Origin: Octopus sinensis | Lineage: Eukaryota | Assembly: GCF_006345805.1 (NCBI RefSeq) | Contig: NC_042998.1 | Coordinates: 7,998,001-8,062,000 of the forward strand | Reading direction: 5' to 3' | DNA length: 64,000 nt | Shown: one piece after another, positions 1 through 64,000 of the stretch | Layout: each line of letters starts with the position of its first letter | Position numbering within the stretch: position 1 is the stretch's first letter | The notes under the pieces: generated by a model | Databases searched by the model: none | What the model was told of the DNA's origin: nothing | What the model saw: only the letters and a program-made list of their open reading frames with translations | Program-made: the position numbers and the translations under genes

Positions 1-340
1 TGGCACCTTGGGCAAGTGTCTTCTACTATAGCCTCGTGCCGACCAAAGCCTTGTGAGTGGATTTGGTAGACGGAAACTGAAGCCTGTCGTATATATATGT
101 ATATATATATATGCGTGTGTGTGTTTGTATGTCTGTGTTTGTCCCCCTAGCATTGCTTGACAACCGATGCTGGTGTGTTTATGTCCCCGTTACTTAGCGG
201 TTCGGCAAAAGAGACCGATAGAATAAGTACTGGGATTTCAAAAGAATAAGTCCCAGGGTCGAGTTGCTCGATTAAAAGGTGGTGCTCCAGCATGGCCGCA
301 GTCAAATGACTGAAACAAGTAAAAGAAAAGAAAAGAAAGA
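1..340 (+). mobile_element. tRNA-headed SINE family A (CORE-like box, internal microsatellite), cut by window edge
   Basis: ACCTTGGGCAAGTGTCTTC box, internal (TA)/(TG) tract, 3' GCATGGCCGCAGTCAAATGACTGAAACAAGTAAAAG; matches the full copies at 5913 and 8588. Confidence 0.85.
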
Positions 341-425
341 AAGTTCCAAACAATAACATCGTTAGAAAGTCCTCGTTTCATATTTTCCCTTTAGTGTTAA
401 TGATTAGTTTTCATGATGAAATAGA

Positions 426-643
426 AGGCGGCGAGCTGACACGCCAGGCGAAATGCGTAGCCGTATTTCGTCTGCCGTTACGTTCTGAGTTCAAATTCCG
501 CCCAGGTCGACTTAGCCTTTCATCCCTTCGCGGTCGATAAATTAAGTACCAGTTACGCACTGGGGTCGATGTAATCGACTTAATCCGTTTGTCTGTCCTT
601 GTTTGTCCCCTCTATGTTTAGCCTCTTGTGGGTAATAAAGAAA
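426..643 (+). mobile_element. Meta-domain-like SINE family M with Tx1-type tail
   Basis: GGCGGCGAGCTG head, GTCGACTT(T/A)GCCTTTCATCC core, tail TGTCCTTGTTTGTCCCCTCTATGTTTAGCCTCTTGTGGGTAATAAAGAAA. Confidence 0.85.
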
Positions 644-1024
644 CATATTTGTTTACCTGATGAGCTTGATTCCTTTTAAATGCATTGTCTTCGTATTCTG
701 GAAGAAAGAACTTATCATTAGCTATATCAGATGAGATTTGATTACGCTTAAATAAATATCTATGGGGGAAAAAAACTGCAAACGCTTTTGCAAAATGAAT
801 GACATAAAACGTACTCTTTGGTTACACGACAGCTTTTCGGAATAAAAAAAATTCATGTTCTATAAGCCACTTTATTTCAATTGCGATAAAGTTTATTCAC
901 TAATTCACTAATATTTATATTAATGCACATTGTCAGTGTAGCTGAGTAGACACGTGTAAATACGTGCGTGCACTCAAACACATGTGCATATATACATGCA
1001 TACATACATACATACATACATACA

Positions 1025-1107
1025 TTTCACTTCCCGAGCGTTATACTAATACATCTGTTTGTTGTCTACACCTCCTGACTTCGTCTTTTGTGAATTCTCC
1101 CTCCCTA
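1025..1107 (+). mobile_element. 3' tail fragment of the hammerhead-bearing element at 10507-10682
   Basis: TTCCCGAGCGTTATACTAATACA...CTTCGTCTTTTG...CTCCCTAC matches the reverse complement of 10507-10570; embedded in (TACA)n. Confidence 0.6.
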
Positions 1108-1120
1108 CATACATACATAC

Positions 1121-1360
1121 ATGATGGCTGCCCCCTCGTTATCGAGTACGGCCATTGTACGAAGCTTAACTGTTACTGGTGCTGTGATCGAATGTGACTT
1201 TTTAGCCCAGCTAAAGATCTAAAATGTCTTGTACAAAATTGGCAACTAAAACCTTTACGGGTAATAGCCGGCTGTAGTTGTAACTGGGCTTCATGTACCT
1301 TTGCATGTCGTTTAAGTCCTCCTGCCGAATTACACTCTTTTCCACATGCCCGACAGATAT
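1121..1360 (-). mobile_element. RTE-clade LINE 3' fragment with two C2H2 zinc fingers
   Basis: CRACGKECNSAGGLKRHAKVH and CQFCTRHFRSLAGLKSHIRSQH, short 3' UTR CTCGATAACGAGGGGGCAGCCATC, flanked by (TACA)n. Confidence 0.6.
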
Positions 1361-2149
1361 GAATACATACATACATACATACATACATACATACATACAT
1401 ACATACATACATACATACATAGAAAAAGAAATCAACCAACTATCTCGCTTATTACAAATGCAATCTGTAAGTGGAACAGTAAAAATATACGTGACTTTTC
1501 TCAAGTTTAAAATGTGACAGTGTTTTTATTATCAACGTGCATATCTACATGCATATCTACATACATATATGCATACATACATATAAATGTGTACATATAC
1601 GTCTACACACACACAAATACACGCACGAATACATATATATTTATAATTGTACGTATACATATATAGATATATATGTATGTATACATACATACACATATAC
1701 ATCACACAGACACATATGTATATGAGAGTGTGTGTGGTGTATGTATGTTTGCGTACTGTTATGTTTTACCTACTTAAGAACATTGATAAAACACAGAGAT
1801 AAATCAATATAGAATACTGCACCGCTTACCATATGTACAACACACAACGGAGAAATTGTGCAGTAAGAGCATATTAACTCTGAAGCATATTAATACTGCT
1901 TGTCATAATCAAGTTCCTTCCCGTGTCTTAGAGGCTCATATTACCTGTTTCAAAATTTCTGTGGCGTAGGAATATCTCCCAGCCCCGTCACAGCATCACT
2001 CAATTTTTAGCACCTGAGTGGACCTAGGCAAAGTGAAATGAAGTGTTTTCCTTTGGCCGATCCAGCAATCGCAAAACAATCATACGATTATGATTTGAAC
2101 ACCCTAACCACTAAGCCGTGCGCCACCGGTCAAAATTTAGAGGAAGGAG

Positions 2150-3227
2150 ATTTTTTTCCTAAAGTACTACAGGAATTTTAAAATGCAGTCGAAGCGATAA
2201 AAAAGTGTAGACGAGAGTGACTTAACATCACTCGAATTAGAGATATGTTTGAAGCAAATGGAACTGTTCAGAATATCTACAAGAAATGTTCCAGAAGACT
2301 GTGGACATGGACGAACCCAGAAAGTGAGAAAAGGTACTAGAAACGTATTGCCCGAGACGATGAAAATCTGAGCGGCAAGCGAATCGTAAGATGGTAATTT
2401 CAAAATCAATTGTCCATTGCATTTCGATGTGTTGTCATGGGGAAAATTTGCATTCATGGAATAGTCCATGCCCTCAGTGCATTCAAAGAATAGTCCATGC
2501 ACTCGGAGAAAAAGTGTGGAGTTTGCGAATGGTATTTGACAAGATGTGTACAAAATGGTCACTTTCCAAAAGACATGTAAAAAAATGGCTTAATTAACCG
2601 CCACAGTTGCACCTACTGCGGACATGAGAATTTGCATGTGAGGAAGGAACGTCATGTTACTGTATCACGGTTAATTAATTAAAGCGATTAATTGGACCGT
2701 TCTGTTTTGATAGTACTGTGACTCATCCCATTCACTTGAACTTGCTGCGACAATTTGTCCTGTCAAGCATTCAAAGACACTTTGAAGATGTGGAGTTTTA
2801 TTTCAAGCTAAATGAAACATCCCAACACTACCATACTTTTACCGAAATGGTAGATTGAATGAAGAGATTCACTAGAATACCATCAGCATTCACCAAACCT
2901 CACGCCAATAGATTTTATTTAATCGTGTATAATTTAAAGAAGCATTTCACGGTACAAAACCGGCCACAGTCGACGAATTGAGCACAGCCGCTAAACGGGG
3001 ACGCACATAAATACCGAACTAAATGTTTTCTTGATGACTGCGATTCCACCGTTTCGGGTTATCAGCAGCGCCTGGACCAGAAGGGCCATCTGTTTGAAAG
3101 CAGGCTTTCATGGAATATTTTCATTCTTTATGTAAATTCTATTAATTTTTGAAAATGAAATGTATTTTAATAAACGCTGCTTGTATAATCATTCATTGTT
3201 TGTATACATCTTTTTGAGACACCCTGT
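2150..3227 (+). mobile_element. decayed Tc1/mariner transposon
   Basis: right TIR CTTTTTGAGACACCCTG followed by TA; broken transposase-like frames ending in a GHLFE-like motif near 3085; left boundary uncertain. Confidence 0.5.
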
Positions 3228-4194
3228 ATGTATGTATGTATGTATGTATGTATGTATGTATGTATGTATGTTTGTATGTATGTATGTATGTATGCATGTA
3301 TGTACGTATATATAGTAAATACTTCAAAGTATTCGAAAGTTTGTTAAACATCAGGAAACTGTATATGGAATTTCAATTTGTTCAATACTTATTTTTTTAA
3401 GTAATTAAGTAATTAAAAGAGTCTTTTAGCTTAAGAATTCTATGAAATCTTCTTTCCTATCCGGATTACAGCACTTTTGCCATATTTTCTATATAAGAAA
3501 TATTGGGTACCAGGTTTTTAAAAAAACTTACATATTAGTTACATAAACAGGATATTATAAACGACGCATATAGCATTACCATTTAAAATTTTGAGATGAT
3601 GTACAAATTTTCGAATTGTTTATGATGCCGTTAGGTATCTCTGTATATCATGCATGTAAAAATAATTTAAGGCCAGTCTAATTTATTTCAAATGAATGCA
3701 CCTTTAAAGACAGCTCCTATCATTAATTGATTCTTCTTCCACGAAGAATCAGACTACTATATTTGTGTTACCAAATTGCATTTTCAATGACCGAGTCTTT
3801 ATTTTCATTTAAAGTAGAGGTAAATTTGAACTCTTCATGTGCCAGAGGTGGTCAAACACTATTCACAGTCCAGATGTGATTCTTTGACAATTAATATGCA
3901 GCATTAAAAAAAATTGCAGTTAATATAAATGGAAAATAATGAAAACATTCAAGCTTTATCAGATAAATTAACACGATTGCTTGATAATTTTCTCGCTAGA
4001 TCGGATGGCCTGCGGAAGCTAATCTCTTTTTTCGCCTGTCATGTAAATCCATTCTTCGTTCGCAGGGTCAATAGCAGTTCTCCAAATCTCAAATCTCTGA
4101 TTGCAGAATCATCTACTGCAGAAATGGAGCTATTGGAATTATTAAATGGTCTACGTAAAAGTTGATCCACAAATCTAGCTCTACGACTAAGTTC

Positions 4195-4610
4195 TGGAAA
4201 GAAGCTTGCTTTGCAACTACGTGGTTCCGGGTTCAGTCCTATTGCACGGCACGTTGGGTTTTCTACTATTGCTTCAAACCGACCATGCTTTGTGAGTGAA
4301 TTTAGCAGGCAGAACCTCTGCGAAATTTGTGTGTCTGTGTGTGTGTTTTATGCGGGGTGCGTGTGTGTATGCATATAGATACATACATAGATCTAGAGAT
4401 ATCTTTGTATTTGTTTTTGCCTCGTCATCACTCGACAACCGGTATTGGTTTGTTTACGTCTCCACAACTTCGCGGTTCGGCAAAAAAGAATGATAGATTA
4501 AGTGCCAAGTTTCTACAAAAAATATGTGCTAGGTTCGATTTGTTCGACTAAACCGTAGAAGGCAGTGTCCTAGCATGGCCGCAGTCCAATGATTGAAACA
4601 AGTAAAAGAT
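4195..4610 (+). mobile_element. SINE family A, diverged
   Basis: GGTTCCGGGTTCAGTCC B-box-like motif, CGGTTCGGCAAAA, GCATGGCCGCAGTC...GAAACAAGTAAAAG. Confidence 0.75.
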
Positions 4611-5309
4611 AAATTGAAGAGAACTAGTGATGTTCTCCATCTGCAGCACAACATATAAACGCGATTCACAATATACTGTAATTAAATTTGTAAAATCGAA
4701 GTATGGTAAGGTCTTTAATAAATAGATCTGACTGATCACATAGCCTTAAACAAGATATCGATTGGATCTTTAATGCCTCACAACCAAGATGGAGATTTAT
4801 AAGAATTCTGCTAGAAGTGATTTGCGGCTCTGATAGCCTGATAACTGTAGCATTGTTTTCCATAAAACCATTATGATAAGAATGTAATTGCTTATAGTAG
4901 AATCTCATAATAGAAGCTTTAATGTTCTCACTTTAATTTTTTACAGATATTCTTTAATCGGTATTTAGACCAGATATATGATCGGACAAATGTTTCTCCC
5001 CTTTATGCTTTGAAATTTTAGCATTTAATTTGTATGTTAGCAAAATGCAAACTTGCATATATTTTTGATGTTCACATAGTGCATCACTCTGTATGAAGTA
5101 CATTCATTATAATTTAACAATTATCAGTGAAGATGTCGAAAACAGTTGCTATATATGAGTACTTTGTGAATACTAAAACTGATACAAATGAAACGACTTT
5201 CTTTTAACAGTACACAGATGAATACATATTGTCCGTACACGTATATTCCCTAAAATGTAGCAAAATGTGAATTAATGAAAAAATATGCATTTATATTTTT
5301 TTTTCATAT

Positions 5310-5627
5310 ATTATTTATTTATTTATGCACCCTTTTCAAGCCAAGTCAGGCTCGTGGGCCCGGTTTCCCGGTTTCTGTGGCGAATGTATTCCCCCCAGCT
5401 GGACAGGACGCCAGTCCATCGCAGCGTTACTCAAGAAACAGGAAAAGAGAGTGAAAGAAAGTTGGGGCCAAATAGTACAACAGGGGTCACCACCACCCAC
5501 TGTCGGAGCTTCGTGGAGCTGTAGGTGTTTTCGCTCAATAATCACGCAAAACGCCCGGTCTGGGAATCGAAACCGCGATCCTCCGACCGCGAGCCCGCTG
5601 CCCTAACCACTGGACCATTGAGCCTCC
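5310..5627 (-). mobile_element. tRNA-headed SINE family S
   Basis: minus strand GGAGGCTCAATGGTCCAGTGGTTAGGGCAGCGG...GGTTTCGATTCCCAGACC (A and B boxes); related copies at 11367, 32679 and 35690. Confidence 0.85.
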
Positions 5628-5912
5628 TGTTCATATATTGCAACGCTCAAATAATTGAACCTTATCAGTACATGTCATTCTTACGTTAAGAAGATGTGGC
5701 TATGACCACCAGGTAGGGTCTTGAAAAGATTGTTGTGAACAAGATTGTCACATTAAGATTCCGGCTTTAAATCGATGCAATCATAGTTTTGTCTTCAGGG
5801 TTAAGGTTAAAAAGTATTAACAAACAAAATACCAATGCATAATTTTAAATTCTCTCTCTTGTCTGTAATCCTTCAGGAAGATGAAAAGCAACGAAACATT
5901 AACAAACATTAA

Positions 5913-6310
5913 GGCGCAGGAGTGGCTGTGTGGTAAGTAGCTTGCTACCAACCACATGGTTCTGGGTTCAGTCCCACTGCGTGGCATCTTGGGAAAGTGT
6001 CTTCTGCTATAGCCCCCGGCCGACCAATGCCTTGTGAGTGGATTTGGTAGACGGAAACTGAAAGAAGCCTGTCGTATATATGTATATATATGTATGTATG
6101 TGTATGCATATGTTTATGTGTCTGTGTTTGTCCCCCTAGCATTGCTTGAAAACCGATTCACTTAGCGGTTCGGCAAAAAGAGACCGATAGAATAAGTACT
6201 GGGCTTACAAAGAATAAGTCCCGGGGTCGATTTGCTCGACTAAAGGCGGTGCTCCAGCATGGCCGCAGTCAAATGACTGAAACAAGTAAAAGAGTAAAGA
6301 GTAAAAGAGA
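5913..6310 (+). mobile_element. SINE family A, full length
   Basis: GGCGCAGGAGTGGCTGTGTGGTAAG head through GAGTAAAAGAG tail. Confidence 0.9.
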
Positions 6311-8587
6311 GACATTTTCATATCGAGAACAAATTTTCTTTTCAATTATGCAATTTGTACTGGTATTCTGTTCCGAGAAATAGCGATTTTAAATTATTTA
6401 CCTTCAAATTCAGCTCAAGACGTAAAGATTTAATCGGTTATTTTATGTCCAAACATTCACATCCTGTTGGTTGAGGAAATTATGCAAGATGAAAGCCGAA
6501 TAAATTTTTGAATGTACAAAATAGTATAATATGATCATATGAATAAACGATGAAATTGTTCAGCTGGCATGTAAGTTTATGTAATATATTCCTGCATTAA
6601 TGTAAAGAATCATGAGAGGTTCTTCTTTTGGCGGAGGATATTACTAATGTCTCCTATCTGGGCTATATTGAATACATTTGCCAATGCTCGCCGTAGGGCT
6701 GTGGTGAGTTAAATCTCAATGTTGTTTGTTTAGACATTTTTCTTTCATATTTTTACGAATTTCAGTCATTGAGCTGTAGATTTGCTGGAATATTTCGTTC
6801 GAGTTTTATTTTTTTCTCTTATCGATCACAACAACTTTATTACTTATTATTTTCTGGTACTAATTTCATCGTTTGGTTCAACAACAGTTTTGTTTTACCC
6901 GGTAGCTATGTGTCAAACTTATAAAGACACAAACACGCATACATACAAGGATACAAACAAACACGAAGATCTCCTGGAATGTTTTAATCTATCAGAGTCT
7001 AGTGGCAAAGCATTGAACACTCTGGCACAATAGAAGACACTTACCCAGAGATGGTCATGTCAGGCACCAGGTAATGTGATATCAGCAAATGTTACAAACC
7101 CAAATAAATGCTGAAAGCATGTTTCATTGATATATGTGTTAATTAGACTGTTCAATGTTACATTTCCGTGTGTGTGTGTGTGTGTGTATGTGTGTGTGTG
7201 TCTGTGTGTAGAAAATACCATGGCTAACCGTCTATAATCGGTGTTGCTTACCACACATAGAGACTGAACGCCGGGGCATATGGTTGCGAAACAGACCTCT
7301 TAACCACACAGCCATGCCTGTTCTCTGTAGAGATTGATTAACTGTGGTCTACCATAAACGCTAATTTTCTTTAGAACTTTAAGCATGAAAGAGAAACATT
7401 CAATTGAGGTCGTGAACGTTTCTCGTCAACTATCATTAAAATCACATTAACCATTTTATATACGCTTCTCTATTGTCTAGTTGATCTTTTTTATCCAACC
7501 ACTTAGGAAGCAAGACGGCTTTCGTATTTTTACAAGTTGCTTTCTCTATGAAATGAAAATATTTCTGAGTTCTGGTGACTATTTTATGATAATAATTATT
7601 ATATCAAATACATTAGTTCATATGAATCTGTATATACATCTCTGTACTTATGGCTTTTTTCCATCCACTGTTAAGAAAGAAGATTAAAAAGCATTTCTGA
7701 ATTCCTTTAGAGAATACAGTGACAAAAAATATAAGAAATAGAAGTAATTCAAGATGAATATGTTTTGTATGAATCTTTCTTTATTTCTCCATTAGTTATC
7801 TATAAACAGAAAAGTGATACTCAAGTTCAAAACTAAGTGAACCCCCAAACCGCAAAACTCCCCTTTATATTATGAGCTTTCAAAATTAAATTAATTACAA
7901 TTTGACGTGTATAATGTATTTATTACACATATATTTCCACATTTCTGGATGTATATAAAAACGACCTAACGCCTACACACTTAGCCAAACGTTTAAATAT
8001 GGTTTTATTTGAGCTATAATTTATTTGGGTAAGATGTGATAAGTCGTATCCGTGTTTGTTCAACAATAAGCTAAACTAATTATTTGTTGGACTGGGTCGA
8101 CAGTGCTTGCAATCATCCTAAATTAATATTCCATATCTATCCATTATAACTGAAATGCAATATTCCTTTCTTAAACTCTGTTTCTTGAATTTCAAGCAGG
8201 ATTTACCGAGACAGAATCTGGGGTTTTCCTAATAACTTCAATACGTTTACTACACAGAATAATATGTAAATAATAGAATATGCATGGAATATTTGCAAAG
8301 TTTAATGTATAAACTATATGAATATGAATGAAATGAGCGAGGTTATGATAGCTATCAAGAAGATTATTTTACCTTCCCCAATCATCTTTGGAATGTGCTT
8401 TTCGTGAAAGATCGTGTTTTCTTTGATATTTTTCAGATGATGTCTTACAAAGTAACAAGAATATAAAACCTACTGAAAGCGCAGAAATGACAGAACTTTT
8501 CAGATTTTTCGCATTTTGTTCGAATGTAACAGTTACACGTTTCTTATTTTTCCGACACGAAATTTTAGTTTGAAATACATAAACATA

Positions 8588-8752
8588 GGCGCAGGAGTGG
8601 CTGCGTGGTAAGTAGCTTGCTTACCAACCACATGGTTCCGGGTTCAGTCCCACTGCGTGGCATCTTGGGCAAGTGTCTTCTGCTATAGCCCCGGGCCGAC
8701 CAATGCCTTGTGAGTAGATTTGGTAGACGGAAACTGAAAGAAGCCCGTCGTA

Positions 8753-8832
<80 letters not shown>

Positions 8833-9050
8833 GTATGTGTGTGTGCTTGTGTGTGTGTTTGTCCCCCAAGCATTGCTTGACAACCGATGCTGGTGTATTT
8901 ATGTCCCCGTCCTTTAGCGGTTCGGCAAAAAGCGACCGATAGAATAAGTACTGGGCTTACAAAGAATAAGTCCCGGGGTCGATCTGCTCGACTAAAGGCG
9001 GTGCTCCAGCATGGCCGCAGTCAAATGACTGAAACAAGTAAAAATAAAAA
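8588..9050 (+). mobile_element. SINE family A, full length
   Basis: same head, internal (TA)n and tail as 5913. Confidence 0.9.
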
Positions 9051-9395
9051 AAGAAGCATTTTTAACTTTCCAAAATCAGTTGTAAGAATGTAATTAACTA
9101 TTGGTAACACAAGGACAGAAACTAAACAAGCCATCCTGATATTTCCAAAATCGATTTATTAGTTCTTCTTCTCAATAGAATTTGGCAGATACTTGTACCC
9201 AGCTCTCGATATCATGGTGCCATAAAATTTAATTACAAATCATTTAATGTACTTTCCCTTTTCCAAGTGAGAAATTATGCGATTACTTTGGTCTGGTTTT
9301 ATTTTCGTTAAGCGATAGAAATATGGATAAGAGTAACTGGAACTTAATTTTCCGTTGTAAGAATATGGCTTTTATCTTATTTAACGTTGATGCAT

Positions 9396-9443
<48 letters not shown>

Positions 9444-9455
9444 TATATATACGCA

Positions 9456-10221
9456 CTGACTTTGCTGACGACATCGCTCTTATCAGTGATTCTCTCTCCA
9501 ATGCCCAGTCTCTTTTACAATCTCTTGAACAAGCCTCAAATTGTGAAGGTCTTTACCTCAATGAGGCCAAAACTGAATACATAAACAAGTGCCTGTCCAA
9601 CAGTGATTGCATCATCCACACTCTCAACAGTGCACCTTTAAATATGGTTTCTGATTACAAATATCTTGGGTCATACATATCATCATCTGGAAAAGACTTT
9701 CTAACTAGAAAGGGTATGGCCTGGTCAGCCTGTAATGACATGCATAAGATCTGGTCATCAAATCTAAGTAGAGACTTCAAACTTGAAATATTCAAAGCCA
9801 CAGTCGAACCAATTCTACTATATGGCTCAGAAACCTGGACGTTATCAAAGAAGCTTGAGAGGCGGTTGGATGGAACCTACACTCGCCTCCTTATGAGAGC
9901 TCAAAATCTCTCGTGGAAGCGCCATCCAACCAAAATGCAAATATATGGAAAATTACCACCTGTGTCATCTCTTGTGAAAGGTAGGAGAGTCCAGTTTGCT
10001 GGACATTGTTGTAGAGCTGAAAAAGAAGTAATTTCTACTCTTCTCCTCTGGAAGCCATCTACGCGCAATACCAGAAGGCGCACACTCTCCTACCCTGATG
10101 TAATCTCCAGGGATACAGGCATCCAGCAACAGGACCTCCGTAATGCTATGATGGACCGTGAAGTCTGGCGTAACATAGTAAATTCCATTGTCTCGACCAC
10201 GGTCGAACAATGATGATGATG
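9456..10221 (+). mobile_element. 5'-truncated RTE-clade LINE (RT C-terminus)
   Basis: FADDIALIS, YKYLGS, LLYGSETWTL, RRVQFAGH motifs; stop codon runs into a (GAT)n tail; TSD ATATATACGCA at 9445-9455 and 10222-10232. The N-terminal 43 aa of ORF 9323 are flank and microsatellite. Confidence 0.9.
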
Positions 10222-10252
10222 ATATATACGCATATATATATATATATTATAT

Positions 10253-10303
<51 letters not shown>

Positions 10304-10470
10304 GTATATATATGTATATATATATGTATATATATATGTATATATATATACCGATATAATAAGTACTGGGCTTACAAAGAATAAGTCCCGGGGTCGATTT
10401 GTTCGACTAAAGGCGGTGCCCTAGCATGGCCGCAGTCAAATGACTGAAACGAGTAAAATAGTAAAAGAGA

Positions 10471-10506
<36 letters not shown>

Positions 10507-10682
10507 GTAGGGAGAGTTTAGGAAAAAAAACAAAAGACGAAGACAGGTGTATTAGTATAACGCTCAGGAATAGAAAAAAGTCTTTTACTTTTCGAGCCTA
10601 CGCTCTTCTACAGAAAGGGGCACAGAAAAAAAACAAGGAGAGAAAAAAAGATATGTGTAGTGGCTAACGATCTATCATGGCG
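10507..10682 (-). mobile_element. short hammerhead-bearing Penelope-terminus-like element (family HB) in (TA)n
   Basis: minus strand CTTT-CTGTAGA-A-GAGC-GTAG-GCTC-GAAA-AG-TA-AAAG at 10582-10617, followed by TTCCTGAGCGT shared with family HA. Confidence 0.65.
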
Positions 10683-10984
10683 AAATATATATATACATAT
10701 ATATACACACACGTATATATATATAATATATATATATAGTTACTTTTACTCTTGCTCATAACTGAGGTTATCGTGACCGAAGCGAAATGAGTAGTTAACG
10801 GAAAAAAATCTATCGGGTAGATTGCATGAAAGCATAAGAAGAAATTGCATGACATAGAAATTATAACGATAATGATAAAGTATGCCCGGTGTGATGTAAT
10901 GTGGCGCTTTTACATACATAGAAACAGTGTACAGATGTTTAACCATGGGGATATAATACAGATTGTGGAGAAATTCGATTGGGA

Positions 10985-11367
10985 TGGAAGCACTCCGTCG
11001 GTTACGACGACGAGTGTTCCGGTTGATCCGAATCAACGGAACAGCCTGCTCGTGAAATTAACGTGTAAGTGGCTGAGCACTCCACTGACACGTGCACCCT
11101 TAACGTAGTTCTCGGGGATATTCAGCGTGACACAGAGAGTGACAAGGCCGGCCCTTTGAAATACAGGTACAACAGAAACAGGAAGTAAGAGTGAGAGAAA
11201 TTGTGGTGAAAGAGTACAGTAGGGATCGCCACCATCCCCTGTCGGAGATTCGTGGAGCTTTAGGTGTTTTCGTTCAATAAACACTCACAACGCCCGGTCT
11301 GGGAATCGAAACCGCGATCCTATGACCGCGTGTCGCTGCCCTAACCACTGGGCCATTGCACCTCCAC
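10985..11367 (-). mobile_element. SINE with family S head and an alternative tail
   Basis: head GTGGAGGTGCAATGGCCCAGTGGTTAGGGCAGCG; tail ends CGTCGTAACCGACGGAGTGCTTCC, as at 23438 and 24870. Confidence 0.85.
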
Positions 11368-12459
11368 TGGAGAAATTCGATTACTGAATTCGTCATTCGC
11401 TTAACCAAAGATGACTTGGCAAAATAATCATATAAATATCTTCCAGTGGCTTATTTAAACAGTACGCTGTGATACTTAAGCTATATGTTGCACGAAATAA
11501 TGTTTAGATAGATGAATAATCTTGTGTCTGTTAGATATCAGAAAAGAGCTTTATAATTAATATATCATTTACAACTATGAAAACTAAAAAAGTGTTAATA
11601 TGATATGATTAGATGTTTAAAATATTTCACATGTGGAATGAATATTGGGCGTATACCATATGTAAAAGGCGGAAAATTATAAATTGTTATTTTCCATTAA
11701 TTTCCACTTTAATTTGGAGTTCTACTGAAAGAAAAATGTAGTTGTATACAAAATGTTGCTTAGCTGGCAATAGGTAAGCGCATTTGGTCTTAGTTTGCTT
11801 CCAAAATTTATTCTGCAGCAAGACCATATTATGTGTTTGTGTATGTGCGTGTATGTATGTGTGTGCGTGTACTTATATATATATAACAATTTAATAAATA
11901 AAACATATGCATACATACAAAAATATATGTACATACCTACATCTATATGTATATATACATGCATATATGAGTACAGGACACCTCAAATAAACGTAGAACA
12001 CAACGAGAAACGAAAACATAAAACCAAACAAGGAAACGGACTTTTTTAACAACGAAAAAACAAAGTACAAGACAAACAATACAACGAACATTCCCCTTCT
12101 TCAGCTGCCCCTGTTTCGATTCAATGCGTGTTTCGAAGGTAAGGGCAGAACACGACCACGCCGAAGCAATCCTTCCTGCAAAATGAATTAAATAAAAAAT
12201 TTTTGCGGAGGTGTAAAAGAAGTGACAAGAACAGGACGTAAAAGCAATACAAATGAAGAAAAAACAGTATAAATAAAGATAAAAACAGTGAAAGACAGGA
12301 CAAGGAAACCAACAATAAGGGCTTTTTTTAAGCCTAGACGGTGGAAAAATTCGTTAGAACGCATTCTGAAGATCGGCTTGCGGAAGATAGAAAAAAGCCG
12401 ATGTTGACTTGTTGAAAGCAGTGGGCAGAAAGAAAGTTAGTAGCCCTCCGGTCAGCGAC

Positions 12460-12612
12460 GAGAGAGGAGGAGAAGGAGGAGGAGGAGTGAGAGAGAGAGT
12501 GGGAGGAGGAGGAGGAGGATGAGGAGGGGTGAGAGAGAGAGAGGAGGAGGAGTGAGAGAGAGAAGGAGAGTGAGAGAGAGGAGGAGGAGGAGGAGGAGTG
12601 AGAGAGAGAGAA
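12460..12612. repeat. (GAG)n/(GA)n polypurine microsatellite
   Basis: seen directly. Confidence 0.9.
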
Positions 12613-13750
12613 GAAACCAGAAAGGGTGAACAATTAGGAGAGAGACAGGTAAAGAGGAAGACAGACAGATAGGGAGGAAAGGTCAAGTAAAGAGTTACGA
12701 GTACGCGTCATAATTATTGAAATATATATATATATTCTACAAAAGCAGAAAGAAGTGGTAAGCAAGCCTCTACAGGGAATCCAACCCTGTTCCTCTTAAA
12801 TTCCGGTTGAGTGCTCTGGTACCGTTAAGCTAAGAGATCCCTGACTACAGATGCTGTTTTTTTATAGTGTTGAATAATAGCCTTTTGACTGCAAGAACAT
12901 TTTCTAAACTTAGAAAAGATGAGTGCTACAAACAGTTCTGTGCTTTACGATACATTAAATCGGCAGATCGGACTCTTAGTTGTAACTGTCAAGACTAGGA
13001 AGTTTACTACTTGACTAGATGCATTTGTTAAAAGTAGTTGTTTTTGAAGTCAGAATTACGACTGTGTTCCAAGACAACATAATTGAAAAGATAAATCCCA
13101 TCGGTTTACGCGAAGGCAATTTTAAAAGCTGTTATGCAAAATACCAGGCACCTTTCCTACACTTTGATAAAGATAAGGATTGCTCAGTTGGCAATCCTTG
13201 TATGGGTTCTGAAGACCAGATGTATATTACATAGAATCAAGTGAAGAATCGTGGAGAAAATTACGCCAGAAACACGCATCGGTGAAAAGTCTCATATTCT
13301 TTTTTAAGTCCAATAATTCTACAACACTATCTAATCCTAGATTCGAAATTTTTAGCAAACGCAAGCTTATGAGCAAGTTTCTTTTGTACAACTGGAGGAC
13401 ACTTACCCACTCCGGATTGAGTAGCTATCTCACAGACTTATAGTTAATTTCTGTTATATTATATAACAGAATAATATAAGTCAAGGGGGACGAAGATCTT
13501 GAGTTTCTTTTCTTTTCTTCTTTCTCGTTCTAATTTCTGCATGAACCATCGCATTTTTAGTCTCATTATTACCTCATGTTTTCTCATAGACTAGTGTCCA
13601 TATTTTTAAAGACATCCAACGTTATGAACTGGGTTTGAATGATTGCTTGGAGATACATGTCATGTTGTTAAATCTGTCACCTCAATGTGTCTCAAAGTAT
13701 GAAACTGTTAGTAGCTCCTATATATATATATATAACATATTTCTACTATA

Positions 13751-13785
<35 letters not shown>

Positions 13786-13803
13786 TCTCCACGGCATTCA
13801 ATA

Positions 13804-13998
13804 TGTGACCGTGTGTGTATCGTTGGCGATTTTTTCCTCCGTCTTCCCTTCCTTGGATCTTTCCTTTTCCTATATTTCTGACGAAGAGCTCCGCTCGAAA
13901 CGTTAAATTCTCCTTCCTCCTTTCCTTTCCTGAGCGTCCAATAACACTATACTTGTTCCACGTCCTCGCGTTGTTGTGTTTTCAAGTTTGGATTAACT
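13804..13998 (+). mobile_element. ~200-bp hammerhead mini-element, family HA copy 1
   Basis: starts TGTGACC, ends TTTGGATTAACT then (TA)n; three homologues in the window. Confidence 0.8.
13875..13907 (+). ncRNA. minimal type I hammerhead ribozyme motif
   Basis: TTT-CTGACGA-A-GAGC-TCC-GCTC-GAAA-CG-TT-AAA: intact CUGANGA and GAAA boxes, 4-bp stem II, palindromic ACGT stem III. Confidence 0.7.
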
Positions 13999-15133
13999 TT
14001 ATATATATATATGCGAACTTTAGGTTAACTAGATGTGTTTGCATTATATTTCAACTCCTAAAGGCAAATTCACTGCAGCTGCCGCCCAAAAAAGCATTTT
14101 CTCTTATGGTAAAAGTTATAAAAATACTGTACCTGCCCAATGCTTCCCTCTATCGGATTCCCACACGCAAATTTTCTGGCTCTTTAGCATTCCTCAGTGG
14201 GAAATACCGATGACAGGTAACTGGATAGATTTAGAGCCGTAGCTTTCACTAAAGATTAGTCAGCAACATTGAGTGAGTTGCACTATTAGACCGCTCGTTC
14301 GGGATACAACGAAAAGTCAACTGTGTCAGCGCTTAGCAGTGACAAGCGAACTTTAGGTTGGTTAAAATATGTTTGTGGCATATTGTGTGTACGCGTGTTT
14401 GTGTGTGTGTGTACGCGTGTTTGTGTGTGTGTACGCGTGTTTGTGTGTGTGTGTGAGTGTGTGTTACGTAAACATAGTTCAGTATAATGAGATTTTAGTT
14501 TTCATGACGCATTTAAGACAAAGAAACTAATTAACAGTTTCAAGCTCGCACCAGTATACAATTAGTTCACTAATGCGTGATATAAGCCTTGTTTCAATTT
14601 AACGAATGTCTTACCATTGTGCATCTCTTATTATAAAAGGCAGATTTTATCTGCCTCCCTTTGGGAGTTATACAAATCTACAATATAGGATTTCTTCAAT
14701 TACAATTTACCTAGCATTTTTAAGAGTACAATGCATCGCGTCATGCCAGGTCCAGTTTTTAAAATTTCAACTCCAATTAAGCAAAATTTACAGAAAACTC
14801 ACATTCTGGTGTGTGTGTCAAATGCTTTTCTTAGTCTGGTTTACACCACACGCAAACGCACACACACAGTGGGCAACGAATAAAATGAAAGTAATTCACT
14901 TACTGTAGTGAGTGATTCTTTCACTCTGCCTCCCACTTCCCTTTCCACACATAGACACGCAAATATATAAATAAAATTGTAAGCTAACGTGCGTGTGTGA
15001 GTGTGTGTGTGTGTGTGTACGCGCGTGTGTGTGTGTGTGTGAGGGTGCGTGTGTGTGTGTGTGTGCGTGTGCGTGAGTGTGTGACAGGAAAGTTTTTTAC
15101 GACGAATATAAGACCTATATCCAAGTAGCAGAA

Positions 15134-15399
15134 AGATAAGACAGTAAGGTGTGATTTGAGGGAGATTTGGCTGCTATTTCTACCATGTCTAGCTGCCATG
15201 TAGGGGTCTCCCTCATAGGCTCATACATACATATATACATAGATAAGACAGTAAGGTGTGATTTGGGGGAAATTGGCTGCTATTTCTACCAGGTCTAGCT
15301 ACCATGTAGAGGTCCCCCTCATTGGCTCATATATATATACATACATAAGACAGTAAGGTGTGATTTGAGGGAGATTTGGCTGCTGTTTCTACCAGGTCT
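15134..15399 (+). repeat. three tandem ~105-bp units separated by (TACA)-type spacers
   Basis: ATAAGACAGTAAGGTGTGATTTG(A/G)GGGA...TTGGCTGCT(A/G)TTTCTACC repeated near 15135, 15243 and 15345. Confidence 0.8.
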
Positions 15400-15754
15400 G
15401 TTAGGCCTTCTCATGTAAACTCAAGCTTTCTCATGCCTTGAACATAAGACCAAAGCAGAGAATGTATTCTTTTATTCTTCTGCTTTTTCCAACCATTGGT
15501 CTGTGGACATGCTGGGGCAATGCCTTGAAGAATTGTAGTTTAATGAATCAACTCGTTTTATTTTTGTAAGCATTGTACTTATTCTGTTTCCTTTGTCAAA
15601 CCACTAGGTGACAGGGATGTAAACAAACCAACATTCGTTGTCAAGCAGTGGTGGAGGACAATCACAAGCACAGACACGCACACACACACACATACATGCA
15701 TACACATATACACACATACATACATACATATATATATATATGTATATATATATA

Positions 15755-16077
15755 TTGCAGCGTGGAAGGTGTTGTAAGCCATTTAAGAAACACACAAAAA
15801 CCGTTACATTCACTTCAACATTTAAATTTAATTTGCCAAAATATTTTCGTCGCTTTGAGACCGCCACCTGTTCACTGACAAAAATATCGTGCTAACAGGT
15901 CGCGGTCTCAAAGCGACGAAAATATTTTGACAAATTAAATTTAAATGTTGAAGTGAATCTAACGGTTTTTGTGTGTTTCTTAAATGGCTTATAAACACCT
16001 TCAACGCTGCAACTGTTTTCGTTCCAGCACACGATCTCAGATCAAGTCACTTGCTATGCAAGTACATCTCTGTAACT
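15755..16077. mobile_element. Penelope-type inverted terminus pair (118-bp arms) plus one-sided tail, in (TA)n
   Basis: arms 15755-15872 and 15894-16012 are near-perfect reverse complements; unpaired tail 16013-16077; hammerhead-like fold inside. Confidence 0.7.
15832..15882 (-). ncRNA. hammerhead-like motif with G3-C8 core variant
   Basis: TTTGTCA-GTGAACA-G-GT(G/C)GC-GGTCTCAAA-GCGAC-GAAA-ATAT-TT-TG(G/A)CAAA; alternative bases are from the second arm. Confidence 0.55.
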
Positions 16078-16176
16078 ATATATATATTTATATATATATA
16101 TATATATGTATATTGGTAAAAACAGTAAGATAACAAAAGAAAGAAAGAGACCTCAATATTATGTAAATAGAGGAAA

Positions 16177-16571
16177 TCTTTATAGATAAAAGTGAGGTTG
16201 TGTGTCTGTCTCCTACGATTTAGATTCCTAACTACTCCCACATTTTGCGGTGCAGTTTAACTAAAACCGGGTATCTTATAGTCGTGATTCATATCGACAC
16301 CGTCTGGGTATTAGCGCGCGTCTACGATGAGTCTACGATTTAAAAAAAAATTTACCATCAATTTTTCCCATTTTTAATCCATTTTTGACATATATAAGGG
16401 AAGTAACTCTCTAAAATTTATTATTAAATCTCAGAACGTAAAAAGCTACAGTAACACCCCTCCCCCTTTGTGGTTAGCCATATTGAGATGACTATTATAC
16501 TTTACATCTCTAAAAATGCTTATATAATTATTTCCCTTACAAACCCGAGCAACGCCGGGCGATACTGCTAG
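16177..16571 (+). mobile_element. non-autonomous Helitron
   Basis: 5' TC after A, 3' hairpin CCCGAGCAACGCCGGG then CTAG before T, no TSD; three copies in the window. Confidence 0.85.
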
Positions 16572-16605
16572 TAACATAATAAAAGAAAAACATGCTGATT
16601 TAGGA

Positions 16606-16859
16606 TACTCTTTTACTCTCTTACTTATTCAGTCAATTGACTGCGGCCATGCTGGAGCACCGCCTTTAGTCGAGCAAATCGACCCCTGGACTTATTCTTT
16701 GTAAGCTTAGTGCTTATTCTATCGGTGTCTTTTGACGGACCGCTAAGTTACGGGGGCGTAAACACACCAGCAACGGTTGTCAAGCGATGTTGGGTGGGTG
16801 GTGGGCAAACACAGACACACAAACACGCACACACACGCACACACACACACACACACACT

Positions 16860-16893
<34 letters not shown>

Positions 16894-17060
16894 CATATAT
16901 ACGAGGGCTTCTTTCAGTTTCTGTCTACCAAATCCACTCACAAGGCATTGGTCGGCCCGAGGCTATAGTAGAAGACACTAGCCAAAGTTATCATGCTGTG
17001 GGACTGAACCCAGAACTATGTGGTTGGTAAGCAAGCTACTTACCACACAGTCACTCCTGC
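16606..17060 (-). mobile_element. SINE family A
   Basis: reverse complement of the 5913 copy. Confidence 0.9.
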
Positions 17061-17568
17061 GATAAGTAATAAACTAAAAAGCTCAGCCATCTGTTTAAAA
17101 TCTACATATACAGAGAATTATCAGATACATTCGCGATTCCTCTATGCAGAGTAGGTTTAAAAAACGTCTTCTTAAATATAACGAATTATGAATGGCTATA
17201 AAATTTAGACGCGTTTTGTTCAGAGCCTGCACTATATATTTGATGGCGAAGCATGCAGGAGATATGGCGTGCTTTTACTTCTTTGCGGGAAAGCTTGTCA
17301 TGTAGCCATCTTGGCTGAAATGTGGCGTGTTGGAAGATTTTTCGAATTATTTAAACTCTGTTGGCAAGACACCAGGAATATCTGCTGCAAATTGGTTAGT
17401 GCGAAAGTTACATGTTGTGTGACGCTAGGTTTCTGGAAGAAACAATCATTTGGGATTGTAAAGAGAGATATTAAATTCGACACCCACGTTTATGTGGGCG
17501 TCGGAACAGTGGTATAGAACCGAACAGGTAAAATCACGCACGCACACACACACATATATGTGTAAATA

Positions 17569-17633
<65 letters not shown>

Positions 17634-17844
17634 GTATGTACATATATATATATATATATATATGATGGCTGGTGCTCGTACCATTCCAGCTGCTTGTCTC
17701 AGTGAAAAAGTAATTAACCATAAAATAGTTAATGTGTGAAATTGAAACAACATTCAGAATTACTACTAAAACTGCTACTTATAACAACAACAACAACAAC
17801 AACAACAACAATAATAATAATAATAATAATAATAATAATTTAAA

Positions 17845-18050
17845 ATTTTGGCACAAGGCCAGTAATTTCGCGGGAGGGGGTAAGTCGATTATATCGACCC
17901 CAGTTCTTGACTGGTACTTATTTTATCGACCCAGAAAAGATGAAAGGCAAAGTCGGCTTCTGTGGATTTTGAACTCAGAACTCAAAGACGGATAAAATTC
18001 TGCTAAGCATTTGGCCCCGCATGCTAGACATTCTACTAACTCGCCGCCTT
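17845..18050 (-). mobile_element. SINE family M with older tail type B
   Basis: head AAGGCGGCGAG, Meta-like core, tail CCCGCGAAATTACTGGCCTTGTGCC followed by (ATT)n/(GTT)n. Confidence 0.75.
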
Positions 18051-18244
18051 AATACAGCTACTACTAATAATAGCATTCTTAATTTCTAGCAACTTCCACA
18101 AGGGCAACGAATGAGGGAATATCACCAGAGCCGCTTATATAAAGTCTGGATATTTTTTTATTGAAATAGAATGATAAAATAAATGAGAAAGTGAGTGACC
18201 AATTTGCCCGATTCTATGTCTCTGCAGACTGACCAATGTAATTA

Positions 18245-19290
18245 GAACCATTTCGCAATGCTTTGTGTCATTAATCAACTCCTCCTTGCTTCTCCAGATC
18301 CTTTAGCTAGCCTATTGTTTAATCTTTCTTTGACAAGGTGTTCGTTCCAAGGTATATTGAAATCGAAACGGATTATGCTCGTGTAGGCGCTAGATAGCAA
18401 CTTCTTTTAGTCTTTTAGTCGGTATTCAAATAGAAAAGCCAACAGTAACATACCTTCAGTCCTTGTGCGGAGGAGGATGCTTTTCAGATTCTATGAGAGT
18501 TTATATTTCCATAATATGTTGAGCCTTAAGGCAACGAGATGACAGAATCTTCAGATCGTTGGGAAAATGCTCATTGGTATTTTTTTACGTTCTGAGTTCA
18601 AATCCTGTCGAGTTCAAATATGTATTTTTCATTCTTTTAGGGTCGGTATGATAAAGTACCAATCAAGTCAATGGTATCGACTTACACTTCTCCTCAAAAC
18701 TCATCAAGATGAGAAATTATATTATACTGAGACATCTAAGTGCTGCTCAAACACTACTGACACGCAGTTTTAAATCTGCCGTTGAGATACTGTGTTACTT
18801 CCGAGTACGTGAAAGAATTTATAGGATTTTCGAGCTTCCAGACAATAAAGTAATTTTGTGCTTTCTACGATGTGATGAACTCTTTTTGTTCCATCCACCA
18901 CGAGAAAAATAGTAGTCGCGGCACTTTTGAAGCGTCTTTGAAAATGTGTAAGGAATCCTGCAATCATTTCCGACATGACAGCTAAGTTATATTCATCATC
19001 ATAACTTGTTGCTATTATTGTAAATGTTGCGTATCTGGAATATTCTGAAGATGCGATGGTAGGGTCATGTTCCTTGTATTTTACTGAAGTACACAAGACA
19101 TAATCAAGATTGAGTATGAATAAGAAAGGAGCAAATGTGTCTCTTTATAAAACACTGGTAAATGTTCTGTCTCCGACAGGTGTACGCACCTCAGTTCGAA
19201 TGTTTTGCAGAGCATCATTATTGCATCAAATATTTCTTGAGGGATTCCATAGGCTTGTGGGATTTCTTGTATCACACCCTTGTGTATTAT
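18245..19290 (-). mobile_element. old decayed RTE-clade LINE interrupted by a SINE
   Basis: AYGIPQEIFDAIMML, then SVL*RDTFAPFLFILNLDYVL (degenerate GVLQGDTLAP) and SYDDE (degenerate YADD). Confidence 0.6.
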
Positions 19291-19962
19291 CTATCTAACT
19301 GTATAAGTGATACGCACAAACATATATGCATATATGAGTATGCATGCATATGTGTATGCATGCATATGTGTATGCATTTATACACACATACATGCACACA
19401 TATACATATATATATAGAGAGAGAGAGATACACATGCACGCACACTTACACACAAATATATGTACATACATATATGTACGTAAGTACCGAGAATTTGAGA
19501 GAGAGAAGCAGACAGAGAAGGGAGAACCAGAACATAAACACTGTATTCCCTTGAGGCTTCAGGAGAACGCAGCAAAGATGCAAGCACAAGGAAACGTACA
19601 AAGTGTTTAAAACATGTCAGTGTTTTTACAATCTTGAAATTAGCAGATCAGCTCATCGTTGTAAAACAACATCGTTTCGTAAATGCAAAAGCTTGTAAAC
19701 AAATACCAAAGAGAAATTTAATTAGAAAGGTATACTTGTTCTTTGTCGACAAAGTGTCGGAAGAAATTGAAACATCGGTATTTCGGTGTTTGTACAGTCA
19801 TTAACTCGTAAGATTGTTTTATAAATTGCATTATGTAATTAACGCAGGAACCGTATGAATGTAAATGAGAAGAAAATTTCCATCAATTTTCAAATGTAGT
19901 TATTTCGCCATAAACTATACTGAAACTGAAAGGTATACTTGAGAACACAGTGTATAAATATA

Positions 19963-20356
19963 CTAGCAGTATCACCCGGCGTTGCTCGGGTTTGTAAGGG
20001 AAATAATTATATAAGCATTTTTAGAGATGTAAAGTATAATAGCCATCTCAATATGGCTAACCACAAGGGGGGGTGTTACTCTAGCTTTTTACGTTCTGAG
20101 ATTTAATAATAAATTTTTAGAGAGTTACTTCCCTTATATATGCCAAAAATGCATTAAAAATGGGAAAATTCATGGTAAATTTTTTTTTTAATCGTAGACT
20201 CATCGTAGACGCGCGCTAATACCCAGAAGGGCTCGATATGAATCACGACTATAAGATACCCGGTTTTGGTTAAACTGCACCGCAAAATGTGGGAGTAGTT
20301 AGGAATCTAAATTGTAGGAGACAGACAGCACACAACCTCACTTTTATATATAAAGA
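19963..20356 (-). mobile_element. non-autonomous Helitron, copy 2
   Basis: reverse complement of 16177-16571 with TC/CTAG ends. Confidence 0.85.
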
Positions 20357-20954
20357 TATCGGTGACTCTTATCACTTTTGAACAAATACGTCTCTTTATT
20401 TTTCTTATAGCTCTTTCATCAGATATAACACTCATCTTATCGGATCGCTGCGTGGAGGTTGCTTTTGACTTTCGTTTAACCCTTTCTGCTCTTTTTCTGT
20501 TAATTCTTAAGGTGTATTAAATAACATTATAAAAAATATGTGTTGCTTGAACCTAAACGCAAATCATTGCAGATAATTACGTCATGTATAATTATATTCA
20601 GCATGGTTTTCATCAAATAGGTTTAGTTCGATACGCATGTATTTGGAAAATATGCATTACACAAGTTTTTAAAGGTTTGTATATGGTTCTCTTTAATAAA
20701 GTTGGTCCTTATCGTCGAGATAACTGATACTTTGTCGGTTACGTCGACGATGGGTTCCAGTTGATCCGATCAACGGGACAGCCTGTTCGGGAAATTAACG
20801 AGCAAGTGGCTGAAAATTCCACAAAAACCTCAACGAGATTCAGCTTGACACAGAATTGGACAAGGTGGCCCTTTCAAATGCAGGAACTACTCATTTTTGC
20901 CAGTTGAGTGGACTGGGCAACGTGAAATAAAAAAATCTTGCTCAAGGATACAAA

Positions 20955-21219
20955 GGGTATTAGCGCGCGTCTACGATGAGTCTACGATTTTTAAAATAAT
21001 TTACCATCAATTTTTCCCATTTTTAATGCATTTTTGGCATATATAAGGGAAGTAACACTCTAAAAATTTATTATTAAATCTCAGAACGTAAAAAGCTACA
21101 GTAACACCCCCCCCTTTGTAGTTAACCATATTGAGATGGCTATTATACTTTACATCTCTAAAAATGCTTATATAGTTATTTCCCTTACAAACCCGAGCAA
21201 CGCCGGGCGATACTGCTAG
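20955..21219 (+). mobile_element. non-autonomous Helitron, 5'-truncated copy 3
   Basis: matches the 3' two thirds of copy 1 including hairpin and CTAG. Confidence 0.85.
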
Positions 21220-21675
21220 TTTACATATACACATACATCCAGAAATCCACATATCCATATATATATATTTATATATCAGTGGCGACTCCGGCACTCGGGC
21301 TGCTCAGGCTTAGCCCGAGTATAAATTTTGTAAAGTGGACGTGTATTATGAAGCTGATTTAATTTCTGCCAAAACTGACTTCTAGTATGTAGTTTCAACC
21401 AATAACTTGGGCTCCATTTATGGAGACTAGTCGCAGTTTAGCGTCTGGCCGTCGTCTTGGATGTGCCCTGTGTCAAAAAATATCATTCGTGGCCGACATT
21501 CTCTGGACTTCGTTCACACACACCTGACTCGGCTTTATTTGTCTTTTCTCTTTTCACCTAGTGCTGTATTGAATACTTGATGTGGTTTTAGAGTCAGATT
21601 TTGACTGCTATTTCAAGCATGGTGGTATCTCTTAGATACCCTTGTTTATAATTATATATAATATATATATATATA

Positions 21676-21884
21676 CTCTTTTACTCTTTTACTTGTTTCA
21701 GTCATTTGACTGCGGCCATGCTGGAGCACCGCCTTTAATCGAGCAACTCGACCCCGGCACTTATTCTTTGTAAGCCCAGTACTTATTCTATCGGTCACTT
21801 TTGCCGAACCGCTAAGTGACGGGGACATAAACACACCAGCATCGGTTGTCAAGCAATGCTAGGGGGACAAACACAGACACACAA

Positions 21885-21923
<39 letters not shown>

Positions 21924-22122
21924 ATATATATATATATAATATATATATATATATATACATATATACGACGGGCTTCTTTCAGTTTCCGTCTACCAAATCC
22001 ACTCACAAGTCTTTGGTCGGCCCGAGGCTATAGTAGAAGACACTTGCCCAAGGTGCCACGCAGTGGGACTGAACCCAGAACAATGTGGTTGGTAAACAAG
22101 CTACTTACCACACAGCCACTCC
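21676..22122 (-). mobile_element. SINE family A
   Basis: reverse complement of the 8588 copy. Confidence 0.9.
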
Positions 22123-22278
22123 ATATACATTATAAAAATATTCAGTTGAATAAGGTACTTAAAGTTGAGGCACCTTGTTAGGTCGGGATATCATGTACTC
22201 ATTGATCAATTTAAAAATTTGTTAGAAACAGCTGTAATAAATTAACACATGTCCATCAATTGCAATTTCTTTATTATA

Positions 22279-23148
22279 TGTGGTGTGGTCAACAAGTATC
22301 GGGACTGTTGCCACAGTTACGAAGCTAAAGTACGTGGAGTAAAGCTACTCGGCACATGTTGACCTTGAACTCTGCAGTGCAAACGCACTACGTTTTAACG
22401 TTCTAACGCACTTCCGCTGTTTACAGCAGTCCATGGAAATAACGTGTGTAGCGTGTGTTCGTCGCATTTACCTTGACAGAGAAAGTTGAACCGAGAATCT
22501 GCATCAAATTTGGCCAAAAGCTTGGCGATACCTGCAAAATTTTCATAAAGGCTTCATCGTTCTCGACACAATCAAGGAGATTTTGTGCAACTGAAACCCG
22601 AGTGACATTTTGGTCAGCTGAAAGCAGTTTTGGCACAAACTTAGCAGACACGCATCTCATATCCAATTCTTCAGTGATAACGAACTGAAATGAACCGTAA
22701 CTAAACTGCATATCCTCTGATAACTCAGGGATGGTGATTCGACGATTTCCCCCTCACATCTGCATGCATATCTGCGATATTTTTCCAAGTTCTGCTGGTT
22801 GCAGGTCGCCAGAATATTCGTCATTATCGACATTTTTCGGCTTTTTTTGAAACGTCTGAACCACTCGTACACTTATGTGCGGCTCATACACTCCTCTTCA
22901 TACTATTCTTGCAACTTAGGAATAGTATGGTCCCTGAGCAGGTATCGCCATGACAACTTTCTCTCACTTGGTCAATGCGACGACCACACGTTACTTCGAA
23001 GCAGCGTTGTCAACAGCGGCACTAAGCTAGGACGTTAAAACGTAGTGCACATGCACGGCAGGGGTCAAGGTCAATCTATGCCAATCGGCTCTACTCTGCA
23101 TGCTTTAGTTTCGTTACTATGGCAACAGTCCGGATACTTATTGATCAT
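22279..23148 (-). mobile_element. internally deleted mariner-like transposon with long imperfect TIRs
   Basis: TIRs GTCAACAAGTATCGGGACTGTTGCCA and TGGCAACAGTCCGGATACTTATTGATC, pairing over more than 120 bp; transposase peptides YEWFRRFK and ELDMRCVSAKFVPKLLS. Confidence 0.8.
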
Positions 23149-23153
23149 GTATG

Positions 23154-23190
<37 letters not shown>

Positions 23191-23194
23191 ATAT

Positions 23195-23319
23195 GTAAAT
23201 GTAAAAAAATACAAACAGTGACAAGAACGTGAAACATTTAGAAGACGATACAAAAACACAGACGAGACATTCGAAGCCTTCAATCTTCAGTCAAGAACCG
23301 GATATCTTCGCAATTTCGG

Positions 23320-23323
<4 letters not shown>
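23195..23323 (-). mobile_element. probable Penelope-type 3' terminus in (TA)n
   Basis: unique 130-bp island between two (TA)n tracts with a pyrimidine-rich 3' tail on the minus strand, like families HA and HB. Confidence 0.35.
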
Positions 23324-23405
<82 letters not shown>

Positions 23406-23437
23406 TATATATGTATGTATATATATAGACATATAGG

Positions 23438-23760
23438 AGCATTCCGTCGGTTACAACGACGACGATCCGAGCTGATGCGATCAACGGAACACCTTGCTCG
23501 TGAAACAAATGTTCAAGTGGCTAAGCGCTATAAGACACGTATACCCTAAACGTAGTTCTCAGGAAGATTCAACGTGACACCGAGTGTGACAAGGCTGACC
23601 CTTTGCAATACAGGTATTACTCATTATTGCCAGCTGAGTGGACTGGAGCAGCGTGAAATAAAGTGTCTTGCTCAAGGACACAACACATAGCCAGGAATTG
23701 AACTCACAACCTTACGATCGTGAGCCTATTGCGAAGGCGTGTGGCTTAGTGGTTAGGGAT
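23438..23760 (-). mobile_element. tRNA-headed SINE with V-like central domain and inverted 5' head
   Basis: GTGTCCTTGAGCAAGACACT domain; tail shared with 10985; GCGAAGGCGTGTGGCTTAGTGGTTAGGG lies on the opposite strand. Confidence 0.75.
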
Positions 23761-23894
23761 GCAGACATAAATGTGTATATATATGTATATATATATATAT
23801 ATATATGCATATATACATATATGTATATATGTGTGTATGTATGTATACATATATATGCATATATGCATATGTATATATATATATATGCATATAA

Positions 23895-24111
23895 AGTTAA
23901 TCCAAACAAGAAGACACAAAAAAAAAACAAAAAAACACAACAACGCGAGGACGTGGAACAAATAAAGTATTATTGGACGCTCAGCAAAGAAGGGAAGAAG
24001 GAGGGTTTAACGTTTCGAGCGGAGCTCTTCGTCGGAAGCATAGGAGAAGGAAAGATCCCGAGAAGGGAAGACAGAGGAAAAAAAATCGCCAGCGGTACTC
24101 ACGAGGTCACA
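23895..24111 (-). mobile_element. hammerhead mini-element HA copy 2
   Basis: same ends as copy 1; core reads CCGACGA-A-GAGC-TCC-GCTC-GAAACGTTAAA. Confidence 0.8.
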
Positions 24112-24113
24112 TA

Positions 24114-24193
<80 letters not shown>

Positions 24194-24869
24194 CGTATGT
24201 ATATTAATGTGTGTGTGTATGCATGTATGTATATATACATATCCATCCAACTATTGAACCATTGATCCATCCATTCATCCATACATATATGATACCAAAC
24301 GTCGGTACTGGTTTCTAGAAAGGTCTGTAAAATTAAAACGACCTTTATGATCTCAGTTGCTTTCTATTATTAGTTTCAAAACTCGTACTTGATTGAAATT
24401 TCAAACCCATTCCATTTTAATGTTTCCTGCTCGTTCTGATTAAGACAAGATAAAGAAGTTGAGGAATGGGCTGCATAAAACTCTGTAGTGTATTTAACTA
24501 CATTTACACTATATTTAATTACATCTACAGAAGTATCAGTGTGTCGTACAGGAATTCTTTGAAACCAATTGCTTCCATTCGCAATATCCTGCCATATGTA
24601 TCGCTAGAAATATTACTGTTATTCCGTTTTAGCCGCTTGCGAAAATATCTCTTAGACAAGATACATGATGGATTGTTTTTTTTGTTGTTTACTTTGTGTT
24701 GTCGGAGTTGTTGTTTTTCGTTCTTGTTGCTGTGGTTATTGTCGCTGTTCCATGTTCCTAGTATCGAAGAATTTGGGCATAGTGACTTTCAGTACACCTT
24801 CGGCCTACTTTTGAAGTAAAGCACGTTCGCGCCATATCTCTTGATATGTGTGTGTGTGTGTTAAAAAAA

Positions 24870-25175
24870 GGAACACTCCGTCGGTTTCCACGACGAGGGT
24901 CCCAGCTGATACGCTCAACAGAACAGCTTGCTCGTGAAACTAACGTGTAAGTGGCTTAACACTCTAAGACACGTATACACTTAACGTAGTTCTCGGGGAG
25001 ATTCAGCGTCACAAGGCTGGCCTTTTGAAATACAAGTACTACTCATTTTTGCCAGCTGAATGGACTGGAGCAACGTGAAATAAAGTATCTTGCACAAGGA
25101 CACAACGCGTCGCCGGGAACTTACGACCTTAGATCGCCAGCCGAATGCCCTAACCTCTAGGTCACGCGCCTTCAC
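24870..25175 (-). mobile_element. SINE, same family as 23438
   Basis: head GTGAAGGCGCGTGACCTAGAGGTTAGGG, V-like domain, same tail. Confidence 0.8.
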
Positions 25176-25212
25176 ACACACACACACACACACACACATA
25201 CATGTATAAAAC

Positions 25213-25410
25213 GTGACTGCGTGTGTACCATTGGCGATGTTTTTTCCGCCGTCTTCTCTTCTTTGGATTTTTCCTATTCCTGTTTCTGACGAAGAGCTCC
25301 GCTCGAAACGTTATACCATCCTTCTTTCCTGAGCGGCCAATAATACTATACTTGTTCCACGTCCTTGCGTTGATGTGTTTTCTCTTTGTGCTTTCATGTT
25401 TGGATCAACT
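25213..25410 (+). mobile_element. hammerhead mini-element HA copy 3
   Basis: GTGACTGC start, CTGACGAAGAGCTCCGCTCGAAACGTT at 25286, ends TTTGGATCAACT then (AT)n. Confidence 0.8.
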
Positions 25411-26259
25411 ATATATATATATGTATATATATGTATGTATATGTATGTATGTGTATACGTGTTTGTATGTGTGTCTGTCTGTCTTTATGTATGTATGTAT
25501 GTATGTATGTATGTATGTATGTATGTATATAGGTCGCTATATGTGTATGTATGCGTATATGTGTGCGTAAACATGTTTAAAATACGACTGGTTTTTATTT
25601 GCTTCCTTTTTATTGATGGTTTCATCTTTCTGTTCATATTTCCGCATAAGAATCTTCCATTTTGGCGGGGAGTGGTATTTTCAAAGATATTCTGCTATTG
25701 CAATAAAAAAATAAACATCTACAACAACGCACGAACAAATACTCAACATCATCTCAATATGTGTGACGCCACATAGTAACTGTTGCTTTCCTATTTCCTA
25801 AACCTCGGCAGCCGATTTTTACGATCTCTTACATAAGAGCCGCCAACTGCTAGCAGAATTGTATTTTCCTCTACTTCTCAGCAACGATGATACTGATAAA
25901 TCACTTTCCACTCCACCAGGCTCACAGCACAGCATATATTCCACACCTTAAGTGTGGAAGTACCTCCAGTCGCTTCAAATGAACAAAGTCAACGGCTCTG
26001 ACAGTGACACCTTCTAATATTGTGCCTCCGAGTTTGTTTTGTTCTTACATCTTCCACTCTCTGCGTGGATATAACTTTATTTTGGAAGCGATGCTTCTAT
26101 GTTTCTGATTCTTAAGAAGTGATGCCTCTACGTGCCTGCCAAATATCGTCCTGTTGCAGTTTCTTACTTCCAGTGTCTTAAATGTAATGGAAAAAACCCC
26201 ATTACCAACGACTTTCTCCAACAGCCTCAATCTCTCTCTCTCTCACTCTCTCTCTCTCT

Positions 26260-26672
26260 TATTTCTTTATTACCCACAAGGGGCTAAACACAGAGGGGAC
26301 AAACAAAGACAGACAGACGGATTAAGTCGATTATATCAATCCCCAGTGCGTAACTGGTACTTAATTTATCGACCCCGAAAGGATGAAAGGCAAAGTCAAC
26401 CACGGTGGAATTTGAACTCAGAACGTAACGGCAGACGAAATACCTATTTCTTTACTACCCACAACGGGCTAAACACAGAGAGGACAAACAAGAACAGACA
26501 AACGGATTAACTCGATTATATCGACCTCAGTGCGCAACTGGTACTTATTTAATTGACCCCGAAAGGATGAAAGGCAATGTCGACCTCGGCGGAATTTGAA
26601 CTCAAAACGTAACGGCAGACGAAATACAGCATAGCATTTCGACCGGCGTGCTAACGTTTCTGCCAGCTCACT
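26260..26672 (-). mobile_element. SINE family M, one head plus two tandem bodies
   Basis: internal junction AAAGAAATA|GGTATTTCGTCTGCC at 26444 (minus strand). Confidence 0.9.
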
Positions 26673-26728
26673 CTTACTCTCTTTCTCTCTTTCTCTCCCT
26701 CTCTCCCTCCCTCTGACTCTCTCTAAGG

Positions 26729-27000
26729 ATGGCTTCTCTACAACGTGACCACGAGTGTTCGTCTTTCGTATGCCACATAAGAGTGGGGTTTTTTGCATTA
26801 GAGAAACTTGGTGGAAGCATTGCCGTCATCGTTAACACCAGCAAAACATTCGAACATGTCTTCCATCGAAACTATCGATGCATGAGCGCCATCTGTCTCA
26901 TTTCTTTGGAAAAGAAGAATCCTATTAGACCGCACCATCGCAGTATTTTAATATTTCTCTCCCACATTCTTTCATCCACTGGATTATTCCAAAGCTCAAT
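26729..27000 (+). pseudogene. ancient non-LTR RT remnant (L2/Jockey-like)
   Basis: ALEKLGGSIAVIVNTSKTFEHVFHR resembles the AVxLDISKAFDRVWH RT motif. Confidence 0.4.
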
Positions 27001-27851
27001 TTTTGTCCCCTCTCTCTTTTACTGATAAAATAACGGCTACTCTTACGTATACGGTATTACTTTTCGTGACGATTGCACCCTGAGGTAAGTAGAGTGTCAG
27101 GAAATTCAGAGCCCTGAGTATAACAAAATAACAAAAAAAGATGTCACAAAACTGCTGTCGATTTTTCTGCTTTGAATTAGTCATTCGTATGAATTTGAAG
27201 TATCAATAATTTGATTGAGTACTCTTTACTGCTACTGCACTGAGAGTACAAAATTATATAATAATATAAGCTTGCCAATGCAATGAATTACTAAAAGCAA
27301 AAGCAATTATAAAAGTGAAAGTTGGTGAGCTGACCGAATCGTTAGCACGACGGAGAAAATGATTGTGACATACCGACCTTCCTTACATTATGAGTTCAAA
27401 TTTTGCCATGGGTTGACATTGCCTTATATCATTTCAGGGGCGATAAGATATATATCAGTTAAGCACTAGGATCGATATAATCGATATAATCGACGAGTCC
27501 CTCCCCCCAAATTTCAGCCCTCCTCACAATAATAGAAAGTATTAAAATATGTCAGAATATCTTCTTGCGAGAAGAGCTCCTCTAAACATTTCTATAAATT
27601 CTTGGTTTGGTTATAAACTATTCTATACAGTAACTCGTCTCGTTTCTCATTACTTAAAAGCCCCCACCTTTCAGTAAGATACAAGAAAGAAGATTGAAGT
27701 GAAGTATTTAGTTTCTATTGCTGACGTTTGCACCAAAACCACTGTTTTTAGTGTTACTTGGAATCCATTATTGCCCCCAGTTCGGTTGCTTCTAACCCAG
27801 AAAGAGTGTCAGCAGAGCAGATGCTGCTATTCTCTAGACCATTTAATATAT

Positions 27852-28083
27852 TATACATACAAATATATACAAATATATATAAATAAATATATATATATAC
27901 ATATATATATACATAAACATACATATACATATATATACACACATATATATATACGTATATATATATAAACATATACGTATATATACATATACATATATAT
28001 ACATATACATATATAAACATATACGTATATATACATATACATATATATACATATACATATATATACATATACATATATATACA

Positions 28084-28119
<36 letters not shown>

Positions 28120-28410
28120 CGTACATATATATATACATATATACATATATATATATATACGTACATATATATATACATACATGTATATATATATATATAT
28201 ACGTACATATATATATACATACATGTATATATATACTTATATACATATATACATACATACATATATACATACATCGACCTATACATATATATATACATAC
28301 ATATATATATACACACATATATATATACATACATATATATATATACACATACATATATATATACACATACATATATATACACATACATATATATACACAT
28401 ACATATATAT

Positions 28411-28449
<39 letters not shown>

Positions 28450-28552
28450 TAGACATACATATATAGACATACATATATATACACATACATATATATATTT
28501 ATATATATATAGACATACATATATATATAGACATACATATATATATATATAT
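27852..28552. repeat. 700-bp compound (TA)/(TACA) microsatellite
   Basis: seen directly; source of the long IY-rich ORFs. Confidence 0.95.
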
Positions 28553-28863
28553 CTTGCATTCCTTTCTTTTACAACTCGAATAAAATTTTAAATAATTAAC
28601 ATTATGGTGAGATTTTATACTTCTAGGCGTAGATCGTAAATATCTGAAATTCCACAAGAGAGTTTTGGTAAAGGAAGAAAGGAAAAACGAAAACGAAAAG
28701 GAAAGAGTCTACTGCACTCTCTAATCATGATATCACAACTAATTAGCCACACAGAAATATTTCTACAAGAGAATCTTACTCACAAACACACACATACACA
28801 CCACACATACATATATATACGCATGTACATATATATGTATATATACATATACTTTTATGTGTG

Positions 28864-28895
<32 letters not shown>

Positions 28896-28920
28896 GAGAG
28901 AGAGTTAGACAGACAGACAC

Positions 28921-28961
<41 letters not shown>

Positions 28962-29442
28962 GATAGATAGATTATATATAAGTAGAAGTTATGAAATAAG
29001 TATTGTTTATCATGTAAACTTAATATGATGTTGATTATGTTGTTGTTGTTGTTGTTTTTTGCAGCCATAACTTAAGTAAGGAAATTGGAAAAGTGTTACA
29101 ATATGAACCAAAAGGAATTGCACTCATTTGCCTTATGAGAATATTCGTGAACAAACTGCAAAATATTACAAATTGTGATAATAGAACTTGCAAAATTCAA
29201 TACAGAATATTGCCAGGTAAAAACATGATGATTGAACGTGTGATTAACTCTAATAGATTATATTTATGGTAAAAAGCGTTCCGGCAAGTCCTGACTACTC
29301 TATCGTTTGTATAGCACTATCGACCATGCCCCTTTTAAGGAAGATTTTAGGGATATGTGGCTGATAATTATAGCAGGCCGGACGACTACCTGAAGGTTCA
29401 CCCCTTTGCTCGATAACATTGTGAGAATATGAAAGCTGCAAT

Positions 29443-29669
29443 GCGAGCTGGCAGAAACGTTAGCACGCTGGGCGAAATGCGTAGCCGTATTTCGTCTGCC
29501 GTTACGTTCTGAGTTCAAATTCCGCCGAGGTCGACTTTGCCTTTCATCCTTTCGGGGTCGATAAATAAAGTACCAGTTACGCACTGGGGTCGATGTAATC
29601 GACTTAATACCTATGTCTGTCCTTGTTTGTCCTCTCTGTTTTTAGCCCCTTGTGGATAACGAAGAAATA
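29443..29669 (+). mobile_element. SINE family M, Tx1-type tail
   Basis: TSD GAAAGCTGCAAT on both sides. Confidence 0.9.
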
Positions 29670-30704
29670 GAAAGCTGCAATCCTTCGCATTACACAATGA
29701 AAATAAACATAACACGTGTATTCTATGTGAGAGAGAACTCTGCAGTACGTTGCGTTAACTCTAGAGTGCAAACGGACAAGTATTTTATTTTGGAACATAT
29801 GTTTTCTAAAAGCGACAACATTAGCAACAAAAGAAAAGTGCAAATTTTGCGTTATCGTGCTAAGTTTGAATATTGTCAAAATCTATGTAGAAAAATGTTT
29901 TAAAAAATGTTATAAATTTGGTATGTTTAATCTGGCATTCACGTTAACTATTTATAAATATTATATTTCATTTTTGTCATCCGAAGGGATTAATAAAAAA
30001 AAGCGGTCTAGTTATTATTTTTTTCTACAAATTCAAACACATTGATCTCTTAGTTATAGCCACGAAGTATCAAATAGATGAAAAAGTGAAAACTGATCTC
30101 TTACTTATAGTTATGAAGTATCAAAAGAATGAAAAGTATACATTAAAACGTTTAATATAAGAAATTCTTTAATTCATTCAACGATCATTCGTATGTCTTT
30201 CATATTTCCCCTGCTACACATGCTCTTCTGACTACACTCTTACGCACATATACACGCACACGTACACACTTAAGTATGCATATACTCATGCACATATCAT
30301 CACGTCGGGTAGAATGCTTTGCGGTATTCTTTCCAGTGCTCTGGTTTCTGAGTTCAAATACCATTGAGACTAAATTTGCATTTCATTCTTTCAAGATTCT
30401 TTGCAGATTTAGAGTTGGGTTAGAGTTTATACTAGAATTGAATTTTCTTTCACTGTTTCTTTCTCTTTTTCTTTTTTATTGGAGAGGTATGGGTTTTGTC
30501 AGATCTAAGAAATAAAGCAATTATGCCCAAGACGCCGTATGTCACAACGGTGCTTTAGCGACCTCTTCAGAACCTGAGTAGCCATGGATTGGCTTATATA
30601 TACAAACATACACAAACACACACAACACACATATATATTTTTTATTCTCAGAAAATAATAAAATGTTCCTAATTACACAAAATTAATTAATATATATTTG
30701 GATA

Positions 30705-31035
30705 AAGACCGCCTTCGGTCATAAATAACTATGGGATTGCACCTAGAAAGTTCCTCTCCGAGGCACAGGTCCAAGCAAAGTTGCTTATGAAAGACTAGCT
30801 CTTACCCATGCATACCAGCCTCCCCTTTCCATGCCACAGGATGTTACCCAAGGGAAAGGCAAACGCCGATGCAGTTAGGCACCAGTGACGTCACAACTCA
30901 TTTCTCTTTCTGAGTGAACTGGAGCAACGTGAAAAATAAAGTATCTTGCTCTAGAACACAACATACCGCCCCATCGCGGAATCGATCTCACTACCTCACG
31001 ATTGTGAACCTGATACTCAAATTACTGAGCCATAG
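30705..31035 (-). mobile_element. diverged tRNA-headed SINE with V-like domain and a third tail type
   Basis: GTGTTCTAGAGCAAGATACTTTATTTTTCACGTTGCTCCAGTTCACTCAG domain; tail GCAATCCCATAG...ATGACCGAAGGCGGTCTT. Confidence 0.6.
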
Positions 31036-31130
31036 GATTGATAAGTAATCAGAAGTTCATATCAAAACGTGTTTGACATTCGATTGATCAAAGTTACTAT
31101 CAAACCAAGATCAATATTTGATTGAAAAAC

Positions 31131-31715
31131 GGCGGTGAAGGTGGCAGGAGCGTTAGCGCGCCGGGCGAAATGCTTAGCGGTATTTCGTCTGCGTTATGTT
31201 GTGAGTTCAAATTCCCCCGAGGTCAACTTTGCCTTTCATCCTTTCGGGGTCGATAAATTAAGTACCAGTTACGCACTGGGGTCGATGTAATCGACTTAAT
31301 ACCTATGTCTGTCCTTGTTTGTCCCCTCTGTGTTTAGCTCCTTGTGGGTAATAAAGAAATAGGTATTTCGTCTGCCATTACGTTCTGAGTTCAAATTCCA
31401 CCGAGGTCGACTTTGCCTTTCATCCTTTCGGGGTCGGTCAAATAAGTACCAGTTACGCACTGGGGTCGATATAATCGACTTAATCCGTGTGTCTGTCCTT
31501 GTTTGTCCTCTCTGTGTGTAGCCCCTTGTGGATAGTAAAGAAATAGGTATTTCGTCTGTCTTTACCTTCTGAGTTCAAATTCCGCCGAGATCGACGTTGC
31601 TTTCTTCCTTTCGCGGTCGATATATTAAGTACCAGTTGCGTACTGGGGTCGATCTAATCGAGTGGCCCCCTCCTCCCCCAAGATTTTGGGCTTTGTACCT
31701 ATAGTAGAAAAGAAT
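31131..31715 (+). mobile_element. SINE family M array: head + body/tail A + body/tail A + body/tail B
   Basis: junctions AAAGAAATA|GGTATTTCGTCTG at 31362 and 31546. Confidence 0.9.
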
Positions 31716-32678
31716 ATTTGATTGAAATAAATTGAACTGATTTTTTAAAATTACTGAATTGATCCTAGAATAACTAATGATATGAATGACTTAGGTATTA
31801 ATGACTAAAGCGAGATTTGAACTGGGGAAAGAAACGGATAATGCGAAATGTAATACTTTTAGTCTGCCACTTTCACAGAAGTTAACACTGTTAATTATTT
31901 AGACGTTAATAATTCAAAAGAAATTGGTGTGTCAGACAAAATGCAAATACTGTTTAGAGACTTTATACGATCTATATTCAATTCCTAACGGAATTAATTC
32001 CACTTTCAACCTCGCCAGAATTAATAAAATGCCAGTAACATTTCAGAATTCATTCAGCCGCCTACCTTCACACTTATACAAAATTTATCCTGGACACTTT
32101 ACAAAAACAACGAAAAAAGTATCACTATTCAAAAGAACATTAACAATTATTCCTCATTTACGCTATTATGCTTGTCTGAAAGGCATAAACGTTAAAACTT
32201 ACTATTTTCTCCTTATTAAAATGCAAAAGTTTATGGTGGTTTGTATGGCGCTTTTGATGACAGGTTAGTGTTTTATGATTAATAAATGAGGTATTCATTT
32301 AGTTTTATTAGGTGTGGCTATATCGTAAGAAGCTTATTTCCTAACCACATATTCCGGGTTCAGTCCCACTGTATGGCACCTTGGGCAAGGGTCTTCTACT
32401 ATAGCGTCGGTCTGACCAAAGACTTATGGATGGATTTTTGGTAGACGAAAACTGAAAGAAATCCCTTCTCTCTCTCTCTCTTTCCTCCTCCTCTCTCTCT
32501 CTATCTGTCTCTCTATCTATCTATGTGTTTGTATTTCTCATCCATCACCGCTAGACAACATGTGTTGGTGTGTTTACGTCCCTTTAACTTAGAAGTACGG
32601 CAAAAGAGAAGATAAAATAAGTACCAGGTTTAACAACACTTAAATACTGGGGCCGATTCATTTAACTAAATATCCTCC

Positions 32679-33590
32679 TGTGGAGGCACAATGACCCAGT
32701 GGTTAGGGCAGCGGACTCGCGGTCGGAGGATCGCGGTTTCGATTCCCAGACCAAGCGTTGTGTGTGTTTATTGAGCGAAAACACCAATAGCACCACGAGT
32801 CTCCGGCAGAGGATATGAAGGCTATAGTAATTGAAGAGGAAAGTTATAAAGGACTACAAGAAATGTGTGGAGATAATATCAACCCATCAGGAACAACGGT
32901 GGAACTCAAAGAATTGCCACCAGTAGTGGATTTAGTAGAAATCGAACCACAATTGAAATATTACTAAAAAATAAATATGTCAAAGCGACAGGAAAAAAGA
33001 GAAGGAAAAGAAAAAGGAGGAAAAAGAAAAAAAAGAAAAGAAAAAGGAGGAAAAGAAAAAGAAAAAGGAGGAAAAAGAAAAAAGAAAGAGTAAGTGTTTT
33101 ACTTGCTATGCTTAATAATATCGGAAAATGAAGAACAATTGTAGATAATGTATATAACGGTTCAAATAATTGTAAGGGTAGACGATAATTAATTGTTATG
33201 TAAATACAAGATAATAATGGACAGTTTAAAAAGATTAATGGTAATGCATGTAATGAGGGGCGCATGCAGCCATTCATAACCCCATTATTGTATAACCATC
33301 TTATGATATTCGTTCTATGTATTGTCCCCTCTGTGGTGCCCTGTCTGTCCTTGTTTGTCCCCCTCTATGTTTGTGCTCCTGTGGCTAATAAAGAAACCGG
33401 GGCTCCGGCAGGGGGTGGTAGCGATCCCTGTTGTACTCTTTCGCCCCAGCTTTCTCTCACTCTTCCTTCCTGTTTCTTGAGTAACGCTGCGATGGACTGG
33501 CGTCCCATCCAGCTGAGTGGAACACATACGCCATAGAAACCGGGAAACTGGGCCCATAATCCTGGCTAAGCTTGAAAAGGGCGCATAAAA
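32679..33590 (+). mobile_element. SINE family S, nested in a family A SINE and interrupted by a half-LINE
   Basis: head GTGGAGGCACAATGACCCAGTGGTTAGGG; resumes after 33396; TSD ATCCTCCT. Confidence 0.8.
32810..33396 (+). mobile_element. 5'-truncated ORF1-only half-LINE, copy 1
   Basis: EDMKAIVIEEESYKGLQEMCGDNINPSGTTVELKELPPVVDLVEIEPQLKYY* (stop 32965-32967) homologous to the 34544 ORF end; Tx1-type tail; CTCCGGCAG duplicated on both sides. Confidence 0.8.
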
Positions 33591-33663
33591 AAAAATCCTC
33601 CTACGTTGTGACCCAACATGGCTGCAGTCTAATTACTGAAGGAAGCAAAACAATAAAAGATAT

Positions 33664-34067
33664 GGATCTTTTCGGTTTGAACGGCAGTTTTTAGCATAAT
33701 TTCTAGGGAATTAAAAAATTTTAAACTTCCTATACTGGTAGACTGTGTTTATAAAACATCTTTTTCTCTTGGCTTTATTGAGAAAATTCTATAGTTTGTA
33801 AGACATTTGTTGTTTTTCCGCAATTTCTGCAATTTCAACCAATCACTGACGTCTATTGAGGTAGAAAAAAGTCTGTGCCGTATGAATATGTCCCTCGTTT
33901 AAAAAACAGATTGGGTTTATTTACATTTGTGAAGAAAAAAAGATACCCTTCCCCCTCTAACCCTAAAACAGATTGAAATACAATAGATCGATACTAGGGT
34001 CATAATTATGGGTGACAATTTCATATGAAACTGCTAGAAAAAACTGCCGTTCAAACCGAAAAGATCC
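33664..34067. mobile_element. MITE with 29-bp TIRs and 8-bp TSD (Merlin-like)
   Basis: TIR GGATCTTTTCGGTTTGAACGGCAGTTTTT; TSD AAAGATAT at 33656-33663 and 34068-34075. Confidence 0.85.
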
Positions 34068-34075
34068 AAAGATAT

Positions 34076-34121
<46 letters not shown>

Positions 34122-34167
34122 TATATATATATAATGGACCATACGTCGTCGAAGACGACGTATGGTC

Positions 34168-35339
34168 TTTTCTTTATTAAACACAGGGGCCCAAAATAGA
34201 GGGGGGACAAACAAGGACGGACAGGACACCACAGAGGGGGCAATATATAAAACGAATATGAATGAGATGATTATATAACAATGAGGTTATGAATGGCTGC
34301 ATGCGCCCCTCATCACATGCAGCACCATTAATCCTTTTTTCAGTCCATTTTTATCTTGTATTTACTTAACAATTAATTATCGTGTTACATACCATTGCAA
34401 GTATTTGAACCGTTATATACATTATCTACAATTGTTCTTCTATTTTTCAATATTTTTTAAACATAACATAAAACACCTGGCTCTTTCGTTTTTTCTTTTT
34501 TCTTTTCTTTTTTTCCTGTCAATTTAACATATTTATTTTCTTTTTAGTAGTAGTTCATGAATGGTTCAATTTCTATTAAATCCATTACTGGTGGCAATTC
34601 TTTGAATTCTACCCTCACTCCTGGTAGGTCAATACTATCTCCACACATTTCTTCCAGTTTCTTGCAATTTTCCTTTTCGATCACTCTCGCCTTCATATCC
34701 TCTGCATATACGTATGATGGTACTTTCACTCTTACTATTTGATTAAACTTGACTATCTTCTTCTCTGTTTCTACATTCTTTGAGTCGGTCATGTAATACC
34801 ATACTCCATATCCTCCTAGTATTTTCTTTCCTTTATTTTGAACTCTTTGTTCTCTCTTTTCCTCCTCCACTCTAATCAGTCTCTCCATCTCCTCTTCGGC
34901 CAGTTGAATTTCCGAATCCTTTTCTACCGGAGCAACTGGTATTTTTACTTGTAGCACCACTTTCTTTTTACTTTCTTTCTCTGTCACCCTTTCGTCTTCC
35001 TTCCTGCTGACCTCCTTCACAGTTTCTTTTCCCATATCTTCTCTCTTCTTTTTAGGTTTCTCTGGTGGAGAAACTCTCCCTCCGCTCCTTCTTTTCCTTA
35101 CCACAGTAAAATCATCCTCTGTTTCTTTTTCCTTTGTCTCGACCTGTTCCACCTGGTCCACGCTCTCCTGTCTCTCCACCTGCTCTGCTTGTTGCTTTTT
35201 CTGGGTGCACCATGCCTTCATGTGGCCCTTTTCTCCACATGAAAAGCATATCGGCGGCCTACCTTCCACTGTAACTCTCAGTCTCACATCTTCTTGGGGG
35301 ACAATCTCATCCACCACACTGTTCAAATCCTCCACTGAG
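34168..35339 (-). mobile_element. 5'-truncated ORF1-only half-LINE, copy 2
   Basis: TSD GACGACGTATGGTC at 34154-34167 and 35340-35353; ORF1 followed directly by a ~375-bp 3' UTR and the shared tail. Confidence 0.85.
34544..35339 (-). CDS. Tx1/L1-type ORF1 C-terminal part with CCHC zinc knuckle
   Basis: VTVEGRPPICFSCGEKGHMKAWC, homologous to VFVEGRKPRCFLCGQLGHIRRNC at ~48270; the ORF start at 35419 lies in flank beyond the TSD. Confidence 0.75.
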
Positions 35340-35633
35340 GACGACGTATGGTCATTCGGCTTTTGTCGAACGAGCTTCACAAATGATTTGTTTATAGTTA
35401 TCAAATGGTCGTTCTGCATATTAATTCACTCTCTCCCTCAAATCTACGTTGGCTGAACTGGTGCACTGTGTGCCACGTGCCAGGTGTCGAAGTGAGCGCA
35501 GAGCAGGCAGCGTAAGATGAAGCACTTTGCTCAAGAACACAACGCACCACCCGGGCTAGGAATTGAAATCACGGTCGCTAGTTCATGAGTACAACATGAG
35601 TACAACTACGACATGCGTCCTCACACACGCATG

Positions 35634-35683
<50 letters not shown>

Positions 35684-35971
35684 CTGTTTGTTCCTTCTCG
35701 AGCCACGCCTGGCTCATTAGGGCTGGTTTCCTGGACGTATAGCCACCCCACCTGGACGGGACGCCAGTCCGTCGCAGGTGAGCTGCAAGATGCAGGAGGA
35801 AAAAGTGAGAGAAAGTTGTGGCGAAAGAGTCAGTAGAAGTTCGCCATTACCTTCTGTCGGAGCGGCGTGGAGCTTAGGTGTTTCACTCATAAACACATAC
35901 GTCGCCCGATCTGAGATTCGAACCCGCGAGTCCGCTGCTCTAACCTTGTGCATCCACACATACACTCACAC

Positions 35972-36002
<31 letters not shown>

Positions 36003-36406
36003 CCTGATATATTAGGTTCTTTTCTGTAGAACAGCCAGAATATAATCCTTGAGTCTGCTTCTCTATCAGTCACTCCTCATTACTCATTCATTCAGTATAC
36101 ACTAGTCATAACGCATTAAAAGATACTATAAAAGTTTTCTCGACCCCAGGTGATAACCCCCGAGATAGTTAAAATATATTAAGGAAACACGTTTCTGAAA
36201 ATCCGATTTATAACATGTTAAATGTACTTTGTTGCAAATGTCAAACTGTTATATTTAATATAAAATACTCGTCTGAAACGTAGATATAAAATAATTATCA
36301 AGACGGTGGCATTTATTCCTTCGTGAAAGAATATATAAATTACGTTATTAAAAATCAAATGAGAATGTTAGAAATATCATTCCATTTTGCGTCGGTGTAG
36401 TGAGAA

Positions 36407-36448
<42 letters not shown>

Positions 36449-36524
36449 GGTGCGAGGTGTATTTGAGGACAGTTTTGGTATACAATAAAACAACTATATT
36501 TCAGCATAAATAAATATGTATTTA

Positions 36525-37117
36525 AGGCGGTGAGCTGGCAGAGACGTTAGCACGCCAGGCGAAATGCGTAGCCATATTTCGTCTGTCGCTACGTTCTGAG
36601 TTTAAACTCCGCCAAGGTCGACTTTGCCTTTCATCCTTTCGGGGTCGATTAGATAAGTACCAGTTACGCACTGGGGTCGATGTAATCGACTTAATCCGTT
36701 TGTCTGTTTTTGTTTGTCCTCCCTGTGTTTAGCTCCTTGTGGGTAGTAAAGAAATAGGTATTTCGTCTGCCGTTACGTTCTGAGTTCAAATTCCGCCGAG
36801 GTCGACTTTGCCTGTCATCCTTTCGGGGTCGATTAAATAAGTAGCAGTTATGCACTGGAGTCGATGTAATCAACTTAATCCGTTTGTTTGTCCTCTCTGT
36901 GTGTCGCCCCTTGTGGGCATTAAAGAAATAAGAAACGTTAGCACACCGTGCGAAATGCTCAGTGGCAATACGTTCTGTATTCAAATTCCGCTGAGGTCGA
37001 CTTTGCCTTTCATGCTTTCGGGGTCGATAAATTAAGTACGAGTCACGTACTGTGGTCGATCTAATCGACTGGGTCCCCTCCCTCAAGTTTTAGGGCCTTG
37101 TTCCTAGAGCAGAAAAT
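36525..37117 (+). mobile_element. SINE family M array of three units
   Basis: junction at 36757 (GGTATTTCG) and at 36931 (AGAAACGTTAGC); last unit has tail B; flanking duplication AATAAATATGTATTT. Confidence 0.9.
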
Positions 37118-37912
37118 AATAAATATGTATTTTAATTAACATATGTGGAATTAGTCTTGTTAATGATTTCTTATGCCAATTAATTTTGTGAAACCGCCTT
37201 CGGCTTTGATGACTGCTTCAATGCAGGATCAAAACCGCTTGCATGCGGACACTATATGGTCCTTATTCATTCCGAACATCACCTGGACAATGACGGCCTT
37301 CAGTGAAGCTATGGTATTACGAGGATGACGCGATTTGTCTCCCTTTCAACAGTGTTCCACACGTAGTAGTCCATGAGGTTCAAATCTAGCGAGTTTGGCG
37401 GCCACATATTGGGTGTTACATAATCATAATAATTGTCTGACAACCATTCTTGGTTGACTAGGGCTTTGTGAGAAGGTGCTGAGTCTTGCTGAAACATATA
37501 TGGCCTTTCGTTGCATACTTCATCAATCCACCGCTTGATAAAAGTTTCCAGTACCTCAATGTATCCAGTAGCATTAATTCTAAGACTCTGTGGAAAAAAG
37601 TGGGAAGGCATCACATGACCTTCGCTACTCACCACTCCTAAAACCATCACGGATGCTGGAAATTTCATGTGCATCACTCTGGGTACTTCAGAAGGATCTG
37701 CACATAACCATCTGTAATTTCTTCTGTTAGACTTTTGATCCAGGTCAAAGTATTTTTCGTCAGAGAAAAACCAAAGCCTGCCTTGTTTATGAGGGTCTTT
37801 CACTTTGTTAAATAACCGTTTTGAACGGATGAGACAGTTTGCCTCTATCTTTGTAGACATAAATTGGCTTTTCCAAATTACATAGGACTTGTATCAAATG
37901 TCACGATGTACC

Positions 37913-38149
37913 TATTTCTTTACTGCCCACAAGGGGCTACACACAGAGGGGACAAACAAGGACAGACAAACGTATTAAGTCGATTATATCGACCCCAGTG
38001 CGTAACTGGTACTTAATTTATCGACCCCGAAAGGATGAAAGGCAAAGTCGACCTCGGCCTAATTTGAACTCAGAACATAACGGCAGACGAAATACCGCAA
38101 GGCATTTCGCCCGGTGCGCTAACGTTTCGGCCAGTTCGCCGCCTTATTT
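37913..38149 (-). mobile_element. SINE family M inserted in the transposase gene
   Basis: TSD TCACGATGTACC at 37901-37912 and 38150-38161. Confidence 0.9.
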
Positions 38150-38650
38150 TCACGATGTACCACAGTTCCAATAGTCCACTTTATCAATGGACCTCATTGA
38201 TCTCCTGGGTTAGTCATCGATAAGGTTCTGAATATGTTGTATAAATTCTGGTGTCCTTTTAGAATCTGAGCGTTATGAATGTTTTTTTTTTTCTCTTTGC
38301 TACGGGTGAAACATTACCATCACATGCCTCCAATTCCAGTCGAACTTTGTGTGCAAATGATCTCACAATATTTAGAAATTTGTTAATTTCTAAATCACTG
38401 TGGTTTGCTTGTATAGCAACTATGACTGCATGTCTTTACATTTCTTGAGTTAGCATATCTTGAAAGGGTTATCTAAAAATAAAATGATACATTAAATAAT
38501 TTGAAGGTGTAATGGACTAAAACCGAAATGTCCACGAATAACCCTCGAACTTATTCTTTGTAAGTCTAGTACTTATTCTATCGTTTTTTTTTTGCCGAAC
38601 TGCCAAGTTACAGGGACGTAAACACACCAACATTGTTTGTTAAGTGATGG

Positions 38651-38700
<50 letters not shown>

Positions 38701-38847
38701 CAAAAGTAACAGAATGACTCAAGGTCCGAAAGTTTCGTGCATTGGCACCTATCACTTTGGTAAGTGTCAATACACAAAACTCTCAGACCTTCAGTCACTC
38801 TGTTGCTCATATTTTGAGTTGTATTTTTCCTGCTTTGCACCAACATA

Positions 38848-38911
<64 letters not shown>

Positions 38912-40086
38912 ATAAACTTTGTCTCTACCAGTTCTATTTCTGTTGGTTTGGTTGCATTGGGACTCACAAATTTGAGATTCCTGCACTATTAGGCTTCATA
39001 TTATGTTAAAATTCAGTCATGGTTTGTTGTCGACAGGAAAATTATTTCTACGATTCTCGAAGCAAATTTGAGTATGTATAGAAGTTTCGTTTTCTAAGGA
39101 AGAGAGAAGAGGGTTGAGAGAGAAATTTTGGGGCAAACAAGGCTTGTAGAGAAGTGCCATAAGTGAAAGTCCCTTCAAGTAGCTGAAGATACTACGTATT
39201 AATCATATAACACCACCCCAAATACTATTACCAACCCCATCACCAACACTACCACCAGAAACTGAGTCACTTCTGAAAAATATACTCTGCTTTTAATGTG
39301 ATGAAGTTTTTTTAATATTTTGACTATTAAAAGGAAGAATAACAAATTATAACCACGGAAGCTATAGCTAATGATGTCACTACACGCTGCGTTATAGCAA
39401 TTGAAAGGAAGAACACTGCCAACAACGACGGGAAAAAAATTGCAAGTCTCCATCAGCATAATGGGCTTTGCCCACTACCAACAAAATTTATGAAGAATTA
39501 CCACCATCCGAAATGCGAAGAATTCCTCTATCTGGCGCAGCCTGCAAGTTCTTTCACCTCCCAAATTATAAGAGGACTTTTTGGACGTTTTCCAAATGGA
39601 TCACTACCAAATTTACCGTATTCCCCTACCCACCACATTTTCACCAAGATAAAATTCTACATTTCCTTGTACCCGATTCGTATCCAACTACTCATAGAAG
39701 CGTTCAGTCTCTCAACCATACTTATACATGCTTATACATACGCCTAGTATGAAAACACCTTTGGTCACTTCATACCTAAAAAGCCACTGACCTTGAAAAT
39801 GTCTCCAAAAGCTTGCTCCTAAGCTATTCCCTATCTTAGCAGATCTTTTCCTTCTCTCTTTCTATCTCTCCCTTCCTATCTCCCTCTTTCTTCCTCTCTC
39901 TCTCTATCACTCTCTTTGTTTTCTCCAGCATCGTTAACCCGATCTTTGGAAATATACTATAGTATGTTTCAGTCCCAACTCAACAAGGATAACCATTCTG
40001 GCTCTATCAATTATCGACATAACGCTCTCGTATTCAATATCTCCAAGGACATGGAAACAGTTGCTAGCAATCGGTATCTTTAAAAC

Positions 40087-40320
40087 AGAGGCGTCGAGCT
40101 GGCGGAAATGTTAGCATGCCAGGCGAAATGCGTAGCCGTATTTCGTCTACCATTACGTTCTGAGTTCAATTTCCGCCGAGGTCGACTTTGCCTTTCATCC
40201 TTTCGGGATCGATTAAATAAGTACCAGTTACGCACTGGGGTCGATATAATTGACTTAATCCGTTTGTCTGTCCTTGTTTGTCCTCTCTGTGTTTAGCTCC
40301 TTGTGGGTAGTAAAGAAATA
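40087..40320 (+). mobile_element. SINE family M, Tx1-type tail
   Basis: TSD GGTATCTTTAAAAC at 40073-40086 and 40321-40334. Confidence 0.9.
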
Positions 40321-41373
40321 GGTATCTTTAAAACCTTGAGACCCTTCCCTATTCAGTGAGAATTTGAAGGGCTTCAAATATGCCTGCCTATCCATTAAGT
40401 TCTTGATCTCCTACGTAAGTTTCCAGTATTCCCTCTTCTTGATAATTTCATAAAAAAAAAACATTTGAATGCAATTGAAATCAAAAAGGAATTTGACCAA
40501 CCATACATTTACGAAACTTCCTATCAATAGATTCCCGCCTATAGATTTCTTCTCTCATTCGTCTCTTAGACTATGGAGCCAAACCACATCATCAATATGC
40601 ATCAAGTCTTTCTTTATTCATTTATTTTTTTATACGTTTCAGCCCTAAGGTTGTGGCCATGCTGGAACACACACTTTCTGGTAACTCTGTTGAATCTAAC
40701 GTTCATTCCCACTATATCACTCACTCTATAAATGAGATACTTCTTTCCACTTCCCTGTATTCTAGTTCGTTCATATGTCGTCTGCTCGCAACCAAGGCAC
40801 CTCTCGTCAAACTTGCACTGCATTCATGAAAGCAGCCATTTTAAACGTTCCCCAGTGGGAATTAGTAACAGTATTCTTTGTAGCCCCACAGTAACATTAT
40901 CATGTAATACATATATCCATGTTACAATTTTAGCCCTCCTATCCTCTACATTTAATTGAACTCTTTGAGTTACTGCCAACACTGGATTACATAATCACTA
41001 ATATTTCTAACATTTAAAAATTAGCAATGACTATCTTTCTTCTTCAGAACGAGAAAAATGGTCCAGCCTTGAAAAGGTAATCTTTCTCTTCCCATTCACA
41101 TGTTGGGGGCATTTCCACCATGTAACAAGTGAAACTGAAAATATGCCTTCTCGTAGCTAACAGTGCCTTTAAATGTAAATCTAAGTTTGTTAATTAATTC
41201 AGTGGAAAGAGAGAGAGAGATAGAGAGAGGAACAGATATATCGTCTCATTCACCTACACACACTTACTCAAAGACCCAGAGTCTTAAGTATGTATGCAAA
41301 CACATATGTATGACTGAAGATTTGATGGTGTACCATCAAATATCTCCAGCACTGAAAATAATTGTGTGTGTAT

Positions 41374-41413
<40 letters not shown>

Positions 41414-42107
41414 GCTCCATATACTTATCTTGTTATATGTGTGCGTGTATAAATATATATGTGTATTTCCGTGACGCCAACAGAAAAATATTAAAGTACA
41501 AAAATGAAAAATGTCTCTATAAGCTTCAGTTTAAATACATCTGTTGTGCTCTTAGAATTTGCACGAAAATATTCAACAGAAATATGTCTTCTTGTAATAT
41601 TTTTCTCAGATTTAAAGACAGATTATTAACATAAAATAATAAATAGCGGCATCCGCAATTATAATACCGGTGATAGCGAAGTTGATGATAGTGATGAGGA
41701 CAATGCAAAACAGAAAAAGAAACATCTACAAAATCACACGTTACATGAAAAAATATTTTATTCAAAGAATGATGTTAATAGGAAATAGATTAACCCTCCA
41801 ATTGTCTACAAAGAGCATTGTAAAGATTACATCGTCTGGAATTATGTAAGACGTCTCCTTGCTGCTGCTAATGGTTTTCTATGCATTCAAGTTGTTTCCT
41901 TCCGGTCCCTACAATATTAGTGCATTCTTCAACATCCCAACGATTAAAAGTTACAGATCATTGTTAAGTAAGGAAACTGCTGCATTTACATTTTGGCAAC
42001 ATATGTAGTGCAAATAGAACACATGTTGATACAGTTATTCGTCCGTCAAGGTCATTAGATTACATTATGACACGAAATACCATAATATTCATTATTAGAC
42101 CAACATA

Positions 42108-42520
42108 AAGGCGGTGAGCTGCCAGAATCGTTAGCACGCCGGGCGAAATGCTTAGCGGTATTTCGTCTGCCGCTATGTTCTGAGTTCAAATTCCGCCGAG
42201 GTCGACTTTGCCTTTCATCCTTTCGATGTCGATTAAATAAGTACCAGTTACGCACTGGGGTCGATATAATCGACTTAATCCGTTTGTCTGTCCTTGTTTG
42301 TCCGTCCTTGTTTGTCTCCTCTGTGTTTAGCCCCTTGTGGGTAGTAAAGAAATAGGTATTTCGTCTGCCGCTGCGTTCTGAGATCAAATTCCACTGAGGT
42401 CGACTTTGCTTTTCATCCTTTCCGGGTCGATAAATTAAGTACCAGTTGCGTAACGGGGGCCGATCTAATCGACTAACCCCTCCCCCCAAATTTCGGGCCT
42501 TGTGCTTAGAGTAGAAAAGA
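42108..42520 (+). mobile_element. SINE family M array: head + body/tail A + body/tail B
   Basis: junction AAAGAAATA|GGTATTTCGTCTGCC at 42355. Confidence 0.9.
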
Positions 42521-43457
42521 TTCTTTTATCAGTCATACAGAATAATCATAGTATTATTATTGGCTTTGCGTTCTGATTTCAAAATGCGCGGCAACCGATT
42601 TTGTCTTTCATTTTTTGAGGTCGATGAAATAAATACCACTTAATTACAGAGATCGATGTAATTAAGTAACACCCTTACTCCAAATGTATGTCCTTTTATT
42701 CGACTGTATCAGGTTGAATATATCGTTCTGGGTTCATATGGTGGTGCTTGTATGGATTCAAGAGGTTTCTATGCTTAATAAGGCGGTCAACTAGCAGAAT
42801 CGTTACCGCGTCGGACAAAATGCTTATCAGCATCTCTTCCAGGTTTACGTTTTGAGTTCAAATTCCACAGGAACTGGCTTTGCCTTTTCATCTTTTTCCG
42901 TCGATAAAATAAGTTCCAGTCAAGCATTGGACTTGATGCAATAAACTGCTCCTCCTCTTAAAATTACTGACCTTCTGCTAAAATAAGAAAGAATTATTAG
43001 TATAATAGTTCATTGGTACAACTATAACCGAATTAAGGCAGCGAGCTGGCAGAATCGTTAGCACACCGGCCAAAATATCCAGCGTCATTTTGTCCGTCTT
43101 TGCTTTCTGAGTTCAAATTCCGCTGAAGTCGATTTTTGCCTTCCAATCACTTCGGGGTCGATAAAATAAGTAACAGTTGAGTATTTTCCCACCTCCGAAA
43201 TTGCTGTCCCTGTGCCAAAATTTAAAACTTTGTATTGCACCTCACTCAGGCACATGACAAGAAATATGTAGGGAGGGTAGATCAAAACGACATCAGTCTT
43301 TAACGGATGTGTTTTCTTTCCTTTTTGTTTTTTCGATCTCGGAGGGCTGAAGTAAGAAACTGACCTCCGCGAGATCCGGATTCGGAATTAAAAAGAAAAA
43401 CGAAGATATCACTACGTATTTTGTTCGGCACTCTGACAAATTTGTTCAACAAATACC

Positions 43458-44006
43458 TATTTCTTTATTACCCACAAGGGGCTAAACACAGAGGGGACAA
43501 ACAAGGACAGACACAGGTATTAAGTCGATTACATCGACCCCAGTGCGTAACTGGTACTTAATTTATCGACCCCGAAAGGATGAAAGGCAAAGTCGACCTC
43601 GGCGGAATTTAAACTCACAACGTAACGCAGACGAAATACCTATTTCTTTATTACCCACAAGGGGCTAAACACAGAGAGGACAAACAAGGACAGACATAGG
43701 TATTAAGTCGATTACATCGACCCTAGTGCGTAACTGGTACTTAATTTATCGACCCCGAAAGGATGAAAGGCAAAGTCGACCTCGGCAGAATTTAAACTCA
43801 CAACGTAACGCAGACGAAATACCTATTTCTTTATTACCCACAAGGGGCTAAACACAGAGAGGACAAACAAGGACAGACATAGGTATTAAGTCGATTACAT
43901 CGACCCTAGTGCGTAACTGGTACTTAATTTATCGACCCCGAAAGGATGAAAGGCAAAGTCGACCTCGGCAGAATTTGAACTCACAACGTAACGCAGACGA
44001 AATACC
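43458..44006 (-). repeat. three exact-length 183-bp headless SINE M bodies in tandem
   Basis: units 43458-43640, 43641-43823 and 43824-44006, each beginning GGTATTTCGTCTGCG on the minus strand. Confidence 0.95.
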
Positions 44007-44255
44007 AATTTCTTTATTGCCCACCGGGGGCCAAACATAGATATGGACAGTACAACTGATGGGATCAGTGAATCGATATGATTTTACATAAATGTGACAT
44101 CAAAAATAAAATACAATACATAAAAATCGAATGGAATACACAGTACAAAAACAATACAAATGAAGCGATGATCAAGTTACGCTCCGATCCCACAAGCCCC
44201 GATCTACCGCTGATACCTTTTTATTTTTCCTTTTTTCTTTTTTTTCCTCGTCTAT

Positions 44256-47200
44256 TCACACGGTTCCTTGCACGCCCAACACTCGTGCAACATACTTCCA
44301 TCTCTTTTGGAACGTACACTCTGACAGACACCTCTTCTCCAGCCACAGTTTCCTTTTCAAATGAAAAGAAAAAAAGATCGTAAATTGTCACCAGAGATAA
44401 AGTTGCCTGTCTTAATTCCTTTTATCCTAGTATTCCATACAGCCTCTTTTGCTATTGCTACAACCGTGAGAAAACAATTCTTACCTTCGTTCGTTAGAAC
44501 TCCCGGTGGGTCAATTTTTATAATTGACTCAGTCGACAGCAGTACTCTTCCTTCGCCGGACAACAGATGTTCAGCATAAGCCCACATTTCAGTTATCTCC
44601 GGACACTGAACAATAGCGTGAGGGACGGTTTCCCTGTCCCCACCGCATCTTGGACAGGTCGGCGACTGACGTTTACCATGTCTTGCGAGCTTATCCCAAA
44701 CGGGCAAGGCACCTCTGTAGCATTGCCAGGTTAAGGACTTTTGGAAGTTGTCCAACGTTCTCAACCCGAATGTACGATGAAACAAGCTGTCCAGTTGAAT
44801 AAATCCGAGACCTAGAGTCGACCCCAGGTCATCGTCGCATTCAGACTCTACCAACCCACTATATAAAATCCGTGTGGAACCCCCACCGCTGGCGTTGCCC
44901 GAGCGCCGGAACAGCAAGAGGGCCTTACGGCACTCTTTATGCCACTCACTCGACCTCGGTCTACGAGAACACCAGGCTTCCTGTTCGCAAAAACTCTTGA
45001 ACTCAAGGAACATTTGTCTGGCCAGCGGAGACCACACCCGTTCACTATCCAGGAGAATCCAGAGGTGCCTCAACCTCAACGCATGTCTGCGCATCATTAA
45101 CCAAGGCATCCCTAAACCTCCATTTAAAGGCTTTTGACAGCAGACAGAGCGTTTCACAAGTGGCGACCTGCCCTTCCACAAAAAGCGAAAGAGCTGTCTC
45201 TCCAACCTGATCAACCACGGATCCGGACAGGGCACGACAGTCAGGCGGTAGGTAATGACCGATGCGATAAACACATTGGCCACTTCCGCCCTCCCTTTCA
45301 GGGATAGCCACCGCCAAGACCAAGTCTTGACTACTGCAGCCACCCTGCTCAATACCTCCGTCCAGTTCTTCTCTATCTGGAGGCCTGGTCCAAACCAGAC
45401 TCCCAGCAACTTAACCGGTCCCTCCGTCCAGCGCCTAACAACACTGTCTGAAGGCATCGACTTGCCAACCCAGGTGCCGAGCTGCAAGCCGACCGACTTT
45501 TCCCGGTTAATCTTTGCTCCTGCTACCTCCTCGTAAGCCTCAATAGTCTTACCTACATCACGTAGGCGTACCACTGTGGTTACACTGATAGTGATATCAT
45601 CCGCGAAAGCCGTAACAAACTCCTCTAGTCCTGGTTCTCTCGGGATGCCACTCAACCTTTGCAGTAATGGCTCGAGAGCCATCACATACAAAAGTGGTGA
45701 AAGCGGACATCCTTGACGAACCGAGCGTCTGATGCAGAACGGCTTCGAAAGGAAACCGTTCACCCGAACTATCGAGTCAATGTTGTGGTACAAAGCGATA
45801 AACCACCTGAGGAAGCCAAGGCCCAGGCCAAACCGCGCAAGTACAGTCGCTAGGTATCGATGGTCAACCCTATCAAAAGCTTTAGACTGGTCCAAATGCA
45901 CCAATGCCCCACCTTTGCCAGATTTATTACCAAACCTCTCTATGGTATAGCGAATAAGATGGAGGGTATCCTGAATGGTTCTGCCTGGGATGGCACATGT
46001 CTGTGCCTCCCCGACTATACCATTCGCGACACGCGCCAACCTTTTTGCTAGAACCTTGGCCAAAATCTTCACTTCTGCGTTTAACAGAGTGATGGGCCTG
46101 AAATTCTCTAGAACGTCCCCCTTGTCCGGGTCCTTTCTGACCAACGTCACTACTCCCCGGCGCACAGATCTGGGGATAAACCCATTCTGTTTCCAGTTCG
46201 CGTACACGTCAGTCAGTAGTTGCCCGAACAAGTCTGGCATACATTTATACAGCTCGTACGGAAGACCATCAAGTCCGGTGACTTACCCGCTTTACAATCG
46301 GCCAAAGCCTCCATCACCTCCTCAAGTGTGATTGGCCCTTCGCAAGACTCCGCATCCGACCCCGAGAGGCACGGCAGCCCGGTAAGAAAGTCCTCGAGGG
46401 CTCTCCCACCACCAGGACCGCCGTCACCCCCGAACAGCTGGGCGAAGTACTCCCGAAAGACCTCACACATTTTCTCGGGTTCGTTTATCAAGACACCATT
46501 TTGATTCGTCAAAGACCGAATAGAGGAACTATTTCCTTGCCGAGCTTCCACCACTCGGGCCCATCCAGCGGCTTTGATTCCTTCACTTCCCATTGCACGT
46601 AACTTAGCTCTGGTAATACTTCCCATGTGGTGGGCTTCAAGATGCTGGTTTAACTCCAGTCTTTTCACCCTCGCTTGGTCTGTATTACCAGTCCTCCAGG
46701 CTTCTTCTAGTTCCTTAACTAGACCATCTCCTATTTTACGTCCCTTCTTAGCTAAACTTATGCTAAACCTAATAGACTCATATTTGATGGCTCTTTTTAG
46801 GGCGTACCACCATTTGTTATTAATGATGGTACCTGTTAATGCCCTCTGTATTAACATCTTGATCCGCTTTCTGTACTCCTCAATCGCCAAAAGGGACGTA
46901 TTGAGTTTCCAGTAGCCAGATCCCTGTCTATGCAACTTATCTACCGTCAGTTTACAGGTAACCATCTTGTGGTCACTGTAGCTGACTAGAAAAAACTGTG
47001 GACACTCAACTATGGACTTATCTTTTTCTCTAATTAAAATCCTATCTAGATATGTTCTGGTAGACCCGTCACTATTTGACCACGTCCACTGTGGAGTGTT
47101 CGGGTGCTCCAACCTATATGGATCTGCTAGCTGAAATTGACTTAGCAGATCCCGAAAGCCTGTGTTACATTTTCTGTTCATGTTCGAGTTTGAGCCAACA

Positions 47201-47659
47201 CAATCTGTGTGTGCTGCACATATTGTATTAGAGTCTCCTAACACTACTAGTGAATGCGACGTGGCTAGGAACTTTCCTAGGCCACGAAAATATTCAGTTT
47301 GCGGGCCAATAATGTTTGGTGCATAAATAGCGACCAGCCTGATTGTCTTGCCACAACTGAATGTCAAGTCGAGAACGACCAGCCTGCCTTCTGGGTCAGA
47401 AAAAACCAACTTTTTCTCGGCTACCCGGTTTCTTTTTAGTAGGACCAACACCCCACCCCCACCTCCCGCCCGACTCGGAGAAACGTATTTCTCGTAGCCG
47501 TTCAGGAGGGGGAGCAGATCTCTTGGCCCCTTCACCCGGGTTTCTTGCTGCAACAATTACATCCAAATTTCTCGACCTGATGTCATTCAGAAAGCGTCCT
47601 TGCTTCCAGCTTGGCAACAGGCCATGAACATTTAAACAACCAATGTGAATAGCCATCAC
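44256..47659 (-). pseudogene. ORF2: APE endonuclease-reverse transcriptase with about three frameshifts
   Basis: CLNVHGL, QET, IYAPN, GDSN, YLDRIL, SDH; RPITLLN, KAFDRV, VRQGCPLSP, FADD, CPRC...ETVPHAIVQC; frame breaks near 47550, 46275 and 44370. Confidence 0.9.
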
Positions 47660-47667
47660 TTACCTGT

Positions 47668-49336
47668 CTAATTAGGATTGTCCGGTGGAGGGGGACCCTC
47701 CACCTTTTTTTTATCCAGGGTCGGAGGTGGGCGGTCTTGGGAAATAGATTTGTCAAAATCCCGTCTCACCACCGACACAGAATTATCAGGTGGAGGGGGA
47801 ATCTCCACCTTTTCCTTTTCTCGCGGGATCGGAGCTGGTAATCCATGAAATATCGACTTGTTAAAATCTAATCTCAATGAAGATACAGTCTTTCTGTACT
47901 TATTTTGTAGAATTCTATAAGTCTTATTTGAGACTTCATATATGTCGTAATTGATAAATTCCTCTGAAAGGTTATCAATTTTTTTTACAGTCTTTATGAG
48001 TTGAATGTCTCTCATGAGCTCAGTATCTTTAGTGTATACGGCTATTATGCCTTTTTCTTCTTTTTCTCTTCTGGCAGTCTTTTTTGGTCGTTGTTCTGTA
48101 GTAGTCGCCGCTCTCGGCTGGGTTGCTGGTTGTATTTTTCTTTTGTTTGTTGTTTTTTTCTCATCTGTTTCTTCTTTATCTTCTTCCTCTTTGTCTTTTT
48201 TCTCCTCTTCCTCCTCTTCTTCATTTTCCTTGCAGTTCCTTCGAATGTGGCCTAATTGACCACATAAAAAACATCGAGGTTTTCGGCCCTCAACAAACAC
48301 CACGAGGTTCTCCTCCCCTATCTCAATTGTCTCAGGAATTGTTTGAATTATTTTAGGGTCCGCTTGAATGAGAAGATTAATTGTTTTACCATCCCAGCGT
48401 GGGTTTTCCGTAGCGGTAGCCTGGAGGAGAGTAATTTTTCTACCTCTTTGATTAGGACTGCCGCCAACAACCACATAGGTTCGACCTCTGGCGGGACCCT
48501 TGTAATTTTTATTCGCGACGTCCTCATCCCCATATAATAGGGTATTAACTCCACGTCGTTCGTTTTCAACGTTTCCACTGAGTTCTTGTGTGCTATTTCT
48601 TTATTGGTGAACCTTACTTCCACCGTTCCGAATTTTTTTCCTCTTCTCAGAAATACTACGTCGCCCAATATTGGCTTTAAGCACTTTTCTATTTTCTCTT
48701 CTGACATTCTTTCAATTTTTCTATTTTGTAGACAATATGTTTTGAAAATTATTGTTTTTTGCTTTTCTTCCTGTAATAACTTTTTGTTTTATTATTACCC
48801 ACTAGGGGCTACATAGATGGGACAATACAATCGGGAATGAATAATGAATTATGAAGTTTGTACAATGTGGTGTAATGTCCACTTCCTGTAATAACTTTTG
48901 CGGAGGTTCAATTTTCACACTGTTGTCATTTATTTCCATCATTTTGCTGTATTTCATAATTTCGCTTTTATTCGTCGACAGTATCTGGGTTCCACCCCCA
49001 GCAGCCAACGCAAAACTTTTTTTTCCATTTTTTGGTTCTATCTGGATGCTAGGCACATCAATTATTCTCTTCGACACAATGCCTTTGTTCTCTGGCAAAG
49101 TCGGAAATCTTCTGGTGAAAGTTCTGACGAGCTCTCAGACACATCTCCAAAAATATCAAATATATTATCCTCTCTGCTATTCCTTCTTGTAGCGGGGGAA
49201 CCCCTATTTCCTTGTCTGTAGTTGGCTCCTCGCCGGACATGTATTTCCTCCTCTCAACAGGAGAAACAAGTATTTCTGCTCCAACGGTAGGCTCCATGCT
49301 AGACGACATTCTTCCCCCCAGAGGGGGAATGAACAA
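47668..49336 (-). pseudogene. ORF1 with CCHC zinc knuckle, disrupted by frameshifts and a 97-bp insertion
   Basis: four adjacent ORF fragments; RRGKKFGTVEVRF, RIKITRVPPEV, CFLCGQLGHIRRNC. Confidence 0.85.
48785..48881 (-). mobile_element. 97-bp 3' end of a sister Tx1-type element inside ORF1
   Basis: tail TGTCCCATCTATGTAGCCCCTAGTGGGTAATAATAAAAC; TSD CTTCCTGTAATAACTTTT at 48767-48784 and 48882-48899. Confidence 0.85.
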
Positions 49337-49877
49337 CGCGTGCTACCACAAGCACTAAGTGTTTTCAATTGAAAACTCCAACAGTTAAGTTATTCAACAG
49401 TTTAACAAGAAACAACAGTTGTTAACAATATTAACACCACGAAACAGCAATTCTTACTTCACGAACACATGTGCGGCAGACGAAATACCGTTAAGCATTT
49501 CACCCGGCGTGCCAACGTTTCTGCCAGCTCGCCGCCTTCGACAAATACCTTATAATAATTCTTAATTTAGGCAGAAGGTCAACGAATGGTTTGATAAGCT
49601 TAGTCAATCAAGTCGACTATTTCGATGGAACTCTACCGTATCGACTCCGGAGAAACGAAAAGCATTAATGACCTGGTCTGGATTTAAACTCATTGAGGAG
49701 GTCTAACATGAACAAAACATGTCTAACGCTTTCACCGCTAGGCTTATAAGAGGGGTAGCAATTCTTACTGTATTATAAAAGTTCTTCCCAACTTCAGGTT
49801 TAATATTGTAAGTTATCTCCTTTAGTTACCCTTTTTAGATTTGGACACGCACATGTGCACATAGTAATAGGAGCAAA

Positions 49878-49912
49878 CATATATATATATGCATATATGA
49901 ATTATATATACA

Positions 49913-49956
<44 letters not shown>

Positions 49957-50062
49957 GACATATATATATACATATAGACATATATACACACACATATATA
50001 TATATATATTCATATATTCATATATATATATATATATATATTCATATATATATATATATATA

Positions 50063-50096
<34 letters not shown>

Positions 50097-50312
50097 TATA
50101 TATATATATATATATATATGAATATATATTATATATATATATATATATATATTCATATATATATATATATATATTCATATATATATATATATATTCATAT
50201 ATATATATATATATTCATATATATATATATTCATATACATACATATATATATATACATATAGACATATATACACACACATATATATATATACATACATAT
50301 ACTTACACACAC

Positions 50313-50367
<55 letters not shown>

Positions 50368-50372
50368 CATAT
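49878..50372. repeat. compound (TA)n microsatellite
   Basis: seen directly. Confidence 0.95.
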
Positions 50373-50845
50373 GATTGAACTATAGCACGCTGAATAGTGG
50401 GTCTGAGTTCATATGGCGCCGCGTATATGGATTGAAGAGGCATCTTTATGCAGTTAATGTTACTAATCGTCTTTTAATTGATGCAGCAGATTAAAAATCG
50501 CCATGCAATTACCTTTAAAATATCTGACATTACTCTCGTATAATTTCAGCTTCTGGCTCTACTACAGAATATATATACGATTCTGTCGCCTGTTATCTAC
50601 TTTCTTCTAAAGCAAATGATAGCAAAGATATCTGAGACCGCAATAGTCTGTGCCATGACTTCCAACTGTAAATGGTTTTAATATATAAAGGAGACCTAGA
50701 CTTTACGTTACATATTTATTTGTTCCTGTTAAACGTTACCCATACACAGATGACATGAAAATGTGTATATATAAGAGTTTATATTCGTATACTTCCAAAA
50801 TGTATGTTTAAATTGTTTATGTAAATATATGCTTATGTGTGTGTT

Positions 50846-50888
<43 letters not shown>

Positions 50889-50911
50889 ATATATGACTAT
50901 GTACATGTAGG

Positions 50912-50949
<38 letters not shown>

Positions 50950-50979
50950 CACACACATATATATATTTACATATATATG

Positions 50980-52750
50980 TAAATAAATCCTCTTTAGAAC
51001 GAACAAGGAAAGATCTACACAAATTCTTCTTTAGCCTCAACATATCTATTACTTTTGAAAATTCCCACAAAACCACTAATTTTTTTAGATGTAAGTTTGA
51101 ACTTAGAAACCTCTCAATACACCCCATATCACAAACCTACCAAGTACCTTAAGTACTTGAACATTAATTCCAATCACCACAAATCCACCTTTGATGCTAT
51201 AGTTAAAGGTATCTCAATTCGTATATCTGACCTTTCATCCACTGAGGATATATTTGATAACCACACACCATATTACAACCAAGCGCTCGCTGCCAGCGGC
51301 TTCTCCCAATAAATAAGATACATCCCTAATACTAGGCTCAAGCAACATATATCTCAAATCATGTCAACGGCATGCCAACCATCCGAATCACAACAGACCA
51401 CCCATACACTATACTAGAACCCCAGGAGAACTCAGATTAAGACAACTTAGACCCCCACACGCACACATATAACACTAGGTCAAAAGCTAAAACAGCTAAA
51501 AATAACGGCCATATTATCCCCCTCTAACTTCGAAAAATATAGAAAACACTACCTTTAAGCAACCAAAGAAGTGATGGACGCTCTATTCTATGCACTTCGC
51601 TTCTCATTAAACGTTAAGAACTTAGCTAAATCCTTATTAAATATGCTGCACTTCAACTTGCCTCGTCGACATAAACATTATTCTTTCTTAAAGCTATCCT
51701 ACTCCTCCCTGCCCAACTTTGAGTCTATCATATCAGCTTCTAATAAACGAAAACTTATTATCAAACTTACAGTGTAATAACTCTGAAGACACGAACGCCC
51801 AGCATATATATAGCTCCAATATCGAACCCTATATTTTAGAACACACTACCATTTCCCACTAACACTAACCAGAATACTACTACTACAACTTCCACCACTA
51901 TTACAGGTAGGATGTATAACAACAACGATAGAAATAGCAATGAAAATAGTACTAATAATAACATAGACCATTCTACCCCTATCTCTAACCGCTCCTCTGA
52001 CAGTATTACTCCCTTCATTCCTAAGAATAATCCCCAAAATCCACTACCCTGTAACTGCCGTCTTGGGATCATCTGCCCTCTACAAACTCATTGCAGAAGG
52101 TCTAATGTAATATATAAGTGCACCGTCCTCAACACGTTACACAATTCTACAACTATATATATATAGGATCAACTATGATTTTTAAACAACGATACGCTGT
52201 GCATTTCAATTCTTTTAGATACAAGAAACAGTAAATCCACACAACACTCACCAGTTACATACATCATCTCAAAAATAGAAATATTCCCTACATCTAGCTG
52301 TGGTCATTAATAGATTCAGGGCTTCCATACAAAGGTTAACGCTCAGCCTGTAAGCTATATCTAAAAAGAGGCATTCCACACATTAAAACAAAATCCCCTT
52401 AATGCCATTCTAAAATATCACCCGACCTTACACACCTCACACATATTCATTACTTACATTCTTATCTCTTCCTACCTACACCTACTCCTCTCCCATCCCC
52501 CTCATAATATCTTGACCACTAACTCTCTCTTTTTCTCTTTTACTCTTTTACTTGTTTCAGTCATTTGACTGCGGCCATGCTGGAGCACCGCCTTTAGTCG
52601 GGCAAATCGACCCCGGGACTTATTGTTTGTAAGCCCAGTACTTATTCTATTGGTCTCTTTTTGCCGAACCGCTAAGTGACGGGGACGTAAACACACCAGC
52701 ATCGGTCGTCAAGCAATGCTAGGGGGACAAACACAGACACACAAACACAT

Positions 52751-52799
<49 letters not shown>

Positions 52800-53540
52800 T
52801 ACGACAGGCTTCTTTCAGTTTCCGTCTACCAAATCCAGTCACAAGGCATTGGTCGGCCCGTGGCTATAGCAGAAGACGCTTGCCCAAGATTCCACGCAGT
52901 GGGACTGAACCCGGAACCATGTGGTTGGTTAACAAGCTACTTACCACACAGCCACTCCTACACATTTTTTACTTCCTTACACTTTTTTTCATTTTCTCTT
53001 CGTTTTCATTTTCTCCTCTTTCTTTCTACTTTTCTCACCTTTTCCTTTGACCTCGCTTTTCCATCTAACATGTCTTCTTCCCTCTCTATCCACTTAATAC
53101 TACCACTGCATTCTCAAATTTTCATTCACACCACAAGACGCCTTTAAATGAACAATACATAGTATTCACATTTCCACACTTTTGTGATGACAAAATAAAA
53201 ACTCTGATTGGAATTTACATATCACAGACCGGAAGCATTTCTACCACTTCTACACATCACTTTCCTTGGATAATGGAGCCGCAACTGTAACATCTTTATA
53301 TATTTTTATTTTCATTTCTACATTCACTCTCCTATTTCCCTATGTACTCCTTATTTGCTTGTTTTTCGAAAATAACTCCTTATATTCAACTTTAATATTT
53401 ACCTCTCTTCAACCATCTCATGGCGTCTCTAGTGAAGGGATAGTCCTAATATCCCAGAAACAGCTGTAAGACTAACTTTCTCTTTATAAATGTCCTGAAA
53501 ATTCCACACAGCCTTGGTTTTGTTGTCTCATTTTATTTAA
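50980..53540 (+). mobile_element. decayed 5'-truncated Penelope-like element (RT thumb + C-terminal GIY-YIG, Hydra-clade-like), with a SINE A at 52535-52960
   Basis: FLDVSLNL...PYHKP...SNHH...RISDLSS...YNQALAASGF; KLSYSSLPN; CNCRLGIICPLQTHCRRSNVIYKC...IYI-G. Confidence 0.85.
53425..53472 (+). ncRNA. degenerate type I hammerhead in the Penelope 3' terminus
   Basis: GTCT-CTAGTGA-A-GGGATA-loop-TATCCC-A-GAAA-CAGCTG-TA-AGAC; first box mutated from CTGATGA. Confidence 0.6.
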
Positions 53541-53564
53541 GATACACACACATAATATACAGAA

Positions 53565-55076
53565 AGTTAGTAGTAACTTTAAAAATATAATTGCATACAA
53601 CAAACAAAAACAAATAAATGAAGCCAGCTGATCCTGCAGCGTTAAACATTTGTGCCCGCTAAATGGTGCTTGTATGGCCGAGGCCATCGTTTATGAAGCT
53701 ACTGTAGACCCTACAACAACTAAGGACATAATTTCGTCAAAGAAATATGTGGGTCTCACAGGGAAATTTTAACGCCAGATTCAACGATCACACCTTAAGT
53801 TTCAGGCACTCGGATAAAAGGAAAACAACCAAATTATCCAGTTATATATAGTCCTTAAAAGAAAAACTATTAGGTCCACTGGAAGATCTTGGCCAAGTGC
53901 AAGCCTTACACTAAGGCAGTGGAAAGTGCGGTCTTTGCGATATGGAAAGATGGCTTACATGGAAAAGTTCTTTAGACCCCGCTACATGTCTAAATTCAAG
54001 AACTGAACTTTTTGGTTCATGTCCATATATGGCAAAACATTTGCTACGTTTTTGGACCCCCAAGATCACAGATAGAACCTGCTTTTTATATCATATAATG
54101 TCTACGTATAAGCCTTTTACATGTCTTAACATTCCTTATACTTTTATATATATTTATATATATTTGATTACTTTATATATTTTTCTGTATATTATGTTAC
54201 TTATACGCGTGTACTATATACCTAAAGTAATACGTGCGTGCATATATACATTGTGTACGAATGACTGTATATATATACGAGAGCAAGACTCTACCTGTTG
54301 TACTTGTCTCCTTCCTTCATACACACATACATGTATGTATATACATTATATGTCTGCACGTGTAGATGTGTTTGTCAGACAGAGAGGTGTATTTTGTGTA
54401 TATACATATATAAAACTTTTTTGGTATAATCAAGTTTTGCGGCGATGGTGAATGTTTTTACAGTTCTGGGGTTTTTTTTTGTGTATATATTTATTTGTAT
54501 TTTACGTCTATCCGCGTATGCATGTGCATGTGCGTATAGACTACGTTTTCTATATCTGCGTATGTATGTGTATGTACGAATAGAGATGTGTATATGAGCA
54601 TTTTGATGCGTGCATTTTTACGTATGCGTTTTTATTTGTATTTATGTTTTCCGCGTATGTATATGGATATGCGTATAAACCACGTTTTGTGTATCCGCAT
54701 AAGTATGTGTGCGTGTGCCTTTAGACATGTATATATGAGCGTAGTGATGCATGCATGAGTATATTTCCGCGTGTATGTGCGTGCATACGTAGACATATAT
54801 ATGTATATATATGTGTTTGTATGTATTTGTATGCGCGTGAGTATGAATATAGATGTATACATGTGTCAGTATGCGTACATGTATGTGTGTATGTATATAT
54901 ATGTGTGTATATGCGGATTCTATGAATGAAGCATTACTTTCAACATGCCTTTTGGAGTTATTTCCTTTTATTTAACGCTTTTTATCATAGCGTTTTGTCT
55001 TAATAACTGATGAGATATCGGAGCAGACTTCCTCTCCGGTATCCGAAAACTCTGAATGTTATTATGACAACCAACT
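53565..55076 (+). mobile_element. second decayed Penelope-like element (GIY-YIG domain + 3' terminus)
   Basis: NFKNIIAYN...S*SCSVKHLCPLNGACMAEAIVYEATV...KKYVGLT...KLSSYI...WKILAKC...KCGLCDME...LNSRTELFGSCP. Confidence 0.85.
54995..55070 (+). ncRNA. degenerate type I hammerhead
   Basis: stem I TTGTC-T-TAATAA/TTATTA-T-GACAA, CTGATGA at 55007, 10-bp stem II GATATCGGAG/CTCCGGTATC, GAAA at 55045; cleavage triplet looks damaged. Confidence 0.6.
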
Positions 55077-55112
55077 AGTTGTATACACCACACACACACA
55101 TATATATATATG

Positions 55113-55200
<88 letters not shown>

Positions 55201-55632
55201 TATTATATACACATATATATGTATGTATATATGAATATATATATATATATCACATAATTTGTCTATACTTCCATGACCCAAGTATTTATTTATTTAGATA
55301 ACAAACCAAAAATGGCGATAAATACGATTTTGTACTTCTTCAAGGATATAATTATAACTGGGTGGTTTACAAACTAACTTCGACGGAACATGACTCTAGA
55401 TAAACCGCTGCTACGCAAACTCCTACACAATTGTCTTCTAATATAGCTTTGAAGCAAATCACTGTTCTCTAAAATGCAACGAGAATTATTATTAGACAGT
55501 TGCTATACACAAGTTCATCGGATGAGTCTGTGCGTGCGTGAGTAATACTGTGTGAACTGAATTCCTCAATAAAAGATTGCTGGCATGATAAACCGTAGCT
55601 TCTTAAATTGAGGTTTTCAATTAAGAAGATCG

Positions 55633-55830
55633 GGATCTTTTCTTTTTGATGGACGGAATTTTCTAGTTAACTAAACAATTTGAAACTTCGTATACTGGTA
55701 GAATGTGTCAAAAGAAAACATTATTGTAAACAAAATTGAAAAGAAAATTGTAATTTGTAAGTTTAACGTAGTTTAATTCTTCGAATTTTAACCAATGAAA
55801 TCCCAGCATTTGAGCTCAACTCATTTTCTG
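55633..55830 (+). mobile_element. fragment related to the 33664 MITE
   Basis: GGATCTTTTC start and AAACTTCGTATACTGGTAGA...ACCAAT shared with 33664-33845. Confidence 0.5.
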
Positions 55831-56119
55831 CGTCTAAGTAAACAGCACACACATACACACACGCACACGTAGTACTATGTTCACGCTGGTGTTCCCGATA
55901 TGCGATCTTTGTAAGCAGAATTTAAATGCGAGCTCCTGTTTGTAACATACCTCTCAGAATATAACATTGTCCGGCCATTGTATTTTCGGAGGCATGTAGA
56001 TAATGGTACCTCGCATTTAAATCCTACGTATACTAAGTGTAATTTATTTATCACTGAACTGAGTGATACTTTTTATTGATCCTACCAGTAACGGATCAGT
56101 ATACTATATATATATATAA

Positions 56120-56324
56120 ATTTAATCCAAACAAGAAAGCACAAAAAAACACAACAACGCCAGGACGTAGAACAAATATAGTATTATTGGATGCTCAGAA
56201 AAGAAGGAAAGAAGGATGGCTCAACGTTTCGAGCGGAGCTCTTCGTCGGAAACATATGAGAAGGAAAGATCCAGAGAAGGGAAGACAGAGGAAAAAAATC
56301 GCCAACGGTACACATGCGGTCACA
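56120..56324 (-). mobile_element. hammerhead mini-element HA copy 4
   Basis: TGTGACCGCATGTGTACCGTTGGCGA start, CCGACGAAGAGCTCCGCTCGAAACGTT, 3' end at (TA)n. Confidence 0.8.
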
Positions 56325-56355
56325 AGGAGAGAGAGAGTGGGAGGTGGGAGCTAGG

Positions 56356-56427
<72 letters not shown>

Positions 56428-57243
56428 TCCATGTATAAAGTGTAAATGAATATGTATGAACATGGATAGAAGCATAAATACACACGTACATATATATCAC
56501 CGTTGCAGGTGCGACGAACAAATATACTTGGTGGTATCTTCTTGCCTCCAAGACACACTGCTTTACACCAGATCACAGATGACTTTCGCCTTTATTCCGA
56601 CCAAGGGCAATAAAATAACAGTATTAATATTTTCCAACAAGTGTCTTGAACTCAAAGCCAGAGTTTGGCCGTAGACCAATCAGTGAAAGTAGTGAAAGAA
56701 TAATACAAACTTTATTGATAAAAATAATATTTCAGCTTGACTTGTGGCAGCTGTTTATGAAAACAAATCTTAACGAAAATATTGTTAGCTGTAATTATAA
56801 TTTATTAGCGAATATTATATAAATACTGCCAGGCTTTTCGTACGCTGTTTTATTAAGTACCAGAGCATCCAGTTTCGAAAGTAATAATGTGAAAACGGGG
56901 AACATTTCTTAATAGCATATATTCTGTTACTATTTGAGAATTTACATAAATACATAGTTTAATTACTAATATACTGGTTTTTAAAATTATACACCAGGCT
57001 CATTACAACCAGACATAATTAATTTTGTGGAATGCAGGCAATTAATTTCAAAACTATTTCAAATTTATGAACACACATGTGCAAAAGCATCCACATTTAT
57101 TACAAGATATTTATGTAAAGACTTATAAAGATACCTACGTATATGCATGTGTGTGCGCGCGCGTATACATACGTATGTATGTGTGCATAAATATGTATAT
57201 ATATATATATATAATATATATATATATAGATATATGCATGCAT

Positions 57244-57321
<78 letters not shown>

Positions 57322-57531
57322 AAATAGAAAGATGAATAATCTTGTAGTAGATTAATCAACAGTTTAACCGATACCTTAGTAGCAAAAATCACAGCAGTAA
57401 ACAGCACGGTTGGAGGTACAACCATCTGGCGTTGCAACCGTGCGTTGGTGCGGATAATTGAAATTAAAACATTATTGGTGAATTGAAGAAATGGAGCTGA
57501 ACGCAGATTGAACAGAAATCGTTTTATTTCA

Positions 57532-57611
57532 TTCTACACGTGTTTCGAAAGGCACAAATTACCAAAATCCGATTGAATAATGGGACCATATTGTGTCTTT
57601 CTCTTCAGGAA
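57532..57611 (-). ncRNA. type I hammerhead ribozyme, intact core
   Basis: mirror copy of 59863-59942. Confidence 0.8.
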
Positions 57612-58219
57612 GAAAAAAGGAAATCCGTTGGAAAAACAAAAACAGAACAGAGGCGGAGCAAAAAACAAATCGAACTGTGCTCCTAAGAGCCCATGGCGAA
57701 ACTGTTTATCAGTGTATGTTGAGAACCGGTGGCTGAAGAATTCAACGGGTCAGGCATCGGTCAATCATGTGGGTGAGGGTGTATAGATGTTCTTTGTGAC
57801 CGAGAATAAAGATCTGACTATTTAAAGAATATTGGATGTTTTATAAGTGCGAGAAAAAATCTACTTAGAGACGTGTGTGTGTGTATACTGTTCTATATAT
57901 GTGTGTGTTGGCGTAGGGGTAGAAAACATTTTTTGTGTACGTGTGTGCGTTTGATCGTTCGGCTGTCAGTGGCTACTGCCGTGATAACCGTTGGGTGGCA
58001 GAAAGAAAAAAATAAAAAAATTATATATATATATTATGTTTTATGTGTGTGTGTGTTCATCTAAGCCTACCTTGTCAAGGAAACCCCCCGCTGTGAAAAA
58101 ACCAAGCCCCGTTTGTCTTACAGGAGTAATTCCCCTTGCAGTGGTCAATCGTAGATATCTTAAAGGCTATTTCAGAATTTGTTACCAAGGGCTATGGGTG
58201 CCGGTATTATTTATAAACG

Positions 58220-58943
58220 CTATTTAAAGGCCAGATAAGTGTAACGCCGCCAATGGGGGCATCGAAAAGCCGACTGTAAGAGCCCGTTTACCATCCGGCC
58301 TCTGGCAAACAAAATATGGAAGAGTTCGGAGACACAAAGGTTGCACTGTCTTCTGCCCCTATCAAATGGGAGGGCCACCGACAAAATTGACCATTCCAGC
58401 CTATAGCTTAAGTTCGCATCCTTCAGTCGCCATATTAGCTTACTGAGTCCCGTGGTCTGGCGCTTGTTCACGTCCCGAAAAGTTGCGTAATGGTTGGAGA
58501 CACGCAAAGACAATCTTGAGGATGTTGCCCCTACATAAGTGAAGGCATCTGAGTCCGTGTAAACCTTGCATTGGTAGACGGCGTTTTTGATCTTGGAGTT
58601 CGCCGACGTGAATCTTAATCTGCTAGGATTGGTTTCTGAAATTAGAACTGCGTTCCTGTCACTATATTCGTTCCGAGACCTGCAGCCGCTTACTACTCTA
58701 TTTTCCACTACGTCACTATGAACTATAGGAATAACCCCTGATTCTCCACTATCTATCAGAGTGCTGTCATTGCTACTGCCCGTGGTACTGCTATTGCGGG
58801 AAATGATGCTCGGGATGCTAATGGGGCTCTCTACCCTACTCCCATTGTTACCGTCAACCACAACACCCCTATTTATAACTATACCCCTAGTGGGTACTCC
58901 CTGGCTGGAGCTGAGATTATGTGTCACTGTACTGGCTCTGTAC
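58220..58943 (-). CDS. Penelope-like GIY-YIG endonuclease domain, 5'-truncated with an open frame
   Basis: NAVYQCKV...TYVGATS...R.SNH..TF...TGLSKLIWRLK...WSIL...CNLCVSE...CPH; sequence upstream of 58943 is captured flank. Confidence 0.85.
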
Positions 58944-59131
58944 TTCAGTTGCTTTTGGGACATCCTATAAGATATTGATTTCGTAGACGGAAACTGAAAG
59001 AAGGCTATCGTATATATCTGTATATTTGTGTGTGTGTGTGTGTGAGTGTGTGAGTGTGTGTGTGTGTTTGTACCCCCACCGTCGCTTGACAACCGATGTT
59101 GCTGTGTTTGCGTCCCCGTAACTTAGTGGTT
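58944..59131. repeat. 188-bp exact inverted copy of 60283-60470
   Basis: base-by-base reverse complement including the microsatellite and a SINE/Tc1 junction. Confidence 0.92.
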
Positions 59132-59862
59132 TGAGATTATGTGTCACTGTACTTCCATATTTTGTTTGCCAGAGGCCGGATGGTAAACGGGCTCTTACAG
59201 TCGGCTTTTCGATGCCCCCATTGGCGGCGTTACACTTATCTGGCCTTTAAATAGCGTTTATAAATAATACCGGCACCCATAGCCCTTGGTAACAAATTCT
59301 GAAATAGCCTTTAAGATATCTACGATTGACCACTGCAAGGGGAATTACTCCTGTAAGACAAACGGGGCTTGGTTTTTTCACAGCGGGGGGTTTCCTTGAC
59401 AAGGTAGGCTTAGATGAACACACACACACATAAAACATAATATATATATATAATTTTTTTATTTTTTTCTTTCTGCCACCCAACGGTTATCACGGCAGTA
59501 GCTACTGACAGCCGAACGATCAAACGCACACACGTACACAAAAATGTTTTCTACCCCTACGCCAACACACACATATATAGAACAGTATACACACACACAC
59601 GTCTCTAAGTAGATTTTTTCTCGCCACTTATAAAACATCCAATATTCTTTAAATAGTCAGATCTTTATTCTCGGTCACAAAGAACATCTATACACCCTCA
59701 CCCACATGATTGACCGATGCCTGACCCGTTGAATTCTTCAGCCACCGGTTCTCAACATACACTGATAAACAGTTTCGCCATGGGCTCTTAGGAGCACAGT
59801 TCGATTTGTTTTTTGCTCCGCCTCTGTTCTGTTTTTGTTTTTCCAACGGATTTCCTTTTTTC

Positions 59863-59942
59863 TTCCTGAAGAGAAAGACACAATATGGTCCCATTATTCA
59901 ATCGGATTTTGGTAATTTGTGCCTTTCGAAACACGTGTAGAA
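59863..59942 (+). ncRNA. type I hammerhead ribozyme, intact core
   Basis: TTC-CTGAAGA-GAAAGACACAA...TTGTGCCTTTC-GAAA-CACGTG-TA-GAA; GUA triplet, palindromic stem III. Confidence 0.8.
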
Positions 59943-60010
59943 TGAAATAAAACGATTTCTGTTCAATCTGCGTTCAGCTCCATTTCTTCAATTCACCAAT
60001 AATGTTATAT

Positions 60011-60097
<87 letters not shown>

Positions 60098-60159
60098 AAT
60101 ATATATACTAACAGAGATACCGGTGTTGCTCGGGATTAAAATGTCACAGTTTGGTTTAT

Positions 60160-60440
60160 TGTTCTATTTGTTTCAGTCATGTGATTGCGGCCATGCTAGA
60201 GCACCGCTTTTAGTCTAACAAATCGACCCCAGAAAGTATTCATTGTAAGCCTAGTACTTATTCTATCAGTGTGTTTTTACCGAACCACTAAGTTACGGGG
60301 ACGCAAACACAGCAACATCGGTTGTCAAGCGACGGTGGGGGTACAAACACACACACACACTCACACACTCACACACACACACACACAAATATACAGATAT
60401 ATACGATAGCCTTCTTTCAGTTTCCGTCTACGAAATCAAT
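60160..60440 (-). mobile_element. SINE family A, interrupted by a Tc1-like element
   Basis: TGTTTCAGTCAT...GCGGCCATGC, CTTCTTTCAGTTTCCGTCTA. Confidence 0.8.
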
Positions 60441-60446
60441 ATCTTA

Positions 60447-61510
60447 TAGGATGTCCCAAAAGCAACTGAAAGGTTTCAATTTTTAATAACTTCCTTAACT
60501 CTACAAATATATGGTTGGAACTTTGATACACTATACAATAACATAACGGAAATTAATATGCACAAGTCACACTTTGCAACACCATTACATCACATATGAA
60601 AAATTACAATGCTTAAATGGCTTAAATGGCGGCCATGTTCGGCTTAAAAAGCCCATGCCCTTTCCAAAATTTTCACCATAACACCATCAAGAGTTTCAGA
60701 CACCACTTCTCTGATTTCTCCGTTGATGTTCTCCTTTAGTTGCACCAGGGCCTCCGGTTTGTTGACGTGAGCCCTCTCTTTCAGGTATCCATGACTGAGA
60801 CCTTGTTGCGCCCGGCCATTCAAAATGGACCTCACACATGGTTCCAGCAAGATGGGGCAACTGCTCATACTGCAAGGGAAACAATGCAATTGCTACGGCA
60901 GTGCTTTGGAGAGAACAATCTCCCGCTACGGCAATGTCAGCTGGCCTTTACGTTCCCCAGCCTTGACTATCCTAGATTTTTTTGTCTTGTGGGGATTCCT
61001 GAAAGAGAGAACATCTTGCGAACACTTGAGGGTGTTATGGTGAAGTTTTGGGAAGAGCACGGGTGTACGAAGCCGAAAATGTCTGCCTTTTTCAGCTTCA
61101 CACACCTGTGCTCTTTCCAAGACTTGCACCATAACACCCTCAAGAGTTTCAGACCCCACTTCTTTGATTTCTCTATTGATGTTCTCATTCACTTCCACCA
61201 GGGTCTCCTGTTTGTTAACGTAAACCCTTTCTGGTGGAAGTGAATGAGAACATCAATAGAGAAATCAAAGAAGTGGGGTCTGAAACTCTTGAGGGTGTTA
61301 TGGTGCAAGTTTTGGGAAGAGCACGGGTGTGCGAAGCCGAAAATGACTGCCATTTAAGCGATGTCAATTTTCATATGCGATGCAGTAGTGTTGCAAAATA
61401 GGATTTGCGCCTATTAATTTCCATTATGTCCTTTATATTATAACAAGCTTTCATACATTTAAGGAAGTTATAAAATTTGAAACCCATCAGTAACATTGGG
61501 GGCGCCCTCT
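60447..61510. mobile_element. rearranged fold-back Tc1/mariner remnant (approximately DD41D-like)
   Basis: imperfect inverted ends; WFQQDGATAHTA...WPLRSPALTILDFF.LWGFLKE; the 3' end of the transposase is present in both orientations. Confidence 0.75.
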
Positions 61511-61539
61511 ACATACACACACACACACATATATATATA

Positions 61540-61576
<37 letters not shown>

Positions 61577-62041
61577 ATATATTTATATATATTTCTATAT
61601 AAATATATATATATGTGTGTGTGCGTATGGATGTGCGCATAAATACATGTGTATATATACATATATATATATGTGCGTGTGTGTGTGTGTATGTATGTAT
61701 ATAAACACATGTATTTATGCGCACATCCATACGTACACACATACATACCCGTATAATATACATAAGTTTGTTTTTGCATGCATGCATACATGTATATGTC
61801 CATAGATACACACAAAGAAAATTTATATACATACACACACACACACACACCACACACACACACACACACACACCACATATATATATATATATATATATAC
61901 ATATGTCATACATACATATGCCCACAGACACACAGAAAGAAAATATATATACATATATATGCGTATATATACATATATATATATATATGTCTACGTGTAT
62001 GTATATGAGTGCGTTTGCACAAATATGCACACATGTGCATG

Positions 62042-62129
<88 letters not shown>

Positions 62130-63169
62130 GGAAGGAGAGATTGCGTTTGTATTGCCGTAAGTATGAAGGACATTAATACGCCATAGAACAACCTGCTCAG
62201 CTGCCGAACACAGTGCTGGAAAGTTGCGGTAAAGAATTTAACTTACTGTATCGTGTTGCTCTACAATGCAAGGTTAATCTATTCCAGTAATTTTGCATCG
62301 TCTACATATGTTGATCGCTCTTATCATTTAACGCTTCAGAGAGAAAGTTTTGTTCATGAACTAATTTTTTGACATAAATGCAAGAAAAGATGCGCAAAAA
62401 AAAGCGAAAAACATAGAACACACTCAATACTGAAAAAAATAAAATAAAATAAAGGGAATAAGAAAAATAGCGCAAATGTTAAATTGGCGCTACGTAACTA
62501 CAAAACGTTCATCTAGTAACTGTACTTTGTTGAAACTGCGAACACTCGTCTCCTCTATATATATTGCCCAGTTACCATTCCGATAATGATGACACGGTAG
62601 TATTCATGATATGTTATTTTCAAGGCTGACTCTGGCATCTCTATACGGATTTGCGCTAATTTCTTCGTGAAACGAGTTTCTTTCATCTCCAATTGTAAAT
62701 TACTTGAGAGACGCTGACTACTTTTCTGATGAAGGCCATTAATAGTCTCTGTAACTAGAAGATTGCTGTTAGATGATAGAAGTTAAGCAACATCTCGTTA
62801 AGTTGGAGTGAGATAGCATATTGTTTTTTTTTTTATTACTCTTTTGGTATTATATAAATAACTAAATCATTGATCTATAAAGTTATCTAGAAAACTGATT
62901 AGGTCTGTACCAATGAGCTCAAAGCACTTAGCCAAAACATTAATGGCTTACATATAATTAATACTGGAGCATCATATCTAAGGTTAATGATAAATGGGAT
63001 GTATAACGCTTATGTATCTGCAAAGGGTCTCAGAGACACAAGAGAAGAACATTTTCTTCAACTGCTAATTTTTATTTTGAGTATGAATTTTCGTTCTGAA
63101 GCAAATGTATCTAGATTTATTTAGGTAAAAGATTCTCATTTAAGGTAAAATTAACCACCTGGGGTAATC

Positions 63170-63389
63170 GTGGACATTGTTGTAGAGCTGAAAACGAAGC
63201 AATTTCTACTCTTCTCCTCTGGAAGCCATCTACTCGCAATACCAGAGGGCACACACTCTCCTACCCTGATGTAATCTCCAGGGATACAGGCATCCAGCAA
63301 CAGGACCTCCGTAATGCTATGATGGACCGTGAAGTCTTGCGTAGCATGGTAAATTCCATTGTTTCGACCACAGTCGAACAATGATGATT
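63170..63389 (+). mobile_element. short 3' fragment of the RTE at 9456
   Basis: near-identical to 10000-10220, ends CAATGATGAT. Confidence 0.9.
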
Positions 63390-63724
63390 ACTCGTTAGCA
63401 GATAAATGTATCATGTTTGAAAATTCTTTTCAAATAAAATCATAGGAAACATGTGTTCAGATTCGTATGCTGAAGTAAAGAGAATAGCAGATGCAGAGAA
63501 TCTACAAGAATTACCGGGAAGTTGATGCAACTTTGTGACTCAGAGAGAGTTAGATATACCCGGAAAAGAATCAATAATCAATACATGATTTTAAAAACAT
63601 TTGCCATCACATAAAACAATTCGGTGAAATACCATAAGAAATTTGTCGACACATTATTGACCTGATCAAATCACTGTAACTTAGTGAATTATGCGATATT
63701 GTTAATATTTCACAACTGCTTACA

Positions 63725-63920
63725 GCGGCGAGCTGGCAGAATCGTTAGCACGCCGGACGAAATGCTTAGCGGCATTTCGTCCGGCTTTACTTTCTATGTT
63801 AAAATTTCGCAAAGATTGACTTTGCTTTTCAGCCTTGTGAGGTCTATAAAAGAAACACCAGTTGATGCAATCGACTTACTCATTATCCCCCAAATTGCCG
63901 GCCTTGTGCCAATATTTGAA
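63725..63920 (+). mobile_element. SINE family M, tail B, diverged
   Basis: GCGGCGAGCTGGCAGAATCGTTAGCACGCCGG head and GGCCTTGTGCC tail. Confidence 0.75.
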
Positions 63921-64000
63921 GCCATTTTTCACAACCGCTCGTCTTTGTCCGGTACTGATGAGAAAAAAAAATTGGAAGGTGAACTTCCTTCCTGCGGAAA

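What the first reader, a model, noticed from the sequence alone, without database searches (positions are those of the whole stretch)
13804..56324. Fixed-end ~200-bp hammerhead mini-retroelement in (TA)n tracts (four copies)
Seen: copies at 13804, 23895, 25213 and 56120 all begin at the same GTGAC(C/T) motif about 73 nt upstream of a minimal hammerhead, C(T/C)GACGA-A-GAGC-TCC-GCTC-GAAACGTT. All end at TTTGGAT(T/C)AA next to TA-rich repeats, with no ORF and no tRNA head. The ribozyme block is nearly invariant while its flanks vary. Known: Penelope pseudo-LTRs and metazoan retrozymes carry such minimal hammerheads, which cleave as dimers through a palindromic stem III. Inference: shared 5' ends argue against random truncation and for a discrete non-autonomous unit, either a solo pLTR or a Penelope-mobilised SINE equivalent. 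Four copies in 64 kb suggest a very high copy number.
Basis: partly seen in the sequence, partly recalled or inferred. Interest (0 to 1): 0.75.

Follow-up and report, generated by a model that had tools for sequence, protein, structure and literature searches.

The report
Short tail copies of a Penelope retrotransposon
The four ~200-bp repeats are ORF-less copies of the 3' end of a Penelope-like retrotransposon that sit in TA-rich microsatellites, were likely copied by that element's enzymes, and carry its hammerhead-like RNA motif, which is predicted to cut weakly or not at all in most copies; this is a known kind of element.

Summary
Four ~200-bp copies share a 27-nt block, a GTGAC start and a TTTGGAT(T/C)AA end beside (TA)n.

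- **Origin.** The unit is the 3'-terminal (pseudo-LTR) segment of an abundant Penelope-like element (PLE). Two genomic copies keep a 1008-codon open frame (RT, then C-terminal GIY-YIG) flanked ~6.2 kb apart by this block. Older long copies end in the window's own subtype.
- **5' ends.** In an unbiased sample, 62 of 100 copies start in a 16-nt window, 19 are shorter and 6 run into the long element. Copies of the coding subtype are broadly truncated (1 of 19 in that window). The short subtype therefore behaves as a near-fixed-length non-autonomous unit.
[quoted passage not shown] Most copies read CCGA (U4C), including two in the window and all four pseudo-LTRs of the intact copies. No Rfam family matches and cleavage is untested.
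- **Copy number.** There are 18,422 cores with at most 2 mismatches, about one per 148 kb. Tandems are rare.

Verdict: a new member of a known kind.

The parts
13785..13999 (+). Copy c1 (subtype A1, CTGA box). Homology to long family members starts near 13785, GTGAC is at 13805-13809, and GGATTAAC is at 13990-13997. It is flanked by (TA)n at 13719-13785 and from 14000.
13878..13904 (+). Hammerhead-like block of c1: CUGACGA, an extra A, helix II GAGC/GCUC with loop UCC, then GAAA-CGU-U. The predicted cleavage site is after 13904. Helix I is 13874-13877 paired with 13905-13908.
   Evidence: traits from PMC4209133
23896..24110 (-). Copy c2 (A-type, GTGAG subfamily, CCGA box, i.e. U4C). It has a T-rich expansion near its 3' end and (TA)n on both sides.
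24009..24035 (-). Block of c2, with CCGACGA.
25206..25409 (+). Copy c3 (CTGA box). GTGAC is at 25213 and it ends GGATCAAC at 25402-25409. The 5' flank is (CA)n and the 3' flank is TA/TATG repeats.
25286..25312 (+). Block of c3, with CTGACGA.
56121..56322 (-). Copy c4 (CCGA box). Its 3' end GGATTAAA lies beside (TA)n. Its 5' flank is GA-rich sequence followed by (GATA)n.
56223..56249 (-). Block of c4, with CCGACGA.

Best explanation
These are short, ORF-less copies of the 3'-terminal (pseudo-LTR) segment of a Penelope-like retrotransposon family, and they were likely copied into TA-rich microsatellites by that family's reverse transcriptase and GIY-YIG endonuclease.

**Shown.**
- The same unit, with the block and the TTTGGATTAA end, forms the 3' terminus of long elements that carry a PLE RT-EN frame. 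In full-length copies it also stands upstream of the frame as a pseudo-LTR.
- Some short copies are flanked by target-site duplications of about 15 to at least 20 nt.
- The window's subtype (A) has a strong 5'-end mode at (A)TTCAAAA-TGTGAC. The coding subtype (C) is broadly 5'-truncated.

**Inferred.**
- Priming of reverse transcription occurs on nicked (TA)n or AT-rich targets.
- A-type units propagate as a near-fixed-length non-autonomous lineage. The template is perhaps a ~200-nt RNA that starts at the conserved TTTCAnnATGTG site in the pseudo-LTR. They may now be borrowing the enzymes of the intact C-type PLE.
- The hammerhead-like block is the family's inherited minimal hammerhead. It could act only as a dimer, because helix III is just the palindrome ACGU. 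In most copies it carries U4C, so it is predicted to be weak or inactive. Its invariance across subtypes points to a role in the element's RNA, which need not be cleavage.
For: **Partner.**
- L112 and L113 hold 1008-codon open frames with ADKG, YFLPKIHKP..GRPIVSA, GVAMGTRMGPNFANLF, YIDD, a C-x4-C-x2-C linker and GLIYCIKCNLCGMLYVGQTGRR.
- BLASTP gives E = 4e-77 to another PLE family of this genome; that family passes the Pfam GIY-YIG cut-off.
- The block lies on both sides of the frame (L112 1370 and 7648; L113 1216 and 7311). The flanking repeats are 380/381 and 255/257 identical.
- The upstream repeat ends GGATTAAAATTATA|CCACTGCG. The downstream one ends GGATTAAAATTATA(TA)n.
- Six same-strand pairs 6.1-6.3 kb apart occur among the first 100 GTC-type cores. 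None occurs among 100 CTGA or 100 CCGA-GTT cores.

**Long copies of other subtypes.**
- L088 (B-type end) holds aa 393-1008 of the frame at 76-87% identity.
- L089 (A-type end) holds aa ~594-1004 at 36-59% identity. In both, the coding part lies about 3 kb upstream of the unit on the same strand.

**5' ends.**
- 62 of 100 unbiased copies end 73-88 nt 5' of the core. 19 are shorter, 13 end at 89-135 nt and 6 beyond 135 nt.
- C-type control: 1 of 19 ends in that window, with a range of 18 to more than 1400 nt. Fisher p = 9.7e-7.

**Insertion marks.**
- Target-site duplications flank L029 (at least 20 nt) and L131 (about 15 nt) exactly.
- (TA)>=4 lies within 24 nt of the 3' end in 77 of 100 copies, and at the 5' flank in 50 of 100.

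**Block.**
- It is invariant across six subtypes whose mean column identity is 61%.
- Helix I pair 2.4-1.4 is G-C in 84, G-U in 43, C-G in 4 and A-U in 4 of 144 instances.
- Literature traits come from PMC4209133 (whole text, parts 1-2). (TA)n targeting and 3' hammerheads of EN+ PLEs come from PMC8557442 (passages).
Against: **Against a discrete short lineage.**
- The 5' ends form a cluster (ATTCAAAA, AAATG, TGTGAC, CCGGTC...) rather than one nucleotide.
- Long copies exist within the A-type, including L006, which is 94% identical to c1. Typical copies could therefore be hot-spot truncations of long masters.
- The site is AT-rich in A-type (TTCAAAATG) but not in C-type (TTCACCATG). Microhomology with (TA)n targets could explain the mode without any short master.

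**Against a working hammerhead.**
- CCGA (U4C) outnumbers CUGA: 6124 against 2027 exact cores. It is the form in the intact copies.
- A related subtype has CUGUUGA.
- No Rfam hammerhead family matches, even at E <= 10.
- The unit's fold is no more stable than shuffles (z = 0.20).
- The block can also form a plain extended hairpin (GACG/CGUU plus GAGC/GCUC) in the minimum-free-energy fold.

**Other limits.**
- Pfam matches of the 1008-aa frame fall below the curated cut-offs: RVT_1 18.3 against 29.6 bits, GIY-YIG 15.6 against 22.6 bits.
- The sample requires an intact 27-nt core, so copies truncated 3' of it are unseen.
Confidence: 0.6

Rival explanations
1. The short copies are dead-on-arrival by-products. 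Each is a 5'-truncated cDNA made from a long PLE template. The 5' mode is a hot spot where the nascent cDNA, on reaching the AT-rich TTCAAAATG stretch, pairs with the (TA)n target and reverse transcription ends. No self-propagating short lineage exists.
For: - Long A-type copies exist (L006, L061, L073/L089, L078/L090).
- 5' ends spread over several nearby sites, and a second small cluster lies at the T-run about 56 nt from the core (L153, L154, L166, L175).
- Many junctions are ambiguous with the TA flank, for example ...TATATAT|GTGACC.
- PLEs are known to be 5'-truncated on insertion (PMC8969392, passage).
- The homologous site in C-type is less AT-rich.
Against: - Copies that start exactly at ATTCAAAA have unrelated, non-TA 5' flanks (L139, L084, L059, L029, L028, L023). 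L029's start is fixed by a target-site duplication.
- 60 of 92 copies in a 16-nt window is an extreme hot spot.
- The A-type-related coding family looks old. Its best non-self match is 77% amino-acid identity and its longest open frame is 693 aa among 150 scored. The short units differ pairwise by only about 10-12%.
Confidence: 0.25
2. The units cycle as retrozymes. Tandem or read-through transcripts are cut by paired hammerheads. The monomer is ligated into a small circular RNA. The PLE enzyme then copies the circle, which sets both ends at the (UA)n junction.
For: - Head-to-tail copies are joined by (TA)n-TG-ATTCAAAA in L018, L023 and L026 and near L121.
- One contig of run X1 joins the 3' part back to the 5' part (table 5c).
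- Published models for animal retrozymes and for PLEs propose this cycle (PMC7229834 passages; PMC4209133 Discussion; bioRxiv 10.64898/2026.07.22.740005 abstract and Results).
Against: - Tandems are rare: 1 of 100 in the unbiased sample.
- The hammerhead is the minimal type, with U4C in most copies, and has no loop-loop contacts.
- Element ends do not coincide with the predicted cleavage site.
- No RNA evidence is available. The runs found are contigs of uncertain kind.
Confidence: 0.1
3. It is an ordinary SINE moved by a LINE, and the hammerhead resemblance is accidental.
For: - It is short, dispersed, ORF-less and ends beside a simple repeat.
- No Rfam hammerhead hit was found.
Against: - It has no tRNA, 5S or 7SL head.
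- The same 3' end and block terminate RT plus GIY-YIG elements in three subtypes.
- The block has the three PLE-specific minimal-hammerhead traits.
Confidence: 0.03

Closest known systems
Minimal hammerheads in pseudo-LTRs of metazoan Penelope-like elements, and their thousands of solitary genomic copies (Cervera & de la Pena 2014, PMC4209133)
   Same: - The motif is a type I layout inside the PLE terminal repeat.
- It has an unpaired nucleotide between A9 and G10.1, a G10.1-C11.1 pair, a palindromic 15.2-16.2, and a helix I of 4 bp.
- Most motifs are solitary and only a few sit in full PLEs, as that paper reports for several animal genomes.
   Different: - Helix II is 4 bp with a 3-nt loop, against the 6-8 bp described there.
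- The U4C core is the majority form and is the form in the intact coding copies.
- The solitary copies here have a sharp 5'-end mode rather than being simply 'truncated PLEs'.
Animal non-LTR retrozymes (Cervera & de la Pena 2020, PMC7229834; Li et al. 2026 preprint 10.64898/2026.07.22.740005)
   Same: - They are short (170-400 nt) and AT-rich, carry a hammerhead, and have no ORF.
- They are proposed or shown to derive from PLE pseudo-LTRs.
- Their monomers are dispersed.
   Different: - Retrozymes are defined by tandem arrays with canonical type I hammerheads, and they are expressed as circular RNAs.
- Here tandems are rare, the hammerhead is of the minimal type, and expression is unknown.
EN+ Penelope-like elements with the CX2-5CxxC linker (Neptune/Nematis type), and (TA)n target bias (Craig et al. 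2021, PMC8557442)
   Same: - The partner has RT followed by a C-terminal GIY-YIG domain, a C-x4-C-x2-C linker and the ADKG motif.
- It has pseudo-LTRs of variable length, a hammerhead-like motif near the 3' end, and insertions in (TA)n.
   Different: - The clade was not placed by phylogeny here.
- The partner carries about 3 kb of CA/TACA-rich low-complexity 3' UTR.
- Its hammerhead core is non-canonical (U4C).
Classical SINEs
   Same: - They are short, non-autonomous, high in copy number and have a fairly fixed 5' end.
- Their 3' end is shared with an autonomous retroelement.
   Different: - This unit has no pol III-type head.
- Its partner is a PLE, not a LINE.

Membership tests
Hammerhead ribozyme (type I, PLE minimal form) | Core box C3-U4-G5-A6-N7-G8-A9 | tested here: inconclusive
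   - The box is met in c1, c3 and 2027 exact genomic cores (CUGACGA).
- It is not met in c2, c4, in 4545 + 1579 exact cores, or in all four pseudo-LTRs of L112/L113, which read CCGACGA, i.e. U4C.
- PMC3088659 (Discussion passage) says a viroid U4C variant loses much activity in vitro yet stays infectious.
Hammerhead ribozyme (type I, PLE minimal form) | Core box G12-A13-A14, A15.1-U16.1, H17 | tested here: met
   GAAA-C-G-U followed by U or C is present in all sampled copies by construction of the pattern, and in subtypes A, B and C. The D subtype has GUA.
Hammerhead ribozyme (type I, PLE minimal form) | [quoted passage not shown] | tested here: met
   The sequence is A + GAGC/GCUC with loop UCC. 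The related D subtype keeps the stem with loop GUAA or GUAG. The traits are listed in PMC4209133.
Hammerhead ribozyme (type I, PLE minimal form) | Helix I supported by covariation | tested here: met
   Helix I is 4 bp. Pairs 2.1-2.4 form standard pairs in 93-97% of 144 instances, and positions 2.5-2.7 are unpaired. Pair 2.4-1.4 occurs as G-C 84, G-U 43, C-G 4 and A-U 4. Most sequences are close relatives, so the support is modest.
Hammerhead ribozyme (type I, PLE minimal form) | Helix III, or a palindromic 15.2-16.2 that allows a dimer | tested here: met
   A15.1-C-G-U16.1 is the palindrome ACGU. No monomeric helix III is possible (sequence).
Hammerhead ribozyme (type I, PLE minimal form) | Match to a curated covariance model | tested here: not met
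   The window has 0 Rfam matches at gathering score. No hammerhead family matches at E <= 10 on 13780-14020.
Hammerhead ribozyme (type I, PLE minimal form) | Self-cleavage | not testable with these tools
   This needs in vitro transcription of monomer and dimer constructs.
Penelope-like element, EN+ (the partner) | [quoted passage not shown] | tested here: met
   - L112 1637-4660 is a 1008-aa frame with RT motifs and a GIY-YIG core.
- BLASTP gives E = 4e-77 over 739 aa to the 781-aa family; that family passes PF01541.
- The frame's own Pfam scores are below the cut-offs.
Penelope-like element, EN+ (the partner) | Pseudo-LTRs formed by a partial tandem copy, of variable length | tested here: met
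   The upstream repeats are about 381 bp (L112) and about 257 bp (L113). Each ends at the element's 3' terminus and is joined directly to the 5' end CCACTGCG.
Penelope-like element, EN+ (the partner) | Clade placement (Neptune, Nematis, Penelope/Poseidon or Hydra) | not tested
   Only the C-x4-C-x2-C linker was seen (CSRSRCNTC). No tree was built.
Animal non-LTR retrozyme | Tandem repeats, each with a hammerhead | tested here: not met
   A second core lies within 600 nt on the same strand in 1 of 100 unbiased copies. Head-to-tail neighbours occur in 3 of 30 top-scoring copies.
Animal non-LTR retrozyme | Expressed as small linear and circular RNA | not testable with these tools
   Only contigs of runs of uncertain kind were on offer.
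Classical SINE | Head derived from tRNA, 5S or 7SL RNA | tested here: not met
   ARAGORN finds 0 tRNAs. Rfam finds none.

The most novel reading that the evidence does not exclude
The A-type unit is a true 'SINE of a Penelope element'. It is a ~200-nt RNA transcribed from the conserved TTTCAnnATGTG site of a solo pseudo-LTR, and it is copied in trans by the still-intact C-type PLE into (TA)n. On this reading the genome holds a natural allelic series of its minimal hammerhead. About 2,000 copies have the canonical CUGA box, differing from the CCGA form by one C-to-T change at a CpG. More than 6,000 copies have U4C. If both forms amplified equally, hammerhead catalysis is dispensable for PLE-type retrotransposition, and the conserved block serves another role, such as recognition by the reverse transcriptase.
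Probability: 0.2. Interest if true: 0.6.

Novelty: new member of a known kind. Interest (0 to 1): 0.35.

Why it matters
- **Annotation.** Units like this are easily filed as unclassified SINEs. Tying them to a PLE pseudo-LTR explains their (TA)n association and their conserved block.
- **An open question.** What hammerheads do for PLEs is unsettled (raised in PMC4209133 and PMC8557442). Here one family offers thousands of copies of two core states. It also has intact coding copies that carry the non-canonical state. Whether cleavage matters for spread can therefore be tested by comparison and by simple in vitro assays.
- **Mechanism.** The sharp 5'-end mode in one subtype, against broad truncation in its coding relative, bears on how non-autonomous PLE derivatives arise.

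Tried and rejected
- **Rfam.** The whole window was scanned at gathering score and copy 1 at E <= 10. No hammerhead or other plausible family matched.
- **A wrong PLE family.** A Pfam GIY-YIG scan of the genome first led to a different PLE family with a 781-aa frame. Its 3' UTR, aligned in 9 copies, has no similarity to the unit and no hammerhead by a CTGANGA...GAAA scan. It was rejected as the partner.
- **L039/L055.** A unit lies about 800 bp upstream of a GIY-YIG match. I checked whether this was an N-terminal-EN (Naiad-like) arrangement. The region is degraded and nothing supports that.
- **Shared flanks.** An all-against-all comparison of the flanks of the 30 best hits found no shared extension. 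That sample was biased towards full matches of the short query. The unbiased core-pattern sample then revealed the long forms.
- **Close core pairs.** Close pairs of cores in L056 and L057 are separate insertions with other repeats between them.
- **RNA evidence.** No RNA holder was listed. Laying four runs gave only short contigs of uncertain kind. The depth profile was used only as a picture of conservation among copies.
- **Whole-unit fold.** The fold is not more stable than shuffles (z = 0.20).
- **Earlier findings.** Nothing is on record for this genome.
- **Pfam on degraded pieces.** P0001-P0003 gave no family at E <= 0.01.
- **Age of subfamilies.** Pairwise mismatch is 0.119 for CTGA (20 copies) and 0.105 for CCGA (62 copies). 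There is no clear age difference, so the direction of the C/T change is unresolved.
- **Organism.** It was not established. An octopus repeat paper (PMC13282606, passages) was read only as context and is not used.


Full report
**What is in the window.**

Four copies of a ~200-bp unit are present, two on each strand. Aligned, they share 83% mean column identity. A 27-nt block is identical in all four except at one position: CTGA in c1 and c3, CCGA in c2 and c4. The block occurs 4 times against 0 expected in shuffles.

All four have GTGAC 72-75 nt 5' of the block. All four end TTTGGAT(T/C)AA(C/A) beside TA-rich repeats. The window holds no tRNA, no Rfam match and no PLE coding sequence.

**Copy number.**

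The window lies in a 2.72-Gb assembly. Exact 27-mers occur as follows, with reversed-pattern controls of 0 each time:

| Core form | Exact copies |
|---|---|
| CTGA...GTT | 2027 |
| CCGA...GTT | 4545 |
| CCGA...GTC | 1579 |

With up to 2 mismatches there are 18,422 cores. That is about one per 148 kb, so the window is roughly 9-fold enriched. Extrapolating from four per 64 kb would overshoot.

**Finding the coding partner.**

The 30 best matches to copy 1 were all short, with no shared flanks. A GIY-YIG scan first led to an unrelated PLE family.

The unbiased sample, the first 30 CCGA cores along contig 1, showed that some copies run on upstream. Following two of them gave long elements on the same strand as the unit. 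Each has this layout:
- a PLE frame: L088 holds aa 393-1008 of the reference frame at 76-87% identity, and L089 holds aa ~594-1004 at 36-59%;
- about 3 kb of CA/TACA-rich low-complexity sequence;
- about 300 bp that include the unit, then (TA)n.

A search with the endonuclease part found 13,486 first-look candidates, including open frames of 1008 codons. Two of these are L112 and L113. They carry these features:
- RT motifs and the ADKG motif;
- a C-x4-C-x2-C linker;
- a GIY-YIG core;
- the block on both sides of the frame, about 6.1-6.3 kb apart.

The upstream repeat ends at the element's own 3' terminus and is joined directly to the 5' end of the full copy. That is the pseudo-LTR arrangement described for PLEs (PMC8969392 passage; PMC8557442 passages). 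The repeats are 380/381 and 255/257 identical, and the two frames are 97% identical at the nucleotide level.

The frame aligns to the other PLE family at E = 4e-77. Its own Pfam scores are below the cut-offs.

Among the first 100 GTC-type cores there are six same-strand pairs 6.1-6.3 kb apart. There are none among 100 CTGA or 100 CCGA-GTT cores.

The unit is therefore the 3'-terminal pseudo-LTR segment of a PLE family. The window's subtype (A) occurs almost only as solo units.

**The 5' end.**

I sampled 100 copies in genome order (70 CCGA and 30 CTGA, matching their genomic ratio) and aligned each to long references. The distance from the 5' end of homology to the core was:

| Distance 5' of core | Copies (of 100) |
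|---|---|
| shorter than 73 nt | 19 |
| 73-88 nt | 62 |
| 89-135 nt | 13 |
| more than 135 nt | 6 |

The eight B-type copies in this sample were spread from 50 to more than 600 nt.

As a control I sampled 30 GTC-type cores. The 19 true C-type copies ranged from 18 to more than 1400 nt, and only one fell in the 73-88 window. The 11 A-type copies in that sample again clustered at 72-94 nt (9 of 11). For A-type against C-type, Fisher p is about 1e-6.

Many copies start exactly at ATTCAAAA with unrelated flanks. In L029 that start is fixed by a target-site duplication of at least 20 nt. In L131 a duplication of about 15 nt fixes a start at GTGAC.

The site TTTCAnnATGTG is conserved across subtypes. 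The mode is real and subtype-specific, but it is a cluster, not a point. Long A-type copies exist, including L006 in the young CTGA subfamily.

Two readings remain:
- a short self-propagating lineage, perhaps from an RNA that starts at this site;
- hot-spot truncation by microhomology with (TA)n targets.

I favour the first. The A-type-related coding family looks old: its best non-self match is 77% amino-acid identity and its longest frame is 693 aa among 150 scored. The short units differ pairwise by only about 10-12%.

**Targets.**

(TA)>=4 lies within 24 nt of the 3' end in 77 of 100 copies and at the 5' flank in 50 of 100. Other copies sit in (TG)n, (TACA)n or (TATG)n. The duplications in L029 and L131 show that at least part of the flanking repeat is duplicated target rather than an element tail.

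This matches the (TA)n bias reported for PLEs that carry the Zn-finger-like linker (PMC8557442).

**The hammerhead-like block.**

The block reads: helix I (4 bp), C-U/C-G-A-C-G-A, an extra A, GAGC-UCC-GCUC, G-A-A-A, C-G-U, then U or C.

It shows three of the four traits that Cervera and de la Pena give as arguing against chance:
- G10.1-C11.1;
- a palindromic 15.2-16.2.

It also has their short helix I. Helix I pairs are kept in 93-97% of 144 instances. Pair 2.4-1.4 appears as G-C, G-U, C-G and A-U.

The block is invariant across six subtypes that are otherwise 61% identical per column. Contig depth across copies peaks there and at a second block, 13942-13965.

Against a working ribozyme:
- U4C is the majority form and is the form in the intact copies.
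- A related subtype has CUGUUGA.
- Helix II is only 4 bp.
- No Rfam model matches.
- The predicted monomer fold uses a plain extended hairpin instead.

A U4C viroid hammerhead is reported to keep enough activity in vivo (PMC3088659), so U4C does not prove inactivity. PLE minimal hammerheads cleave poorly in vitro even as dimers.

Only about 1 in 100 copies has a neighbour that could supply a second motif in cis.

**Comparison with what is known.**

The following have all been published:
- solitary minimal hammerheads 'probably related to truncated PLEs' (2014);
- hammerhead-bearing non-autonomous retrozymes (2020);
- their derivation from PLE pseudo-LTRs in vertebrates (2026 preprint).

This case adds a family in which solo pseudo-LTR units have a near-fixed length, insert in (TA)n, are rarely tandem, and mostly carry U4C. 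I file it as a new member of a known kind. It is not a retrozyme by the tandem criterion and not a classical SINE.

No search of print for this exact family was possible without knowing the organism. My literature searches found no description of PLE-derived fixed-length monomer families with U4C cores.

Noticed in passing
L046 (+) 7521: A canonical-looking PLE hammerhead, CTGATGAGAGGTAAACACCTTGAAACTCGAGTC, has an intact CUGAUGA box and a palindromic loop 3. It lies beside a 775-aa PLE frame on the other strand. This is a different PLE family of the same genome.
   Followed up: no
L043, L045, L047-L054 (for example L043 2221-4563): A second PLE family has many open frames of exactly 781 codons. 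Its 3' UTR of more than 900 bp contains tandem ~70-90-bp repeats with TGATGACGTC. It is unrelated to the unit.
   Followed up: partly
L088 6650-8950; L112 4700-7400: The partner PLE carries 2-3 kb of CA/TACA-rich degenerate microsatellite between the stop codon and the terminal unit. This region is conserved in position across subtypes A, B and C.
   Followed up: partly
window 13926-13935 and the homologous columns of alignment A2: The block UUCCUGAGCG(U/C)C, which begins about 20 nt 3' of the core's end, is invariant across six subtypes. Its GAGCG is complementary to CGCUC in the 3' strand of helix II, which suggests a possible alternative pairing.
   Followed up: no
L113 (reverse strand), oriented 850-1090: A related subtype (D) has CTGTTGA-A-GAGC-GTA(A/G)-GCTC-GAAAC-GTA. 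It keeps the same stem II but has a tetraloop and an A6-to-U change. Helix I compensates at pair 2.4-1.4 (C-G).
   Followed up: partly
L086 / L087 (G000 C1:25796584 and 25798002): The same copy, with identical flanks, occurs twice 1418 bp apart. This is a local segmental duplication, not two insertions.
   Followed up: no
window 56360-56425 and 13719-13785, 24120-24190: The window is very rich in microsatellites: (GATA)n, long (TA)n, (TATG)n and (CA)n. This may explain its local excess of these insertions.
   Followed up: no
window 13982 -> 13814 (table 5c): One contig of run X1 joins the 3' part of the unit back to its 5' part, with 28 other letters between. It could be a head-to-tail genomic copy or an RNA junction. 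The kind of run is uncertain.
   Followed up: no

Follow-up and report, generated by a model that had tools for sequence, protein, structure and literature searches.

In EN+ Penelope-like elements (PLEs), inverted copies and tails confined to one side of the insertion are standard (PMC8557442; PMC3846280). The origin of the inverted copy and of the one-sided tail has been named as an open question (PMC8557442), and one account derives the inversion from self-priming on an antisense template (PMC3846280). In vitro, the protein of an anole PLE cuts both target strands and extends them; its two start sites lie at the borders of the tail and show no strand preference (PMC11167929).

Extra sequence at insertion junctions is known from LINEs. 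For LINE-1 (L1) the reports give fold-backs of 52-220 bp in 4 of ~1,250 somatic insertions (PMC10191854), three templated and three inverted cases (PMC11702581), and templated inserts of <250 bp, within 15 bp of the site, in 22 of 3,598 insertions (10.1101/2024.08.27.596794). In zebrafish LINEs, extra nucleotides at the 5' end are derived from the flanks (PMC4245944). End-joining by POLQ also leaves templated inserts, with ~85% of them primed no further than 10 bp from the break; these may arise through reiterated rounds on one flank or, as reverse complements, through snap-back, and they are mostly <25 nt long with about one error in 30 (PMC5068794). Our literature search, which covered few subscription papers, found no report of a flank-copy filler in a Penelope element and no explicit model that assigns one start site to each strand, and the available portions of two further sources (10.64898/2026.07.22.740005; PMC13282606) contain nothing on junctions.

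Here we describe a composite Penelope-like junction in a 64,000-nucleotide stretch of the Octopus sinensis genome (contig NC_042998.1, positions 7,998,001 to 8,062,000), referred to as the window, and compare it with 200 other loci of the same family.

The octopus family and the window locus

A search with 58330-58943 of the window returned 1102 candidates, and the identity of 99-100% in the 40 that were scored indicates that the family is young. The long copy L130 has a monomer of 3639 nt with two fixed family 3' ends 146 nt apart, and an 867-aa frame with reverse transcriptase (RT) and C-terminal GIY-YIG motifs (YRDD, VYxC..YVG). In three copies (L130, L211 and L220) the sequence goes on past the monomer start with a second 3' copy, giving a pLTR or partial tandem structure. 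The Atlas neighbours (0.95-0.98) include some with GIY-YIG in 26-50% of members and RVT_1 in 18%, while Pfam scans and PDB sequences gave nothing relevant. The family resembles described EN+ PLEs in its ORF with RT and C-terminal GIY-YIG, its pLTR partial tandems, its predicted hammerhead motif and its (TA)n target, as well as in the head-to-head inverted copy with a tail on one end (PMC8557442; PMC3846280); its tail is longer, at 146 nt compared to 30-40 in the described elements.

The traits given for the Hydra clade are DKT in place of DKG, no CCHH, CxxC and CxH around a conserved E, a (TA)n target, RWK, and a CxCX5C linker (PMC8557442). The octopus family has SDKT, CNLC..E and CPH, no CCHH (there is one Cys only in its GIY-YIG core), and TA on both sides of the insertion, and the DKT, YRDD and CxxC motifs are common to the L130 ORF and 16 homologues at 29-44%. 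At the RWK position it has RIRWL (RWK is found in 4 and RWR in 2 of the 16 homologues), and the CxCX5C linker before the endonuclease, present in 10 of the 16 homologues, is missing from the L130 ORF. Since this linker is lacking, we have filed the family, on its motif content, as a Hydra-like EN+ Penelope and not as a full member of the Hydra clade. The window also contains older related Penelope-like fragments at 51082-51324 (48% aa) and 51840-52357 (30% aa), and the frame 51840-52166 of the latter has the CxCX5C linker, unlike the young family.

Each arm of the window insertion carries a predicted type I hammerhead (Table 1). In the right arm its parts would be a core at 59866-59872, a long stem II at 59873-59927, GAAA at 59928-59931 and a palindromic 6-nt stem III, with a predicted cut after 59939. 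Stem II folds at -13 kcal/mol and stem I is weak, at -2.0. An Rfam search (E<=1) gave no hammerhead match, returning only sub-threshold miRNA-like matches on repeats.

Other features of the family were observed in passing. At L130:5187-7784, residues ~600-745 form a long Ser/Asn-rich low-complexity stretch between RT and endonuclease that has no counterpart in the 16 homologues and is reminiscent of the N-rich inserts in rotifer Penelopes (PMC3846280). There are 5'-truncation hot spots at family positions 3250-3259 (18 of 266 arm ends) and 3550-3559 (11 of 266), the first of which may mark where transcripts start within the pLTR, or else a hairpin in the RNA.

Table 1. Features of the window locus (window coordinates; family positions are those of the L130 monomer).
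Feature	Position	Strand	Evidence and remarks
(TA)n target tract, left of insertion	57254..57318	.	Sequence; TA-rich DNA on to ~57197
Left tailed Penelope-like arm, 5'-truncated	57319..58939	-	99% to family; equals L130 monomer (3639 nt) positions 2018-3639
146-nt tail between the two fixed family 3' ends	57319..57464	-	Left arm only
Hammerhead-like motif, left arm	57524..57622	-	Mirror of 59852-59950; arm identity and motif
Family ORF remnant, residues 629-867, including C-terminal GIY-YIG endonuclease	58223..58939	-	tblastn 98.7%, alignment
Template of 21/22-nt re-copy	58912..58933	+	58927-58933 is the likely template of the 4-nt piece too
Four bases, neither family nor flank	58940..58943	+	Family copy comparison
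188-nt exact inverted flank copy	58944..59131	-	Source 60283-60470
21-nt direct re-copy of 58912-58932	59132..59152	+	2-nt overlap (59152-59153) with right arm; 0 with flank copy
Right inverted arm, tailless	59152..60006	+	Family positions 2635-3490; alignment to 60009 via TA-shared bases
Predicted type I hammerhead, right arm	59852..59950	+	Motif and folds
(TA)n target tract, right of insertion	60007..60108	.	Sequence
Old SINE-like repeat copy	60124..60437	.	~75-82% to other window copies
Source of 188-nt insert	60283..60470	+	SINE part with CA tract, then join to next repeat; genome-unique
Decayed element, terminal inverted repeats 75%, broken DDE-like frame	60465..61491	.	Repeats 60465-60748 / 61231-61491

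A copy of neighbouring DNA at the central join

The two arms of the window copy (57465-58322 and 59152-60009) are 99.5% complementary and differ by one substitution and two homopolymer indels. What lies between them had been described in a reading of the sequence alone as an exact inverted copy of DNA 277-464 bp outside the element, followed by a 21-bp re-copy of the element itself. Both pieces were confirmed. The flank copy matches its source at 188 of 188 bases, with the match extending no further on either side, and the given distance is correct for an element end at 60006, the source starting 174 nt past the TA tract. The re-copy of 58912-58932 is present at 59132-59152; the exact repeat is 22 nt long (58912-58933 again at 59132-59153), its final CT being also the first two bases of the inverted arm, so that it amounts to 21 nt plus one shared base. 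The junction of re-copy and arm occurs once in the genome.

The 188 nt span the join of an old SINE-like repeat to its neighbour. A 36-nt pattern across this join has two matches (<=2 mismatches) in the 2.72 Gb genome, namely the source and the insert, and comparison of the 188 nt with 209 other loci and the window gave next-best matches of 79-81%, in the SINE part only. The uniqueness of the join, together with the low identity of other SINE copies, indicates that the insert was copied from the element's own flank. That the 188 nt might instead be Penelope family sequence shared with other copies, the possibility that the sequence-only reading had set against itself, was ruled out by the copy comparison, the 36-nt genome pattern and the SINE match levels. 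The same reading called the source a locus-specific SINE/Tc1 junction, which holds for the uniqueness of the join. The Tc1 label is less firm: by inverted repeats of 75% and a QQDGAT motif the decayed element at 60465-61491 is a putative Tc1/mariner copy, and it has no Pfam match. Within it lies a hairpin (61077-61355) with 125-nt arms that are 93% complementary, for which Rfam gave only sub-threshold miRNA-family matches. Elsewhere in the window there is a 218-nt direct repeat, 95% identical (63171-63388 and 10000-10217).

One piece of the join had been overlooked. All 29 other aligned family copies diverge from the window sequence after 58939 and not after 58943, and 58940-58943 is thus an additional piece that is not of the family. 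The bases 58938-58944 repeat 58927-58933, which a random 4-nt insert would do with a probability of 0.029 (simulation), and on this similarity the four bases are likely to be a fourth short templated round. The earlier count of at least three template switches, one of them onto neighbouring chromosomal DNA, is therefore upheld, with three certain and the fourth likely.

Pairs and joins at 200 other loci

Exact patterns for the two fixed 3' ends with TA gave 377 tailless and 190 tailed matches, and the survey was drawn from the first 100 of each. Set A consists of 99 of the 100 listed tailless places, the remaining one being the window itself; Set B of 80 regions from the tailed list (9 places were already covered, 3 pairs were merged and 8 were left out); and Set C of 21 long copies from the search with 58330-58943, making 200 loci besides the window. 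Among these listed matches and long copies, 169 of 200 loci have a tailed and a tailless arm arranged head to head. In Set A the partner of the tailless arm is a tailed inverted arm at 90 loci, a tailless arm at one, an inverted internal piece at two and an open tandem at one, with none at five. In Set B, 57 tailed arms have a tailless partner, six a very short tailless partner and none a tailed one; a script found no partner for 16, three of which show one by eye, and one was unscored. Set C has 16 pairs and five single arms. One-tailed, one-tailless pairing is thus near-obligate in the octopus family (169 versus 1), unlike in the described EN+ PLEs.

The window junction had been proposed as a snapshot of how inverted Penelope 5' ends form. 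The survey speaks against this: an inverted arm is what the family normally produces (169 of the 200 other loci), whereas a flank copy was found at one. As the flank copy is absent from nearly all loci with an inverted arm, it does not make that arm, and it is likely to be a rare detour at the joining of two halves and not the step that creates the inverted half. The origin of the inverted arm is better explained by the family pattern than by the window junction. Of 133 simple pairs, 65 have a tailless arm whose 5' extent exceeds that of the tailed arm by >30 nt, while only the latter has the tail, which shows that neither arm is a copy of the other. At the window the tailless arm lies wholly inside the span of the tailed arm and rare variants are common to both, making a DNA-copied right arm possible at this locus.

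Most surveyed pairs meet in joins with overlaps of 0-5 nt. Inserts are absent from 91 of the 133 simple joins, and 57 of these 91 overlap by >=2 nt, compared to 16% for random joins. With a single reference the figure was 27 of 57, a count that overcalls inserts owing to subfamily variants, while the count that replaced it may slightly overcall overlaps. Inserts are of 1-3 nt at 13 joins and of 4-61 nt at 29, and 23 of these 29 have a local match of >=6 nt. The excess of overlaps of >=2 nt and the locally matched inserts constitute an end-joining signature. Some fillers are more elaborate: those at L104:6398-6478, with a 12-mer repeated about five times, and L078:5278-5327 are reiterated, and the join at L219:4975-5138 has two successive jumps to distant element positions.

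In 49 of 133 pairs the inner (5') ends of the arms are no more than 30 nt apart, where permutation gives 12 (maximum 24), and for long-long pairs the count is 8 of 22 compared to 1.9. This suggests that the arms are coupled, for example by a common RNA 5' end or through a subclass that folds back, and independent twin priming alone does not account for it. We abandoned the idea of a leading and a trailing RT on one RNA: where the tailed arm enters the shared zone, it extends further 5' than its tailless partner in 19 pairs and less far in 26.

The sequence-only reading had also suggested surveying other inverted junctions for inserts from nearby DNA. We scanned the inner ends for flank-matching sequence of >=20 nt that does not belong to the element (at least ~2 kb of flank on the anchored side, low-complexity sequence filtered), which left, after rejections, the window locus and one comparable case, L116. 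At L116:7119-7272, 46 nt of element sequence that fold back precede an inverted 106-nt copy of the left flank, and the tailless arm follows, with join overlaps of 4, 4 and 2 nt. The source lies 384-489 nt outside the element, the copy has two extra GAT units, and a unique 37-mer has two genome occurrences. The build is the mirror image of that at the window and reads alike on the opposite strand. Several candidates were rejected: a 106-nt SINE piece at L172 matches a local copy at 97% and a copy elsewhere at 98%, the matches at L150, L159 and L166 are adjacent or doubled insertions, and L209 holds not a filler but a 418-nt direct repeat pair, which we read as a nested LTR-type insertion. The members of this pair (L209:2584-3000 and 7468-7884) are 99.5% identical, start with TG and abut a short tailed arm.

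The unselected rate of inverted flank copies, 1 in 169 pairs, is of the same order as the 0.3-0.6% of LINE-1, and the two systems are alike in that a copy of nearby genomic DNA of <250 bp occurs, rarely, at the 5' junction; the window copy is likely to be of the kind already known from human LINE-1. They differ in that L1 templates are usually <=15 bp from, or contiguous with, the site, whereas the octopus sources start 277 nt (384 nt at L116) away, and in that the filler stands between cDNA and target in L1 and between two cDNA ends in the octopus Penelope. For the described EN+ PLEs, the available portions of the sources report palindromes and host spacers but no inverted copy of the adjacent flank at the central join (PMC8557442; PMC3846280).

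These comparisons bear on whether the window join is real. An assembly artefact, from a chimeric or folded-back long read or from faulty polishing of repeats, is conceivable in a region composed entirely of repeats, where the homopolymer indels between the arms are typical of consensus error. Elsewhere, a whole insertion with its join is doubled in tandem with TA between the units at L141, L152, L159, L166 and L212, which may be duplications through TA tracts or assembly artefacts. A fold-back read would, however, give one mirror point, whereas the window locus has four joins and nested pieces from three places, flanked on either side by normal sequence, and its right arm has a private substitution that is absent from the left; moreover, L116 independently repeats the design and short fillers of graded length run throughout the family. 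We consider an artefact very improbable. The 21 runs listed consist of assembled contigs; among the contigs listed for four of them (X1, X15, X17, X11), none spans any of the joins and none covers 58945-58964 either, which has the same sequence as the undisputed flank join; the private bases of the copy were unseen in them. The composite join is real in the assembly and is a multi-step templated repair scar in an ordinary head-to-head Penelope-like insertion.

Whether the scar dates from the integration was considered next to a later origin, in which a central break in the completed inverted repeat was repaired by templated end-joining, independently of integration. An inverted repeat with 858-nt arms 829 nt apart is a fragile structure, and the insert is 100% identical to its source, whereas the arms have diverged slightly from each other. 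Yet exact identity is expected regardless, as the 4 private substitutions found over 2476 nt correspond to an expectation of 0.6 differences between the 188 nt and their source (P(0)=0.54). A later break would also require resection across the whole right arm and the TA tract (~1.3 kb) to expose the source, and the short templated fillers at 29 of 133 joins, many with arms of 50-400 nt, point to the step that makes the join. We regard a later break as quite improbable. That all switches occurred in one integration event, as had been proposed, is plausible; the exact identity fits the age of the element and would equally fit later repair.

Probable order of copying and a possible two-ended model of integration

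Read on the minus strand, the join consists of the right arm, the 21-nt copy of the left arm, the flank copy (60283->60470), a 6-nt copy of the left arm and the left arm itself, with overlaps of 2, 0, 1 and 2 nt at the four joins. Both short pieces derived from the left arm begin at the same base (58933), 6 nt from that arm's end. We infer that copying probably ran in this order, from the inverted arm to the ORF, which is opposite to the order proposed earlier.

In the reading that we consider probable, both target strands primed cDNA, and the end of the right-arm cDNA ran through abortive microhomology-primed rounds before joining. The endonuclease would cut both strands of the (TA)n tract, and each 3' end would prime its own cDNA, the left-arm cDNA (plus strand) starting at the tail end and the right-arm cDNA (minus strand) 146 nt further in. 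Two such cDNAs of the same polarity could be joined by microhomology only. The right cDNA end would pair by 2 nt at 58932-58933 (minus strand) and copy 20 more bases, and would then snap back on its own strand in the right flank, made single-stranded by 5' resection over at least ~465 nt, to copy 60283->60470 away from the break. It would next re-prime at 58933 (1 nt), copy 6 nt and anneal by 2 nt at 58938-58939, with fill-in and ligation as the final steps.

Several observations favour this reading. In the minus-strand order every template is a single strand with a 3' end (the left cDNA and, in the right flank, the minus strand), the two pieces copied from the element begin at one common base close to where the left arm ends, much as POLQ inserts prime close to the break, and L116 supplies a mirror-image second locus. 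The tailed/tailless pairing, with arms that do not contain each other, favours two primings, and fits one start site per target strand. The end-joining signature of the surveyed joins and the activity of the anole protein on both target strands also count in its favour. Other observations count against it: the two start sites have no strand preference in vitro, the join at which the snap-back would start (59131/59132) has no microhomology and another has 1 nt, 188 error-free bases are unlike POLQ inserts, and there are two flank-templated cases in total, the window locus included. The close inner ends in 49 of 133 pairs, the position of the right arm of the window copy within the span of its left arm, and the lack of a readable target-site duplication in (TA)n also weigh on this side.

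An order in the opposite direction fits equally well letter for letter. Here the element's RT would extend the left cDNA (plus strand), slip back on its RNA, jump to the plus strand of the right flank (60470->60283), return to the RNA for 21 nt and jump onto the right cDNA. RT jumps need little homology, which suits the joins with 0 and 1 nt, and the templated inserts of L1 have been ascribed to cDNA that leaves its RNA and pairs with nearby DNA (10.1101/2024.08.27.596794). However, this order needs as template, at the window and at L116 alike, the flank strand that is normally resected, with its 5' end at the break; it also requires re-entry onto the RNA, and the two re-copies must stop at 58933 in a template first read to 58939. 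We consider it unlikely.

Returning to the two-primed reading, the enzyme that made the fillers is likely to be the host end-joining machinery with priming of the Pol theta type, perhaps joined over the 188 nt by a polymerase of higher processivity; a possible alternative is the RT of the element itself. The likeness to Pol theta lies in priming by 1-2 nt near the end, in reiterated, overlapping, one-sided inserts and in snap-back inserts, the difference in the 188 exact bases, which are far longer and cleaner than POLQ inserts (PMC5068794). Twin priming of L1 is similar in its cDNAs from both target ends, its microhomology join and its head-to-head inversion (PMC10191854; PMC11702581; 10.1101/2024.08.27.596794). 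In L1 the second primer acts at variable internal sites and the pieces barely overlap, whereas the octopus Penelope has two fixed start sites, separated by 146 nt, and arms that repeat the same sequence for up to 3.5 kb.

As a single locus, the window junction is a repair scar with no sign of function. It offers an initial view of fillers templated by the flank in a Penelope family, where they are about as frequent as in LINE-1; such fillers imply that the flanks are resected and that end-joining of the host type acts at the central join. More is gained from the family survey. The strict tailed/tailless pairing of arms that are not contained in each other connects the two target strands with the two sites at which the anole enzyme starts in vitro, and opens a two-ended model to direct testing. 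In such a model, which we put forward tentatively, Penelope integration may be obligately two-ended: one enzyme complex would prime both strands of the cut target at two fixed RNA sites, one for each strand, and the resulting chromosome break, with cDNAs of the same polarity at its two ends, would be sealed only by host microhomology end-joining on resected DNA. The inverted arm and the one-sided tail would then be the product of every insertion, and the scars at the window and L116 would prove that ~0.5 kb of flank is single-stranded at the time of joining.
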